Source: the human T2T-CHM13v2.0 reference genome, Homo sapiens
Assembly (NCBI GenBank): GCA_009914755.4
Contig: CP086569.2
Coordinates: forward strand, 61,536,001-61,600,000
DNA: 64,000 bases
Direction of reading: 5' to 3'
In this document: positions 1 to 64,000 of the stretch, piece by piece
How the letters are laid out: every line of letters begins with the position of its first letter
Position numbering within the stretch: the stretch's first letter is position 1
Made by a program: the position numbers and the translations under genes
Notes under the pieces: generated by a model
Told to the model about the DNA's origin: nothing
The model's input: the letters and a program-made list of their open reading frames with translations, nothing else
The model's database searches: none

Positions 1-3000
1 TACGGACTCCAATGGAATGGAATCGAATGGAAGGGAATCGAACGGAATGGACTCGAAGGGAAAAGACTGCAATGGAAAGGTCTCGAATGGAATGGAAATT
101 AATGGAATGGAATCGAATGAAATGGAGTCAAAAGGAATGGAATCGAATGGCAAGAAATCGAATGTAATGGAATCGCAAGGAATTGATGTGAACGGAACGG
201 AATGGAATGGAATCCAAAGGAATGGAATAGAATGGAATGGAATCGAATGGAAAGGACTCGAATGGAAATCACTCGAATAGAATGCAATTTAATAAAATAG
301 GATCAAATGTAATGGAATGGAATGGAAAGGAATCGAAACGAAAGGAATGGAGACAGATGGAATGGAATGGAACAGAGAGCAATGGTATAGAATGGAATGG
401 AATCATCTGGAATGGAATTGAATGGAATGGAATAATATGAAATGGAATGGAATGGAACGGAATAGAATGCCCTTGAATTAAATGGACTGGAATGGAATGG
501 ACTCGAACAGAGTGGAATGGAAAGTGTTGAGATAGAATGGAATGGACTCCTTTGGAATGGTGTAGTATGCAATGCAATCGACTGGCAGGGAATCAAAAGG
601 AATGTAATGGAATGGATTGGACTGGAATGCAATGGACTCGAATAGATTGGAAACGGAATGCAAAGGAATGGAATGGAATAGTATGGAATGGAATGGAAAG
701 GAATGGAGTGGAATAGACTAGAGTGGAATGGAATGGACTGGAAAGCAATGGACTGGAATGGAACTTTCTTGAATGGACTGGAATCAAACGGAATGGAATG
801 CAATGCAATCAAATGGCATGGAATAAAATAGAATGAAAGAGAATCAAATGGAATTGAATCGAATGGAATCGAATGGATTGGAAAGGAATAGAATGGAATG
901 GAATGGAATTGACTCAAATGGAATGGACTAGAATGGAATGGATTCGAATGGAAGGCAAAGGAATGGAATCTATTGGAATGGACTGTAATGGAATGGAATG
1001 GAAGGGATTGGAATGGACACGAATGGAATGGACTGCAATAGAAAGGATTCGAATGGAATGAAAAAGAATTGAATGGAATAGAACAGAATGGAATCAAATC
1101 GAATGAAATGGAATGGAAGAGAAAGGAATGGAATGAAATGGAATGGAAAGGATTCGAATGGAAAGGATTCGAATGGAATGCAATCGAATGGAATGCAATC
1201 GAATGGAATGGAATCGAACGGAATGGAATAAAATGGAAGAAAACTGGCAAGAAATGGAATCGAAATGAATGGAGTGTTATGGAACGGACTCAAAAGGAAT
1301 TGAATGTAATAGAATGGAGTGGAGTGGACTCGAATATAATGGACTGGAATGGAATGAAATCACATGGAATGGGAACGAATGGAATGGAATGGAAAGGAAT
1401 GGAATGGAATGGAACGGAATCGAATGGAAGGGAATGAAATTGAATCAACAGGAATGGAAGGGAATAGAATAGACGGTAATGGAATGGACTCGAATAGAAT
1501 GGACACGAATGCTCAAATTGAATGGACTCGAATGGAATGGAAACGAAAGGAATGTCATCGAATGGAATTGAATCGATTGGAATGAAATCGCATAGAATGG
1601 AGTGGAATCAAATGGAATTGAATCGAAAGGAAAGGAAGCGAATGGACTGAAATGAAATGGAATGGAATTGAATGGAAAGTAATGCAATGGAATAGAATGG
1701 AACGAAATTTCACGGAATGGAATCAAACTGAATGGAATCAAATCAATGGAATCAAATCAAATGGAATGGAAAGGAATTGAATGGAGTAGATTGGATTGGA
1801 TGGGATTGGAATGAAATGTACTGGAAAGGACTCGAATTTCATGAAACGGAATGGAATGAATTGGAACGGAATGGACTCGAATGGAATGGAATGTCATGGA
1901 ATGGCATCAAATGGAATGGCATCAAATGGAATGGAATCGAATGCAATGGAATGCTATGGAATGGAATGGAATGCATTGGAATGGAATGTCCTCTAATGGA
2001 ATGGATTCGAGTGGAATGGAATCGAATATAATGGAGTCGAATGAAATGGAATTGAAAGGAATGGGATCGAATACAATGGAATATACTGGAATGTAATGTA
2101 ATGAACTCGAATGTAATTGACTGGAATGGAATGTACATGAATGGAATGTAATCGAATGGAAAGTAATCCAATGGAATAGAATCTAATGCAATAAAATCGA
2201 CTCAGATAGAGTAGAATGTAATGGAATGGAGTGCAGTGCAATGGAATGGAATGGAATGGAATGCAATGGAATGGAATGGAATGGAATGGAATGGAATGGG
2301 ATGGGATGGAATGGTATGGAATGGATAGTAATGGACTGGAGTGAAATGGACTGGAAAGGAATGGACTCAAATTGAAAGGGCTCGAAAGGAATGGAGTCAA
2401 ATGGAATGGTCTGGAATGGAATGAACACGCATGTAATGCAATCCAATAGAATGGAATCGAATGGCATGGAATATAAAGAAATGGAATCGAAGAGAATGGA
2501 AACAAATGGAATGGAATTGAATGGAATGGAATTGAATGGAATGGGAACGAATGGAGTGAAATTGTATGCAGTAGAAGGGAATAGAATGGAATGCAAGTGA
2601 AAGGAAAGGAATGGATTGGAATGGAATGGAATTCATTGGAATGGAAGGGAATGTAGTGTAATGGACAGGCCTGGAATAAAGTGGAATGCTACGGTCTCGA
2701 ATGGAATAAAAATGTATGGAATGGAATGCAATGAAACGGAATCGAATGTCATAGAATGTAATGGAATGCAAAAAAATGGAATCCAAAATCATTGACTGGA
2801 AAGGCTGGGTGTCGAAAGGAATTGACTCCAATGGAATGGAATCGAATGGAATGGAAGTGAATAGAATCGAACTAAATCGAATGGAATGGAATTGATAGGA
2901 ACGGAATGGAAAGGAATGCAATGATTTGGCATGGAATGGAATCGAATGGCATCGAATGGAATGGAATGGAATGCAATGGAATGGAATGTATTAGAATGTA

Positions 3001-3584
3001 ATGAACTTTAATGGAATGTACTCGAATGGATTCGACTGGAATGGAATGTTCTGGAAGTGAATGGACTCCAATGGAATGGATTCAAAAGGAATGGAATCGT
3101 ACGGAATGGAATCTAATGGAATGGAATTAAATGGAAATGAATCAAATTGAATAGCACGGAATTGAATTGAATGGAATCGAATGCAATGGAATCAAATGAA
3201 ACGGAAAAGAAAGGAATGGAATGGAATGGAATGGGCTGGAATGGAAAGGAATCGAAACGAATGGAATGGAATCGAACTGAAGAGACTGGAATGGAATGCA
3301 CTGGAATGGAAGGGAGTGTAATGGAAGGTTCTCGAAAAAAATGGAATCGAATGGAATGGAATTGAATGGAACGGAATAGAGTCGAATGGAATTGAATGGA
3401 ATGGAATGGACTAGAGTGAAATGGAATCGAACCACAAGGAATGGACAGGAATAGAATGGTCTCGAATTGAATGGAATCGTATGGAATGGCATCAAACGGA
3501 ATGGAATGGACAGCCACGGAATGGAATGCACTCGAATGCAATGGAGTCGAAACTAATGGACTGGAATAGAATGGACTCGACTGG
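1..3584 (+). repeat. HOR unit 1 (type A), 3584 bp; carries two extra 15-bp (three-pentamer) duplications relative to units 4 and 7
   Basis: Runs from the anchor at position 1 to the next anchor at 3585. The type-A marker segment near 3171–3365 reads ...atcaaatgaaacggaaaagaaagg. The duplications ggaaaggattcgaat x2 and ggaatgcaatcgaat x2 lie at about 1141–1205. Confidence 0.85.
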
Positions 3585-6500
3585 TACGGACTCCAATGGA
3601 ATGGAATCGAATGGAAGGGAATCGATCGGAATGGACTCGAAGGGAAAAGACTGCAATGGAAAGGTCTCGAATGGAATGGAAATTAATGGAATGGAATGGA
3701 ATCGAATGAAATGGAGTCAAAAGGAATGGAATCGAATGGCAAGAAATCGAATGTAATGGAATCGCAAGGAATTGATGTGAACGGAACGGAATGGAATGGA
3801 ATCCAAAGGAATGGAATAGAATGGAATGGAATCGAATGGAAAGGACTCGAATGGAAATCACTCGAATAGAATGCAATTTAATAAAATAGGATCAAATGTA
3901 ATGGAATGGAATGGAAAGGAATCGAAACGAAAGGAATGGAGACAGATGGAATGGAATGGAACAGAGAGCAATGGTATAGAATGGAATGGAATCATCTGGA
4001 ATGGAATTGAATGGAATGGAATAATATGAAATGGAATGGAATGGAATGGAATGGAATGCCCTTGAATTAAATGGACTGGAATGGAATGGACTCGAACAGA
4101 GTGGAATGGAAAGTGTTGAGATAGAATGGAATGGACTCCTTTGGAATGGTGTAGTATGCAATGCAATCGACTGGCAGGGAATCAAAAGGAATGTAATGGA
4201 ATGGATTGGACTGGAATGCAATGGACTCGAATAGATTGGAAACGGAATGCAAAGGAATGGAATGGAATAGTATGGAATGGAATGGAAAGGAATGGAGTGG
4301 AATAGACTAGAGTGGAATGGAATGGACTGGAAAGCAATGGACTGGAATGGAACTTTCTTGAATGGACTGGAATCAAACGGAATGGAATGCAATGCAATCA
4401 AATGGCATGGAATAAAATAGAATGAAAGAGAATCAAATGGAATTGAATCGAATGGAGTCGAATGGATTGGAAAGGAATAGAATGGAATGGAATGGAATTG
4501 ACTCAAATGGAATGGACTAGAATGGAATGGATTCGAATGGAAGGCAAAGGAATGGAATCTATTGGAATGGACTGTAATGGAATGGAATGGAAGGGATTGG
4601 AATGGACTCGAATGGAATGGACTGCAATAGAAAGGATTCGAATGGAATGAAAAAGAATTGAATGGAATAGAACAGAATGGAATCAAATCGAATGAAATGG
4701 AATGGAATAGAAAGGAATGGAATGAAATGGAATGGAAAGGATTCGAATGGAATGCAATCGAATGGAATGGAATCGAACGGAATGGAATAAAATGGAAGAA
4801 AACTGGCAAGAAATGGAATCGAAATGAATGGAGTGTTATGGAACGGACTCAACAGGAATTGAATGTAATAGAATGGAGTGGAGTGGACTCGAATATAATG
4901 GACTGGAATGGAATGAAATCACATGGAATGGGAACGAATGGAATGGAATGGAAAGGAATGGAATCGAATGGAAAGGAATCGAATGGAAGGGAATGAAATT
5001 GAATCAACAGGAATGGAAGGGAATAGAATAGACGGTAATGGAATGGACTCGAATAGAATGGACACGAATGCTCAAATTGAATGGACTCGAATGGAATGGA
5101 AACGAAAGGAATGTCATCGAATGGAATTGAATCGATTGGAATGAAATCGCATAGAATGGAGTGGAATCAAATGGAATTGAATCGAAAGGAAAGGAAGCGA
5201 ATGGACTGAAATGAAATGGAATGGAATTGAATGGAAAGTAATGCAATGGAATAGAATGGAACGAAATTTCACGGAATGGAATCAAACTGAATGGAATCAA
5301 GTCAATGGAATCAAATCAAATGGAATGGAAAGGAATTGAATGGAGTACATTGGATTGGATGGGATTGGAATGAAATGTACTGGAAAGGACTCGAATTTCA
5401 CGAAACGGAATGGAATGAATTGGAACGGAATGGACTCGAATGGAATGGAATGTCATGGAATGGCATCAAATGGAATGGCATCAAATGGAATGGAATCGAA
5501 TGCAATGGAATGCTATGGAATGGAATGGAATGCATTGGAATGGAATGTCCTCTAATGGAATGGATTCGAGTGGAATGGAATCGAATATAATGGAGTTGAA
5601 TGAAATGGAATTGAAAGGAATGGGATCGAATACAATGGAATATACTGGAATGTAATATAATGAACTCGAATGTAATTGACTGGAATGGAATGTACATGAA
5701 TGGAATGTAATCGAATGGAAAGTAATCCAATGGAGTAGAATCTAATGCAATAAAATCGACTCAGATAGAGTAGAATGTAATGGAATGGAGTGCAGTGCAA
5801 TGGAATGGAATAGAATGGAATGCAATGGAATGGAATGGAAGGGAATGGAATGGAATGGAATGGAATGGAATTGGATGGGATGGAATGGTATGGAATGGAT
5901 AGTAATGGACTGGAGTGAAATGGACTGGAAAGGAATGGACTCAAATTGAAAGGGCTCGAAAGGAATGGAGTCAAATGGAATGGTCTGGAATGGAATGAAC
6001 ACGAATGTAATGCAATCCAATAGAAGGGAATCGAATGGCATGGAATATAAAGAAATGGAATCGAAGAGAATGGAAACAAATGGAATGGAATTGAATGGAA
6101 TGGAATTGAATGGAATGGGAACGAATGGAGTGAAATTGTATGCAGTAGAAGGGAATACAATGGAATGCAAGCGAAAGGAAAGGAATGGATTGGAATGGAA
6201 TGGAATTCATTGGAATGGAAGGGAATGTAGTGTAATGGACAGGCCTGGAATAATGTGGAATGCTACAGTCTCGAATGGAATAAAAATGTATGGAATGGAA
6301 TGCAATGAAACGGAATCGAATGTCATAGAATGTAATGGAATGCAAAAAAATGGAATCCAAAATCATTGACTGGAAAGGCTGGGTGTCGAAAGGAATTGAC
6401 TCCAATGGAATGGAATCGAATGGAATGGAAGTGAATAGAATCGAACTAAATCGAATGGAATGGAATTGATAGGAACGGAATGGAAAGGAATGCAATGATT

Positions 6501-7158
6501 TGGCATGGAATGGAATCGAATGGCATCGAATGGAATGGAATGGAATGCAATGGAATGGAATGTATTAGAATGTAATGAACTTTAATGGAATGTACTCGAA
6601 TGGATTCGACTGGAATGGAATGTTCTGGAAGTGAATGGACTCCAATGGAATGGATTCAAAAGGAATGGGATCGTACGGAATGGAATCTAATGGAATGGAA
6701 TTAAATGGAAATGAATCAAATTGAATACCACGGAATTGACTTGAATGGAATGGAATGCAATGGAATCTAATGAAACGGAAAGGAAAGGAATGGAATGGAA
6801 TGGAATGGGCTGGAATGGAAAGGAATCGAAACGAATGGAATGGAATCGAACTGAAGAGACTGGAATGGAATGCACTGGAATGGAAGGGAGTGTACTGGAA
6901 GGTTCTCGAAAATAATGGAATCGAATGGAATGGAATTGAATGGAACGGAATAGAGTCGAATGGAATTGAATGGAATGGAATGGACTAGAGTGAAATGGAA
7001 TCGAACCACAAGGAATGGACAGGAATAGAATGGTCTCGAATTGAATGGAATCGTATGGAATGGCATCAAACGGAATGGAATGGACAGCCACGGAATGGAA
7101 TGCACTCGAATGCAATGGAGCCGAAACTAATGGACTGGAATAGAATGGAATCGACTGG
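3585..7158 (+). repeat. HOR unit 2 (type B), 3574 bp
   Basis: Runs from anchor 3585 to anchor 7159. The type-B marker tgacttgaatggaatggaatgcaatggaatctaatgaaacgg is at about 6735–6780. The variant ggaataatgtgg is at about 6249. Confidence 0.85.
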
Positions 7159-10100
7159 TACGGACTCCAATGGAATGGAATCGAATGGAAGGGAATCGAA
7201 CGGAATGGACTCGAAGGGAAAAGACTGCAATGGAAAGGTCTCGAATGGAATGGAAATTAATGGAATGGAATGGAATCGAATGAAATGGAGTCAAAAGGAA
7301 TGGAATCGAATGGCAAGAAATCGAATGTAATGGAATCGCAAGGAATTGATGTGAACGGAACGGAATGGAATGGAATCCAAGGAATGGAATAGAATGGAAT
7401 GGAATCGAATGGAAAGGACTCGAATGGAAATCACTCGAATAGAATGCAATTTAATAAAATAGGATCAAATGTAATGGAATGGAATGGAAAGGAATCGAAA
7501 CGAAAGGAATGGAGACAGATGGAATGGAATGGAACAGAGAGCAATGGTATAGAATGGAATGGAATCATCTGGAATGGAATTGAATGGAATGGAATAATAT
7601 GAAATGGAATGGAATGGAATGGAATGGAATGCCCTTGAATTAAATGGACTGGAATGGACTGGACTCGAACAGAGTGGAATGGAAAGTGTTGAGATAGAAT
7701 GGAATGGACTCCTTTGGAATGGTGTAGTATGCAATGCAATCGACTGGCAGGGAATCAAAAGGAATGTAATCGAATGGATTGGACTGGAATGCAATGGACT
7801 CGAATAGATTGGAAACGGAATGCAAAGGAATGGAATGGAATAGTATGGAATGGAATGGAAAGGAATGGAGTGGAATAGACTAGAGTGGAATGGAATGGAC
7901 TGGAAAGCAATGGATTGGAATGGAACTTTCTTGAATGGACTGGAATCAAACGGAATGGAATGCAATGCAATCAAATGGCATGGAATAAAATAGAATGAAA
8001 GAGAATCAAATGGAATTGAATCGAATGGAATCGAATGGATTGGAGAGGAATAGAATGGAATGGAATGGAATTGACTCAAATGGAATGGACTAGAATGGAA
8101 TGGATTCGAATGGAAGGCAAAGGAATGGAATCTATTGGAATGGACTCTAATGGAATGGAATGGAAGGGATTGGAATGGACTCGAATGGAATGGACTGCAA
8201 TAGAAAGGATTCGAATGGAATGAAAAAGAATTGAATGGAATAGAACAGAATGGAATCAAATCGAATGAAATGGAATGGAATAGAAAGGAATGGAATGAAA
8301 TGGAATGGAAAGGATTCGAATGGAATGCAATCGAATGGAATGGAATCGAACGGAATGGAATAAAATGGAAGAAAACTGGCAAGAAATGGAATCGAAATGA
8401 ATGGAGTGTTATGGAACGGACTCAAAAGGAATTGAATGTAATAGAATGGAGTGGAGTGGACTCGAATATAATGGACTGGAATGGAATGAAATCACATGGA
8501 ATGGGAACGAATGGAATGGAATGGAAAGGAATGGAATCGAATGGAAAGGAATCGAATGGAAGGGAATGAAATTGAATCAACAGGAATGGAAGGGAATAGA
8601 ATAGACGGTAATGGAATGGACTCGAATAGAATGGACACGAATGCTCAAATTGAATGGACTCGAAAGGAATGGAAAGGAAAGGAATGTCATCGAATGGAAT
8701 TGAATCGATTGGAATGAAATCGCATAGAATGGAGTGGAATCAAATGGAATTGAATCGAAAGGAAAGGAAGCGAATGGACTGAAATGAAATGGAATGGAAT
8801 TGAATGGAAAGTAATGCAATGGAATAGAATGGAACGAAATTTCACGGAATGGAATCAAACTGAATGGAATCAAATCAATGGAATCAAATCAAATGGAATG
8901 GAAAGGAATTGAATGGAGTAGATTGGATTGGATGGGATTGGAATGAAATGTACTGGAAAGGACTCGAATTTCATGAAACGGAATGGAATGAATTGGAACG
9001 GAATGGACTCGAATGGAATGGAATGTCATGGAATGGCATCAAATGGAATGGCATCAAATGGAATGGAATCGAATGCAATGGAATGCTATGGAATGGAATG
9101 GAATGCATTGGAATGGAATGTCCTCTAATGGAATGGATTCGAGTGGAATGGAATCGAATATAATGGAGTCGAATGAAATGGAATTGAAAGGAATGGGATC
9201 GAATACAATGGAATATACTGGAATGTAATGTAATGAACTCGAATGTAATTGACTGGAATGGAATGTACATGAATGGAATGTAATCGAATGGAAAGTAATC
9301 CAATGGAATAGAATCTAATGCAATAAAATCGACTCAAATAGAGTAGAATGTAATGGAATGGAGTGCAGTGCAATGGAATGGAATGGAATGGAATGCAATG
9401 GAATGGAATGGAATGGAATGGAATGGGATGGAATGGTATGGAATGGATAGTAATGGACTGGAGTGAAATGGACTGGAAAGGAATGGACTCAAATTGAAAG
9501 GGCTCGAAAGGAATGGAGTCAAATGGAATGGTCTGGAATGGAATGAACACGAATGTAATGCAATCCAATAGAATGGAATCGAATGGCATGGAATATAAAG
9601 AAATGGAATCGAAGAGAATGGAAACAAATGGAGTGGAATTGAATGGAATGGAATTGATTGGAATGGGAACGAATGGAGTGAAATTGTATGCAGTAGAAGA
9701 GAATAGAATGGAATGCAAGCGAAAGGAATGGAATGGATTGGAATGGAATGGAATTCATTGGAATGGAAGGGAATGTAGTGTAATGGACAGGCCTGGAATA
9801 AAGTGGAATGCTACGGTCTCGAATGGAATAAAAATGTATGGAATGGAATGCAATGAAACGGAATCGAATGTCATAGAATGTAATGGAATGCAAAAAATGG
9901 AATCCAAAATCATTGACTGGAAAGGCTGGGTGTCGAAAGGAATTGACTCCAATGGAATGGAATCGAATGGAATGGAAGTGAATAGAATCGAACTAAATCG
10001 AATGGAATGGAATTGATAGGAACGGAATGGAAAGGAATGCAATGATTTGGCATGGAATGGAATCGAATGGCATCGAATGGAATGGAATGGAATGCAATGG

Positions 10101-10705
10101 AATGGAATGTGTTAGAATGTAATGAACTTTAATGGAATGTACTCGAATGGATTCGACTGGAATGGAATGTTCTGGAAGTGAATGGACTCCAATGGAATGG
10201 ATTCAAAAGGAATGGAATCGTACGGAATGGAATCTAATGGAATGGAATTAAATGGAAATGAATCAAATGGAATAGCACGGAATTGAATTGAATGGAATCG
10301 AATGCAATGGAATCTAATGAAACGGAAAGGAAAGGAATGGAATGGAATGGAATGGGCTGGAATGGAAAGGAATCGAAATGAATGGAATGGAATCGAACTG
10401 AAGAGACTGGAATGGAATGCACTGGAATGGAAGGGAGTGTAATGGAAGGTTCTCGAAAAAAATGGAATCGAATGGAATGGAATTGAATGGAACGGAATAG
10501 AGTCGAATGGAATTGAATGGAATGGAATGGACTAGAGTGAAATGGAATAGAACCACAAGGAATGGACAGGAATAGAATAGTCTCGAATTGAATGGAATCG
10601 TATGGAATGGCATCAAACGGAATGGAATGGATAGCCACGGAATGGAATGCACTCGAATGCAATGGAGTCGAAACTAATGGACTGGAATAGAATGGACTCG
10701 ACTGG
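7159..10705 (+). repeat. HOR unit 3 (type C), 3547 bp
   Basis: Runs from anchor 7159 to anchor 10706. Type-C markers are the 6-A run gcaaaaaatgg at about 9890 and ggatagccacgg at about 10630, where other unit types read ggacagccacgg. Confidence 0.85.
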
Positions 10706-13700
10706 TACGGACTCCAATGGAATGGAATCGAATGGAAGGGAATCGAATGGAATGGACTCGAAGGGAAAAGACTGCAATGGAAAGGTCTCGAATGGAATGG
10801 AAATTAATGGAATGGAATGGAATCGAATGAAATGGAGTCAAAAGGAATGGAATCGAATGGCAAGAAATCGAATGTAATGGAATCGCAAGGAATTGATGTG
10901 AACGGAACAGAATGGAATGGAATCCAAAGGAATGGAATAGAATGGAATGGAATCGAATGGAAAGGACTCGAATGGAAATCACTCGAATAGAATGCAATTT
11001 AATAAAATAGGATCAAATGTAATGGAATGGAATGGAAAGGAATCGAAACGAAAGGAATGGAGACAGATGGAATGGAATGGAACAGAGAGCAATGGTATAG
11101 AATGGAATGGAATCATCTGGAATGGAATTGAATGGAATGGAATAATATGAAATGGAATGGAATGGAATGGAATGGAATGCCCTTGAATTAAATGGACTGG
11201 AATGGAATGGACTCGAACAGAGTGGAATGGAAAGTGTTGAGATAGAATGGAATGGACTCCTTTGGAATGGTGTAGTATGCAATGCAATCGACTGGCAGGG
11301 AATCAAAAGGAATGTAATGGAATGGATTGGACTGGAATGCAATGGACTCGAATAGATTGGAAACGGAATGCAAAGGAATGGAATGGAATAGTATGGAATG
11401 GAATGGAAAGGAATGGAGTGGAATAGACTAGAGTGGAATGGAATGAACTGGAAAGCAATGGACTGGAATGGAACTTTCTTGAACGGACTGGAATCAAACG
11501 GAATGGAATGCAATGCAATCAAATGGCATGGAATAAAATAGAATGAAAGAGAATCAAATGGAATTGAATCGAATGGAATCGAATGGATTGGAAAGGAATA
11601 GAATGGAATGGAATGGAATTGACTCAAATGGAATGGACTAGAATGGAATTTATTCGAATGGAAGGCAAAGGAATGGAATCTATTGGAATGGACTGTAATG
11701 GAATGGAATGGAAGGGATTGGAATGGACTCGAATGGAATGGACTGCAATAGAAAGGATTCGAATGGAATGAAAAAGAATTGAATGGAATAGAACAGAATG
11801 GAATCAAATCGAATGAAATGGAATGGAATAGAAAGGAATGGAATGAAATGGAATGGAAAGGATTCGAATGGAATGCAATCGAATGGAATGGAATCGAACG
11901 GAATGGAATAAAATGGAAGAAAACTGGCAAGAAATGGAATCGAAATGAATGGAGTGTTATGGAACGGACTCAAAAGGAATTGAATGTAATAGAATGGAGT
12001 GGAGTGGACTCGAATATAATGGACTGGAATGGAATGAAATCACATGGAATGGGAACGAATGGAATGGAATGGAAAGGAATGGAATGGAATGGAAAGGAAT
12101 CGAATGGAAGGGAATGAAATTGAATCAACAGGAATGGAAGGGAATAGAATAGACGGTAATGGAATGGACTCGAATAGAATGGACACGAATGCTCAAATTG
12201 AATGGACTCGAAAGGAATGGAAAGGAAAGGAATGTGATCGAATGGAATTGAATCGATTGGAATGAAATCGCATAGAATGGAGTGGAATCAAATGGAATTG
12301 AATCGAAAGGAAAGGAAGCGAATGGACTGAAATGAAATGGAATGGAATTGAATGGAAATTAATGCAATGGAATAGAATGGAACGAAATTTCACGGAATGG
12401 AATCAAACTGAATGGAATCAAATCAATGGAATCTAATCAAATGGAATGGAAAGGAATTGAATGGAGTAGATTGGATTGGATGGGATTGGAATGAAATGTA
12501 CTGGAAAGGACTCGAATTTCATGAAACGGAATGGAATGAATTGGAACGGAATGGACTCGAATGGAATGGAATGTCATGGAATGGCATCAAATGGAATGGC
12601 ATCAAATGGAATGGAATCGAATGCAATGGAATGCTATGGAATGGAATGGAATGCATTGGAATGGAATGTCCTCTAATGGAATGGATTCGAGTGGAATGGA
12701 ATCGAATATAATGGAGTCGAATGAAATGGAATTGAAAGGAATGGGATCGAATACAATGGAATATACTGGAATGTAATGTAATGAACTCGAATGTAATTGA
12801 CTGGAATGGAATGTACATGAATGGAATGTAATCGAATGGAAAGTAATCCAATGGAATAGAATCTAATGCAATAAAATCGACTCAGATAGAGTAGAATGTA
12901 ATGGAATGGAGTGCAGTGGAATGGAATGGAATGGAATGGAATGCAATGGAATGGAATGGAATGGAATGGAATGGGATGGAATGGTATGGAATGGATAGTA
13001 ATGGACTGGAGTGAAATGGACTGGAAAGGAATGGACTCAAATTGAAAGGGCTCGAAAGGAATGGAGTCAAATGGAATGGTCTGGAATGGAATGAACACGA
13101 ATGTAATGCAATCCAATAGAATGGAATCGAATGGCATGGAATATAAAGAAATGGAATCGAAGAGAATGGAAACAAATGGAATGGAATTGAATGGAATGGA
13201 ATTGAATGGAATGGGAACGAATGGAGTGAAATTGTATGCAGTAGAAGAGAATAGAATGGAATGCAAGTGAAAGGAAAGGAATGGATTGGAATGGAATGGA
13301 ATTCATTGGAATGGAAGGGAATGTAGTGTAATGGACAGGCCTGGAATAAAGTGGAATGCTACGGTCTCGAATGGAATAAAAATGTATGGAATGGAATGCA
13401 ATGAAACGGAATCGAATGTCATAGAATGTAATGGAATGCAAAAAAATGGAATCCAAAATCATTGACTGGAAAGGCTGGGTGTCGAAAGGAATTGACTCCA
13501 ATGGAATGGAATCGAATGGAATGGAAGTGAATAGAATCGAACTAAATCGAATGGAATGGAATTGATAGGAACGGAATGGAAAGGAATGCAATGATTTGGC
13601 ATGGAATGGAATCGAATGGCATCGAATGGAATGGAATGGAATGCAATGGAATGGAATGTATTAGAATGTAATGAACTTTAATGGAATGTACTCGAATGGA

Positions 13701-14254
13701 TTCGACTGGAATGGAATGTTCTGGAAGTGAATGGACTCCAATGGAATGGATTCAAAAGGAATGGAATCGTACGGAATGGAATCTAATGGAATGGAATTAA
13801 ATGGAAATGAATCAAATTGAATAGCACGGAATTGAATTGAATGGAATCGAATGCAATGGAATCAAATGAAACGGAAAAGAAAGGAATGGAATGGAATGGA
13901 ATGGGCTGGAATGGAAAGGAATCGAAACGAATGGAATGGAATCGAACTGAAGAGACTGGAATGGAATGCACTGGAATGGAAGGGAGTGTAATGGAAGGTT
14001 CTCGAAAAAAATGGAATCGAATGGAATGGAATTGAATGGAACGGAATAGAGTCGAATGGAATTGAATGGAATGGAATGGACTAGAGTGAAATGGAATCGA
14101 ACCACAAGGAATGGACAGGAATAGAATGGTCTCGAATTGAATGGAATCGTATGGAATGGCATCAAACGGAATGGAATGGACAGCCACGGAATGGAATGCA
14201 CTCGAATGCAATGGAGTCGAAACTAATGGACTGGAATAGAATGGACTCGACTGG
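10706..14254 (+). repeat. HOR unit 4 (type A), 3549 bp
   Basis: Runs from anchor 10706 to anchor 14255. The type-A marker recurs at 13841–14035, which is 10,670 bp after its position in unit 1. Confidence 0.85.
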
Positions 14255-17200
14255 TACGGACTCCAATGGAATGGAATCGAATGGAAGGGAATCGATCGGA
14301 ATGGACTCGAAGGGAAAAGACTGCAATGGAAAGGTCTCGAATGGAATGGAAATTAATGGAATGGAATGGAATCGAATGAAATGGAGTCAAAAGGAATGGA
14401 ATCGAATGGCAAGAAATCGAATGTAATGGAATCGCAAGGAATTGATGTGAACGGAACGGAATGGAATGGAATCCAAAGGAATGGAATAGAATGGAATGGA
14501 ATCGAATGGAAAGGACTCGAATGGAAATCACTCGAATAGAATGCAATTTAATAAAATAGGATCAAATGTAATGGAATGGAATGGAAAGGAATCGAAACGA
14601 AAGGAATGGAGACAGATGGAATGGAATGGAACAGAGAGCAATGGTATAGAATGGAATGGAATCATCTGGAATGGAATTGAATGGAATGGAATAATATGAA
14701 ATGGAATGGAATGGAATGGAATGGAATGCCCTTGAATTAAATGGACTGGAATGGAATGGACTCGAACAGAGTGGAATGGAAAGTGTTGAGATAGAATGGA
14801 ATGGACTCCTTTGGAATGGTGTAGTATGCAATGCAATCGACTGGCAGGGAATCAAAAGGAATGTAATCGAATGGATTGGACTGGAATGCAATGGACTCGA
14901 ATAGATTGGAAACGGAATGCAAAGGAATGGAATGGAATAGTATGGAATGGAATGGAAAGGAATGGAGTGGAATAGACTAGAGTGGAATGGAATGGACTGG
15001 AAAGCAATGGACTGGAATGGAACTTTCTTGAATGGACTGGAATCAAACGGAATGGAATGCAATGCAATCAAATGGCATGGAATAAAATAGAATGAAAGAG
15101 AATCAAATGGAATTGAATCGAATGGAGTCGAATGGATTGGAAAGGAATAGAATGGAATGGAATGGAATTGACTCAAATGGAATGGACTAGAATGGAATGG
15201 ATTCGAATGGAAGGCAAAGGAATGGAATCTATTGGAATGGACTGTAATGGAATGGAATGGAAGGGATTGGAATGGACTCGAATGGAATGGACTGCAATAG
15301 AAAGGATTCGAATGGAATGAAAAAGAATTGAATGGAATAGAACAGAATGGAATCAAATCGAATGAAATGGAATGGAATAGAAAGGAATGGAATGAAATGG
15401 AATGGAAAGGATTCGAATGGAATGCAATCGAATGGAATGGAATCGAACGGAATGGAATAAAATGGAAGAAAACTGGCAAGAAATGGAATCGAAATGAATG
15501 GAGTGTTATGGAACGGACTCAACAGGAATTGAATGTAATAGAATGGAGTGGAGTGGACTCGAATATAATGGACTGGAATGGAATGAAATCACATGGAATG
15601 GGAACGAATGGAATGGAATGGAAAGGAATGGAATCGAATGGAAAGGAATCGAATGGAAGGGAATGAAATTGAATCAACAGGAATGGAAGGGAATAGAATA
15701 GACGGTAATGGAATGGACTCGAATAGAATGGACACGAATGCTCAAATTGAATGGACTCGAATGGAATGGAAACGAAAGGAATGTCATCGAATGGAATTGA
15801 ATCGATTGGAATGAAATCGCATAGAATGGAGTGGAATCAAATGGAATTGAATCGAAAGGAAAGGAAGCGAATGGACTGAAATGAAATGGAATGGAATTGA
15901 ATGGAAAGTAATGCAATGGAATAGAATGGAACGAAATTTCACGGAATGGAATCAAACTGAATGGAATCAAGTCAATGGAATCAAATCAAATGGAATGGAA
16001 AGGAATTGAATGGAGTACATTGGATTGGATGGGATTGGAATGAAATGTACTGGAAAGGACTCGAATTTCACGAAACGGAATGGAATGAATTGGAACGGAA
16101 TGGACTCGAATGGAATGGAATGTCATGGAATGGCATCAAATGGAATGGCATCAAATGGAATGGAATCGAATGCAATGGAATGCTATGGAATGGAATGGAA
16201 TGCATTGGAATGGAATGTCCTCTAATGGAATGGATTCGAGTGGAATGGAATCGAATATAATGGAGTTGAATGAAATGGAATTGAAAGGAATGGGATCGAA
16301 TACAATGGAATATACTGGAATGTAATATAATGAACTCGAATGTAATTGACTGGAATGGAATGTACATGAATGGAATGTAATCGAATGGAAAGTAATCCAA
16401 TGGAGTAGAATCTAATGCAATAAAATCGACTCAGATAGAGTAGAATGTAATGGAATGGAGTGCAGTGCAATGGAATGGAATAGAATGGAATGCAATGGAA
16501 TGGAATGGAAGGGAATGGAATGGAATGGAATGGAATGGAATTGGATGGGATGGAATGGTATGGAATGGATAGTAATGGACTGGAGTGAAATGGACTGGAA
16601 AGGAATGGACTCAAATTGAAAGGGCTCGAAAGGAATGGAGTCAAATGGAATGGTCTGGAATGGAATGAACACGAATGTAATGCAATCCAATAGAAGGGAA
16701 TCGAATGGCATGGAATATAAAGAAATGGAATCGAAGAGAATGGAAACAAATGGAATGGAATTGAATGGAATGGAATTGAATGGAATGGGAACGAATGGAG
16801 TGAAATTGTATGCAGTAGAAGGGAATAGAATGGAATGCAAGCGAAAGGAAAGGAATGGATTGGAATGGAATGGAATTCATTGGAATGGAAGGGAATGTAG
16901 TGTAATGGACAGGCCTGGAATAATGTGGAATGCTACAGTCTCGAATGGAATAAAAATGTATGGAATGGAATGCAATGAAACGGAATCGAATGTCATAGAA
17001 TGTAATGGAATGCAAAAAAATGGAATCCAAAATCATTGACTGGAAAGGCTGGGTGTCGAAAGGAATTGACTCCAATGGAATGGAATCGAATGGAATGGAA
17101 GTGAATAGAATCGAACTAAATCGAATGGAATGGAATTGATAGGAACGGAATGGAAAGGAATGCAATGATTTGGCATGGAATGGAATCGAATGGCATCGAA

Positions 17201-17828
17201 TGGAATGGAATGGAATGCAATGGAATGGAATGTATTAGAATGTAATGAACTTTAATGGAATGTACTCGAATGGATTCGACTGGAATGGAATGTTCTGGAA
17301 GTGAATGGACTCCAATGGAATGGATTCAAAAGGAATGGGATCGTACGGAATGGAATCTAATGGAATGGAATTAAATGGAAATGAATCAAATTGAATACCA
17401 CGGAATTGACTTGAATGGAATGGAATGCAATGGAATCTAATGAAACGGAAAGGAAAGGAATGGAATGGAATGGAATGGGCTGGAATGGAAAGGAATCGAA
17501 ACGAATGGAATGGAATCGAACTGAAGAGACTGGAATGGAATGCACTGGAATGGAAGGGAGTGTACTGGAAGGTTCTCGAAAATAATGGAATCGAATGGAA
17601 TGGAATTGAATGGAACGGAATAGAGTCGAATGGAATTGAATGGAATGGAATGGACTAGAGTGAAATGGAATCGAACCACAAGGAATGGACAGGAATAGAA
17701 TGGTCTCGAATTGAATGGAATCGTATGGAATGGCATCAAACGGAATGGAATGGACAGCCACGGAATGGAATGCACTCGAATGCAATGGAGTCGAAACTAA
17801 TGGACTGGAATAGAATGGAATCGACTGG
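14255..17828 (+). repeat. HOR unit 5 (type B), 3574 bp
   Basis: Runs from anchor 14255 to anchor 17829. The type-B marker is at 17425–17658, 10,670 bp after its position in unit 2. Confidence 0.85.
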
Positions 17829-20800
17829 TACGGACTCCAATGGAATGGAATCGAATGGAAGGGAATCGAACGGAATGGACTCGAAGGGAAAAGACTGCAA
17901 TGGAAAGGTCTCGAATGGAATGGAAATTAATGGAATGGAATGGAATCGAATGAAATGGAGTCAAAAGGAATGGAATCGAATGGCAAGAAATCGAATGTAA
18001 TGGAATCGCAAGGAATTGATGTGAACGGAACGGAATGGAATGGAATCCAAGGAATGGAATAGAATGGAATGGAATCGAATGGAAAGGACTCGAATGGAAA
18101 TCACTGGAATAGAATGCAATTTAATAAAATAGGATCAAATGTAATGGAATGGAATGGAAAGGAATCGAAACGAAAGGAATGGAGACAGATGGAATGGAAT
18201 GGAACAGAGAGCAATGGTATAGAATGGAATGGAATCATCTGGAATGGAATTGAATGGAATGGAATAATATGAAATGGAATGGAATGGAATGGAATGGAAT
18301 GCCCTTGAATTAAATGGACTGGAATGGACTGGACTCGAACAGAGTGGAATGGAAAGTGTTGAGATAGAATGGAATGGACTCCTTTGGAATGGTGTAGTAT
18401 GCAATGCAATCGACTGGCAGGGAATCAAAAGGAATGTAATCGAATGGATTGGACTGGAATGCAATGGACTCGAATAGATTGGAAACGGAATGCAAAGGAA
18501 TGGAATGGAATAGTATGGAATGGAATGGAAAGGAATGGAGTGGAATAGACTAGAGTGGAATTGAATGGACTGGAAAGCAATGGACTGGAATGGAACTTTC
18601 TTGAATGGACTGGAATCAAACGGAATGGAATGCAATGCAATCAAATGGCATGGAATAAAATAGAATGAAAGAGAATCAAATGGAATTGAATCGAATGGAA
18701 TCGAATGGATTGGAGAGGAATTGAATGGAATGGAATGGAATTGACTCAAATGGAATGGACTAGAATGGAATGGATTCGAATGGAAGGCAAAGGAATGGAA
18801 TCTATTGGAATGGACTCTAATGGAATGGAATGGAAGGGATTGGAATGGACTCGAATGGAATGGACTGCAATAGAAAGGATTCGAATGGAATGAAAAAGAA
18901 TTGAATGGAATAGAACAGAATGGAATCAAATCGAATGAAATGGAATGGAATAGAAAGGAATGGAATGAAATGGAATGGAAAGGATTCGAATGGAATGCAA
19001 TCGAATGGAATGGAATCGAACGGAATGGAATAAAATGGAAGAAAACTGGCAAGAAATGGAATCGAAATGAATGGAGTGTTATGGAACGGACTCAAAAGGA
19101 ATTGAATGTAATAGAATGGAGTGGAGTGGACTCGAATATAATGGACTGGAATGGAATGAAATCACATGGAATGGGAACGAATGGAATGGAATGGAAAGGA
19201 ATGGAATCGAATGGAAAGGAATCGAATGGAAGGGAATGAAATTGAATCAACAGGAATGGAAGGGAATAGAATAGACGGTAATGGAATGGACTCGAATAGA
19301 ATGGACACGAATGCTCAAATTGAATGGACTCGAAAGGAATGGAAAGGAAAGGAATGTCATCGAATGGAATTGAATCGATTGGAATGAAATCGCATAGAAT
19401 GGAGTGGAATCAAATGGAATTGAATCGAAAGGAAAGGAAGCGAATGGACTGAAATGAAATGGAATGGAATTGAATGGAAAGTAATGCAATGGAATAGAAT
19501 GGAACGAAATTTCACGGAATGGAATCAAACTGAATGGAATCAAATCAATGGAATCAAATCAAATGGAATGGAAAGGAATTGAATGGAGTAGATTGGATTG
19601 GATGGGATTGGAATGAAATGTACTGGAAAGGACTCGAATTTCATGAAACGGAATGGAATGAATTGGAACGGAATGGACTCGAATGGAATGGAATGTCATG
19701 GAATGGCATCAAATGGAATGGAATCGAATGCAATGGAATGCTATGGAATGGAATGGAATGCATTGGAATGGAATGTCCTCTAATGGAATGGATTCGAGTG
19801 GAATGGAATCGAATATAATGGAGTCGAATGAAATGGAATTGAAAGGAATGGGATCGAATACAATGGAATATACTGGAATGTAATGTAATGAACTCGAATG
19901 TAATTGACTGGAATGGAATGTACATGAATGGAATGTAATCGAATGGAAAGTAATCCAATGGAATAGAATCTAATGCAATAAAATCGACTCAAATAGAGTA
20001 GAATGTAATGGAATGGAGTGCAGTGCAATGGAATGGAATGGAATGGAATGCAATGGAATGGAATGGAATGGAATGGAATGGGATGGAATGGTATGGAATG
20101 GATAGTAATGGACTGGAGTGAAATGGACTGGAAAGGAATGGACTCAAATTGAAAGGGCTCGAAAGGAATGGAGTCAAATGGAATGGTCTGGAATGGAATG
20201 AACACGAATGTAATGCAATCCAATAGAATGGAATCGAATGGCATGGAATATAAAGAAATGGAATCGAAGAGAATGGAAACAAATGGAGTGGAATTGAATG
20301 GAATGGAATTGATTGGAATGGGAACGAATGGAGTGAAATTGTATGCAGTAGAAGAGAATAGAATGGAATGCAAGCGAAAGGAATGGAATGGATTGGAATG
20401 GAATGGAATTCATTGGAATGGAAGGGAATGTAGTGTAATGGACAGGCCTGGAATAAAGTGGAATGCTACGGTCTCGAATGGAATAAAAATGTATGGAATG
20501 GAATGCAATGAAACGGAATCGAATGTCATAGAATGTAATGGAATGCAAAAAATGGAATCCAAAATCATTGACTGGAAAGGCTGGGTGTCGAAAGGAATTG
20601 ACTCCAATGGAATGGAATCGAATGGAATGGAAGTGAATAGAATCGAACTAAATCGAATGGAATGGAATTGATAGGAACGGAATGGAAAGGAATGCAATGA
20701 TTTGGCATGGAATGGAATCGAATGGCATCGAATGGAATGGAATGGAATGGAATGCAATGGAATGGAATGTGTTAGAATGTAATGAACTTTAATGGAATGT

Positions 20801-21365
20801 ACTCGAATGGATTCGACTGGAATGGAATGTTCTGGAAGTGAATGGACTCCAATGGAATGGATTCAAAAGGAATGGAATCGTACGGAATGGAATCTAATGG
20901 AATGGAATTAAATGGAAATGAATCAAATGGAATAGCACGGAATTGAATTGAATGGAATCGAATGCAATGGAATCTAATGAAACGGAAAGGAAAGGAATGG
21001 AATGGAATGGAATGGGCTGGAATGGAAAGGAATCGAAATGAATGGAATGGAATCGAACTGAAGAGACTGGAATGGAATGCACTGGAATGGAAGGGAGTGT
21101 AATGGAAGGTTCTCGAAAAAAATGGAATCGAATGGAATGGAATTGAATGGAACGGAATAGAGTCGAATGGAATTGAATGGAATGGAATGGACTAGAGTGA
21201 AATGGAATAGAACCACAAGGAATGGACAGGAATAGAATAGTCTCGAATTGAATGGAATCGTATGGAATGGCATCAAACGGAATGGAATGGATAGCCACGG
21301 AATGGAATGCACTCGAATGCAATGGAGTCGAAACTAATGGACTGGAATAGAATGGACTCGACTGG
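17829..21365 (+). repeat. HOR unit 6 (type C), 3537 bp
   Basis: Runs from anchor 17829 to anchor 21366. The type-C marker gatagccacgg is at about 21290. Confidence 0.85.
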
Positions 21366-24300
21366 TACGGACTCCAATGGAATGGAATCGAATGGAAGGG
21401 AATCGAATGGAATGGACTCGAAGGGAAAAGACTGCAATGGAAAGGTCTCGAATGGAATGGAAATTAATGGAATGGAATGGAATCGAATGAAATGGAGTCA
21501 AAAGGAATGGAATCGAATGGCAAGAAATCGAATGTAATGGAATCGCAAGGAATTGATGTGAACGGAACAGAATGGAATGGAATCCAAAGGAATGGAATAG
21601 AATGGAATGGAATCGAATGGAAAGGACTCGAATGGAAATCACTCGAATAGAATGCAATTTAATAAAATAGGATCAAATGTAATGGAATGGAATGGAAAGG
21701 AATCGAAACGAAAGGAATGGAGACAGATGGAATGGAATGGAACAGAGAGCAATGGTATAGAATGGAATGGAATCATCTGGAATGGAATTGAATGGAATGG
21801 AATAATATGAAATGGAATGGAATGGAATGGAATGGAATGCCCTTGAATTAAATGGACTGGAATGGAATGGACTCGAACAGAGTGGAATGGAAAGTGTTGA
21901 GATAGAATGGAATGGACTCCTTTGGAATGGTGTAGTATGCAATGCAATCGACTGGCAGGGAATCAAAAGGAATGTAATGGAATGGATTGGACTGGAATGC
22001 AATGGACTCGAATAGATTGGAAACGGAATGCAAAGGAATGGAATGGAATAGTATGGAATGGAATGGAAAGGAATGGAGTGGAATAGACTAGAGTGGAATG
22101 GAATGAACTGGAAAGCAATGGACTGGAATGGAACTTTCTTGAACGGACTGGAATCAAACGGAATGGAATGCAATGCAATCAAATGGCATGGAATAAAATA
22201 GAATGAAAGAGAATCAAATGGAATTGAATCGAATGGAATCGAATGGATTGGAAAGGAATAGAATGGAATGGAATGGAATTGACTCAAATGGAATGGACTA
22301 GAATGGAATTTATTCGAATGGAAGGCAAAGGAATGGAATCTATTGGAATGGACTGTAATGGAATGGAATGGAAGGGATTGGAATGGACTCGAATGGAATG
22401 GACTGCAATAGAAAGGATTCGAATGGAATGAAAAAGAATTGAATGGAATAGAACAGAATGGAATCAAATCGAATGAAATGGAATGGAATAGAAAGGAATG
22501 GAATGAAATGGAATGGAAAGGATTCGAATGGAATGCAATCGAATGGAATGGAATCGAACGGAATGGAATAAAATGGAAGAAAACTGGCAAGAAATGGAAT
22601 CGAAATGAATGGAGTGTTATGGAACGGACTCAAAAGGAATTGAATGTAATAGAATGGAGTGGAGTGGACTCGAATATAATGGACTGGAATGGAATGAAAT
22701 CACATGGAATGGGAACGAATGGAATGGAATGGAAAGGAATGGAATGGAATGGAAAGGAATCGAATGGAAGGGAATGAAATTGAATCAACAGGAATGGAAG
22801 GGAATAGAATAGACGGTAATGGAATGGACTCGAATAGAATGGACACGAATGCTCAAATTGAATGGACTCGAAAGGAATGGAAAGGAAAGGAATGTGATCG
22901 AATGGAATTGAATCGATTGGAATGAAATCGCATAGAATGGAGTGGAATCAAATGGAATTGAATCGAAAGGAAAGGAAGCGAATGGACTGAAATGAAATGG
23001 AATGGAATTGAATGGAAATTAATGCAATGGAATAGAATGGAACGAAATTTCACGGAATGGAATCAAACTGAATGGAATCAAATCAATGGAATCTAATCAA
23101 ATGGAATGGAAAGGAATTGAATGGAGTAGATTGGATTGGATGGGATTGGAATGAAATGTACTGGAAAGGACTCGAATTTCATGAAACGGAATGGAATGAA
23201 TTGGAACGGAATGGACTCGAATGGAATGGAATGTCATGGAATGGCATCAAATGGAATGGCATCAAATGGAATGGAATCGAATGCAATGGAATGCTATGGA
23301 ATGGAATGGAATGCATTGGAATGGAATGTCCTCTAATGGAATGGATTCGAGTGGAATGGAATCGAATATAATGGAGTCGAATGAAATGGAATTGAAAGGA
23401 ATGGGATCGAATACAATGGAATATACTGGAATGTAATGTAATGAACTCGAATGTAATTGACTGGAATGGAATGTACATGAATGGAATGTAATCGAATGGA
23501 AAGTAATCCAATGGAATAGAATCTAATGCAATAAAATCGACTCAGATAGAGTAGAATGTAATGGAATGGAGTGCAGTGGAATGGAATGGAATGGAATGGA
23601 ATGCAATGGAATGGAATGGAATGGAATGGAATGGGATGGAATGGTATGGAATGGATAGTAATGGACTGGAGTGAAATGGACTGGAAAGGAATGGACTCAA
23701 ATTGCAAGGGCTCGAAAGGAATGGAGTCAAATGGAATGGTCTGGAATGGAATGAACACGAATGTAATGCAATCCAATAGAATGGAATCGAATGGCATGGA
23801 ATATAAAGAAATGGAATCGAAGAGAATGGAAACAAATGGAATGGAATTGAATGGAATGGAATTGAATGGAATGGGAACGAATGGAGTGAAATTGTATGCA
23901 GTAGAAGAGAATAGAATGGAATGCAAGTGAAAGGAAAGGAATGGATTGGAATGGAATGGAATTCATTGGAATGGAAGGGAATGTAGTGTAATGGACAGGC
24001 CTGGAATAAAGTGGAATGCTACGGTCTCGAATGGAATAAAAATGTATGGAATGGAATGCAATGAAACGGAATCGAATGTCATAGAATGTAATGGAATGCA
24101 AAAAAATGGAATCCAAAATCATTGACTGGAAAGGCTGGGTGTCGAAAGGAATTGACTCCAATGGAATGGAATCGAATGGAATGGAAGTGAATAGAATCGA
24201 ACTAAATCGAATGGAATGGAATTGATAGGAACGGAATGGAAAGGAATGCAATGATTTGGCATGGAATGGAATCGAATGGCATCGAATGGAATGGAATGGA

Positions 24301-24914
24301 ATGCAATGGAATGGAATGTATTAGAATGTAATGAACTTTAATGGAATGTACTCGAATGGATTCGACTGGAATGGAATGTTCTGGAAGTGAATGGACTCCA
24401 ATGGAATGGATTCAAAAGGAATGGAATCGTACGGAATGGAATCTAATGGAATGGAATTAAATGGAAATGAATCAAATTGAATAGCACGGAATTGAATTGA
24501 ATGGAATCGAATGCAATGGAATCAAATGAAACGGAAAAGAAAGGAATGGAATGGAATGGAATGGGCTGGAATGGAAAGGAATCGAAACGAATGGAATGGA
24601 ATCGAACTGAAGAGACTGGAATGGAATGCACTGGAATGGAAGGGAGTGTAATGGAAGGTTCTCGAAAAAAATGGAATCGAATGGAATGGAATTGAATGGA
24701 ACGGAATAGAGTCGAATGGAATTGAATGGAATGGAATGGACTAGAGTGAAATGGAATCGAACCACAAGGAATGGACAGGAATAGAATGGTCTCGAATTGA
24801 ATGGAATCGTATGGAATGGCATCAAACGGAATGGAATGGACAGCCACGGAATGGAATGCACTCGAATGCAATGGAGTCGAAACTAATGGACTGGAATAGA
24901 ATGGACTCGACTGG
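21366..24914 (+). repeat. HOR unit 7 (type A), 3549 bp
   Basis: Runs from anchor 21366 to anchor 24915. The type-A marker is at 24501–24695. Confidence 0.85.
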
Positions 24915-27900
24915 TACGGACTCCAATGGAATGGAATCGAATGGAAGGGAATCGATCGGAATGGACTCGAAGGGAAAAGACTGCAATGGAAAGGTCTCGA
25001 ATGGAATGGAAATTAATGGAATGGAATGGAATCGAATGAAATGGAGTCAAAAGGAATGGAATCGAATGGCAAGAAATCGAATGTAATGGAATCGCAAGGA
25101 ATTGATGTGAACGGAACGGAATGGAATGGAATCCAAAGGAATGGAATAGAATGGAATGGAATCGAATGGAAAGGACTCGAATGGAAATCACTCGAATAGA
25201 ATGCAATTTAATAAAATAGGATCAAATGTAATGGAATGGAATGGAAAGGAATCGAAACGAAAGGAATGGAGACAGATGGAATGGAATGGAACAGAGAGCA
25301 ATGGTATAGAATGGAATGGAATCATCTGGAATGGAATTGAATGGAATGGAATAATATGAAATGGAATGGAATGGAATGGAATGGAATGCCCTTGAATTAA
25401 ATGGACTGGAATGGAATGGACTCGAACAGAGTGGAATGGAAAGTGTTGAGATAGAATGGAATGGACTCCTTTGGAATGGTGTAGTATGCAATGCAATCGA
25501 CTGGCAGGGAATCAAAAGGAATGTAATCGAATGGATTGGACTGGAATGCAATGGACTCGAATAGATTGGAAACGGAATGCAAAGGAATGGAATGGAATAG
25601 TATGGAATGGAATGGAAAGGAATGGAGTGGAATAGACTAGAGTGGAATGGAATGGACTGGAAAGCAATGGACTGGAATGGAACTTTCTTGAATGGACTGG
25701 AATCAAACGGAATGGAATGCAATGCAATCAAATGGCATGGAATAAAATAGAATGAAAGAGAATCAAATGGAATTGAATCGAATGGAGTCGAATGGATTGG
25801 AAAGGAATAGAATGGAATGGAATGGAATTGACTCAAATGGAATGGACTAGAATGGAATGGATTCGAATGGAAGGCAAAGGAATGGAATCTATTGGAATGG
25901 ACTGTAATGGAATGGAATGGAAGGGATTGGAATGGACTCGAATGGAATGGACTGCAATAGAAAGGATTCGAATGGAATGAAAAAGAATTGAATGGAATAG
26001 AACAGAATGGAATCAAATCGAATGAAATGGAATGGAATAGAAAGGAATGGAATGAAATGGAATGGAAAGGATTCGAATGGAATGCAATCGAATGGAATGG
26101 AATCGAACGGAATGGAATAAAATGGAAGAAAACTGGCAAGAAATGGAATCGAAATGAATGGAGTGTTATGGAACGGACTCAACAGGAATTGAATGTAATA
26201 GAATGGAGTGGAGTGGACTCGAATATAATGGACTGGAATGGAATGAAATCACATGGAATGGGAACGAATGGAATGGAATGGAAAGGAATGGAATCGAATG
26301 GAAAGGAATCGAATGGAAGGGAATGAAATTGAATCAACAGGAATGGAAGGGAATAGAATAGACGGTAATGGAATGGACTCGAATAGAATGGACACGAATG
26401 CTCAAATTGAATGGACTCGAATGGAATGGAAACGAAAGGAATGTCATCGAATGGAATTGAATCGATTGGAATGAAATCGCATAGAATGGAGTGGAATCAA
26501 ATGGAATTGAATCGAAAGGAAAGGAAGCGAATGGACTGAAATGAAATGGAATGGAATTGAATGGAAAGTAATGCAATGGAATAGAATGGAACGAAATTTC
26601 ACGGAATGGAATCAAACTGAATGGAATCAAGTCAATGGAATCAAATCAAATGGAATGGAAAGGAATTGAATGGAGTACATTGGATTGGATGGGATTGGAA
26701 TGAAATGTACTGGAAAGGACTCGAATTTCACGAAACGGAATGGAATGAATTGGAACGGAATGGACTCGAATGGAATGGAATGTCATGGAATGGCATCAAA
26801 TGGAATGGCATCAAATGGAATGGAATCGAATGCAATGGAATGCTATGGAATGGAATGGAATGCATTGGAATGGAATGTCCTCTAATGGAATGGATTCGAG
26901 TGGAATGGAATCGAATATAATGGAGTTGAATGAAATGGAATTGAAAGGAATGGGATCGAATACAATGAAATATACTGGAATGTAATATAATGAACTCGAA
27001 TGTAATTGACTGGAATGGAATGTACATGAATGGAATGTAATCGAATGGAAAGTAATCCAATGGAGTAGAATCTAATGCAATAAAATCGACTCAGATAGAG
27101 TAGAATGTAATGGAATGGAGTGCAGTGCAATGGAATGGAATAGAATGGAATGCAATGGAATGGAATGGAAGGGAATGGAATGGAATGGAATGGAATGGAA
27201 TTGGATGGGATGGAATGGTATGGAATGGATAGTAATGGACTGGAGTGAAATGGACTGGAAAGGAATGGACTCAAATTGAAAGGGCTCGAAAGGAATGGAG
27301 TCAAATGGAATGGTCTGGAATGGAATGAACACGAATGTAATGCAATCCAATAGAAGGGAATCGAATGGCATGGAATATAAAGAAATGGAATCGAAGAGAA
27401 TGGAAACAAATGGAATGGAATTGAATGGAATGGAATTGAATGGAATGGGAACGAATGGAGTGAAATTGTATGCAGTAGAAGGGAATACAATGGAATGCAA
27501 GCGAAAGGAAAGGAATGGATTGGAATGGAATGGAATTCATTGGAATGGAAGGGAATGTAGTGTAATGGACAGGCCTGGAATAATGTGGAATGCTACAGTC
27601 TCGAATGGAATAAAAATGTATGGAATGGAATGCAATGAAACGGAATCGAATGTCATAGAATGTAATGGAATGCAAAAAAATGGAATCCAAAATCATTGAC
27701 TGGAAAGGCTGGGTGTCGAAAGGAATTGACTCCAATGGAATGGAATCGAATGGAATGGAAGTGAATAGAATCGAACTAAATCGAATGGAATGGAATTGAT
27801 AGGAACGGAATGGAAAGGAATGCAATGATTTGGCATGGAATGGAATCGAATGGCATCGAATGGAATGGAATGGAATGCAATGGAATGGAATGTATTAGAA

Positions 27901-28488
27901 TGTAATGAACTTTAATGGAATGTACTCGAATGGATTCGACTGGAATGGAATGTTCTGGAAGTGAATGGACTCCAATGGAATGGATTCAAAAGGAATGGGA
28001 TCGTACGGAATGGAATCTAATGGAATGGAATTAAATGGAAATGAATCAAATTGAATAGCACGGAATTGACTTGAATGGAATGGAATGCAATGGAATCTAA
28101 TGAAACGGAAAGGAAAGGAATGGAATGGAATGGAATGGGCTGGAATGGAAAGGAATCGAAACGAATGGAATGGAATCGAACTGAAGAGACTGGAATGGAA
28201 TGCACTGGAATGGAAGGGAGTGTACTGGAAGGTTCTCGAAAATAATGGAATCGAATGGAATGGAATTGAATGGAACGGAATAGAGTCGAATGGAATTGAA
28301 TGGAATGGAATGGACTAGAGTGAAATGGAATCGAACCACAAGGAATGGACAGGAATAGAATGGTCTCGAATTGAATGGAATCGTATGGAATGGCATCAAA
28401 CGGAATGGAATGGACAGCCACGGAATGGAATGCACTCGAATGCAATGGAGTCGAAACTAATGGACTGGAATAGAATGGAATCGACTGG
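24915..28488 (+). repeat. HOR unit 8 (type B), 3574 bp
   Basis: Runs from anchor 24915 to anchor 28489. The type-B marker is at 28085–28318. Confidence 0.85.
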
Positions 28489-31400
28489 TACGGACTCCAA
28501 TGGAATGGAATCGAATGGAAGGGAATCGAACGGAATGGACTCGAAGGGAAAAGACTGCAATGGAAAGGTCTCGAATGGAATGGAAATTAATGGAATGGAA
28601 TGGAATCGAATGAAATGGAGTCAAAAGGAATGGAATCGAATGGCAAGAAATCGAATGTAATGGAATCGCAAGGAATTGATGTGAACGGAACGGAATGGAA
28701 TGGAATCCAAGGAATGGAATAGAATGGAATGGAATCGAATGGAAAGGACTCGAATGGAAATCACTCGAATAGAATGCAATTTAATAAAATAGGATCAAAT
28801 GTAATGGAATGGAATGGAAAGGAATCGAAACGAAAGGAATGGAGACAGATGGAATGGAATGGAACAGAGAGCAATGGTATAGAATGGAATGGAATCATCT
28901 GGAATGGAATTGAATGGAATGGAATAATATGAAATGGAATGGAATGGAATGGAATGGAATGCCCTTGAATTAAATGGACTGGAATGGACTGGACTCGAAC
29001 AGAGTGGAATGGAAAGTGTTGAGATAGAATGGAATGGACTCCTTTGGAATGGTGTAGTATGCAATGCAATCGACTGGCAGGGAATCAAAAGGAATGTAAT
29101 CGAATGGATTGGACTGGAATGCAATGGACTCGAATAGATTGGAAACGGAATGCAAAGGAATGGAATGGAATAGTATGGAATGGAATGGAAAGGAATGGAG
29201 TGGAATAGACTAGAGTGGAATGGAATGGACTGGAAAGCAATGGACTGGAATGGAACTTTCTTGAATGGACTGGAATCAAACGGAATGGAATGCAATGCAA
29301 TCAAATGGCATGGAATAAAATAGAATGAAAGAGAATCAAATGGAATTGAATCGAATGGAATCGAATGGATTGGAGAGGAATAGAATGGAATGGAATGGAA
29401 TTGACTCAAATGGAATGGACTAGAATGGAATGGATTCGAATGGAAGGCAAAGGAATGGAATCTATTGGAATGGACTCTAATGGAATGGAATGGAAGGGAT
29501 TGGAATGGACTCGAATGGAATGGACTGCAATAGAAAGGATTCGAATGGAATGAAAAAGAATTGAATGGAATAGAACAGAATGGAATCAAATCGAATGAAA
29601 TGGAATGGAATAGAAAGGAATGGAATGAAATGGAATGGAAAGGATTCGAATGGAATGCAATCGAATGGAATGGAATCGAACGGAATGGAATAAAATGGAA
29701 GAAAACTGTCAAGAAATGGAATCGAAATGAATGGAGTGTTATGGAACGGACTCAAAAGGAATTGAATGTAATAGAATGGAGTGGAGTGGACTCGAATATA
29801 ATGGACTGGAATGGAATGAAATCACATGGAATGGGAACGAATGGAATGGAATGGAAAGGAATGGAATCGAATGGAAAGGAATCGAATGGAAGGGAATGAA
29901 ATTGAATCAACAGGAATGGAAGGGAATAGAATAGACGGTAATGGAATGGACTCGAATAGAATGGACACGAATGCTCAAATTGAATGGACTCGAAAGGAAT
30001 GGAAAGGAAAGGAATGTCATCGAATGGAATTGAATCGATTGGAATGAAATCGCATAGAATGGAGTGGAATCAAATGGAATTGAATCGAAAGGAAAGGAAG
30101 CGAATGGACTGAAATGAAATGGAATGGAATTGAATGGAAAGTAATGCAATGGAATAGAATGGAACGAAATTTCACGGAATGGAATCAAACTGAATGGAAT
30201 CAAATCAATGGAATCAAATCAAATGGAATGGAAAGGAATTGAATGGAGTAGATTGGATTGGATGGGATTGGAATGAAATGTACTGGAAAGGACTCGAATT
30301 TCATGAAACGGAATGGAATGAATTGGAACGGAATGGACTCGAATGGAATGGAATGTCATGGAATGGCATCAAATGGAATGGCATCAAATGGAATGGAATC
30401 GAATGCAATGGAATGCTATGGAATGGAATGGAATGCATTGGAATGGAATGTCCTCTAATGGAATGGATTCGAGTGGAATGGAATCGAATATAATGGAGTC
30501 GAATGAAATGGAATTGAAAGGAATGGGATCGAATACAATGGAATATACTGGAATGTAATGTAATGAACTCGAATGTAATTGACTGGAATGGAATGTACAT
30601 GAATGGAATGTAATCGAATGGAAAGTAATCCAATGGAATAGAATCTAATGCAATAAAATCGACTCAAATAGAGTAGAATGTAATGGAATGGAGTGCAGTG
30701 CAATGGAATGGAATGGAATGGAATGCAATGGAATGGAATGGAATGGAATGGGATGGAATGGTATGGAATGGATAGTAATGGACTGGAGTGAAATGGACTG
30801 GAAAGGAATGGACTCAAATTGAAAGGGCTCGAAAGGAATGGAGTCAAATGGAATGGTCTGGAATGGAATGAACACGAATGTAATGCAATCCAATAGAATG
30901 GAATCGAATGGCATGGAATATAAAGAAATGGAATCGAAGAGAATGGAAACAAATGGAGTGGAATTGAATGGAATGGAATTGATTGGAATGGGAACGAATG
31001 GAGTGAAATTGTATGCAGTAGAAGAGAATAGAATGGAATGCAAGCGAAAGGAATGGAATGGATTGGAATGGAATGGAATTCATTGGAATGGAAGGGAATG
31101 TAGTGTAATGGACAGGCCTGGAATAAAGTGGAATGCTACGGTCTCGAATGGAATAAAAATGTATGGAATGGAATGCAATGAAACGGAATCGAATGTCATA
31201 GAATGTAATGGAATGCAAAAAATGGAATCCAAAATCATTGACTGGAAAGGCTGGGTGTCGAAAGGAATTGACTCCAATGGAATGGAATCGAATGGAATGG
31301 AAGTGAATAGAATCGAACTAAATCGAATGGAATGGAATTGATAGGAACGGAATGGAAAGGAATGCAATGATTTGGCATGGAATGGAATCGAATGGCATCG

Positions 31401-32030
31401 AATGGAATGGAATGGAATGCAATGGAATGGAATGTGTTAGAATGTAATGAACTTTAATGGAATGTACTCGAATGGATTCGACTGGAATGGAATGTTCTGG
31501 AAGTGAATGGACTCCAATGGAATGGATTCAAAAGGAATGGAATCGTACGGAATGGAATCTAATGGAATGGAATTAAATGGAAATGAATCAAATGGAATAG
31601 CACGGAATTGAATTGAATGGAATCGAATGCAATGGAATCTAATGAAACGGAAAGGAAAGGAATGGAATGGAATGGAATGGGCTGGAATGGAAAGGAATCG
31701 AAATGAATGGAATGGAATCGAACTGAAGAGACTGGAATGGAATGCACTGGAATGGAAGGGAGTGTAATGGAAGGTTCTCGAAAAAAATGGAATCGAATGG
31801 AATGGAATTGAATGGAACGGAATAGAGTCGAATGGAATTGAATGGAATGGAATGGACTAGAGTGAAATGGAATAGAACCACAAGGAATGGACAGGAATAG
31901 AATAGTCTCGAATTGAATGGAATCGTATGGAATGGCATCAAACGGAATGGAATGGATAGCCACGGAATGGAATGCACTCGAATGCAGTGGAGTCGAAACT
32001 AATGGACTGGAATAGAATGGACTCGACTGG
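28489..32030 (+). repeat. HOR unit 9 (type C), 3542 bp
   Basis: Runs from anchor 28489 to anchor 32031. The type-C marker gatagccacgg is at about 31955. Confidence 0.85.
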
Positions 32031-35000
32031 TACGGACTCCAATGGAATGGAATCGAATGGAAGGGAATCGAATGGAATGGACTCGAAGGGAAAAGACTGC
32101 AATGGAAAGGTCTCGAATGGAATGGAAATTAATGGAATGGAATGGAATCGAATGAAATGGAGTCAAAAGGAATGGAATCGAATGGCAAGAAATCGAATGT
32201 AATGGAATCGCAAGGAATTGATGTGAACGGAACAGAATGGAATGGAATCCAAAGGAATGGAATAGAATGGAATGGAATCGAATGGAAAGGACTCGAATGG
32301 AAATCACTCGAATAGAATGCAATTTAATAAAATAGGATCAAATGTAATGGAATGGAATGGAAAGGAATCGAAACGAAAGGAATGGAGACAGATGGAATGG
32401 AATGGAACAGAGAGCAATGGTATAGAATGGAATGGAATCATCTGGAATGGAATTGAATGGAATGGAATAATATGAAATGGAATGGAATGGAATGGAATGG
32501 AATGCCCTTGAATTAAATGGACTGGAATGGAATGGACTCGAACAGAGTGGAATGGAAAGTGTTGAGATAGAATGGAATGGACTCCTTTGGAATGGTGTAG
32601 TATGCAATGCAATCGACTGGCAGGGAATCAAAAGGAATGTAATGGAATGGATTGGACTGGAATGCAATGGACTCGAATAGATTGGAAACGGAATGCAAAG
32701 GGATGGAATGGAATAGTATGGAATGGAATGGAAAGGAATGGAGTGGAATAGACTAGAGTGGAATGGAATGAACTGGAAAGCAATGGACTGGAATGGAACT
32801 TTCTTGAACGGACTGGAATCAAACGGAATGGAATGCAATGCAATCAAATGGCATGGAATAAAATAGAATGAAAGAGAATCAAATGGAATTGAATCGAATG
32901 GAATCGAATGGATTGGAAAGGAATAGAATGGAATGGAATGGAATTGACTCAAATGGAATGGACTAGAATGGAATTTATTCGAATGGAAGGCAAAGGAATG
33001 GAATCTATTGGAATGGACTGTAATGGAATGGAATGGAAGGGATTGGAATGGACTCGAATGGAATGGACTGCAATAGAAAGGATTCGAATGGAATGAAAAA
33101 GAATTGAATGGAATAGAACAGAATGGAATCAAATCGAATGAAATGGAATGGAATAGAAAGGAATGGAATGAAATGGAATGGAAAGGATTCGAATGGAATG
33201 CAATCAAATGGAATGGAATCGAACGGAATGGAATAAAATGGAAGAAAACTGGCAAGAAATGGAATCGAAATGAATGGAGTGTTATGGAACGGACTCAAAA
33301 GGAATTGAATGTAATAGAATGGAGTGGAGTGGACTCGAATATAATGGACTGGAATGGAATGAAATCACATGGAATGGGAACGAATGGAATGGAATGGAAA
33401 GGAATGGAATGGAATGGAAAGGAATCGAATGGAAGGGAATGAAATTGAATCAACAGGAATGGAAGGGAATAGAATAGACGGTAATGGAATGGACTCGAAT
33501 AGAATGGACACGAATGCTCAAATTGAATGGACTCGAAAGGAATGGAAAGGAAAGGAATGTGATCGAATGGAATTGAATCGATTGGAATGAAATCGCATAG
33601 AATGGAGTGGAATCAAATGGAATTGAATCGAAAGGAAAGGAAGCGAATGGACTGAAATGAAATGGAATGGAATTGAATGGAAATTAATGCAATGGAATAG
33701 AATGGAACGAAATTTCACGGAATGGAATCAAACTGAATGGAATCAAATCAATGGAATCTAATCAAATGGAATGGAAAGGAATTGAATGGAGTAGATTGGA
33801 TTGGATGGGATTGGAATGAAATGTACTGGAAAGGACTCGAATTTCATGAAACGGAATGGAATGAATTGGAACGGAATGGACTCGAATGGAATGGAATGTC
33901 ATGGAATGGCATCAAATGGAATGGCATCAAATGGAATGGAATCGAATGCAATGGAATGCTATGGAATGGAATGGAATGCATTGGAATGGAATGTCCTCTA
34001 ATGGAATGGATTCGAGTGGAATGGAATCGAATATAATGGAGTCGAATGAAATGGAATTGAAAGGAATGGGATCGAATACAATGGAATATACTGGAATGTA
34101 ATGTAATGAACTCGAATGTAATTGACTGGAATGGAATGTACATGAATGGAATGTAATCGAATGGAAAGTAATCCAATGGAATAGAATCTAATGCAATAAA
34201 ATCGACTCAGATAGAGTAGAATGTAATGGAATGGAGTGCAGTGGAATGGAATGGAATGGAATGGAATGCAATGGAATGGAATGGAATGGAATGGAATGGG
34301 ATGGAATGGTATGGAATGGATAGTAATGGACTGGAGTGAAATGGACTGGAAAGGAATGGACTCAAATTGAAAGGGCTCGAAAGGAATGGAGTCAAATGGA
34401 ATGGTCTGGAATGGAATGAACACGAATGTAATGCAATCCAATAGAATGGAATCGAATGGCATGGAATATAAAGAAATGGAATCGAAGAGAATGGAAACAA
34501 ATGGAATGGAATTGAATGGAATGGAATTGAATGGAATGGGAACGAATGGAGTGAAATTGTATGCAGTAGAAGAGAATAGAATGGAATGCAAGCGAAAGGA
34601 AAGGAATGGATTAGAATGGAATGGAATTCATTGGAATGGAAGGGAATGTAGTGTAATGGACAGGCCTGGAATAAAGTGGAATGCTACGGTCTCGAATGGA
34701 ATAAAAATGTATGGAATGGAATGCAATGAAACGGAATCGAATGTCATAGAATGTAATGGAATGCAAAAAAATGGACTCCAAAATCATTGACTGGAAAGGC
34801 TGGGTGTCGAAAGGAATTGACTCCAATGGAATGGAATCGAATGGAATGGAAGTGAATAGAATCGAAGTAAATCGAATGGAATGGAATTGATAGGAACGGA
34901 ATGGAAAGGAATGCAATGATTTGGCATGGAATGGAATCGAATGGCATCGAATGGAATGGAATGGAATGCAATGGAATGGAATGTATTAGAAAGTAATGAA

Positions 35001-35579
35001 CTTTAATGGAATGTACTCGAATGGATTCGACTGGAATGGAATGTTCTGGAAGTGAATGGACTCTAATGGAATGGATTCAAAAGGAATGGAATCGTACGGA
35101 ATGGAATCTAATGGAATGGAATTAAATGGAAATGAATCAAATTGAATAGCACGGAATTGAATTGAATGGAATGGAATGCAATGGAATCTAATGAAACGGA
35201 AAGGAAAGGAATGGAATGGAATGGAATGGGCTGGAATGGAAAGGAATCGAAACGAATGGAATGGAATCGAACTGAAGAGACTGGAATGGAATGCACTGGA
35301 ATGGAAGGGAGTGTAATGGAAGGTTCTCGAAAAAAATGGAATCGAATGGAATGGAATTGAATGGAACGGAATAGAGTCGAATGGAATTGAATGGAATGGA
35401 ATGGACTAGAGTGAAATGGAATCGAACCACAAGGAATGGACAGGAATAGAATGGTCTCGAATTGAATGGAATCGTATGGAATGGCATCAAACGGAATGGA
35501 ATGGACAGCCACGGAATGGAATGCACTCGAATGCAATGGAGTCGAAACTAATGGACTGGAATAGAATGGACTCGACTGG
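32031..35579 (+). repeat. HOR unit 10, a hybrid or variant unit that departs from the A-B-C register; 3549 bp
   Basis: Runs from anchor 32031 to anchor 35580. Its marker segment 35166–35360 (ggaatggaatgcaatggaatctaatgaaacggaaagg) is not type A. It has the variant ggactccaaaatc at about 34775 and gaagtaaatcg at about 34865. Confidence 0.8.
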
Positions 35580-38500
35580 TACGGACTCCAATGGAATGGA
35601 ATCGAATGGAAGGGAATCGAACGGAATGGACTCGAGGGGAAAAGACTGCAATGGAAAGGTCTCGAATGGAATGGAAATTAATGGAATGGAATGGAATGGA
35701 ATCGAATGAAATGGAGTCAAAAGGAATGGAATCGAATGGCAAGAAATCGAATGTAATGGAATCGCAAGGAATTGATGTGAATGGAGCGGAATGGAATGGA
35801 ATCCAAAGGAATGGAATAGAATGGAAAGGACTCGAATGGAAATCACTCGAATAGAATGCAATTTAATAAAATAGGATCAAATGTAATGGAATGGAATGGA
35901 AAGGAATCGAAACGAAAGGAATGGAGACAGATGGAATGGAATGGAACAGAGAGCAATGGTATAGAATGGAATGGAATCATCTGGAATGGAATTGAATGGA
36001 ATGGAATAATATGAAATGGAATGGAATGGAATGGAATGGAATGCCCTTGAATTAAATGGACTGGAATGGAATGGACTCGAACAGAGTGGAATGGAAAGTG
36101 TTGAGATAGAATGGAAAGGACTCCTTTGGAATGGTGTAGTATGCAATGCAATCGACTGGCAGGGAATCAAAAGGAATGTAATGGAATGGATTGGACTGGA
36201 ATGCAATGGACTCGAATAGATTGGAAACGGAATGCAAAGGAATGGAATGGAATAGTATGGAATGGAATGGAAAGGAATGGAGTGGAATAGACTAGAGTGG
36301 AATGGAATGGACTGGAAAGCAATGGACTGGAATGGAACTTTCTTGAATGGAGTGGAATCAAACGGAATAGAATGCAATGCAATCAAATGGCATGGAATAA
36401 AATAGAATGAAAGAGAATCAAATGGAATTGAATCGAATGGAATCGAATGGATTGGAAAGGAATAGAATGGAATGGAATGGAATTGACTCAGATGGAATGG
36501 ATTCGAATGGAATGGATTCGAATGGAAGGCAAAGGAATGGAATCTATTGGAATGGACTGTAATGGAATGGAAGGGAATGGAATGGAAAGGATTGGAATGG
36601 ACTCGAATGGAATGGACTGCAATAGAAAGGATTCGAATGGAATGAAAAAGAATTGAATGGAATAGAACAGAATGGAATCAAATCGAATGAAATGGAATGG
36701 AATAGAAAGGAATGGAATGAAATGGAATGGAAAGGATTCGAATGGAATGCAATCGAATGGAATGGAATCGAACAGAATGGAATAAAATGGAAGAAAACTG
36801 GCAAGAAATGGAATCGAAATGAATGGAGTGTTATGGAACGGACTCAAAAGGAATTGAATGTAATAGAATGGAGTGGAGTGGACTCGAATATAGTGGACTG
36901 GAATGGAATGAAATCACATGGAATGGGAACGAATGGAATGGAATGGAAAGGAATGGAATCGAATGGAAAGGAATCGAATGGAAGGGAATGAAATTGAATC
37001 AACAGGAATGGAAGGGAATAGAATAGACGGTAATGGAATGGACTCGAATAGAATGGACACGAATGCTCAAATTGAATGGACTCGAATGGAATGGAAACGA
37101 AAGGAATGTCATCGAATGGAATTGAATCGATTGGAATGAAATCGCATAGAATGGAGTGGAATCAAATGGAATTGAATCGAAAGGAAAGGAAGCGAATGGA
37201 CTGAAATGAAATGGAATGGAATTGAATGGAAAGTAATGCAGTGGAATAGAATGGAACGAAATTTCACGGAATGGAATCAAACTGAATGGAATCAAATCAA
37301 TGGAATCTAATCAAATGGAATGGAAAGGAATTGAATGGAGTAGATTGGATTGGATGGGATTGGAATGAAATGTACTGGAAAGGACTCGAATTTCATGAAA
37401 CGGAATGGAATGAATTGGAACGGAATGGACTCGAATGGAATGGAATGTCATGGAATGGCATCAAATGGAATGGCATCAAATGGAATGGAATCGAATGCAA
37501 TGGAATGCTATGGAATGGAATGGAATGCATTGGAATGGAATGTCCTCTAATGGAATGGATTCGAGTGGAATGGAATCGAATATAATGGAGTCGAATGAAA
37601 TGGAATTGAAAAGAATGGGATCGAATACAATGGAATATACTGGAATGTAATGTAATGAACTCGAATGTAACTGACTGGAATGGAATGTACATGAATGGAA
37701 TGTAATCGAATGGAAAGTATTCCAATGGAATAGAATCTAATGCAATAAAATCGACTCAGATAGAGTAGAATGTAATGGAATGGAGTGCAGTGCAATGGAA
37801 TGGAATGGAATGGAATGCAATGGAATGGAATGGAATGGAATGGAATGGGATGGAATGGTATGGAATGGATAGTAATGGACTGGAGTGAAATGGACTGGAA
37901 AGGTATGGACTCAAATTGAAAGGGCTCGAAAGGAATGGAGTCAAATGGAATGGTCTGGAATGGAATGAACACGAATGTAATGCAATCCAATAGAATGGAA
38001 TCGAATGGCATGGAATATAAAGAAATGGAATCGAAGAGAATGGAAACAAATGGAATGGAAGTGAATGGAATGGAATTGAATGGAATGGGAACGAATGGAG
38101 TGAAATTGTATGCAGTAGAAGAGAATAGAATGGAATGCAAGCGAAAGGAAAGGAATGGATTGGAATGGAATGGAATTCATTGGAATGGAAGGGAATGTAG
38201 TTTAATGGACAGGCCTGGAATGAAGTGGAATGCTACGGTCTCGAATGGAATAAAAATGTATGGAATGGAATGCAATGAAACGGAATCGAATGTCATAGAA
38301 TGTAATGGAATGCAAAAAAATGGAATCCAAAATCATTGACTGGAAAGGCTGGGTGTCGAAAGGAATTAACTCCAATGGAATGGAATCGAATGGAATGGAA
38401 GTGAATAGAATCGAACTAAATCGAATGGAATGGAATTGATAGGAACGGAATGGAAAGGAATGCAATGATTTGGCATGGAATGGAATCGAATGGCATCGAA

Positions 38501-39128
38501 TGGAATGGAATGGAATGCAATGGAATGGAATGTATTAGAATGTAATGAACTTTAATGGAATGTACTCGAATGGATTCGACTGGAATGGAATGTTCTGGAA
38601 GTGAATGGACTCCAATGGAATGGATTCAAAAGGAATGGAATCGTACGGAATGGAAACTAATGGAATGGGATTAAATGGAAATGAATCAAATTGAATAGCA
38701 CGGAATTGAATTGAATGGAATCGAATGCAATGGAATCTAATGAAACGGAAAGGAAAGGAATGCAATGGAATGGAATGGGCTGGAATGGAACGGAATCGAA
38801 ACGAATGGAATGGAATCGAACTGAAGAGACTGGAATGGAATGCACTGGAATGGAAGGGAGTGTAATGGAAGGTTCTCGAAAAAAATGGAATCGAATGGAA
38901 TGGAATTGAATGGAACGGAATAGAGTCAAATGGAATTGAATGGAATGGAATGGACTAGAGTGAAATGGAATCGAACCACAAGGAATGGACAGGAATAGAA
39001 TGGTCTCGAATTGAATGGAATCGTATGGAATGGCATCAAACGGAATGGAATGGACAGCCACGGAATGGAATGCACTCGAATGCAATGGAGTCGAAACTAA
39101 TGGACTGGAATAGAATGGACTCGACTGG
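35580..39128 (+). repeat. HOR unit 11, a variant unit with several small indels; 3549 bp
   Basis: Runs from anchor 35580 to anchor 39129. It has a 15-bp deletion near 35815–35830, where aatagaatggaaaggactcg replaces aatagaatggaatggaatcgaatggaaaggactcg. The region 36480–36600 is rearranged or expanded relative to other units. Confidence 0.8.
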
Positions 39129-42100
39129 TACGGACTCCAATGGAATGGAATCGAATGGAAGGGAATCGATCGGAATGGACTCGAAGGGAAAAGACTGCAA
39201 TGGAAAGGTCTCGAATGGAGTGGAAATTAATGGAATGGAATGGAATCGAATGAAATGGAGTCAAAAGGAAAGGAATCGAATGGCAAGAAATCAAATGTAA
39301 TGGAATCGCAAGGAATTGATGTGAACGGAACGGAATGGAATGGAATCCAAAGGAATGGAATAGAATGGAATGGAATCGAATGGAAAGGACTCGAATGGAA
39401 ATCACTCGAATAGAATGCAATTTAATAAAATAGGATCAAATGTAATGGAATGGAATGGAAAGGAATCGAAACGAAAGGAATGGAGACAGATGGAATGGAA
39501 TGGAACAGAGAGCAATGGTATAGAATGGAATGGAATCATCTGGAATGGAATTGAATGGAATGGAATAATATGAAATGGAATGGAATGGAATGGAATGGAA
39601 TGCCCTTGAATTAAATGGACTGGAATGGAATGGACTCGAACAGAGTGGAATGGAAAGTGTTGAAATAGAATGGAATGGACTCCTTTGGAATGGTCTAGTA
39701 TGCAATGCAATCGACTGGCAGGGAATCAAAAGGAATGTAATGGAATGGATTGGACTGGAATGCAATGGACTCGAATAGATTGGAAACAGAATACAAAGGA
39801 ATGGAATGGAATAGTATGGAATGGAATGGAAAGGAATGGAGTGGAATAGACTAGAGTGGAATGGAATGGACTGGAAAGCAATGGACTGGAATGGAACTTT
39901 CTTGAATGGACTGTAATCAAACGGAATGGAATGCAATGCAATCAAATGGCATGGAATAAAATAGAATGAAAGAGAATCAAATGGAATTGAATCGAATGGA
40001 ATCGAATGGATTGGAAAGGAATAGAATGGAATGGAATGGAATTGACTCAAATGGAATGGACTAGAATGGAATGGATTCGAATGGAAGGCAAAGGAATGGA
40101 ATCTATTGGAATGGACTGTAATGGAATGGAACGGAAGGGATTGGAATGGACTCGAATGGAATGGACTGCAATAGAAAGGATTCGAATGGAATGAAAAAGA
40201 ATTGAATGGAATAGAACAGAATGGAATCAAATCGAATGAAATGGAATGGAAGAGAAAGGAATGGAATGAAATGGAATGGAAAGGATTCGAATGGAATGCA
40301 ATCGAATGGAATGCAATCGAATGGAATGGAATCGAACGGAATGGAATAAAATGGAAGAAAACTGGCAAGAAATGGAATCGAAATGAATGGAGTGTTATGG
40401 AACGGACTCAAAAGGAATTGAATGTAATAGAATGGAGTGGAGTGGACTCGAATATAATGGACTGGAATGGAATGAAATCACATGGAATGGGAACGAATGG
40501 AATGGAATGGAAAGGAATGGAATCGAATGGAAAGGAATCGAATGGAAGGGAATGAAATTGAATCAACAGGAATGGAAGGGAATAGAATAGACGGTAATGG
40601 AATGGACTCAAATAGAATGGACACGAATGCTCAAATTGAATGGACTCGAATGGAATGGAAACGAAAGGAATGTCATCGAATGGAATTGAATCGATTGGAA
40701 TGAAATCGCATAGAATGGAGTGGAATCAAATGGAATTGAATCGAAAGGAAAGGAAGCGAATGGACTGAAATGAAATGGAATGGAATTGAATGGAAAGTAA
40801 TGCAATGGAATAGAATGGAACGAAATTTCACGGAATGGAATCAAACTGAATGGAATCAAATCAATGGAATCAAATCAAATGGAATGGAAAGGAATTGAAT
40901 GGAGTAGATTGGATTGGATGGGATTGGAATGAAATGTACTGGAAAGGACTCGAATTTCATGAAACGGAATGGAATGAATTGGAACGGAATGGACTCGAAT
41001 GGAATGGAATGTCATGGAATGGCATCAAATGGAATGGCATCAAATGGAATGGAATCGAATGCAATGGAATGCTATGGAATGGAATGGAATGCATTGGAAT
41101 GGAATGTCCTCTAATGGAATGGATTCGAGTGGAATGGAATCGAATATAATGGAGTCGAATGAAATGGAATTGAAAGGAATGGGATCGAATACAATGGAAT
41201 ATACTGGAATGTAATGTAATGAACTCGAATGTAATTGACTGGAATGGAATGTACATGAATGGAATGTAATCGAATGGAAAGTAATCCAATGGAATAGAAT
41301 CTAATGCAATAAAATCGACTCAGATAGAGTAGAATGTAATGGAATGGAGTGCAGTGCAATGGAATGGAATGGAATGGAATGCAATGGAATGGAATGGAAT
41401 GGAATGGAATGGAATGGAATGGGATGGGATGGAATGGTATGGAATGGATAGTAATGGACTGGAGTGAAATGGACTGGAAAGGAATGGACTCAAATTGAAA
41501 GGGCTCGAAAGAAATGGAGTCAAATGGAATGGTCTGGAATGGAATGAACACGAATGTAATGCAATCCAATAGAATGGAATCGAATGGCATGGAATATAAA
41601 GAAATGGAATCAAAGAGAATGGAAACAAATGGAATGGAATTGAATGGAATGGAATTGAATGGAATGCGAACGAATGGAGTGAAATTGTATGCAGTAGAAG
41701 GGAATAGAATGGAATGCAAGTGAAAGGAAAGGAATGGATTGGAATGGAATGGAATTCATTGGAATGGAAGGGAATGTAGTGTAATGGACAGGCCTGGAAT
41801 AAAGTGGAATGCTACGGTCTCGAATGGAATAAAAATGTATGGAATGGAATGCAATGAAACGGAATCGAATGTCATAGAATGTAATGGAATGCAAAAAAAT
41901 GGAATCCAAAATCATTGACTGGAAAGGCTGGGTGTCGAAAGGAATTGACTCCAATGGAATGGAATCGAATGGAATGGAAGTGAATAGAATCGAACTAAAT
42001 CGAATGGAATGGAATTGATAGGAACGGAATGGAAAGGAATGCAATGATTTGGCATGGAATGGAATCGAATGGCATCGAATGGAATGGAATGGAATGCAAT

Positions 42101-42480
42101 GGAATGGAATGTATTAGAATGTAATGAACTTTAATGGAATGTACTCGAATGGATTCGACTGGAATGGAATGTTCTGGAAGTGAATGGACTCCAATGGAAT
42201 GGATTCAAAAGGAATGGAATCGTACGGAATGGAATCTAATGGAATGGAATTAAATGGAAATGAAGCAAATTGAATAGCACGGAATTGAATTGAATGGAAT
42301 GGAATGCAATGGAATCTAATGAAACGGAAAGGAAAGGAATGGAATGGAATGGAATGGGCTGGAATGGAAAGGAATCGAAACGAATGGAATGGAATCGAAC
42401 TGAAGAGACTGGAATGGAATGCACTGGAATGGAAGGGAGTGTAATGGAAGGTTCTCGAAAAAAATGGAATCGAATGGAAT
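39129..42480 (+). repeat. HOR unit 12, with its 3' end truncated by an internal ~0.65 kb deletion
   Basis: The anchor is at 39129. The unit is collinear with the other units up to about 42480 (unit offset about 3352). At that point the sequence jumps to unit offset about 418. Confidence 0.75.
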
Positions 42481-42510
42481 GGAATTGAATGGAATGGAAT
42501 AATATGAAAA
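42455..42510 (+). other. Deletion breakpoint joining unit offset about 3352 to offset about 418 of the following unit. About 0.6–0.65 kb of sequence is lost, including the unit-boundary anchor.
   Basis: The local sequence is aatcgaatggaatggaattgaatggaatggaataatatgaaaatgaatgg. The left flank matches ggaattgaatggaacggaatagag, normally at offset about 3330. The right flank matches ggaattgaatggaatggaataatatg, normally at offset about 418. Both share ggaattgaatggaa. Confidence 0.7.
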
Positions 42511-45500
42511 TGAATGGAATGGAATGGAATGGAATGCCCTTGAATTAAATGGACTGGAATGGAATGGACTCGAACAGAGTGGAATGGAAAGTGTTGAGAT
42601 AGAATGGAATGGACTCCTTTGGAATGGTCTAGTATGCAATGCAATCGACTGGCAGGGAATCAAAAGGAATGTAATCGAATGGATTGGACTGGAATGCAAT
42701 GGACTCGAATAGATTGGAAACGGAATGCAAAGGAATGGAATGGAATAGTATGGAATGGAATGGAAAGGAATGGAGTGGAATAGACTAGAGTGGAATGGAA
42801 TGGACTGGAAAGCAATGGACTGGAATGGAACTTTCTTGAATGGACTGGAATCAAACGGAATGGAATGCAATGCAATCAAATGGCATGGAATAAAATAGAA
42901 TGAAAGAGAATCAAATGGAATTGAATCGAATGGAATCGAATGGATTGGAAAGGATTAGAATGGAATGGAATGGAATTGACTCAAATGGAATGGACTAGAA
43001 TGGAATGGATTCGAATGGAAGGCAAAGGAATGGAATCTATTGGAATGGACTGTAATGGAATGGAATGGAAGGGATTGGAATGGACTCGAATGGAATGGAC
43101 TGCAATAGAAAGGATTCGAATGGAATGAAAAAGAATTGAATGGAATAGAACAGAATGGAATCAAATCGAATGAAATGGAATGGAAGAGAAAGGAATGGAA
43201 TGAAATGGAATGGAAAGGATTCGAATGGAATGCAATCGAATGGAATGGAATCGAACGGAATGGAATAAAATGGAAGAAAACTGGCAAGAAATGGAATCGA
43301 AATGAACGGAGTGTTATGGAACGGACTCAAAAGGAATTGAATGTAATAGAATGGAGTGGAGTGGACTCGAATATAATGGACTGGAATGGAATGAAATCAC
43401 ATGGAATGGGAACGAATGGAATGGAATGGAAAGGAATGGAATCGAATGGAAAGGAATCGAATGGAAGGGAATGAAATTGAATCAACAGGAATGGAAGGGA
43501 ATAGAATAGACGGTAATGGAATGGACTCGAATAGAATGGACACGAATGCTCAAATTGAATGGACTCGAATGGAATGGAAACGAAAGGAATATCATCGAAT
43601 GGAATTGAATCGATTGGAATGAAATCGCATAGAATGGAGTGGAATCAAATGGAATTGAATCGAAAGGAAAGGAAGCGAATGGACTGAAATGAAATGGAAT
43701 GGAATTGAATGGAAGTAATGCAATGGAATAAAATGGAACGAAATTTCACGGAATGGAATCAAACTGAATGGAATCAAATCAATAGAATCAAATCAAATGG
43801 AATGGAAAGGAATTGAATGGAGTAGATTGGATTGGATGGGATTGGAATGAAATGTACTGGAAAGGACTCGAATTTCACGAAACGGAATGGAATGAATTGG
43901 AACGGAATGGACTCGAATGGAATGGAATGTCATGGAATGGCATCAAATGGAATGGCATCAAATGGAATGGAATCGAATGCAATGGAATGCTATGGAATGG
44001 AATGGAATGCATTGGAATGGAATGTCCTCTAATGGAATGGATTCGAGTGGAATGGAATCGAATATAATGGAGTCGAATGAAATGGAATTGAAAGGAATGG
44101 GATCGAATAGAATGGAATATACTGGAATGTAATGTAATGAACTCGAATGTAATTGACTGGAATGGAATGTACATGAATGGAATGTAATCGAATGGAAAGT
44201 AATCCAATGGAATAGAATCTAATGCAATAAAATCGACTCAGATAGAGTAGAATGTAATGGAATGGAGTGCAGTGCAATGGAATGGAATGGAATGGAATGC
44301 AATGGAATGGAATGGAATGGAATGGAATGGAATGGAATGGGATGGGATGGAATGGTATGGAATGGATAGTAATGGACTGGAGTGAAATGGACTGGAAAGG
44401 AATGGACTCAAATTGAAAGGGCTCGAAAGGAATGGAGTCAAATGGAATGGTCTGGAATGGAATGAACACGAATGTAATGCAATCCAATAGAATGGAATCG
44501 AATGGCATGGGATATAAAGAAATGGAATCGAAGAGAATGGAAACAAATGGAATGGAATTGAATGGAATGGAATTGAATGGAATGGGAACGAATGGAGTGA
44601 AATTGTATGCAGTAGAAGGGAATAGAATGGAATGCAAGCGAAAGGAAAGGAATGGATTGGAATAGAATGGAATTCATTGGAATGGAAGGGAATGTAGTTT
44701 AATGGACAGGCCTGGAATAAAGTGGAATGCTACGGTCTCGAATGGAATAAAAATGTATGGAATGGAATGCAATGAAACGGAATCGAATGTCATAGAATGT
44801 AATGGAATGCAAAAAAATGGAATCCAAAATCATTGACTGGAAAGGCTGGGTGTCGAAAGGAATTGACTCCAATGGAATGGAATCGAATGGAATGGAAGTG
44901 AATAGAATCGAACTAAATCGAATGGAATGGAATTGATAGGAACGGAATGGAAAGGAATGCAATGATTTGGCATGGAATGGAATCGAATGGCATCGAATGG
45001 AATGGAATGGAATGCAATGGAATGGAATGTATTAGAATGTAATGAACTTTAATGGAATGTACTCGAATGGATTCGACTGGAATGGAATGTTCTGGAAGTG
45101 AATGGACTCCAATGGAATGGATTCAAAAGGAATGGAATCGTACGGAATGGAATCTAATGGAATGGAATTAAATGGAAATGAATCAAATTGAATAGCACGG
45201 AATTGAATTGAATGGAATCGAATGCAATGGAATCAAATGAAACGGAAAGGAAAGGAATGGAATGGAATGGAATGGGCTGGAATGGAAAGGAATCGAAACG
45301 AATGGAATGGAATCGAACTGAAGAGACTGGAATGGAATGCACTGGAATGGAAGGGAGTGTAATGGAAGGTTCTCGAAAAAAATGGAATCGAATGGAATGG
45401 AATTGAATGGAACGGAATAGAGTCGAATGGAATTGAATGGAATGGAATGGACTAGAGTGAAATGGAATCGAACCACAAGGAATGGACAGGAATAGAATGG

Positions 45501-45625
45501 TCTCGAATTGAATGGAATCGTATGGAATGGCATCAAACGGAATGGAATGGACAGCCACGGAATGGAATGCACTCGAATGCAATGGAGTCGAAACTAATGG
45601 ACTGGAATAGAATGGACTCGACTGG
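42481..45625 (+). repeat. HOR unit 13, 5'-truncated; it begins at unit offset about 418 and lacks the tacggactcc anchor region
   Basis: From 42481 the sequence ggaattgaatggaatggaataatatgaaaatgaatgg continues collinear with unit offset about 418. The next anchor is at 45626, and the anchor-to-anchor distance 39129 to 45626 is 6497 bp, about 0.6 kb short of two units. Confidence 0.75.
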
Positions 45626-48600
45626 TACGGACTCCAATGGAATGGAATCGAATGGAAGGGAATCGAACGGAATGGCCTCGAAGGGAAAAGACTGCAATGG
45701 AAAGGTCTCGAATGGAATGGAAATTAATGGAATGGAATGGAATCGAATGAAATGGAGTCAAAAGGAATGGAATCGAATGGCAAGAAATCGAATGTAATGG
45801 AATCGCAAGGAATTGATGTGAACGGAACGGAATGGAATGGAATCCAAAGGAATGGAATAGAATGGAATGGAATCGAATGGAAAGGACTCGAATGGAAATC
45901 ACTCGAATAGAATGCAATTTAATAAAATAGGATCAAATGTAATGGAATGGAATGGAAAGGAATCGAAACGAAAGGAATGGAGACAGATGGAATGGAATGG
46001 AACAGAGAGCAATGGTATAGAATGGAATGGAATCATCTGGAATGGAATTGAATGGAATGGAATAATATGAAATGGAATGGAATGGAATGGAATGGAATGC
46101 CCTTGAATTAAATGGACTGCACTCGAACAGAGTGGAACGGAAAGTGTTGAGATAGAATGGAATGGACTCCTTTAGAATGGTCTAGTATGCAATGCAATCG
46201 ACTGGCAGGGAATCAAAAGGAATGTAATGGAATGGATTGGACTGGAATGCAATGGACTCGAATAGATTGGAAACGGAATGCAAAGGAATGGAATGGAATA
46301 GTATGGAATGGAATGGAAAGGAACGGAGTGGAATAGACTAGAGTGGAATGGAATGGACTGGAAAGCAATGGACTGGAATGGAACTTTCTTGAATGGACTG
46401 GAATCAAACGGAATGGAATGCAATGCAATCAAATGGCATGGAATAAAATAGAATGAAAGAGAATCAAATGGAATTGAATCGAATGGAATCGAATGGATTG
46501 GAAAGGAATAGAATGGAATGGAATGGAATTGACTCAAATGGAATGGACTAGAATGGAAAGGATTCGAATGGAAGGCAAAGGAATGGAATCTATTGGAATG
46601 GACTGTAATGGAATGGAATGGAAGGGATTGGAATGGACTCGAATGGAATGGACTGCAATAGAAAGGATGCGAATGGAATGAAAAAGAATTGAATGGAATA
46701 GAACAGAATGGAATCAAATCGAATGAAATGGAATGGAATAGAAAGGAATGGAATGAAATGGAATGGAAAGGATTCGAATGGAATGCAATCGAATGGAATG
46801 GAATCGAACGGAATGGAATAAAATGGAAGAAAACTGGCAAGAAATGGAATCGAAATGGATTATGGAACGGACTCAAAAGGAATTGAATGTAATAGAATGG
46901 AGTGGAGTGGACTCGAATATAATGGACTGGAATGGAATGAAATCACATGGAATGGGAACGAATGGAATGGAATGGAAAGGAATGGAATCGAATGGAAAGG
47001 AATCGAATGGAAGGGAATGAAATTGAATCAACAGGAATGGAAGGGAATAGAATAGACGGTAATGGAATGGACTCGAATAGAATGGACACGAATGCTCAAA
47101 TTGAATGGACTCGAATGGAATGGAAACGAAAGGAATGTCATCGAATGGAATTGAATCGATTGGAATGAAATCGCATAGAATGGAGTGGAATCAAATGGAA
47201 TTGAATCGAAAGGAAAGGAAGCGAATGGACTGAAATGAAATGGAATGGAATTGAATGGAAAGTAATGCAATGGAATAGAATGGAACGAAATTTCACGGAA
47301 TGGAATCAAACTGAATGGAATCAAATCAATGGAATCAAATCAAATGGAATGGAAAGGAATTGAATGGAGTAGATTGGATTGGATGGGATTGGAATGAAAT
47401 GTACTGGAAAGGACTCGAATTTCATGAAACGGAATGGAATGAATTGGAACGGAATGGACTCGAATGGAATGGAATGTCATGGAATGGCATCAAATGGAAT
47501 GGCATCAAATGGAATGGAATCGAATGCAATGGAATGCTATGGAATGGAATGGAATGCATTGGAATGGAATGTCCTCTAATGGAATGGATTCGAGTGGAAT
47601 GGAATCGAATATAATGGAGTCGAATGAAATGGAATTGAAAGGAATGGGATCGAATACAATGGAATATACTGGAATGTAATGTAATGAACTCGAATGTAAT
47701 TGACTGGAATGGAATGTACATGAATGGAATGTAATCGAATGGAAAGTAATCCAATGGAATAGAATCTAATGCAATAAAATCGACTCAGATAGAGTAGAAT
47801 GTAATGGAATGGAGTGCAGTGCAATGGAATGGAATGGAATGGAATGCAATGGAATGGAATGGAATGGAATGGAATGGAATGGAATGGGATGGGATGGAAT
47901 GGTATGGAATGGATAGTAATGGACTGGAGTGAAATGGACTGGAAAGGAATGGACTCAAATTGAAAGGGCTCGAAAGGAATGGAGTCAAATGGAATGGTCT
48001 GGAATGGAATGAACACGAATGTAATGCAATCCAATAGAATGGAATCGAATGGCATGGGATATAAAGAAATGGAATCGAAGAGAATGGAAACAAATGGAAT
48101 GGAATTGAATGGAATGGAATTGAATGGAATGGGAACGAATGGAGTGAAATTGTATGCAGTAGAAGAGAATAGAATGGAATGCAAGCGAAAGGAAAGGAAT
48201 GGATTGGAATGGAATGGAATTCATTGGAATGGAAGGGAATGTAGTGTAATGGACAGGCCTGGAATAAAGTGGAATGCTACGGTCTCGAATGGAATAAAAA
48301 TGTATGGAATGGAATGCAATGAAACGGAATCGAATGTCATAGAATGTAATGGAATGCAAAAAAATGGAATCCAAAATCATTGACTGGAAAGGCTGGGTGT
48401 CGAAAGGAATTGACTCCAATGGAATGGAATCGAATGGAATGGAAGTGAATAGAATCGAACTAAATCGAATGGAATGGAATTGATAGGAACGGAATGGAAA
48501 GGAATGCAATGATTTGGCATGGAATGGAATCGAATGGCATCGAATGGAATGGAATGGAATGCAATGGAATGGAATGTATTAGAATGTAATGAACTTTAAT

Positions 48601-49172
48601 GGAATGTACTCGAATGGATTCGACTGGAATGGAATGTTCTGGAAGTGAATGGACTCCAATGGAATGGATTCAAAAGGAATGGAATCGTACGGAATGGAAT
48701 CTAATGGAATGGAATTAAATGGTAATGAATCAAATTGAATAGCACGGAATTGAATTGAATGGAATGGAATGCAATGGAATCAAATGAAACGGAAAGGAAA
48801 GGAATGGAATGGAATGGAATGGGCTGGAATGGAAAGGAATCGAAACGAATGGAATGGAATCGAACTGAAGAGACTGGAATTGAATGCACTGGAATGGAAG
48901 GGAGTATAATGGAAGGTTCTCGAAAAAAATGGAATCGAATGGAATGGAATTGAATGGAACGGAATAGAGTCGAATGGAATTGAATGGAATGGAATGGACT
49001 AGAGTGAAATGGAATCGAACCACAAGGAATGGACAGGAATAGAATGGTCTCGAATTGAATGGAATCGTATGGAATGGCATCAAACGGAATGGAATGGACA
49101 GCCACGGAATGGAATGCACTCGAATGCAATGGAGTCGAAACTAATGGACTGGAATAGAATGGACTCGATTGG
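45626..49172 (+). repeat. HOR unit 14 (type X), 3547 bp
   Basis: Runs from anchor 45626 to anchor 49173. Its markers are an extra GGCC site at 45674–45677 (aatggcctcg), ggactgcactcgaacagagtggaacgg at about 46110, ctttagaatggtctagtatgc at about 46165 and ggatgcgaatgg at about 46668. Confidence 0.85.
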
Positions 49173-52100
49173 TACGGACTCCAATGGAATGGAATCGAAT
49201 GGAAGGGAATCGAACGGAATGGCCTCGAAGGGAAAAGACTGCAATGGAAAGGTCTCGAATGGAATGGAAATTAATGGAATGGAATGGAATCGAATGAAAT
49301 GGAGTCAAAAGGAATGGAATCGAATGGCAAGAAATCGAATGTAATGGAATCGCAAGGAATTGATGTGAACGGAACGGAATGGAATGGAATCCAAAGGAAT
49401 GGAATAGAATGGAATGGAATCGAATGGAAAGGACTCGAATGGAAATCACTCGAATAGAATGCAATTTAATAAAATAGGATCAAATGTAATGGAATGGAAT
49501 GGAAAGGAATCGAAACGAAAGGAATGGAGACAGATGGAATGGAATGGAACAGAGAGCAATGGTATAGAATGGAATGAAATCATCTGGAATGGAATTGAAT
49601 GGAATGGAATAATATGAAATGGAATGGAATGGAATGGAATGGAATGCCCTTGAATTAAATGGACTGGAATGGAATGGACTCGAACAGAGTGGAATAGAAA
49701 GTGTTGAGATAGAATGGAATGGACTCCTTTGGAATGGTCTAGTATGCAATGCAATCGACTGGCAGGGAATCAAAAGGAATGTAATCGAATGGATTGGACT
49801 GGAATGCAATGGACTCGAATAGATTGGAAACGGAATGCAAAGGAATGGAATGGAATAGTATGGAATGGAATGGAAAGGAACGGAGTGGAATAGACTAGAG
49901 TGGAATGGAATGGACTGGAAAGCAATGGACTGGAATGGAACTTTCTTGAATGGACTGGAATCAAACGGAATGGAATGCAATGCAATCAAATGGCATGGAA
50001 TAAAATAGAATGAAAGAGAATCAAATGGAATTGAATCGAATGGAATCGAATGGATTGGAAAGGAATAGAATGGAATGGAATGGAATTGACTCAAATGGAA
50101 TGGACTAGAATGGAATGGATTCGAATGGAAGGCAAAGGAATGGAATCTATTGGAATGGACTGTAATGGAATGGAATGGAAGGGATTGGAATGGACTCGAA
50201 TGGAATGGACTGCAGTAGAAAGGATTCGAATGGAATGAAAAAGAATTGAATGGAATAGAACAGAATGGAATCAAATCGAATGAAATGGAATGGAATAGAG
50301 AGGAATGGAATGAAATGGAATGGAAAGGATTCGAATGGAATGCAATCGAATGGAATGGAATCGAACGGAATGGAATAAAATGGAAGAAAACTGGCAAGAA
50401 ATGGAATCGAAATGAATGGAGTGTTATGGAACGGACTCAAAAGGAATTGAATGTAATAGAATGGAGTGGAGTGGACTCGAATATAATGGACTGGAATGGA
50501 ATGAAATCACATGGAATGGGAACGAATGGAATGGAATGGAAAGGAATGGAATCGAATGGAAAGGAATCGAATGGAAGGGAATGAAATTGAATCAACAGGA
50601 ATGGAAGGGAATAGAATAGACGGTAATGGAATGGACTCGAATAGAATGGACACGAATGCTCAAATTGAATGGACTCGAATGGAATGGAAACGAAAGGAAT
50701 GTCATCGAATGGAATTGAATCGATTGGAATGAAATCGCATAGAATGGAGTGGAATCAAATGGAATTGAATCGAAAGGAAAGGAAGCGAATGGACTGAAAT
50801 GAAATGGAATGGAATTGAATGGAAAGTAATGCAATGGAATAGAATGGAACGAAATTTCACGGAATGGAATCAAACTGAATGGAATCAAATCAATGGAATC
50901 AAATCAAATGGAATGGAAAGGAATTGAATGGAGTAGAGTGGATTGGATGGGATTGGAATGAAATGTACTGGAAAGGACTCGAATTTCATGAAACGGAATG
51001 GAATGAATTGGAACGGAATGCACTCGAATGGAATGGAATGTCATGGAATGGCATCAAATGGAATGGCATCAAATGGAATGGAATCGAATGCAATGGAATG
51101 CTATGGAATGGAATGGAATGCATTGGAATGGAATGTCCTCTAATGGAATGGATTCGAGTGGAATGGAATCGAATATAATGGAGTCGAATGAAATGGAATT
51201 GAAAGGAATGGGATCGAATACAATGGAATATACTGGAATGTAATGTAATGAACTCGAATGTAATTGACTGGAATGGAATGTACATGAATGGAATGTAATC
51301 GAATGGAAAGTAATCCAATGGAATAGAATCTAATGCAATAAAATCGACTCAGATAGAGTAGAATGTAATGGAATGGAGTGCAGTGCAATGGAATGGAATG
51401 GAATGGAATGCAATGGAATGGAATGGAATGGAATGGAATGGAATGGAATGGAATGGGATGGGATGGAATGGTATGGAATGGATAGTAATGGACTGGAGTG
51501 AAATGGACTGGAAAGGAATGGACTCAAATTGAAAGGGCTCGAAAGGAATGGAGTCAAATGGAATGGTCTGGAATGGAATGAACACGAATGTAATGCAATC
51601 CAATAGAATGGAATCGAATGGCATGGAATATAAAGAAATGGAATCGAAGAGAATGGAAACAAATGGAATGGAATTGAATGGAATGGAATTGAATGGAATG
51701 GGAACGAATGGAGTGAAATTGTATGCAGTAGAAGGGAATAGAATGGAATGCAAGCGAAAGGAAAGGAATGGATTGGAATGGAATGGAATTCATTGGAATG
51801 GAAGGGAATGTAGTTTAATGGACAGGCCTGGAATAAAGTGGAATGCTACGGTCTCGAATGGAATAAAAATGTATGGAATGGAATGCAATGAAACGGAATC
51901 GAATGTCATAGAATGTAATGGAATGCAAAAAAATGGAATCCAAAATCATTGACTGGAAAGGCTGGGTGTCGAAAGGAATTGACTCCAATGGAATGGAATC
52001 GAATGGAATGGAAGTGAATAGAATCGAACTAAATCGAATGGAATGGAATTGATAGGAACGGAATGGAAAGGAATGCAATGATTTGGCATGGAATGGAATC

Positions 52101-52741
52101 GAATGGCATCGAATGGAATGGAATGGAATGCAATGGAATGGAATGTATTAGAATGTAATGAACTTTAATGGAATGTACTCGAATGGATTCGACTGGAATG
52201 GAATGTTCTGGAAGTGAATGGACTCCAATGGAATGGATTCAAAAGGAATGGAATCGTACGGAATGGAATCTAATGGAATGGAATTAAATGGAAATGAATC
52301 AAATTGAATAGCACGGAATTGAATTGAATGGAATCGAATGCAATGGAATCAAATGAAACGGAAAGGAAAGGAATGGAATGGAATGGAATGGGCTGGAATG
52401 GAAAGGAATCGAAACGAATGGAATGGAATCGAACTGAAGAGACTGGAATGGAATGCACTGGAATGGAAGGGAGTGTAATGGAAGGTTCTCGAAAAAAATG
52501 GAATCGAATGGAATGGAATTGAATGGAATGGAATAGAGTCGAATGGAATTGAATGGAATGGAATGGACTAGAGTGAAATGGAATCGAACCACAAGGAATG
52601 GACAGGAATAGAATGGTCTCGAATTGAATGGAATCGTATGGAATGGCATCAAACGGAATGGAATGGACAGCCACGGAATGGAATGCACTCGAATGCAATG
52701 GAGTCGAAACTAATGGACTGGAATAGAATGGACTCGACTGG
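49173..52741 (+). repeat. HOR unit 15 (type D), 3569 bp
   Basis: Runs from the anchor at 49173 (in the variant context gattggtacgg) to the anchor at 52742. It has the extra GGCC at 49221–49224, and reads tggtctagtatgc with ggactggaatggaatggactcg at about 49670. Confidence 0.85.
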
Positions 52742-55700
52742 TACGGACTCCAATGGAATGGAATCGAATGGAAGGGAATCGAACGGAATGGCCTCGAAGG
52801 GAAAAGACTGCAATGGAAAGGTCTCGAATGGAATGGAAATTAATGGAATGGAATGGAATCGAATGAAATGGAGTCAAAAGGAATGGAATCGAATGGCAAG
52901 AAATCGAATGTAATGGAATCGCAAGGAATTGATGTGAACGGAACGGAATGGAATGGAATCCAAAGGAATGGAATAGAATGGAATGGAATCGAATGGAAAG
53001 GACTCGAATGGAAATCACTCGAATAGAATGCAATTTAATAAAATAGGATCAAATGTAATGGAATGGAATGGAAAGGAATCGAAACGAAAGGAATGGAGAC
53101 AGATGGAATGGAATGGAACAGAGAGCAATGGTATAGAATGGAATGGAATCATCTGGAATGGAATTGAATGGAATGGAATAATATGAAATGGAATGGAATG
53201 GAATGGAATGGAATGCCCTTGAATTAAATGGACTGCACTCGAACAGAGTGGAACGGAAAGTGTTGAGATAGAATGGAATGGACTCCTTTAGAATGGTCTA
53301 GTATGCAATGCAATCGACTGGCAGGGAATCAAAAGGAATGTAATGGAATGGATTGGACTGGAATGCAATGGACTCGAATAGATTGGAAACGGAATGCAAA
53401 GGAATGGAATGGAATAGTATGGAATGGAATGGAAAGGAACGGAGTGGAATAGACTAGAGTGGAATGGAATGGACTGGAAAGCAATGGACTGGAATGGAAC
53501 TTTCTTGAATGGACTGGAATCAAACGGAATGGAATGCAATGCAATCAAATGGCATGGAATAAAATAGAATGAAAGAGAATCAAATGGAATTGAATCGAAT
53601 GGAATCGAATGGATTGGAAAGGAATAGAATGGAATGGAATGGAATTGACTCAAATGGAATGGACTAGAATGGAATGGATTCGAATGGAAGGCAAAGGAAT
53701 GGAATCTATTGGAATGGACTGTAATGGAATGGAATGGAAGGGATTGGAATGGACTCGAATGGAATGGACTGCAATAGAAAGGATGCGAATGGAATGAAAA
53801 AGAATTGAATGGAATAGAACAGAATGGAATCAAATCGAATGAAATGGAATGGAATAGAAAGGAATGGAATGAAATGGAATGGAAAGGATTCGAATGGAAT
53901 GCAATCGAATGGAATGGAATCGAACGGAATGGAATAAAATGGAAGAAAACTGGCAAGAAATGGAATCGAAATGAATGGAGTGTTATGGAACGGACTCAAA
54001 AGGAATTGAATGTAATAGAATGGAGTGGAGTGGACTCGAATATAATGGACTGGAATGGAATGAAATCACATGGAATGGGAACGAATGGAATGGAATGGAA
54101 AGGAATGGAATCGAATGGAAAGGAATCGAATGGAAGGGAATGAAATTGAATCAACAGGAATGGAAGGGAATAGAATAGACGGTAATGGAATGGACTCGAA
54201 TAGAATGGACACGAATGCTCAAATTGAATGGACTCGAATGGAATGGAAACGAAAGGAATGTCATCGAATGGAATTGAATCGATTGGAATGAAATCGCATA
54301 GAATGGAGTGGAATCAAATGGAATTGAATCGAAAGGAAAGGAAGCGAATGGACTGAAATGAAATGGAATGGAATTGAATGGAAAGTAATGCAATGGAATA
54401 GAATGGAACGAAATTTCACGGAATGGAATCAAACTGAATGGAATCAAATCAATGGAATCAAATCAAATGGAATGGAAAGGAATTGAATGGAGTAGATTGG
54501 ATTGGATGGGATTGGAATGAAATGTACTGGAAAGGACTCGAATTTCATGAAACGGAATGGAATGAATTGGAACGGAATGGACTCGAATGGAATGGAATGT
54601 CATGGAATGGCATCAAATGGAATGGCATCAAATGGAATGGAATCGAATGCAATGGAATGCTATGGAATGGAATGGAATGCATTGGAATGGAATGTCCTCT
54701 AATGGAATGGATTCGAGTGGAATGGAATCGAATATAATGGAGTCGAATGAAATGGAATTGAAAGGAATGGGATTGAATACAATGGAATATACTGGAATGT
54801 AATGTAATGAACTCGAATGTAATTGACTGGAATGGAATGTACATGAATGGAATGTAATCGAATGGAAAGTAATCCAATGGAATAGAATCTAATGCAATAA
54901 AATCGACTCAGATAGAGTAGAATGTAATGGAATGGAGTGCAGTGCAATGGAATGGAATGGAATGGAATGCAATGGAATGGAATGGAATGGAATGGAATGG
55001 AATGGAATGGAATGGGATGGGATGGAATGGTATGGAATGGATAGTAATGGACTGGAGTGAAATGGACTGGAAAGGAATGGACTCAAATTGAAAGGGCTCG
55101 AAAGGAATGGAGTCAAATGGAATGGTCTGGAATGGAATGAACACGAATGTAATGCAATCCAATAGAATGGAGTCGAATGGCAGGGAATATAAAGAAATGG
55201 AATCGAAGAGAATGGAAACAAATGGAATGGAATTGAATGGAAAGGAATTGAATGGAATGGGAACGAATGGAGTGAAATTGTATGCAGTAGAAGAGAATAG
55301 AATGGAATGCAAGCGAAAGGAAAGGAATGGATTGGAATGGAATGGAATTCATTGGAATGGAAGGGAATGTAGTGTAATGGACAGGCCTGGAATAAAGTGG
55401 AATGCTACGGTCTCGAATGGAATAAAAATGTATGGAATGGAATGCAATGAAACGGAATGGAATGTCATAGAATGTAATGGAATGCAAAAAAATGGAATCC
55501 AAAATCATTGACTGGAAAGGCTGGGTGTCGAATGGAATTGACTCCAATGGAATGGAATCGAATGGAATGGAAGTGAATAGAATCAAACTAAATCGAATGG
55601 AATGGAATTGATAGGAACGGAATGGAAAGGAATGCAATGATTTTGCATGGAATGGAATCGAATGGCATCAAATGGAATGGAATGGAATGCAATGGAATGG

Positions 55701-56300
55701 AATGTATTAGAATGTAATGAACTTTAATGGAATATACTCGAATGGATTCGACTGGAATGGAATGTTCTGGAAGTGAATGGACTCCAATGGAATGGATTCA
55801 AAAGGAATGGAATCGTACGGAATGGAATCTAATGGAATGGAATTAAATGGAAATGAATCAAATTGAATAGCACGGAATTGAATTGAATGGAATGGAATGC
55901 AATGGAATCTAATGAAACGGAAAGGAAAGGAATGGAATGGAATGGAATGGGCTGGAATGGAAAGGAATCGAAACGAATGGAATGGAATCGAACTGAAGAG
56001 ACTGGAATGGAAAGCACTGGAATGGAAGGGAGTGTAATGGAAGGTTCTCGAAAAAAATGGAATCGAATGGAATGCAATTGAATGGAACGGAATAGAGTCG
56101 AATGCAATTGAAAGGAATGGAATGGACTAGAGTGAAATGGAATCGAACCACAAGGAATGGACAGGAATAGAATGGTCTCGAATTGAATGGAATCGTATGG
56201 AATGGCATCAAACGGAATGGAATGGACAGCCACGGAATGGAATGCACTCGAATGCAATGGAGTCGAAACTAATGGACTGGAATAGAATGGACTCGACTGG
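52742..56300 (+). repeat. HOR unit 16 (type X), 3559 bp
   Basis: Runs from anchor 52742 to anchor 56301. It has the extra GGCC at 52790–52793. It shares the unit-14 markers actgcactcgaacagagtggaacgg at about 53232 and ggatgcgaatgg at about 53784. Confidence 0.85.
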
Positions 56301-59300
56301 TAAGGACTCCAATGGAATGGAATCGAATGGAAGGGAAACGAACGGAATGGAATCGAAGGGAAAAGACTGCAATGGAAAGGTCTCGAATGGAATGGAAAAT
56401 AATGGAATGGAATGGAATCGAATGAAATGGAGGCAAAAGGAATGGAATCGAATGGCAAGAAATCGAATGTAATGGAATCGCAAAGAATTTATGTGAACGG
56501 AACGGAATGGAATGGAATCCAAAGGAATGGAATAGAATGGAATGGAATCGAATGGAAAGGACTCGAATGGAAATCACTCGAATAGAATGCAATTTAATAA
56601 AATAGGATCAAATGTAATGGAATGGAATGGAAAGGAATCGAAACGAAAGGAATGGAGACAGATGGAATGGAATGGAACAGAGAGCAATGGTATAGAATGG
56701 AATGGAATCATCTGGAATGGAATTGAATGGAATGGAATAATATGAAATGGAATGGAATGGAATGGAATGCCCTTGAATTAAATGGACTGGAATGGAATGG
56801 ACTCGAACAGAGTGGAATGGAAAGTGTTGAGATAGAATGGAATGGACTCCTTTGGAATGGTCTAGTATGCAATGCAATCGACTGGCAGGGAAACAAAAGG
56901 AATGTAATCGAATGGATTGGACTGGAATGCAATGGACTCGAATAGATTGGAAACGGAATGCAAAGGAATGGAATGGAATAGTATGGAATGGAATGGAAAG
57001 GAATGGAGTGGAATAGACTAGAGTGGAATGGAATGGACTCGAAAGCAATGGACTGGAATGGAACTTACTTGAATGGACTGGAATCAAACGGAATGGAATG
57101 CAATGCAATCAAATGGCATGGAATAAGATAGAATGAAAGAGAATCAAATGGAATTGAATCGAATGGAATCGAATGGATTGGAAAGGAATAGAATGGAATG
57201 GAATGGAATTGACTCAAATGGAATGGACTAGAATGGAATGGATTCGAATGGAAGGCAAAGGAATGGAATCTATTGGAATGGACTGTAATGGAATGCAATG
57301 GAAGGGATTGGAATGGACTCGAATGGAATGGACTGCAATAGAAAGGATTCGAATGGAATGAAAAAGAATTGAATGGAATAGAACAGAATGGAATCAAATC
57401 GAATGAAATGGAATGGAATAGAAAGGAATGGAATGAAATGGAATGGAAAGGATTCGAATGGAATGCAATCGAATGGAATGGAATCGAACGGAATGGAATA
57501 AAATGGAAGAAAACTGGCAAGAAATGGAATCGAAATGAATGGAGTGTTATGGAATGGACGCAAAAGGAATTGAATGTAATAGAATGGAGTGGAGTGGACT
57601 CGAATATAATGGACTGGAATGGAATGAAATCACACGGAATGGGAACGAATGGAATGGAATGGAAAGGAATGGAATCGAATGGAAAGGAATCGAATGGAGG
57701 GGAATGAAATTGAATCAACAGGAATGGAAGGGAATAGAATAGACGGTAATGGAATGGACTCGAATAGAATGGACACGAATGCTCAAATTGAATGGACTCG
57801 AATGGAATGGAAAGGAAAGGAATGTCATCGAATGGAATTGAATCGATTGGAATGAAATCGCATAGAATGGAGTGGAATCAAATGGAATTGAATCGAAAGG
57901 AAAGGAAGCGAATGGACTGAAATGAAATGGAATGGAATTGAATGAAAAGTAATGCAATGGAATAGAGTGGAACGAAATTTCACGGAATGGAATCAAACTG
58001 AATGGAATCAAATCAATGGAATCAAATCAAATGGAATGGAAAGGAATTGAATGGAGTAGATTGGATTGGATGGGATTGGAATGAAATGTACTGGAAAGGA
58101 CTCGAATTTCATGAAACGGAATGGAATGAATTGGAACGGAATGGACTCGAATGGAATGGAATGTCATGGAATGGCATCAAATGGAATGGCATCAAATGGA
58201 ATGGAATCGAATGCAATGGAATGCTATGGAATGGAATGGAATGCATTGGAATGGAATGTCCTCTAATGGAATGGATTCGAGTGGAATGGAATCGAATATA
58301 ATGGAGTCGAATGAAATGGAATTGAAAAAAATGGGATCGAATACAATGGAATATACTGGAATGTAATGTAATGAACTCGAATGTAATTGACTGGAATAGA
58401 ATGTACATGAATGGAATGTAATCGAATGGAAACTAATCCAATGGAATAGAATCTAATGCAATAAAATCGACTCAGATAGAGTAGAATGTAATGGAATGGA
58501 GTGCAGTGCAATGGAATGGAATGGAATGGAATGCAATGGAATGGAATGGAATGCAATGGAATGGAATGGAATGCAATGGAATGGGATGGAATGGTATGGA
58601 ATGGATAGTAATGGACTGGAGTGAAATGGACTGGAAAGGAATGGACTCAAATTGAAAGGGCTCGAAAGGAATGGAGACAAATGGAATGGTCTGGAATGGA
58701 ATGAACACGAATGTAATGCAATCCAATAGAATGGAGTCGAATGGCATGGAATATAAAGAAATGGAATCGAAGAGAATGGAAACAAATGGAATGGAATTGA
58801 ATGGAATGGAATTGAATGGAATGGGAACGAATGGAGTGAAATTGTATGCAGTAGAAGAGAATAGAATGGAATGCAAGCGAAAGGAAAGGAATGGATTGGA
58901 ATGGAATGGAATTCATTGGAATGGAAGGGAATGTAGTGTAATGGACAGGCCTGGAATAAAGTGGAATGCTACGGTCTCGAATGGAATAAAAATGTATGGA
59001 ATGGAATGCAATGAAACGGAATCGAATGTCATAGAATGTAATGGAATGCAAAAAAATGGACTCCAAAATCATTGACTGGAAAGGCTGGGTGTCGAAAGGA
59101 ATTGACTCCAATGGAATGGAATCGAATGGAATGGAAGTGAATAGAATCAAACTAAATCGAATGGAATGGAATTGATAGGAACGGAATGGAAAGGAATGCA
59201 ATGATTTGGCATGGAATGGAACCGAATGGCATCGAATGGAATGGAATGGAATGCAATGGAATGGAATGTATTAGAATGTAATGAACTTTAATGGAATGTA

Positions 59301-59864
59301 CTCGAATGGATTCGACTGGAATGGAATGTTCTGGAAGTGAATGGACTCCAATGGAATGGATTCAAAAGGAATGGAATCGTACGGAATGGAATCTAATGGA
59401 ATGGAATTAAATGGAAATGAATCAAATTGAATAGCACGGAATTGAATTGAATGGAATGGAATGCAATGGAATCTAATGAAACGGAAAGGAAAGGAATGGA
59501 ATGGAATGGAATGGGCTGGAATGGAAAGGAATCGAAACGAATGGAATGGAATCGAACTGAAGAGACTGGAATGGAATGCACTGGAATGGAAGGGAGTGTA
59601 ATGGAAGGTTCTCGGAAAAAATGGAATGCAATGGAATGGAATTGAATGGAACGGAATAGAGTCGAATGGAATTGAATGGAATGGAATGGACTAGAGTGAA
59701 ATGGAATCGAACCACAAGGAATGGACAGGAATAGAATGGTCTCGAATTGAATGGAATCGTATGGAATGGCATCAAACGGAATGGAATGGACAGCCACGGA
59801 ATGGAATGCACTCGAATGCAATGGAGTCGAAACTAATGGACTGGAATAGAATGGACTCGACTGG
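56301..59864 (+). repeat. HOR unit 17 (type D-like), 3564 bp
   Basis: Runs from the anchor variant taaggactcc at 56301 to the anchor at 59865. Private variants include gggaaacgaacgg and gaaaataatgg near 56330–56400. Confidence 0.8.
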
Positions 59865-62800
59865 TACGGACTCCAATGGAATGGAATCGAATGGAAGGGA
59901 ATCGAACGGAATGGACTCGAAGGGAAAAGACTGCAATGGAAAGGTCTCGAATGGAATGGAAATTAATGGAATGGAATGGAATCGAATGAAATGGAGTCAA
60001 AAGGAATGGAATCGAATGGCAAGAAATCAAATGTAATGGAATCGCAAGGAATTGATGTGAACGGAACGGAATGGAATGGAATCCAAAGGAATGGAATAGA
60101 ATGGAATGGAATCGAATGGAAAGGACTCGAATGGAAATCACTCGAATAGAATGCAATTTAATAAAATAGGATCAAATGTAATGGAATGGAATGGAAAGGA
60201 ATCGAAACGAAAGGAATGGAGACAGATGGAATGGAATGGAACAGAGAGCAATGGTATAGAATGGAATGGAATCATCTGGAATGGAATTGAATGGAATGGA
60301 ATAATATGAAATGGAATGGAATGGAATGGAATGGAATGCCCTTGAATTAAATGGACTGGACTCGAACAGATTGGAATGGAAAGTGTTGAGATAGAATGGA
60401 ATGGACTCCTTTAGAATGGTGTAGTATGCAATGCAATCGACTGGCAGGGAATCAAAAGGAATGTAATGGAATGGATTGGACTGGAATGCAATGGACTCGA
60501 ATAGATTGGAAACGGAATGCAAAGGAATGGAATGGAATAGTATGGAATGGAATGGAAAGGAATGGAGTGGAATAGACTAGAGTGGAATGGAATGGACTGG
60601 AATGCAATGGAATGGAATGGAACTTTCTTGAATGGACTGGAATCAAACGGAATGGAATGCAATGCAATCAAATGGCATGGAATAAGATAGAATGAAAGAG
60701 AATCAAATGGAATAGAATCGAATGGAATCGAATGGATTGGAAAGGAATAGAATGGAATGGAATGGAATTGACTCAAATGGAATGGACTAGAATGGAATGG
60801 ATTCGAATGGAAGGCAAAGGAATGGAATCTATTGGAATGGACTGTAATGGAATGGAATGGAAGGGATTGGAATGGACTCGAATGGAATGGACTGCAATAG
60901 AAAGGATTCGAATGGAATGAAAAAGAATTGAATGGAATAGAACAGAATGGAATCAAATCGAATGAAATGGAATGGAATAGAAAGGAATGGAATGAAATGG
61001 AATGGAAAGGATTCGAATGGAATGCAATCGAATGGAATGGAATCGAACGGAATGTAATAAAATGGAAGAAAACTGGCAAGAAATGGAATCGAAATGAATG
61101 GAGTGTTATGGAACGGACTCAAAAGGAATTGAATGTAATAGAATGGAGTGGAGTGGACTCGAATATAATGGACTGGAATGGAATGAAATCACATGGAATG
61201 GGAACGAATGGAATGGAATGGAAAGGAATGGAATCGAATGGAAAGGAATCGAACGGAAGGGAATGAAATTGAATCAACAGGAATGGAAGGAAATAGAATA
61301 GACGGTAATGGAATGGACTCGAATAGAATGGACACGAATGCTCAAATTGAATGGACTCGAATGGAATGGAAACGAAAGGAATGTCATCGAATGGAATTGA
61401 ATCGATTGGAATGAAATCGCATAGAATGGAGTGGAATTAAATGGAATTGAATCGAAAGGAAAGGAAGCGAATGGACTGAAATGAAATGGAATGGAATTGA
61501 ATGGAAATTAATGCAATGGAATAGAATGGAACGAAATTTCACGGAATGGAATCAAACTGAAAGGAATCAAATCAATGGAATCTAATCAAATGGAATGGAA
61601 AGGAATTGAATGGAGTAGATTGGATTGGATGGGATTGGAATGAAATTTACTGGAAAGGACTCGAATTTCATGAAACGGAATGGAATGAATTGGAACGGAA
61701 TGGACTCGAATGGAATGGAATGTCATGGAATGGCATCAAATGGAATGGCATCAAATGGAATGGAATCGAATGCAATGGAATGCTATGGAATGGAATGGAA
61801 TGCATTGGAATGGAATGTCCTCTAATGGAATGGATTCGAGTGGAATGGAATCGAATATAATGGAGTCGAATGAAATGGAATTGGAAGGAATGGGATCGAA
61901 TACAATGGAATATACTGGAATGTAATGTAATGAACTCGAATGTAATTGACTGGAATGGAATGTACATGAATGGAACGTAATCGAATGGAAAGTAATCCAA
62001 TGGAATAGAATCTAATGCAATAAAATCGACTCAGATAGAGTAGAATGTAATGGAATGGAGTGCAGTGCAATGGAATGGAATGGAATGGAATGCAATGGAA
62101 TGGAATGGAATGGAATGGAATGGAATGGAATGGGATGGAATGGTACGGAATGGATAGTAATGGACTGGAGTGAAATGGACTGGAAAGGAATGGACTCAAA
62201 TTGAAAGGGCTCGAAAGGAATGGAGACAAATGGAATGGTCTGGAATGGAATGAACACGAATGTAATGCAATCCAATAGAATGGAATCGAATGGCATGGAA
62301 TATAAAGAAATGGAATCGAAGAGAATGGAAACAAATGGAATGGAATTGAATGGAATGGAATTGAATGGAATGGGAACGAATGGAGTGAAATTGTATGCAG
62401 TAGAAGAGAATAGAATGGAATGCAAGCGAAAGGAAAGGAATGGATTGGAATGGAATGGAATTCATTGGAATGGAAGGGAATGTAGTGTAATGGAGAGGCC
62501 TGGAATAAAGTGGAATGCTACGGTCTCGAATGGAATAAAAATGTATGGAATGGAATGCAATGAAACGGAATCGAATGTCATAGAATGTAATGGAATGCAA
62601 AAAAAATGGAATCCAAAATCATTGACTGGAAAGGCTGGGTGTCGAAAGGAATTGACTCCAATGGAATGGAATCGAATGGAATGGAAGTGAATAGAATCGA
62701 ACTAAATCGAATGGAATGGAATTGATAGGAACGGAATGGAAAGGAATGCAATGATTTTGCATGGAATGGAATCGAATGGCATCGAATGGAATGGAATGGA

Positions 62801-63414
62801 ATGCAATGGAATGGAATGTATTAGAATGTAATGAACTTTAATGGAATGTACTCGAATGGATTCGACTGGAATGGAATGTTCTGGAAGTGAATGGACTCCA
62901 ATGGAATGGATTCAAAAGGAATGGAATCGTACGGAATGGAATCTAATGGAATGGAATTAAATGGAAATGAATCAAATTGAATAGCACGGAATTGAATTGA
63001 ATGGAATGGAATGCAATGGAATCTAATGAAACGGAAAGGAAAGGAATGGAATGGAATGGAATGGGCTGGAATGGAAAGGAATCGAAACGAATGGAATGGA
63101 ATCGAACTGAAGAGACTGGAATGGAATGCACTGGAATGGAAGGGAGTGTAATGGAAGGTTCTCGAAAAAAATGGAATCGAATGGAATGGAATTGAATGGA
63201 ACGGAATAGAGTCGAATGGAATTGAATGGAATGGAATGGACTAGAGTGAAATGGAATCGAACCACAAGGAATGGACAGGAATAGAATGGTCTCGAATTGA
63301 ATGGAATCGTATGGAATGGCATCAAACGGAATGGAATGGACAGCCACGGAATGGAATGCACTCGAATGCAATGGAGTCGAAACTAATGGACTGGAATAGA
63401 ATGGACTCGACTGG
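59865..63414 (+). repeat. HOR unit 18, 3550 bp
   Basis: Runs from anchor 59865 to anchor 63415. It reads ggactggactcgaacagattgg at about 60355 and lacks one ggaatgg block there. Confidence 0.8.
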
Positions 63415-64000
63415 TACGGACTCCAATGGAATGGAATCGAATGGAAGGGAATCGAACGGAATGGACTCGAAGGGAAAAGACTGCAATGGAAAGGTCTCGA
63501 ATGGAATGGAAATTAATGGAATGGAATGGAATCGAATGAAATGGAGTCAAAAGGAATGGAATCGAATGGCAAGAAATCAAATGTAATGGAATCGCAAGGA
63601 ATTGATGTGAACGGAACGGAATGGAATGGAATCCGAAGGAATGGAATAGAATGGAATGGAATCGAATGGAAAGGACTCGAATGGAAATCACTCGAATAGA
63701 ATGCAATTTAATAAAATAGGATCAAATGTAATGGAATGGAATGGAAAGGAATCGAAACGAAAGGAATGGAGACAGATGGAATGGAATGGAACAGAGAGCA
63801 ATGGTATAGAATGGAATGGAATCATCTGGAATGGAATTGAATGGAATGGAATAATATGAAATGGAATGGAATGGAATGGAATGGAATGCCCTTGAATTAA
63901 ATGGACTGGACTCGAACAGAGTGGAATGGAAAGTGTTGAGATAGAATGGAATGGACTCATTTGGAATGGTGTAGTATGCAATGCAATCGACTGGCAGGGA
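63415..64000 (+). repeat. HOR unit 19 (partial, first 586 bp)
   Basis: The anchor is at 63415. The unit is collinear with other unit starts through the ggcagggaa motif that ends the window. Confidence 0.8.

What the first reader, a model, noticed from the sequence alone, without database searches (positions are those of the whole stretch)
1..64000. Pure HSat3 (GGAAT)n array with a ~3.55 kb HOR, probably DYZ1 / Yq12; no genes
Every kilobase is pentameric satellite, and a ~3.55 kb higher-order repeat recurs 18 times. The unit length (modal 3549–3574 bp), the single HaeIII site per unit and the pentamer composition match the classical ~3.56 kb DYZ1 Y-specific repeat, which is composed almost entirely of TTCCA/GGAAT. 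HSat3 arrays also exist on chromosomes 9, 15 and the acrocentrics, so the chromosomal assignment is an inference. If the sequence is DYZ1, this window would be male-specific heterochromatin whose copy number is highly polymorphic.
Basis: partly seen in the sequence, partly recalled or inferred. Interest (0 to 1): 0.5.

Follow-up and report, generated by a model that had tools for sequence, protein, structure and literature searches.

The report
Human Y-chromosome DYZ1 satellite array

Summary
All 64 kb is GGAAT-type satellite, organised as a ~3.56-kb higher-order repeat: 17 full units and 2 partial ones. In-register copies are 98.3-100% identical; out-of-register alignments are ~70%.

The DYZ1 (HSat3A6) assignment passed every test I could run:
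- The consensus unit is 3,564 bp, the length of the cloned DYZ1 reference.
- Eight published DYZ1 primers occur once per unit, in the right order, and reproduce the ten published amplicon sizes.
- Only the HSat3A6 diagnostic 24-mer is present (32 exact hits). The markers of the other 13 HSat2/3 subfamilies have no hit at up to one mismatch.
- GC (38.8%) and CpG density (1 per 36 bp) match published DYZ1 values.
- Primers whose product is male-only by PCR and Y-only by FISH have sites in every unit.
- 120 chr9-type HSat3 contigs, used as negative controls, fail these tests.

Units 1-9 are a recent triplication of a three-unit, 10.67-kb block.

No genes are present. Location on the Y itself was not tested by alignment. 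Already known; low interest.

The parts
1..64000 (+). Uninterrupted DYZ1 (HSat3A6) satellite array. The G-rich (GGAAT)n strand is the window's + strand. The classical TTCCA-strand numbering of the DYZ1 clone runs on the - strand.
   Evidence: The forward primers A-D of PMC2923088 match the - strand.
1..2667 (+). Partial unit 0 (the 3' 2,667 bp of a unit). Not part of the triplication: 20 substitutions against unit 3.
2668..13337 (+). Triplicated block, copy 1 (units 1-3: 2668-6241, 6242-9789, 9790-13337), 10,670 bp.
   Evidence: Corresponding units differ by 1-6 substitutions, against 36-50 for other pairings.
13338..23997 (+). Triplicated block, copy 2 (units 4-6: 13338-16911, 16912-20444, 20445-23997), 10,660 bp.
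23998..34662 (+). Triplicated block, copy 3 (units 7-9: 23998-27571, 27572-31114, 31115-34662), 10,665 bp. The outer edges of the triplication map to about 2578-2668 and 34613-34776.
34663..41790 (+). Units 10 (34663-38211) and 11 (38212-41790), ordinary units 98.6-99.1% identical to the rest.
41791..44708 (+). Unit 12, a short 2,918-bp variant. A 645-bp (129-pentamer) deletion lies between two copies of the 20-bp direct repeat TGGAATGGAATTGAATGGAA; the junction follows base 42474.
44709..55383 (+). Units 13-15 (44709-48255, 48256-51824, 51825-55383). All three share an A>C change (GGACTC to GGCCTC) that creates a second HaeIII site, at 45674, 49221 and 52790. Units 13 and 15 differ by only 8 substitutions.
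55384..62496 (+). Units 16 (55384-58947) and 17 (58948-62496). Unit 16 is the most diverged, at 98.3-98.6%.
62497..64000 (+). Partial unit 18 (the first 1,504 bp of a unit).
2532..2828 (.). Example of the least pentameric, marker-dense segment around the canonical HaeIII site (GGCC at 2668). It holds Y1.2 (2532-2554), primer A (2586-2607), Y1.1 / Penin forward (2662-2685), primer E (2794-2815) and Penin reverse (2807-2828). It recurs once per unit.
3044..3056 (+). Perfect heat-shock element GAATGTTCTGGAA, at unit offset 377; present in all 18 unit copies that span this offset.
   Evidence: sequence read
3324..3336 (+). Perfect heat-shock element GAAGGTTCTCGAA, at unit offset 657; present in 17 of the 18 unit copies that span this offset.
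   Evidence: sequence read
4350..4362 (+). Perfect heat-shock element GAACTTTCTTGAA, at unit offset about 1683; present in most units.

Best explanation
The window is a 64-kb internal piece of one DYZ1 block: human satellite 3, subfamily HSat3A6, the ~3.56-kb HaeIII repeat of the Yq12 heterochromatin. It is non-coding constitutive heterochromatin.

Shown here:
- It is a head-to-tail array of a 3,564-bp consensus unit built from diverged GGAAT pentamers.
- The array carries direct footprints of how such arrays change. Length differences between units are almost all multiples of 5 bp. A 645-bp intra-unit deletion lies between two 20-bp direct repeats. A three-unit (10.67-kb) block is tandemly triplicated with 0.08-0.12% divergence between copies. 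A single A>C variant is shared by three adjacent units.

Inferred mechanism: unequal sister-chromatid exchange, replication slippage in pentamer and unit register, and intra-array gene conversion. These homogenise the units and make copy number highly polymorphic between men.

Inferred function, taken from the literature and not shown for this copy: under heat shock, HSF1 binds heat-shock elements inside Yq12 satellite III, drives transcription of the (GGAAU)n strand (the window's + strand), and nucleates nuclear stress bodies. Each unit here keeps three perfect GAAnnTTCnnGAA elements at fixed offsets.
For: Structure.

The consensus unit is 3,564 bp, the length of the DYZ1 clone X06228.1 as quoted in PMC7889540.

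The eight DYZ1 primers of PMC2923088 each occur once per unit, on the expected strand and in the expected order. In-silico products against published sizes:
- A-F 266/266 bp in 18 of 18 units
- D-H 329/329 in 18 of 18
- C-E 275/275 in 17 of 18
- B-G 242/242 in 15 of 18
- B-H 773/773 in 14 of 18
- A-E 3347-3393 against 3378
- A-G 1529-1584 against 1564
- A-H 2060-2115 against 2095
- B-E 2044-2076 against 2056
- D-E 1607-1622 against 1612

Subfamily 24-mers of PMC4022460 Table 1: HSat3A6 has 32 exact hits; the other 13 subfamilies have no hit at up to 1 mismatch.

GC is 38.8% and CpG density is 1 per 35.9 bp, against 38% and 1 per 35 bp for DYZ1 in Hallast et al.. Unit identity is at least 98.3%, against 'over 98%' in T2T-Y.

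The Yq12 ChIP primers of PMC7889540 gave a PCR product only from male DNA, and that product hybridised only to the Y. Both primers have sites once per unit, converging.

Independent copies: 7 contaminant contigs in 'bacterial' assemblies are 98.9-99.8% identical end to end. Two are collapsed single units of 3,574 and 3,569 bp; 3,569 bp is the commonest HaeIII fragment reported by Hallast et al..

Negative control: 120 HSat3B5-type contigs (230 kb) have median 73% identity to the unit and lack the markers.

Turnover footprints. Published support for unequal exchange and gene conversion in Yq12. Heat-shock elements.
Against: No alignment to a Y assembly could be run, so the Yq12 location is inferred from marker specificity reported in papers.

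No DYZ1/DYZ2 junction lies in the window. This is expected, since published DYZ1 blocks are 50 kb to 3.6 Mb.

Small mismatches with published reagents:
- Primer D has 2 mismatches in every unit.
- The Penin forward primer has 1-2 mismatches, and the predicted product is 166-168 bp rather than the stated '154-bp region'.
- I find three perfect heat-shock elements per unit where Penin et al. report four in X06228.1.

The heat-shock elements number 52 against a context-aware expectation of 14.5. They are three sites copied by homogenisation, so the sequence alone gives no evidence of selection.

Altemose Table 1 lists HSat3A6 as 'Y, 7', and that paper does not explain the chromosome 7 entry.
Confidence: 0.95

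Rival explanations
1. An autosomal HSat3 array (9q12 HSat3B5, chr15 HSat3A5/D15Z1, or acrocentric HSat3A1/A2/A4) that happens to have a ~3.56-kb higher-order repeat.
For: HSat3 occurs on many chromosomes, and all subfamilies share the pentamer composition. The control HSat3B5 contigs have a similar pentamer fraction.
Against: The diagnostic 24-mers of all 13 other subfamilies are absent at up to 1 mismatch, while the HSat3A6 marker has 32 exact hits. 120 HSat3B5-type contigs reach only a median 73% identity to the unit and lack primers A, C, E, Y1.1, Y1.2, Penin reverse and the A6 24-mer. The window reproduces the DYZ1 clone's primer map and its 3,564-bp length.
Confidence: 0.01
2. Genuine DYZ1-family sequence that is not on Yq12 in the source genome. 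Examples: Yq12 heterochromatin translocated to an acrocentric short arm, as in der(15)t(Y;15)(q12;p13); the minor 'chromosome 7' HSat3A6 signal; or the DYZ1-derived arrays at the Yq11/Yq12 transition.
For: Y;15 translocations carrying Yq12 are reported (PMC5442907, listed). Altemose Table 1 gives 'Y, 7' for HSat3A6. Hallast et al. describe a 2.7-kb array that is 77% DYZ1-derived near the Yq11/Yq12 boundary. Sequence alone cannot tell a translocated copy from one in place.
Against: Such carriers and sites are rare or small compared with the tens of Mb of DYZ1 on Yq12. The window has canonical 3.53-3.58-kb units, not 2.7- or 3.1-kb ones. Its single 2,918-bp unit is a simple deletion derivative that is ~99% identical to its neighbours. 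No DYZ18-type sequence interrupts the array.
Confidence: 0.03
3. The fine structure is partly an assembly artefact: the 3 x 10.67-kb near-identical block, or the 2,918-bp unit, could come from mis-joined or duplicated reads in a very repetitive region.
For: Yq12 is among the hardest regions to assemble and is often flagged for errors. The three copies differ by only 8-13 substitutions per 10.66 kb.
Against: The copies are not identical. Each has private substitutions and 5-bp-multiple indels, and their lengths are 10,670, 10,660 and 10,665 bp, as expected for real, slightly diverged duplicates. Iterative tandem duplications are a documented feature of Yq12. The deletion has a clean 20-bp direct-repeat junction.
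Confidence: 0.05
4. A Y-linked (AATGG)n satellite from a non-human great ape.
For: (AATGG)n is male-biased or Y-located in other great apes (PMC6805231).
Against: Primers designed on human DYZ1 match with 0-1 mismatch and reproduce the exact amplicon sizes. Human-contaminant contigs in unrelated assemblies are up to 99.8% identical over a full unit. Satellite turnover between apes is described as rapid.
Confidence: 0.01

Closest known systems
DYZ1 / HSat3A6, the 3.56-kb HaeIII repeat of human Yq12 (Nakahori et al. 1986, GenBank X06228.1; T2T-Y, Rhie et al. 2023; Hallast et al. 2023)
   Same: Pentamer origin; 3,564-bp consensus unit; HaeIII periodicity; primer map and amplicon sizes; the HSat3A6 24-mer; 38-39% GC; 1 CpG per ~35 bp; at least 98% unit identity; heat-shock elements.
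   Different: Nothing of substance. Local variants are a 2,918-bp deleted unit, three units with a second HaeIII site, and a three-unit triplication. There are small mismatches to individual published primers, and three rather than four perfect heat-shock elements per unit.
HSat3B5, the 9q12 satellite III (classical heat-shock-induced SATIII / nuclear stress body locus)
   Same: The same GGAAT pentamer family, a similar pentamer fraction, and the same reported HSF1-driven transcription behaviour.
   Different: Only ~73% median identity to the window's unit. It lacks all DYZ1 markers, and its own diagnostic 24-mer is absent from the window.
Other Y-linked HSat3-derived arrays: DYZ17, DYZ18 and the 3.1-kb and 2.7-kb arrays at the Yq11/Yq12 transition; HSat3A3
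   Same: Y-linked and pentamer-based. The 2.7-kb unit is 77% DYZ1-derived.
   Different: Different unit lengths (2.7 and 3.1 kb). The HSat3A3 marker is absent. The window's units are canonical 3.53-3.58 kb.
DYZ2 / HSat1B, the ~2.4-kb repeat that alternates with DYZ1 in Yq12
   Same: The same chromosomal compartment; it forms blocks interleaved with DYZ1.
   Different: An unrelated sequence: 24% GC, more than 85% AT in one part, and an Alu fragment. None of this is in the window, where the AT fraction never exceeds 0.68 in any 200 bp.

Membership tests
DYZ1 / HSat3A6 | Built from diverged copies of the pentamer GGAAT / CATTC | tested here: met
   60% of bases lie in exact GGAAT rotations. Period-5 self-match is at least 0.51 in every 200 bp, against 0.31 by chance.
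DYZ1 / HSat3A6 | ~3.56-kb (3,564-bp) higher-order unit in head-to-tail array | tested here: met
   The consensus of 17 full units is 3,564 bp. Units are 3,533-3,579 bp, plus one deleted unit of 2,918 bp. The reference length is quoted in PMC7889540.
DYZ1 / HSat3A6 | HaeIII site once per unit, giving ~3.56-kb fragments | tested here: met
   The canonical GGCC occurs in all 18 unit copies. Fragments are 3,533-3,579 bp. Three units have an extra site from one A>C change. Hallast et al. used the same virtual digest; their modal fragment was 3,569 bp.
DYZ1 / HSat3A6 | Collinear with the cloned DYZ1 unit | tested here: met
   The eight primers of PMC2923088 are in the expected order and orientation, and all ten published amplicon sizes are reproduced, either exactly or within about 35 bp. 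A direct base-by-base alignment to X06228.1 was not possible because the sequence is not held.
DYZ1 / HSat3A6 | Carries HSat3A6-specific k-mers and not those of other subfamilies | tested here: met
   The top HSat3A6 24-mer has 32 exact hits. The 13 other subfamily 24-mers have no hit at up to 1 mismatch. Only one marker per subfamily was available.
DYZ1 / HSat3A6 | Composition: ~38% GC and ~1 CpG per 35 bp; units over 98% identical | tested here: met
   38.8% GC, 1 CpG per 35.9 bp, and 98.3-100% identity.
DYZ1 / HSat3A6 | Male-specific; located on Yq12 | not testable with these tools
   No human assembly can be searched here. Indirect support: primer sites for an amplicon shown to be male-only by PCR and Y-only by FISH (PMC7889540) occur once per unit, with 1-2 mismatches in the forward primer.
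DYZ1 / HSat3A6 | Blocks alternate with DYZ2 / HSat1B | not testable with these tools
   The window holds no junction. A pure 64-kb stretch fits published DYZ1 block sizes of 50 kb to 3.6 Mb.
HSat3B5 (9q12) | Carries the HSat3B5-specific 24-mer and is highly similar to 9q12-type HSat3 | tested here: not met
   No hit at up to 1 mismatch. 120 contigs carrying that marker are a median 73% identical to the window's unit.
HSat3A5 (chr15, D15Z1) and acrocentric HSat3A1/A2/A4 | Carry their subfamily-specific 24-mers | tested here: not met
   No hit at up to 1 mismatch for each.
Y 2.7-kb / 3.1-kb / DYZ18 transition arrays | 2.7- or 3.1-kb unit with a DYZ18-derived portion | tested here: not met
   Units are 3.53-3.58 kb. 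The one 2,918-bp unit is a 645-bp internal deletion of a normal DYZ1 unit, ~99% identical to the others. A DYZ18 consensus was not available for direct comparison.

The most novel reading that the evidence does not exclude
The least ordinary reading still open is that this DYZ1 stretch does not sit on Yq12 in its source genome. It could be Yq12 heterochromatin carried on an acrocentric short arm, or another autosomal site such as the unexplained 'chromosome 7' HSat3A6 signal. Alternatively, the three-unit 10.67-kb block could be a locally fixed supra-unit periodicity of DYZ1 rather than a one-off recent triplication.
Probability: 0.04. Interest if true: 0.3.

Novelty: already known. Interest (0 to 1): 0.08.

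Why it matters
It matters little as a discovery. DYZ1 has been known since the 1970s-80s and is now fully assembled in many Y chromosomes. The practical value lies in annotation. The window should be labelled male-specific heterochromatin with no genes, and its long 'ORFs' should never be called as proteins. Reads or contigs that match it in non-human datasets are human male contamination; seven such contigs sit in bacterial genome assemblies. The internal variants (triplication, deleted unit, shared extra HaeIII site) are a small, clean illustration of how this array turns over. They could also serve as a barcode to place the window within a specific Yq12 block.

Tried and rejected
- I recalled the classical Y1.1/Y1.2 DYZ1 primers (Kogan et al. 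1987) from memory. They fit perfectly, giving 154 bp in 18 of 18 units. I could not find them in any held paper, so they count only as a memory-based lead.
- The original DYZ1 paper (PMC311781) is not held, so no base-by-base alignment to X06228.1 was possible.
- The T2T-Y preprint gives no FISH probe primer sequences in its text.
- Altemose 2014 does not explain the 'Y, 7' entry.
- Scans of viral contigs for the DYZ1 22-mer and for the HSat3B5 and HSat3A5 markers found nothing.
- Rfam found nothing.
- Coding potential is rejected. ORFs of up to 315 aa on the - strand translate to degenerate (IPFHS)n and hit only repeat families far below Pfam cut-offs (Extensin_1 40-45 bits against 105; Pentapeptide_4 26 against 38). 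The ORFs are broken in several units.
- Heat-shock element enrichment is rejected as independent evidence of function. There are 52 against 0.6 by naive shuffling, but 14.5 once the GAA-rich context is allowed for, and the 52 are three sites copied by homogenisation.
- There is no periodicity between 15 bp and the 3.56-kb unit. Only a weak 15-bp sub-period appears.
Full report
**1. Observation**

The window is satellite from end to end.
- Exact rotations of GGAAT cover 60% of the + strand (0.565-0.636 in every kilobase) and essentially none of the - strand.
- Tandem Repeats Finder returns one array, 11-63931.
- GC stays at 0.378-0.396 in every 2-kb window.
- At 200-bp resolution the period-5 self-match never falls below 0.51 (chance 0.31), and the AT fraction stays between 0.53 and 0.68. 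No Alu, L1, DYZ2-like AT-rich segment or other insert is present.

Exact 24-mers recur mainly at 3,549-3,574 bp. A unit aligned along the window gives 97-100% identity in register and only ~69-70% out of register, so the higher-order repeat is far beyond what the pentamer background gives. Cutting at the canonical HaeIII site gives 17 full units and two partial ones, about 18 unit-equivalents. The pairwise identity of full units is 98.3-100%.

- Unit 12 (41791-44708) is only 2,918 bp.
- Units 13-15 each have a second HaeIII site, so the window holds 21 GGCC sites in all.

**2. Identity**

No human assembly can be searched with these tools, so I tested the DYZ1 assignment with sequence markers taken from papers.

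(a) Primer map. PMC2923088 lists eight primers designed along the cloned DYZ1 unit, with positions and ten expected amplicon sizes. Each primer occurs once per unit, on the expected strand and in the expected order.
- Short products are reproduced exactly: A-F 266 bp in 18 of 18 units, D-H 329 in 18 of 18, C-E 275 in 17 of 18, B-G 242 in 15 of 18, B-H 773 in 14 of 18.
- Long products fall within a few tens of bp: A-E 3347-3393 against 3378; A-G 1529-1584 against 1564; A-H 2060-2115 against 2095; B-E 2044-2076 against 2056; D-E 1607-1622 against 1612.
- Primer D has two mismatches in every unit.

(b) Unit length. The majority consensus of the 17 full units is 3,564 bp. This is the length of the DYZ1 clone X06228.1 as quoted by Penin et al..

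(c) Subfamily markers. Altemose et al. 2014 give one diagnostic 24-mer for each of 14 HSat2/3 subfamilies. Only the HSat3A6 (DYZ1) marker is present, with 32 exact hits, about two per unit. None of the other 13, including HSat3B5 (chr9), HSat3A5 (chr15), the acrocentric subfamilies and the Y-linked HSat3A3, matches even with one mismatch.

(d) Composition. The window has 38.8% GC and one CpG per 35.9 bp. Hallast et al. report 38% and one per 35 bp for DYZ1. The identity of at least 98.3% matches 'over 98%' in T2T-Y.

(e) Male/Y specificity. Penin et al. designed Yq12 primers whose product was obtained only from male DNA and hybridised only to the Y. Both have sites once per unit, converging. 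The forward primer has 1-2 mismatches, and the predicted product is 166-168 bp, not the '154-bp region' stated. I could not resolve that discrepancy without their supplementary figure.

(f) Memory-based lead. The classical Y1.1/Y1.2 primers, recalled from memory, give 154 bp in 18 of 18 units. No held paper lists them, so this is a lead only.

**3. Controls from elsewhere**

- *Positive control.* A 22-mer invariant in all 18 units occurs in seven contigs filed under bacterial genomes (Actinomadura, Streptomyces, Streptosporangium, Senimuribacter and a Polyangiaceae MAG). All seven align end to end to the window's consensus at 98.9-99.8% and have ~38% GC. Two are collapsed single units of 3,574 and 3,569 bp. 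The second figure is the modal HaeIII fragment length of Hallast et al.. This is the human Y-satellite contamination described by Rhie et al..
- *Negative control.* 120 metagenome contigs (230 kb) carrying the chr9-type HSat3B5 marker align to the window's unit at a median 73% identity (range 67-89.5%). They lack primers A, C and E, Y1.1, Y1.2, the Penin reverse primer and the HSat3A6 24-mer.
- The markers and the collinearity test therefore do discriminate between HSat3 subfamilies. The one outlier, L017, is a composite of ~900 bp of DYZ1 and ~550 bp of HSat3B5-like sequence.

**4. Fine structure and mechanism**

In a multiple alignment of the units, nearly all length differences are multiples of 5 bp: 5, 10, 15, 25 and 30.

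- Unit 12 lacks 645 bp (129 pentamers) between two copies of the 20-bp direct repeat TGGAATGGAATTGAATGGAA. The junction follows base 42474.
- The extra HaeIII site in units 13-15 is a single A>C change (GGACTC to GGCCTC) shared by three neighbouring units.
- Units 1-3, 4-6 and 7-9 are three copies of a 10.67-kb block. Corresponding units differ by 1-6 substitutions, against 36-50 for any other pairing. The flanking units 0 and 10 are not part of it, so the edges lie at about 2578-2668 and 34613-34776.
- If I assume the Yq12-inclusive rate of 1.99e-7 per bp per generation quoted, and ignore gene conversion, the 8-13 differences per 10.66 kb correspond to roughly 1,900-3,100 generations. This is a rough inference only.

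These footprints are what unequal sister-chromatid exchange, slippage in pentamer and unit register, and intra-array conversion would leave. The Y-assembly papers propose the same mechanisms for Yq12.

**5. Function**

There are no genes.
- Rfam finds nothing.
- The 49 ORFs of 150 aa or more, up to 315 aa and mostly on the - strand, translate to degenerate (IPFHS)n. They hit only repeat families far below Pfam cut-offs and are interrupted in several units. They exist because (ATTCC)n has no stop codon in any frame.

The best-supported activity of this DNA comes from the literature. In heat-shocked male cells, HSF1 binds Yq12 satellite III, (GGAAU)n RNA accumulates, and nuclear stress bodies form on the Y. 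This depends on the Yq12 band. Each unit in the window has three perfect GAAnnTTCnnGAA elements at offsets 377, 657 and ~1683 from the HaeIII site; Penin et al. count four in X06228.1. There are 52 elements against a context-aware expectation of 14.5, and they are three sites multiplied by homogenisation. The sequence is compatible with that function but does not demonstrate it.

**6. Verdict**

This is DYZ1 / HSat3A6, already known and already assembled in full in many men. Three things remain untested: a direct placement on Yq12, read-level confirmation of the triplication, and whether this copy is transcribed. Interest is low.

Noticed in passing
L001-L007 (BMRF01000076.1, CALPCJ010000043.1, NZ_JBFAJD010000109.1, BNBB01000077.1, BMTH01000117.1, BMTN01000077.1, CAYVXY010000078.1): Seven contigs deposited as parts of bacterial genomes (Actinomadura, Streptomyces x3, Streptosporangium, Senimuribacter, a Polyangiaceae MAG) are human DYZ1. 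They are 98.9-99.8% identical end to end to the window's consensus unit and have ~38% GC, whereas several of the named genera are ones I know as high-GC (actinomycetes; not measured here). Two are collapsed single units of 3,574 and 3,569 bp. These are human male DNA contamination.
   Followed up: yes
L017 (OGUQ01021894.1), 1-1452: A metagenome contig whose first ~900 aligned bases are ~98-100% identical to DYZ1 and whose remaining ~550 bases are HSat3B5-like (73% to DYZ1). It is either a short-read assembly chimera between two HSat3 subfamilies or a real junction.
   Followed up: partly
window 2668-34662: A three-unit (10,670 / 10,660 / 10,665 bp) block is tandemly triplicated, with only 8-13 substitutions between copies. 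The middle copy carries private changes. The rough age is 1,900-3,100 generations at the quoted Yq12 mutation rate.
   Followed up: yes
window 44709-55383 (units 13-15): Units 13 and 15 differ by only 8 substitutions, while unit 14 between them differs from each by ~21-23. All three share the A>C change that makes a second HaeIII site. This suggests local conversion or a further small duplication.
   Followed up: partly
whole window, variable columns of the unit alignment: Among 196 variants relative to the consensus, transitions and transversions are about equal (96:100), and only 19 are CpG transitions despite one CpG per 36 bp. This spectrum is unlike ordinary euchromatin. It recalls the depletion of CpG>TpG changes reported for acrocentric short arms, whose mutation rate that paper calls comparable to Yq12.
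   Followed up: no
window, once per unit, e.g. 2662-2828: The Yq12 ChIP primer pair of Penin et al. 2021 predicts a 166-168-bp product here, not the '154-bp region' stated. The forward primer has 1-2 mismatches near its 3' end in every unit. 154 bp is exactly the product of the classical Y1.1/Y1.2 pair, which overlaps the same site.
   Followed up: partly
window - strand, e.g. 3892-4809, 303-1250: Recurrent ORFs of 305-315 aa encode (IPFHS)n-like low-complexity peptides that give sub-threshold Pfam hits to Extensin_1 and Pentapeptide_4. ORFs of this kind could be miscalled as proteins when DYZ1 contaminates microbial assemblies.
   Followed up: partly
consensus unit (all units): Within the 3.56-kb unit the only sub-periodicity above the 5-bp signal is a weak 15-bp period: match 0.695 at lag 15 against 0.65 at lag 5, with TRF consensus AATGGAATGGAATCG. 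The least pentameric ~200 bp surrounds the HaeIII site, and most unit-specific markers lie there.
   Followed up: partly

What the first reader, a model, noticed from the sequence alone, without database searches (positions are those of the whole stretch)
1..32030. Third-tier organisation: three tandem copies of a three-unit (A-B-C) super-repeat of ~10.66 kb
Adjacent 3.55 kb units differ at dozens of diagnostic positions. Examples are type-A ...atcaaatgaaacggaaaagaaagg, type-B tgacttgaatggaatggaatgc plus ggaataatgtgg, and type-C gatagccacgg plus a 6-A run. Units three apart are nearly identical. Markers repeat at 10,660–10,670 bp spacing (3171 / 13841 / 24501; 6755 / 17425 / 28085; 10647 / 21307 / 31972; 12193 / 22853 / 33518). 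Unit lengths also follow the pattern: B is 3574 bp in all three copies. This implies the array was amplified recently in ~10.7 kb blocks rather than unit by unit. Such nested HORs are incompletely catalogued for HSat3.
Basis: seen in the sequence. Interest (0 to 1): 0.6.

Follow-up and report, generated by a model that had tools for sequence, protein, structure and literature searches.

The report
Local triplication inside Y-chromosome DYZ1 satellite
The window is ordinary human Y-chromosome DYZ1 (HSat3A6) satellite in which one 10.66-kb stretch of three neighbouring 3.55-kb units was recently copied to three tandem copies by out-of-register recombination, which is a real but expected local event and not a new level of organisation.

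Summary
The 10.66-kb periodicity is real. Units 2/5/8, 3/6/9 and 4/7 differ by 1–8 events, against 31–49 between types.

The coordinates are shifted. The repeated block is 2579–34573 (copies of 10,670, 10,660 and 10,665 bp; 99.9% identical), not 1–32030. Unit 1 belongs only through its last 1,006 bp, and unit 10 through its first 2,543 bp. Units 4 and 7 are hybrids: they carry unit-10 alleles up to alignment column 2613 and unit-1 alleles from column 2633. That single switch within 19 bp is the signature of unequal homologous exchange between units three apart.

Both ends of the block lie inside the window. The other units show no three-unit periodicity, so this is a local triplication, not an array-wide third tier.

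The sequence is DYZ1/HSat3A6:
- the published subfamily-specific 24-mer occurs 32 times;
- each unit has one HaeIII and one EcoRI site;
- GC is 38.8%, with one CpG per 36 bp.

The differences among copies are almost all private singletons. At the published Yq12 mutation rate this implies roughly 1,000 generations. Unequal-exchange expansions in Yq12 and hyper-local periodicity in HSat arrays are already described. Low interest.

The parts
1..2578 (+). Left flank: the first 2,578 bp of unit 1. It is outside the triplication.
   Evidence: 23 differences from the homologous part of U4, all at or before alignment column 2613. Lag-3 edit distance is at background level in chunks 1-2001.
2579..13248 (+). 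Copy 1 of the 10.66-kb block (10,670 bp): tail of U1, then B (3585-7158), C (7159-10705) and the head of hybrid unit U4.
   Evidence: It differs from copy 2 by 8 substitutions and 2 indels, and from copy 3 by 9 substitutions and 1 indel.
13249..23908 (+). Copy 2 (10,660 bp): tail of U4, then B (14255-17828), C (17829-21365) and the head of hybrid unit U7.
   Evidence: It has 5 private substitutions, a private 15-bp deletion and a private 5-bp insertion.
23909..34573 (+). Copy 3 (10,665 bp): tail of U7, then B (24915-28488), C (28489-32030) and the head of U10.
   Evidence: It has 6 private substitutions and a private 5-bp deletion.
13249..13267 (+). Crossover interval in hybrid unit U4, where unit-10-type head joins unit-1-type tail.
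   Evidence: U1 and U10 differ at 35 sites. U4 carries the U10 allele at 24 of 26 sites up to column 2613 and the U1 allele at 9 of 9 sites from column 2633. The two exceptions are private to U10.
23909..23927 (+). The same junction, copied into hybrid unit U7.
   Evidence: U7 shows the same allele pattern as U4. U4 and U7 differ at one base only.
34574..35579 (+). Right flank: the last 1,006 bp of U10. It is outside the triplication.
   Evidence: 9 differences from the U7 tail between columns 2633 and 3249, against 3 in the 2.5 kb before them.
35580..64000 (+). The remaining DYZ1 units (U11 to the partial U18). They show no three-unit periodicity.
   Evidence: Pairwise identities are 98.1-99.3%. 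A, B and C alleles are nearly absent. There is no lag-3 signal.

Best explanation
The window is human Y-chromosome long-arm heterochromatin. It is DYZ1 (HSat3A6), a (GGAAT)n-derived satellite with nested 3.55-kb units that are about 98-99% alike.

Within it, four neighbouring units with ordinary private mutations took part in an out-of-register homologous exchange. Call them P, B, C and S; P is today's U1 and S is today's U10. The exchange was most simply between sister chromatids. Unit S paired with unit P three units away, and the crossover fell in a 19-bp interval at unit alignment columns 2613-2633. This duplicated a 10.66-kb segment and made a hybrid unit with S head and P tail.

A second misaligned exchange between the two new copies, soon afterwards, gave three copies. 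Since then each copy has gained a handful of private mutations, over roughly 10^3 generations.

What is shown: the three copies, their exact extent, the hybrid junction and the star-like pattern of differences. What is inferred: the mechanism (sister-chromatid exchange as against a replication-based route), the order of events and the date. No function is implied. This is the normal turnover process of the array caught at small scale.
For: Identity as DYZ1/HSat3A6:
- The published HSat3A6-specific 24-mer occurs 32 times. The marker 24-mers of the other 13 HSat2/3 subfamilies occur 0 times.
- Each unit has one HaeIII site and one EcoRI site. Full-unit fragments are 3,533-3,579 bp. The published value is ~3.5-3.6 kb, with 3,569 bp the modal HaeIII fragment.
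- GC is 38.8% with one CpG per 35.9 bp. The published figures are 38% and one per 35 bp.
- Independent DYZ1 contigs are 99.5-99.9% identical to the window consensus.

Triplication:
- The three copies are 10,670, 10,660 and 10,665 bp and differ pairwise by 8-11 substitutions and 1-3 indels.
- The lag-3 scan gives the same boundaries.
- Clade bootstraps are 99-100%.

Unequal exchange:
- Hybrid units U4 and U7 show a single allele switch between columns 2613 and 2633.
- Unit lengths add up: 2,543 + 1,006 = 3,549 bp.

Rapid succession, then drift:
- 16 of 17 variable sites are private derived singletons, and none is clearly shared-derived.

The A, B and C alleles are rare private variants:
- They are unseen at 47 of 53 events in about 136 kb of external DYZ1.
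- They occur 0 times in 41 external copies of a 110-bp diagnostic segment.

Published context:
- Yq12 evolves by unequal exchange, and sister-chromatid exchanges are seen there.
- The Yq12 mutation rate is 3.86e-7 per bp per generation. With 14 private substitutions over 31,995 bp this gives about 1,100 generations.
Against: - Location on the Y chromosome could not be tested directly, because no human assembly is available to the tools. Altemose 2014 lists a minor chr7 location for HSat3A6.
- The star-like pattern fits a single replication-based event making three copies just as well as it fits two exchanges.
- The date depends on the rate. At the euchromatic Y rate (0.76e-9 per site per year) it would be about 0.6 Myr.
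- Read-level support for the assembly of this stretch could not be examined.
Confidence: 0.85

Rival explanations
1. A genuine third tier of organisation: the DYZ1 array, or a large part of it, is built from a 3-unit (10.66-kb) super-repeat. The window shows its best-preserved stretch.
For: The strongest k-mer lags are 10,660, 10,670 and 21,330 bp. Repeat periodicity is known to vary locally in HSat arrays.
Against: There are exactly 3.0 copies with both ends inside the window. Flanking units carry 0-4 of the 14, 25 and 15 type alleles, with no phase preference. The type alleles are unseen in about 136 kb of external DYZ1. The peak height comes only from the near-identity of three copies.
Confidence: 0.04
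2. A one-step replication-based triplication, for example break-induced replication with template switching or replication slippage across three units, rather than two successive crossovers.
For: The three copies form a star, with 3, 7 and 7 private events and no clearly shared-derived site. A single junction type is present twice.
Against: Nothing in the sequence separates this from two quick exchanges. The junction is perfectly homologous and in register, as expected for homologous exchange, with no inserted or microhomology-only joint. Sister-chromatid exchanges are directly observed in Yq12.
Confidence: 0.2
3. An assembly artefact: a false expansion of a repeat by the assembler.
For: Yq12 is among the hardest regions to assemble. 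No reads are available to check.
Against: The copies differ at 17 sites, including three indels in multiples of 5 bp. The differences are private to each copy, which is not what a duplicated consensus would give. The junction has a clean recombinant structure.
Confidence: 0.04
4. Homogenisation by long-tract gene conversion among pre-existing units, with no change in copy number.
For: Interlocus gene conversion is frequent in Yq12. A ~3-kb near-identical tract at a lag of two units exists elsewhere in the window.
Against: It would need two conversions of 10.66 kb each, with identical end points and exactly a three-unit offset. The tract length equals the lag times (copies - 1), which is what tandem duplication predicts.
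Confidence: 0.03

Closest known systems
DYZ1 / HSat3A6 satellite of human Yq12 (Nakahori 1986; Altemose 2014; Rhie 2023; Hallast 2023)
   Same: Pentamer-derived composition, ~3.55-kb nested unit, one HaeIII site per unit, the HSat3A6 marker 24-mer, GC and CpG density, and >98% identity between units (papers).
   Different: Nothing at the family level. This stretch carries a local 3 x 10.66-kb expansion.
Recent iterative tandem duplications and smaller-scale expansions and deletions in T2T-Y Yq12 (Rhie et al., Extended Data Fig. 8)
   Same: The same process, unequal exchange, acting on the same arrays.
   Different: The events described there run up to 5 Mb or were illustrated for HSat1B/DYZ2. 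This one is 10.66 kb, inside a DYZ1 block, and its crossover is resolved to 19 bp.
Nested tandem repeats (NTRs) with hyper-local periodicity changes in HSat2/3 (Altemose et al., NTRprism)
   Same: A local change of the dominant period within one array.
   Different: Only three copies are present. This is a nascent expansion, not an established period.
Alpha-satellite HOR-haplotype local expansions and nested duplications (for example DXZ1 in T2T-CHM13)
   Same: Blocks of several repeat units amplified together, giving near-identical multi-unit copies.
   Different: A different satellite family and chromosome, with no centromere function.

Membership tests
DYZ1 / HSat3A6 | Derived from the (CATTC/GGAAT)n pentamer | tested here: met
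   There are 4,286 exact GGAAT on the + strand, 33% of all bases, and 1 on the other strand.
DYZ1 / HSat3A6 | Nested tandem unit of about 3.5-3.6 kb | tested here: met
   16 full units are 3,537-3,584 bp. The published values are ~3.5-3.6 kb.
DYZ1 / HSat3A6 | One HaeIII site per unit, giving the classical ~3.5-kb fragment | tested here: met
   Full-unit HaeIII fragments are 3,533-3,579 bp. One unit is shortened to 2,918 bp by a deletion, and three units carry an extra site. Hallast's modal fragment is 3,569 bp.
DYZ1 / HSat3A6 | Subfamily-specific 24-mer TCGTTTCGATTCCTTTCCATTCCA (Altemose 2014, Table 1) | tested here: met
   It has 32 exact matches. The marker 24-mers of the other 13 subfamilies have 0 (source).
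DYZ1 / HSat3A6 | GC about 38% and about one CpG per 35 bp | tested here: met
   GC is 38.8%, with one CpG per 35.9 bp, matching the published figures.
DYZ1 / HSat3A6 | Male-specific location in Yq12, interspersed with DYZ2 blocks | not testable with these tools
   No human assembly is available, and the window holds no DYZ2. From memory, the classical Y-specific PCR primers Y1.1 and Y1.2 match exactly 13 and 14 times with a 154-bp spacing. I could not verify the primer sequences in the paper library.
Array-wide higher-order (third-tier) repeat of 10.66 kb | The period persists over many copies, so flanking units fall into the same types in phase | tested here: not met
   There are three copies only, and both edges lie in the window. 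Flanking units lack the type alleles.
Array-wide higher-order (third-tier) repeat of 10.66 kb | Units i and i+3 are more alike than units i and i+1 | tested here: met
   This holds only within 2579-34573: 1-8 events against 31-49.
Tandem duplication by unequal homologous exchange | A hybrid junction unit with a single switch between the two parental units | tested here: met
   24 of 26 sites are U10-like up to column 2613, and 9 of 9 are U1-like from column 2633.
Tandem duplication by unequal homologous exchange | A whole number of copies in the same phase at both ends, in register | tested here: met
   The boundaries are 2579, 13249, 23909 and 34574.
Tandem duplication by unequal homologous exchange | A reciprocal deletion product or intermediate copy numbers in related chromosomes | not testable with these tools
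   This needs other Y assemblies.

The most novel reading that the evidence does not exclude
The 10.66-kb triplet is the first stage of a new nested period taking hold in a DYZ1 block. If so, further copies exist elsewhere in the same array or in related Y lineages, and it serves as a haplogroup-specific structural marker. Its base-resolved crossover point would then allow direct measurement of the register and tract preferences of sister-chromatid exchange in Yq12.
Probability: 0.1. Interest if true: 0.3.

Novelty: already known. Interest (0 to 1): 0.13.

Why it matters
It matters little beyond housekeeping. The finding is a clean, base-resolved example of how satellite arrays expand: three units copied together, with the crossover pinned to 19 bp and a rough age of 10^3 generations. 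That illustrates the unequal-exchange model already accepted for Yq12. It could serve as a lineage marker if genotyped across Y assemblies. It does not reveal a new level of organisation or any function.

Tried and rejected
- Self-BLAST of the window returned only two culled HSPs and was useless.
- The repeat finder was swamped by pentamer-level families and gave no unit-level information. It found no inverted repeats of 1.5 kb or more.
- Two lag scans with Biopython end-gap settings failed: in one the end gaps were penalised, in the other the score was trivially zero. I replaced them with my own Sellers semi-global edit-distance scan.
- Literature search for the classical DYZ1 PCR primers found nothing, so that match stays a recollection.
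- The Rfam gathering search gave 0 hits.
- The ~305-aa ORFs on the minus strand, one per unit, are (HSIPF)n-like translations of CATTC and not genes.
- A metagenome scan for the B-type marker gave 0 hits. A scan with a generic neighbouring anchor gave 38 loci, none carrying A, B or C alleles.
- I considered and rejected an array-wide HOR tier, long-tract conversion and assembly artefact (see rival explanations).

Full report
**What the window is.** The whole 64 kb is one strand-pure (GGAAT)n-derived satellite. Exact GGAAT makes up 33% of the + strand and occurs once on the other strand. GC is 38.8%, with one CpG per 35.9 bp. It is organised in units of about 3.55 kb that start at 1, 3585, 7159, 10706, 14255, 17829, 21366, 24915, 28489, 32031, 35580, 39129, 45626, 49173, 52742, 56301, 59865 and 63415.

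Each unit has one EcoRI and one HaeIII site. Full-unit fragments are 3,533-3,579 bp. The most common HSat3A6-specific 24-mer published by Altemose et al. 2014 (PMC4022460, read) occurs 32 times. The marker 24-mers of the other 13 HSat2/3 subfamilies do not occur at all.

Unit size, the HaeIII pattern, GC content and CpG density all match the descriptions of DYZ1/HSat3A6 in the T2T-Y and 43-Y papers. Units are 98.1-99.3% identical outside the special block, in line with the '>98%' reported for Yq12.

Short contigs in 'bacterial' assemblies and metagenomes carry the same sequence at up to 99.9% identity. That fits the human-Y HSat3 contamination of databases reported by the T2T-Y authors. Direct placement on the Y chromosome could not be tested with these tools.

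**Checking the observation.** The 10.66-kb signal is real. K-mer lags of 10,660, 10,670, 10,665 and 21,330 bp are among the strongest in the window. Unit B is 3,574 bp in all three copies.

In a MAFFT alignment of the 16 full-length units:
- U2/U5/U8 are 99.89-99.92% identical;
- U3/U6/U9 are 99.77-99.89% identical;
- U4/U7 are 99.97% identical;
- different types are 98.6-99.1% identical.

This corresponds to 1-8 against 31-49 difference events. NJ bootstrap is 100% for each of these groups.

The predicted 1/4/7 clade fails. U1 against U4 is 99.32%, and the clade has 1% bootstrap support. U10 joins U4/U7 instead, at 99%.

**True extent.** U1 differs from U4 at 23 places. All lie at or before alignment column 2613 (window 2578), and the last 1,006 bp are identical. 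U10 differs from U7 at only 3 places before column 2633, and at 9 places from there on. The repeated segment is therefore 2579-34573: three copies of 10,670, 10,660 and 10,665 bp.

A scan that does not use the alignment gives the same limits. It takes the semi-global edit distance of each 500-bp chunk to its best match k units downstream.
- For k=3 the distance is 0-5 from chunk 2501 to chunk 23501, apart from the two chunks that hold the 15-bp indel (12 and 15). Most chunks score 0-2.
- For k=6 it is 0-1 from chunk 2501 to 12501, apart from the chunk holding a 5-bp indel (5).
- Elsewhere the distances are at background level.

Units outside the block carry 0-4 of the 14, 25 and 15 type-specific alleles, with no phase preference. 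The three-unit period does not extend in either direction.

**How it arose.** U1 and U10 differ at 35 sites. U4 and U7 carry the U10 allele at 24 of the 26 sites up to column 2613. The two exceptions are alleles private to U10. U4 and U7 carry the U1 allele at all 9 sites from column 2633 on.

That single switch lies within 19 bp (window 13249-13267, copied again at 23909-23927). It is what an unequal homologous crossover predicts: the unit now called U10 paired with the unit now called U1, three units out of register. The product keeps U1 intact on the left and U10 intact on the right, with a hybrid unit of U10 head and U1 tail between them. Unit lengths agree: 2,543 + 1,006 = 3,549 bp. A second misaligned exchange between the two copies gives three.

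The three copies differ pairwise by 8-11 substitutions and 1-3 indels of 5 or 15 bp. I polarised the differences against the other units. Of 17 variable sites, 16 are private to one copy, and none is clearly shared-derived. The copies therefore arose close together in time and then drifted apart.

Private events per copy are:

| Copy | Substitutions | Indels |
|---|---|---|
| 1 | 3 (one of them ambiguous) | 0 |
| 2 | 5 | 2 |
| 3 | 6 | 1 |

That is 14 private substitutions over 31,995 bp. With the pedigree-based Yq12 rate of 3.86e-7 per bp per generation (PMC12240836), the age is about 1,100 generations. The Poisson range is roughly 600-1,900. This is an inference. At the euchromatic Y rate quoted the age would be about 0.6 Myr.

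Two of the substitutions are reversions of a B-type allele to the array consensus (column 2619 in U5, column 3195 in U8). The ratio of transitions to transversions is 6:8. Both fit the interlocus gene conversion reported for Yq12.

**The A, B and C units.** These are not established subfamilies. In about 136 kb of external DYZ1 from 48 contaminant contigs, the type-specific allele is unseen at 11 of 13 A events, 22 of 25 B events and 14 of 15 C events. The alternative allele is typically seen 20-40 times. In a 110-bp segment holding four diagnostic sites, none of 41 external copies carries any A, B or C allele. They are three ordinary neighbouring units, each with private mutations, that happened to be copied together.

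**Comparison with what is known.**
- The T2T-Y paper reports recent iterative tandem duplications, smaller-scale expansions and deletions in Yq12, and observed sister-chromatid exchanges there. It attributes the patterns to unequal exchange.
- Altemose et al. introduced nested tandem repeats for HSat2/3. [quoted passage not shown]
- Hallast et al. describe homogenisation within DYZ1 arrays.

The present feature is a small, well-resolved instance of this known process in a known satellite. I rate it as already known in kind. The specific 3 x 10.66-kb event is probably not described individually, but it is not surprising.

**Rivals.** I considered four alternatives.
- An array-wide third tier is contradicted by the two visible edges and by the flanking units.
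- Long-tract conversion without copy gain would need two 10.66-kb conversions with identical ends.
- An assembly artefact is unlikely given the ordered private variants, but it cannot be excluded without reads.
- A one-step replication-based triplication cannot be told apart from two quick crossovers by sequence alone.

**Verdict.** The period and the markers are right; the coordinates and the membership of unit 1 are wrong. Block-wise recent amplification is correct, but this is not a new organisational tier.

Noticed in passing
window ~42474 (HaeIII/EcoRI fragment 41791-44709): A 645-bp deletion, exactly 129 pentamers, spans a unit boundary (consensus positions 3326 to 413 of the next unit). 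It leaves a 2,918-bp fragment among ~3.55-kb ones.
   Followed up: partly
window 45674, 49221, 52790: Three consecutive units (U13-U15) share an extra HaeIII site at unit position 49. It splits their fragments into 965 bp plus about 2.59 kb, a small local variant cluster.
   Followed up: no
window ~44500-47500 versus ~51600-54600: A second mosaic. U13 and U15 are nearly identical over about 3 kb at a lag of two units: 4 differences in alignment columns 1-2285 against 21 after, with NJ bootstrap 98%. The tract is shorter than the lag, so it is more likely a gene-conversion tract or an eroded older duplication than a tandem duplication.
   Followed up: partly
loci L001-L048, for example L001 (BMRF01000076.1, Actinomadura cremea), L010 (CAYVXY010000078.1), L018/L019 (BNJT01001888.1): DYZ1 sequence at up to 99.9% identity sits in 10 contigs of GTDB 'bacterial/archaeal' assemblies and in 38 stretches of metagenome contigs. 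These include one-unit-long collapsed contigs and a 55-kb metagenome contig with several units. This is human male DNA contamination, as already reported by the T2T-Y authors.
   Followed up: partly
window 16828 (U5) and 28058 (U8): Two of the differences among the three copies are reversions of a B-type allele to the array consensus, which makes them candidate short gene conversions from other units. Overall 6 transitions against 8 transversions.
   Followed up: no
window minus strand, for example 3892-4809: ORFs of about 305 aa recur once per unit on the CATTC strand. The translation is low-complexity (HSIPF)n-like and is a by-product of the pentamer, not a gene.
   Followed up: yes
window 56301-59864 (U16): U16 is the most divergent unit in the window, at 98.1-98.65% to all others. 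Its start anchor carries 2 mismatches.
   Followed up: no

What the first reader, a model, noticed from the sequence alone, without database searches (positions are those of the whole stretch)
45626..59864. Downstream domain organised as a two-unit (~7.12 kb) super-repeat
Units 14 and 16 share private variants: actgcactcgaacagagtggaacgg, ctttagaatggtctagtatgc, ggatgcgaatgg and a cac/cat change giving HSHPF in the artefact ORF. These lie 7116 bp apart (46110 / 53232; 46668 / 53784). Units 15 and 17 share tggtctagtatgc with ggactggaatggaatggactcg, 7128 bp apart. Different super-repeat periods of 10.66 kb and 7.1 kb within one 64 kb stretch show that the array is a patchwork of independently amplified blocks.
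Basis: seen in the sequence. Interest (0 to 1): 0.5.

Follow-up and report, generated by a model that had tools for sequence, protein, structure and literature searches.

The report
Patchy two-unit duplication in Y satellite
The window is ordinary human Y-chromosome DYZ1 satellite DNA, and the proposed 14-kb "two-unit super-repeat" is really one 2–3.7 kb patch copied two repeat units away, which is expected behaviour for this satellite.

Summary
The window holds 18.2 tandem ~3.55-kb units of (GGAAT)n-derived satellite. HaeIII periodicity, published DYZ1 primers and the HSat3A6 marker 24-mer identify it as human Yq12 DYZ1/HSat3A6.

**What holds up.** They lie in a genuine near-identical tract, 44665–47650 vs 51781–54773, with 3 substitutions and one 7-bp indel. 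Every other homologous segment differs at 20 or more sites.

**What does not.** The tract is at most 3.7 kb, starts in unit 13 and stops 2.0 kb into unit 14.
- Over whole units, U14 is as close to U15 (25 differences) as to U16 (24).
- U15 and U17 share no private variant and differ at 48 sites. Their "shared" strings are a common DYZ1 polymorphism plus the ancestral, undeleted state.
- Outside the tract, lag-2 similarity equals background.

The upstream 10.67-kb three-unit super-repeat (~2500–34800) is solid, so the "patchwork" idea holds.

**Most likely mechanism (inferred).** Sister-chromatid gene conversion with a two-unit misalignment. The less likely alternative is an eroded 7.1-kb duplication. 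Both processes are already documented for Yq12, so interest is low.

The parts
44665..47650 (+). Copy 1 of the near-identical tract at a two-unit lag (3' ~1 kb of unit 13 plus 5' ~2.0 kb of unit 14). Looser limits are 44111-47847.
   Evidence: A direct pairwise alignment shows only 3 substitutions (45413, 46559, 46858) and one 7-bp indel (46860) against copy 2. The 3000-column scan gives 4 differences here, against a median of 34 at lag 2.
51781..54773 (+). Copy 2 of the tract (3' ~1 kb of unit 15 plus 5' ~2.0 kb of unit 16). The lag is 7116 bp up to 46859, then 7123 bp.
46106..46676 (+). 'X' haplotype in unit 14. It comprises the 10-bp deletion, G>C at 46120, T>C at 46138, G>A at 46174 and T>G at 46669.
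   Evidence: The three private SNVs are absent from 39 independent DYZ1 loci.
53222..53792 (+). The same 'X' haplotype in unit 16.
45626..49172 (+). Unit 14 (3547 bp). It is a mosaic: the 5' ~2.1 kb is U16-like, and the 3' ~1.5 kb is closer to U15, U13, U1 and U4.
49173..52741 (+). Unit 15 (3569 bp). Its nearest whole-unit neighbours are U1, U13 and U14, not U17.
52742..56300 (+). Unit 16 (3559 bp). The 3' ~1.5 kb is divergent from every other unit and carries 11 singleton variants.
56301..59864 (+). Unit 17 (3564 bp). It is the most divergent unit in the window, with 28 singleton variants and 13-18 differences/kb to every other unit.
2500..34800 (+). Context: a three-unit (10.66-10.67 kb) super-repeat, about three copies at 99.5-100% identity.
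   Evidence: Private shared sites are (2,5,8) 18, (3,6,9) 15 and (4,7,10) 8. These variants are essentially absent from independent DYZ1 copies.
42475..42501 (+). Junction of a ~620-bp deletion spanning the unit 12/13 boundary.
   Evidence: It produces a 2934-bp spacing and a 2918-bp HaeIII fragment.

Best explanation
The window is human Yq12 DYZ1 (HSat3A6) satellite. Region 45626-59864 is not a two-unit higher-order repeat. It is a heterogeneous run of ~3.56-kb units, 0.7-1.5% apart, that contains one recently shared patch of ~3.0 kb. The firmly specific part of that patch is 2.0 kb, and its outer limit is 3.7 kb. The patch lies at a distance of exactly two units: 44665-47650 vs 51781-54773.

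The most likely origin is non-reciprocal sequence transfer during repair between sister chromatids, or within one chromatid, misaligned by two units. In other words, a gene conversion or a short templated repair patch. It copied a locally arisen variant haplotype ('X') from one unit into the unit two positions away.

Shown: the tract, its limits, its uniqueness, the derived and local nature of its variants, and the absence of any U15/U17 pairing.

Inferred: the mechanism (conversion rather than duplication) and the misalignment by two units. The direction of transfer is unknown.
For: Identity of the satellite:
- HaeIII sites recur every 3533-3579 bp.
- Four published DYZ1 primers match exactly once in each complete unit or nearly so (16-18 sites each, C, D, E, F of PMC3925983 Table 5).
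- The HSat3A6 marker 24-mer of PMC4022460 occurs 32 times.
- The classic 154-bp Y-PCR primer pair hits once per unit.
- Fragments matching a DYZ1 primer site (the control string) turn up as contaminants in metagenomes, at least one of them human-gut.

The tract:
- There are 4 differences in 2986 bp, against 20-46 for all 15 other homologous segments.
- A lag-2 scan gives a minimum of 4 and a median of 34 per 3000 columns. Other lags outside the three-unit repeat give a minimum of 16.
- The boundaries are sharp. Divergence is 14 differences in the 1.5 kb to the left of 44110 and 69 in the 4.9 kb to the right of 47848.
- The triplet test shows a breakpoint in U14 and U16 near column 2131 (p = 1.6e-5).

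Conversion rather than duplication:
- The sequence that a 7.1-kb duplication would also have copied (47848-51226 vs 54964-58340) is as diverged as unrelated units.
- It carries many variants seen nowhere else in the window (11 singletons in U16, 28 in U17).
- One 3-kb transfer therefore explains the data, whereas a duplication needs several later overwriting events from unseen donors.

Literature:
- Interlocus gene conversion is inferred from father-son transmissions in Yq12, and whole-unit de novo structural variants are observed there (PMC12240836; 10.64898/2026.06.03.729890).
- Sister-chromatid exchange and unequal exchange are reported for Yq12 in the T2T-Y paper (10.1101/2022.12.01.518724).
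Against: - A 3-kb conversion tract is long by mammalian meiotic standards. A tandem duplication followed by erosion cannot be excluded from one window.
- The leftmost ~1 kb of the tract (the 3' ends of U13 and U15) is also within 2 differences of U1, U4 and U7. Only ~2.0 kb (45626-47650) is specifically lag-2.
- U18 shares the 10-bp deletion and the G>A with U14 and U16, and U19 shares the deletion. Over a ~600-bp stretch, U13-U18 therefore read D-X-D-X-D-X'. This could be a faint relic of an older two-unit periodicity.
- Assembly accuracy in this satellite cannot be checked here.
Confidence: 0.6

Rival explanations
1. A true two-unit (7.1 kb) tandem duplication produced by unequal sister-chromatid exchange with a two-unit offset. 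It would be roughly as old as the upstream triplication. More than half of it was later overwritten by conversions or exchanges with other units, leaving only the 3-kb remnant.
For: - Unit-multiple tandem duplications clearly occur in this very window: the 10.67-kb triplication.
- They are also reported for Yq12 (10.1101/2022.12.01.518724; PMC12240836).
- The lag is an exact unit multiple.
- Over columns ~497-618, states alternate across U13-U18.
Against: - Outside the tract, lag-2 divergence is about 14/kb, which is at or above background. There is no residual signal.
- U15 and U17 share no private site.
- The overwritten parts carry many singleton variants with no donor in the window. At least two further large events are therefore needed.
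Confidence: 0.27
2. One reading: 45626-59864 is two intact copies of an X-D two-unit higher-order repeat, with U14=U16 and U15=U17.
For: Three private SNVs are shared by U14 and U16 at a 7116-bp spacing.
Against: - U14-U15 has 25 differences against 24 for U14-U16. U15-U17 has 48, spread evenly over the unit.
- U15 and U17 share no private site.
- The strings quoted for U15/U17 are a common DYZ1 polymorphism (11:10 in independent copies) plus the ancestral undeleted state (17:1).
- The mean per-kb distance within U14-U17 is 10.0 at lag 1 and 9.9 at lag 2.
Confidence: 0.03
3. Assembly artefact: the second X haplotype results from mis-placement or collapse of reads during assembly of a near-identical satellite.
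For: Nothing specific. Yq12 is acknowledged as the hardest Y region to assemble (10.1101/2022.12.01.518658).
Against: - The two copies are not identical (3 substitutions and a 7-bp indel).
- They sit in different flanking contexts with sharp boundaries. This is not what a simple collapse or duplication error would look like.
Confidence: 0.05

Closest known systems
DYZ1 / HSat3A6, the ~3.56-kb HaeIII repeat of human Yq12
   Same: - The unit length, HaeIII periodicity and GGAAT/ATTCC pentamer base all match.
- Published primers and the subfamily marker 24-mer match.
- Units are 98.2-99.9% identical, in line with the 'over 98% identical' reported for T2T-Y.
   Different: Nothing at family level. 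The window is an instance of the family. The chromosomal position could not be checked.
Multi-unit higher-order repeats of satellites (alpha-satellite HORs; here the 3-unit DYZ1 block at ~2500-34800)
   Same: The upstream block behaves like an HOR. Units three apart are 0.3-3.3/kb different, and neighbours are 9-13/kb different.
   Different: - The downstream region lacks that property apart from one 3-kb patch.
- The type-specific variants of the upstream block are also local. They are absent from independent DYZ1 copies, so the block is a local triplication rather than an array-wide HOR.
Interlocus gene conversion and unit-sized structural mutation in Yq12 seen in pedigrees (PMC12240836; 10.64898/2026.06.03.729890)
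   Same: Derived variants are shared between non-adjacent units in a patch with sharp edges, on a chromosome region with no homologue to recombine with.
   Different: - The pedigree events were called from single or clustered SNVs, and their tract lengths are not established.
- The tract here is 2-3.7 kb, and its history is inferred, not observed.

Membership tests
DYZ1 / HSat3A6 (human Yq12 satellite) | Tandem unit of ~3.56 kb delimited by one HaeIII (GGCC) site | tested here: met
   GGCC sites give fragments of 3533-3579 bp. The exceptions are one deletion unit and an extra site in U14-U16. Unit starts are spaced 3537-3584 bp apart.
DYZ1 / HSat3A6 (human Yq12 satellite) | Built from diverged GGAAT/ATTCC pentamers | tested here: met
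   TRF reports one array over 11-63931 with consensus AATGGAATGGAATCG. GC skew is +0.54 to +0.61 throughout.
DYZ1 / HSat3A6 (human Yq12 satellite) | Matches published DYZ1-specific primers and the HSat3A6 marker 24-mer | tested here: met
   - Primers C, D, E and F of PMC3925983 Table 5 match exactly, at 16-18 sites each.
- The 24-mer TCGTTTCGATTCCTTTCCATTCCA (PMC4022460) occurs 32 times.
- The 154-bp primer pair, recalled from memory, hits once per unit.
DYZ1 / HSat3A6 (human Yq12 satellite) | Located on the Y long arm and male-specific | not testable with these tools
   No human genome assembly is available in the tool set.
   U14-U16 is 6.6/kb, U14-U15 is 6.9/kb, and U15-U17 is 13.2/kb against 8.6/kb for U15-U16.
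   (14,16) share 3 private sites and (15,17) share 0. For comparison, the real three-unit repeat has 18, 15 and 8.
   Lag-7116 near-identity covers 3.0-3.7 kb of the 7.1 kb. The rest is at background divergence.
Gene-conversion tract between paralogous repeats | A patch of near-identity with sharp boundaries, flanked by normally diverged sequence on both sides | tested here: met
Gene-conversion tract between paralogous repeats | Non-reciprocal transfer with no change in copy number | not testable with these tools
   This needs the ancestral or sister haplotype of this locus.

The most novel reading that the evidence does not exclude
DYZ1 blocks may be organised throughout into short-lived local domains, each with its own multi-unit period. 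Here that would be a 3-unit 10.67-kb triplication next to a trace of 2-unit exchange. If so, the preferred misalignment offsets of sister-chromatid repair in Yq12 could be read directly from such domains. I did not find this layer of structure explicitly catalogued for DYZ1 in the papers I read.
Probability: 0.3. Interest if true: 0.3.

Novelty: already known. Interest (0 to 1): 0.1.

Why it matters
It matters little on its own. The result is a worked local example of how DYZ1 homogenises, through unit-multiple tandem amplification and patchy sequence transfer between units a few positions apart. This agrees with published T2T-Y and pedigree results.

There are two practical lessons:
- A few shared private variants clustered in about 600 bp are not enough to call a higher-order repeat.
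- Shared ancestral states and common polymorphisms should not be counted as evidence of pairing.

If surveyed array-wide, the tract lengths and lag distribution of such patches could help estimate conversion and exchange parameters in Yq12.

Tried and rejected
- **Ungapped lag autocorrelation.** It shows peaks at ~3549-3574 and ~10660-10670 but is blurred by indels. I replaced it with 1-kb BLAST tiling and unit alignment.
- **First unit alignment.** It misaligned U13 because a 620-bp deletion removes the unit boundary. I redid it with corrected boundaries.
- **Exact search for the X-specific 25-mer.** It gave 0 hits in both metagenome and bacterial/archaeal genome collections. A control search with a DYZ1 primer site found 39 loci, so the absence is informative. 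Those loci are mostly short or collapsed contigs, however, and cannot show multi-unit structure.
- **Literature search for the classic 154-bp primer sequences.** It returned nothing. That primer pair therefore rests on memory, and the identification rests instead on PMC3925983 and PMC4022460.
- **Rfam scan.** No family matched.
- **ORFs of 129-305 aa.** They are mostly on the minus strand and are read-through of the pentamer repeat, not genes. The 'HSHPF' feature is just the T>G SNV seen in translation.
- **A phase-shifted two-unit repeat (U13-U14 | U15-U16).** It still fails, because only 3-3.7 kb of the 7.1 kb is similar.
Full report
**What the sequence is**

The whole 64-kb window is one tandem array of diverged GGAAT pentamers. 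TRF reports a single array over 11-63931, and GC skew is about +0.57 throughout.

One boundary is missing because a ~620-bp deletion spans the U12/U13 junction at 42475-42501.

Several tests identify the array as human Yq12 DYZ1, subfamily HSat3A6:
- GGCC (HaeIII) sites recur every 3533-3579 bp.
- Primers C, D, E and F published for the 3.56-kb DYZ1 HaeIII unit (PMC3925983, Table 5) match exactly, at 16-18 sites each.
- The HSat3A6 marker 24-mer of Altemose et al. (PMC4022460) occurs 32 times.
- The classic 154-bp Y-PCR primer pair, recalled from memory, hits once per unit with 154-bp spacing.
- Fragments matching a DYZ1 primer site (the control string) appear as contaminants in metagenomes, at least one from human gut, and in some 'bacterial' assemblies. 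The T2T-Y paper predicted this kind of contamination (10.1101/2022.12.01.518724).

Chromosomal position itself cannot be tested here.

**Checking the observation**

The three strings quoted for units 14 and 16 each occur exactly twice, at 46116/53232, 46170/53286 and 46665/53781, always 7116 bp apart. 'HSHPF' occurs only at 46661-46675 and 53777-53791 on the minus strand. It is the same T>G change as ggatgcgaatgg, not a fourth variant.

In an alignment of all 19 units, the pair (14,16) shares three private SNVs. It also shares a 10-bp deletion and a G>A that are found in U18 as well, the deletion in U19 too.

None of the three private SNVs occurs in 39 independent DYZ1 loci. Those loci show the other state 24, 13 and 23 times at the sites tested. 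The variants are therefore derived and local.

The U15/U17 half is not confirmed:
- tggtctagtatgc is present in six consecutive units (U12-U17), and ggactggaatggaatggactcg in twelve units.
- The combination occurs in U12, U13, U15 and U17, and the spacing is 7123 bp, not 7128.
- In independent DYZ1 copies the C/G alternative inside tggtCtagtatgc is a balanced polymorphism (11:10), and the undeleted state is the ancestral one (17:1).
- U15 and U17 share no private alignment column and no private 21-mer.

**Testing the interpretation**

Whole-unit differences (substitutions plus indel events) are as follows:

| Pair | Differences |
|---|---|
| U14-U16 | 24 |
| U14-U15 | 25 |
| U15-U16 | 31 |
| U15-U17 | 48 |
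| U14-U17 | 53 |
| U16-U17 | 53 |

U15's nearest neighbours are U1, U13 and U14. U17 is the most divergent unit in the window, with 28 singleton variants. Within U14-U17 the mean distance is 10.0/kb at lag 1 and 9.9/kb at lag 2.

The equality of U14-U15 and U14-U16 hides a mosaic. U14 and U16 differ at only 3 sites in the first ~2130 alignment columns, but at 21 in the last ~1500. Sites where U15 is the odd one out split 12:4 on the two sides of column 2131. Sites where U16 is the odd one out split 0:15 (Fisher p = 1.6e-5).

**What is really there**

1-kb BLAST tiles have their best non-self match at +7116 only for tiles starting at 44501-46501, and reciprocally for 51501-53001.

A direct alignment defines a core tract of 44665-47650 vs 51781-54773. 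It has three substitutions (45413, 46559, 46858) and one 7-bp indel at 46860. With looser edges (44111-47847) there are 8 differences in 3.7 kb. To the left there are 14 differences in 1.5 kb, and to the right 69 in 4.9 kb.

The tract is a clear outlier:
- In a 3000-column scan, the tract is the lag-2 minimum (4) against a lag-2 median of 34. No other lag outside the three-unit repeat falls below 16.
- Compared with all 15 other homologous boundary-spanning segments, the tract differs from (U15|U16) at 4 sites, and from the next-best at 20.

One caveat applies. The leftmost ~1 kb (the 3' ends of U13 and U15) is also within 2 differences of U1, U4 and U7. The strictly specific part is therefore the first ~2.0 kb of U14 and U16.

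The feature is real and far beyond chance. But it is a 2-3.7 kb patch at a two-unit distance, it starts in unit 13, and it is not a 2 x 7.1 kb super-repeat.

**Context**

Lag 10660-10670 gives 99.5-100% identity for tiles from ~2500 to ~34500. There are 18, 15 and 8 private shared sites for (2,5,8), (3,6,9) and (4,7,10), and 0.3-3.3 differences/kb between equivalent units.

These type-specific variants are essentially absent from independent DYZ1 copies: 3 derived against about 1090 other-state k-mer hits. The block is therefore a local, recent triplication of a 10.67-kb segment, not an array-wide repeat type.

The general statement that the window is a patchwork of blocks with separate histories is supported. 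The specific second period of 7.1 kb is not.

**Mechanism**

Two mechanisms fit a patch at an exact unit multiple.

(a) Non-reciprocal transfer, meaning gene conversion or templated repair, between sister chromatids misaligned by two units.

(b) A 7.1-kb tandem duplication by unequal exchange that was later eroded.

I favour (a), with a probability of about 0.6 against 0.27 for (b). A duplication would also have copied 47848-51226 to 54964-58340. Those segments are as diverged as unrelated units, and they carry many variants with no donor in the window (11 singletons in U16, 28 in U17). Model (b) therefore needs several additional large events.

Points in favour of (b):
- The neighbouring triplication shows that unit-multiple duplication operates here.
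- Over ~600 bp, the states of U13-U18 alternate.
- A 3-kb conversion tract is long.

Both processes are documented for Yq12. The evidence includes iterative tandem duplications, unequal exchange and sister-chromatid exchange in T2T-Y (10.1101/2022.12.01.518724). It also includes interlocus gene conversion and unit-sized de novo structural variants in pedigrees (PMC12240836; 10.64898/2026.06.03.729890), and greater homogeneity in the middle of arrays (10.1101/2022.12.01.518658).

An assembly artefact cannot be excluded without reads. It is unlikely, because the copies differ at four positions and sit in different contexts.

**Other checks**

No Rfam family matches. ORFs of 129-305 aa are pentamer read-through.

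**Verdict**

The feature is an ordinary instance of known DYZ1 dynamics. Novelty: already known. Interest: 0.1.

Noticed in passing
window ~2500-34800: A three-unit (10.66-10.67 kb) super-repeat with about three copies at 99.5-100% identity. It has 41 type-private shared sites, and these variants are essentially absent from independent DYZ1 copies. It is therefore a local recent triplication rather than an array-wide repeat type.
   Followed up: partly
window 42475-42501: The junction of a ~620-bp deletion that removes the U12/U13 unit boundary (unit offset ~3341 joined to offset ~413 of the next unit). About 26 bp align on both sides of the junction. The deletion gives a 2934-bp spacing and a 2918-bp HaeIII fragment.
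   Followed up: partly
window 45674, 49221, 52790: An A>C change creates an extra HaeIII site in three consecutive units (U14, U15, U16). Their HaeIII fragments split into 965 bp plus about 2590 bp. A T>C at alignment column 713 has the same distribution. Neither change was seen in independent DYZ1 copies. This is a one-unit-periodic local variant superimposed on the lag-2 patch.
   Followed up: partly
window 35580-39128 (U11) and 56301-59864 (U17): These two units are much more divergent than the rest, with 27 and 28 singleton variants and 12-18 differences/kb to all other units. They flank the heterogeneous downstream domain.
   Followed up: no
window ~46115, 53231, 60354, 63904; locus L020: A 10-bp deletion (TGGAATGGAA) between two ATGGAC direct repeats is present in U14, U16, U18 and U19, and in 1 of 18 independent DYZ1 copies. 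It is probably a recurrent slippage event, so it is a weak marker of relatedness.
   Followed up: partly
loci L034-L039 (e.g. BMRF01000076.1 Actinomadura cremea JCM 3308; BMTN01000077.1 Streptomyces kurssanovii JCM 4388): Contigs of 1-3.6 kb that carry an exact DYZ1 primer site sit in assemblies labelled as bacterial genomes, and in 33 metagenome loci. This is human Y-satellite contamination of public records.
   Followed up: no
window 55624-55664 vs 62738-62778: One further private 21-mer cluster is shared at a two-unit lag (7114 bp) between U16 and U18. It is the only lag-2 signal outside the 44.7-46.7 kb tract. Six private clusters occur at a one-unit lag in the same domain.
   Followed up: no
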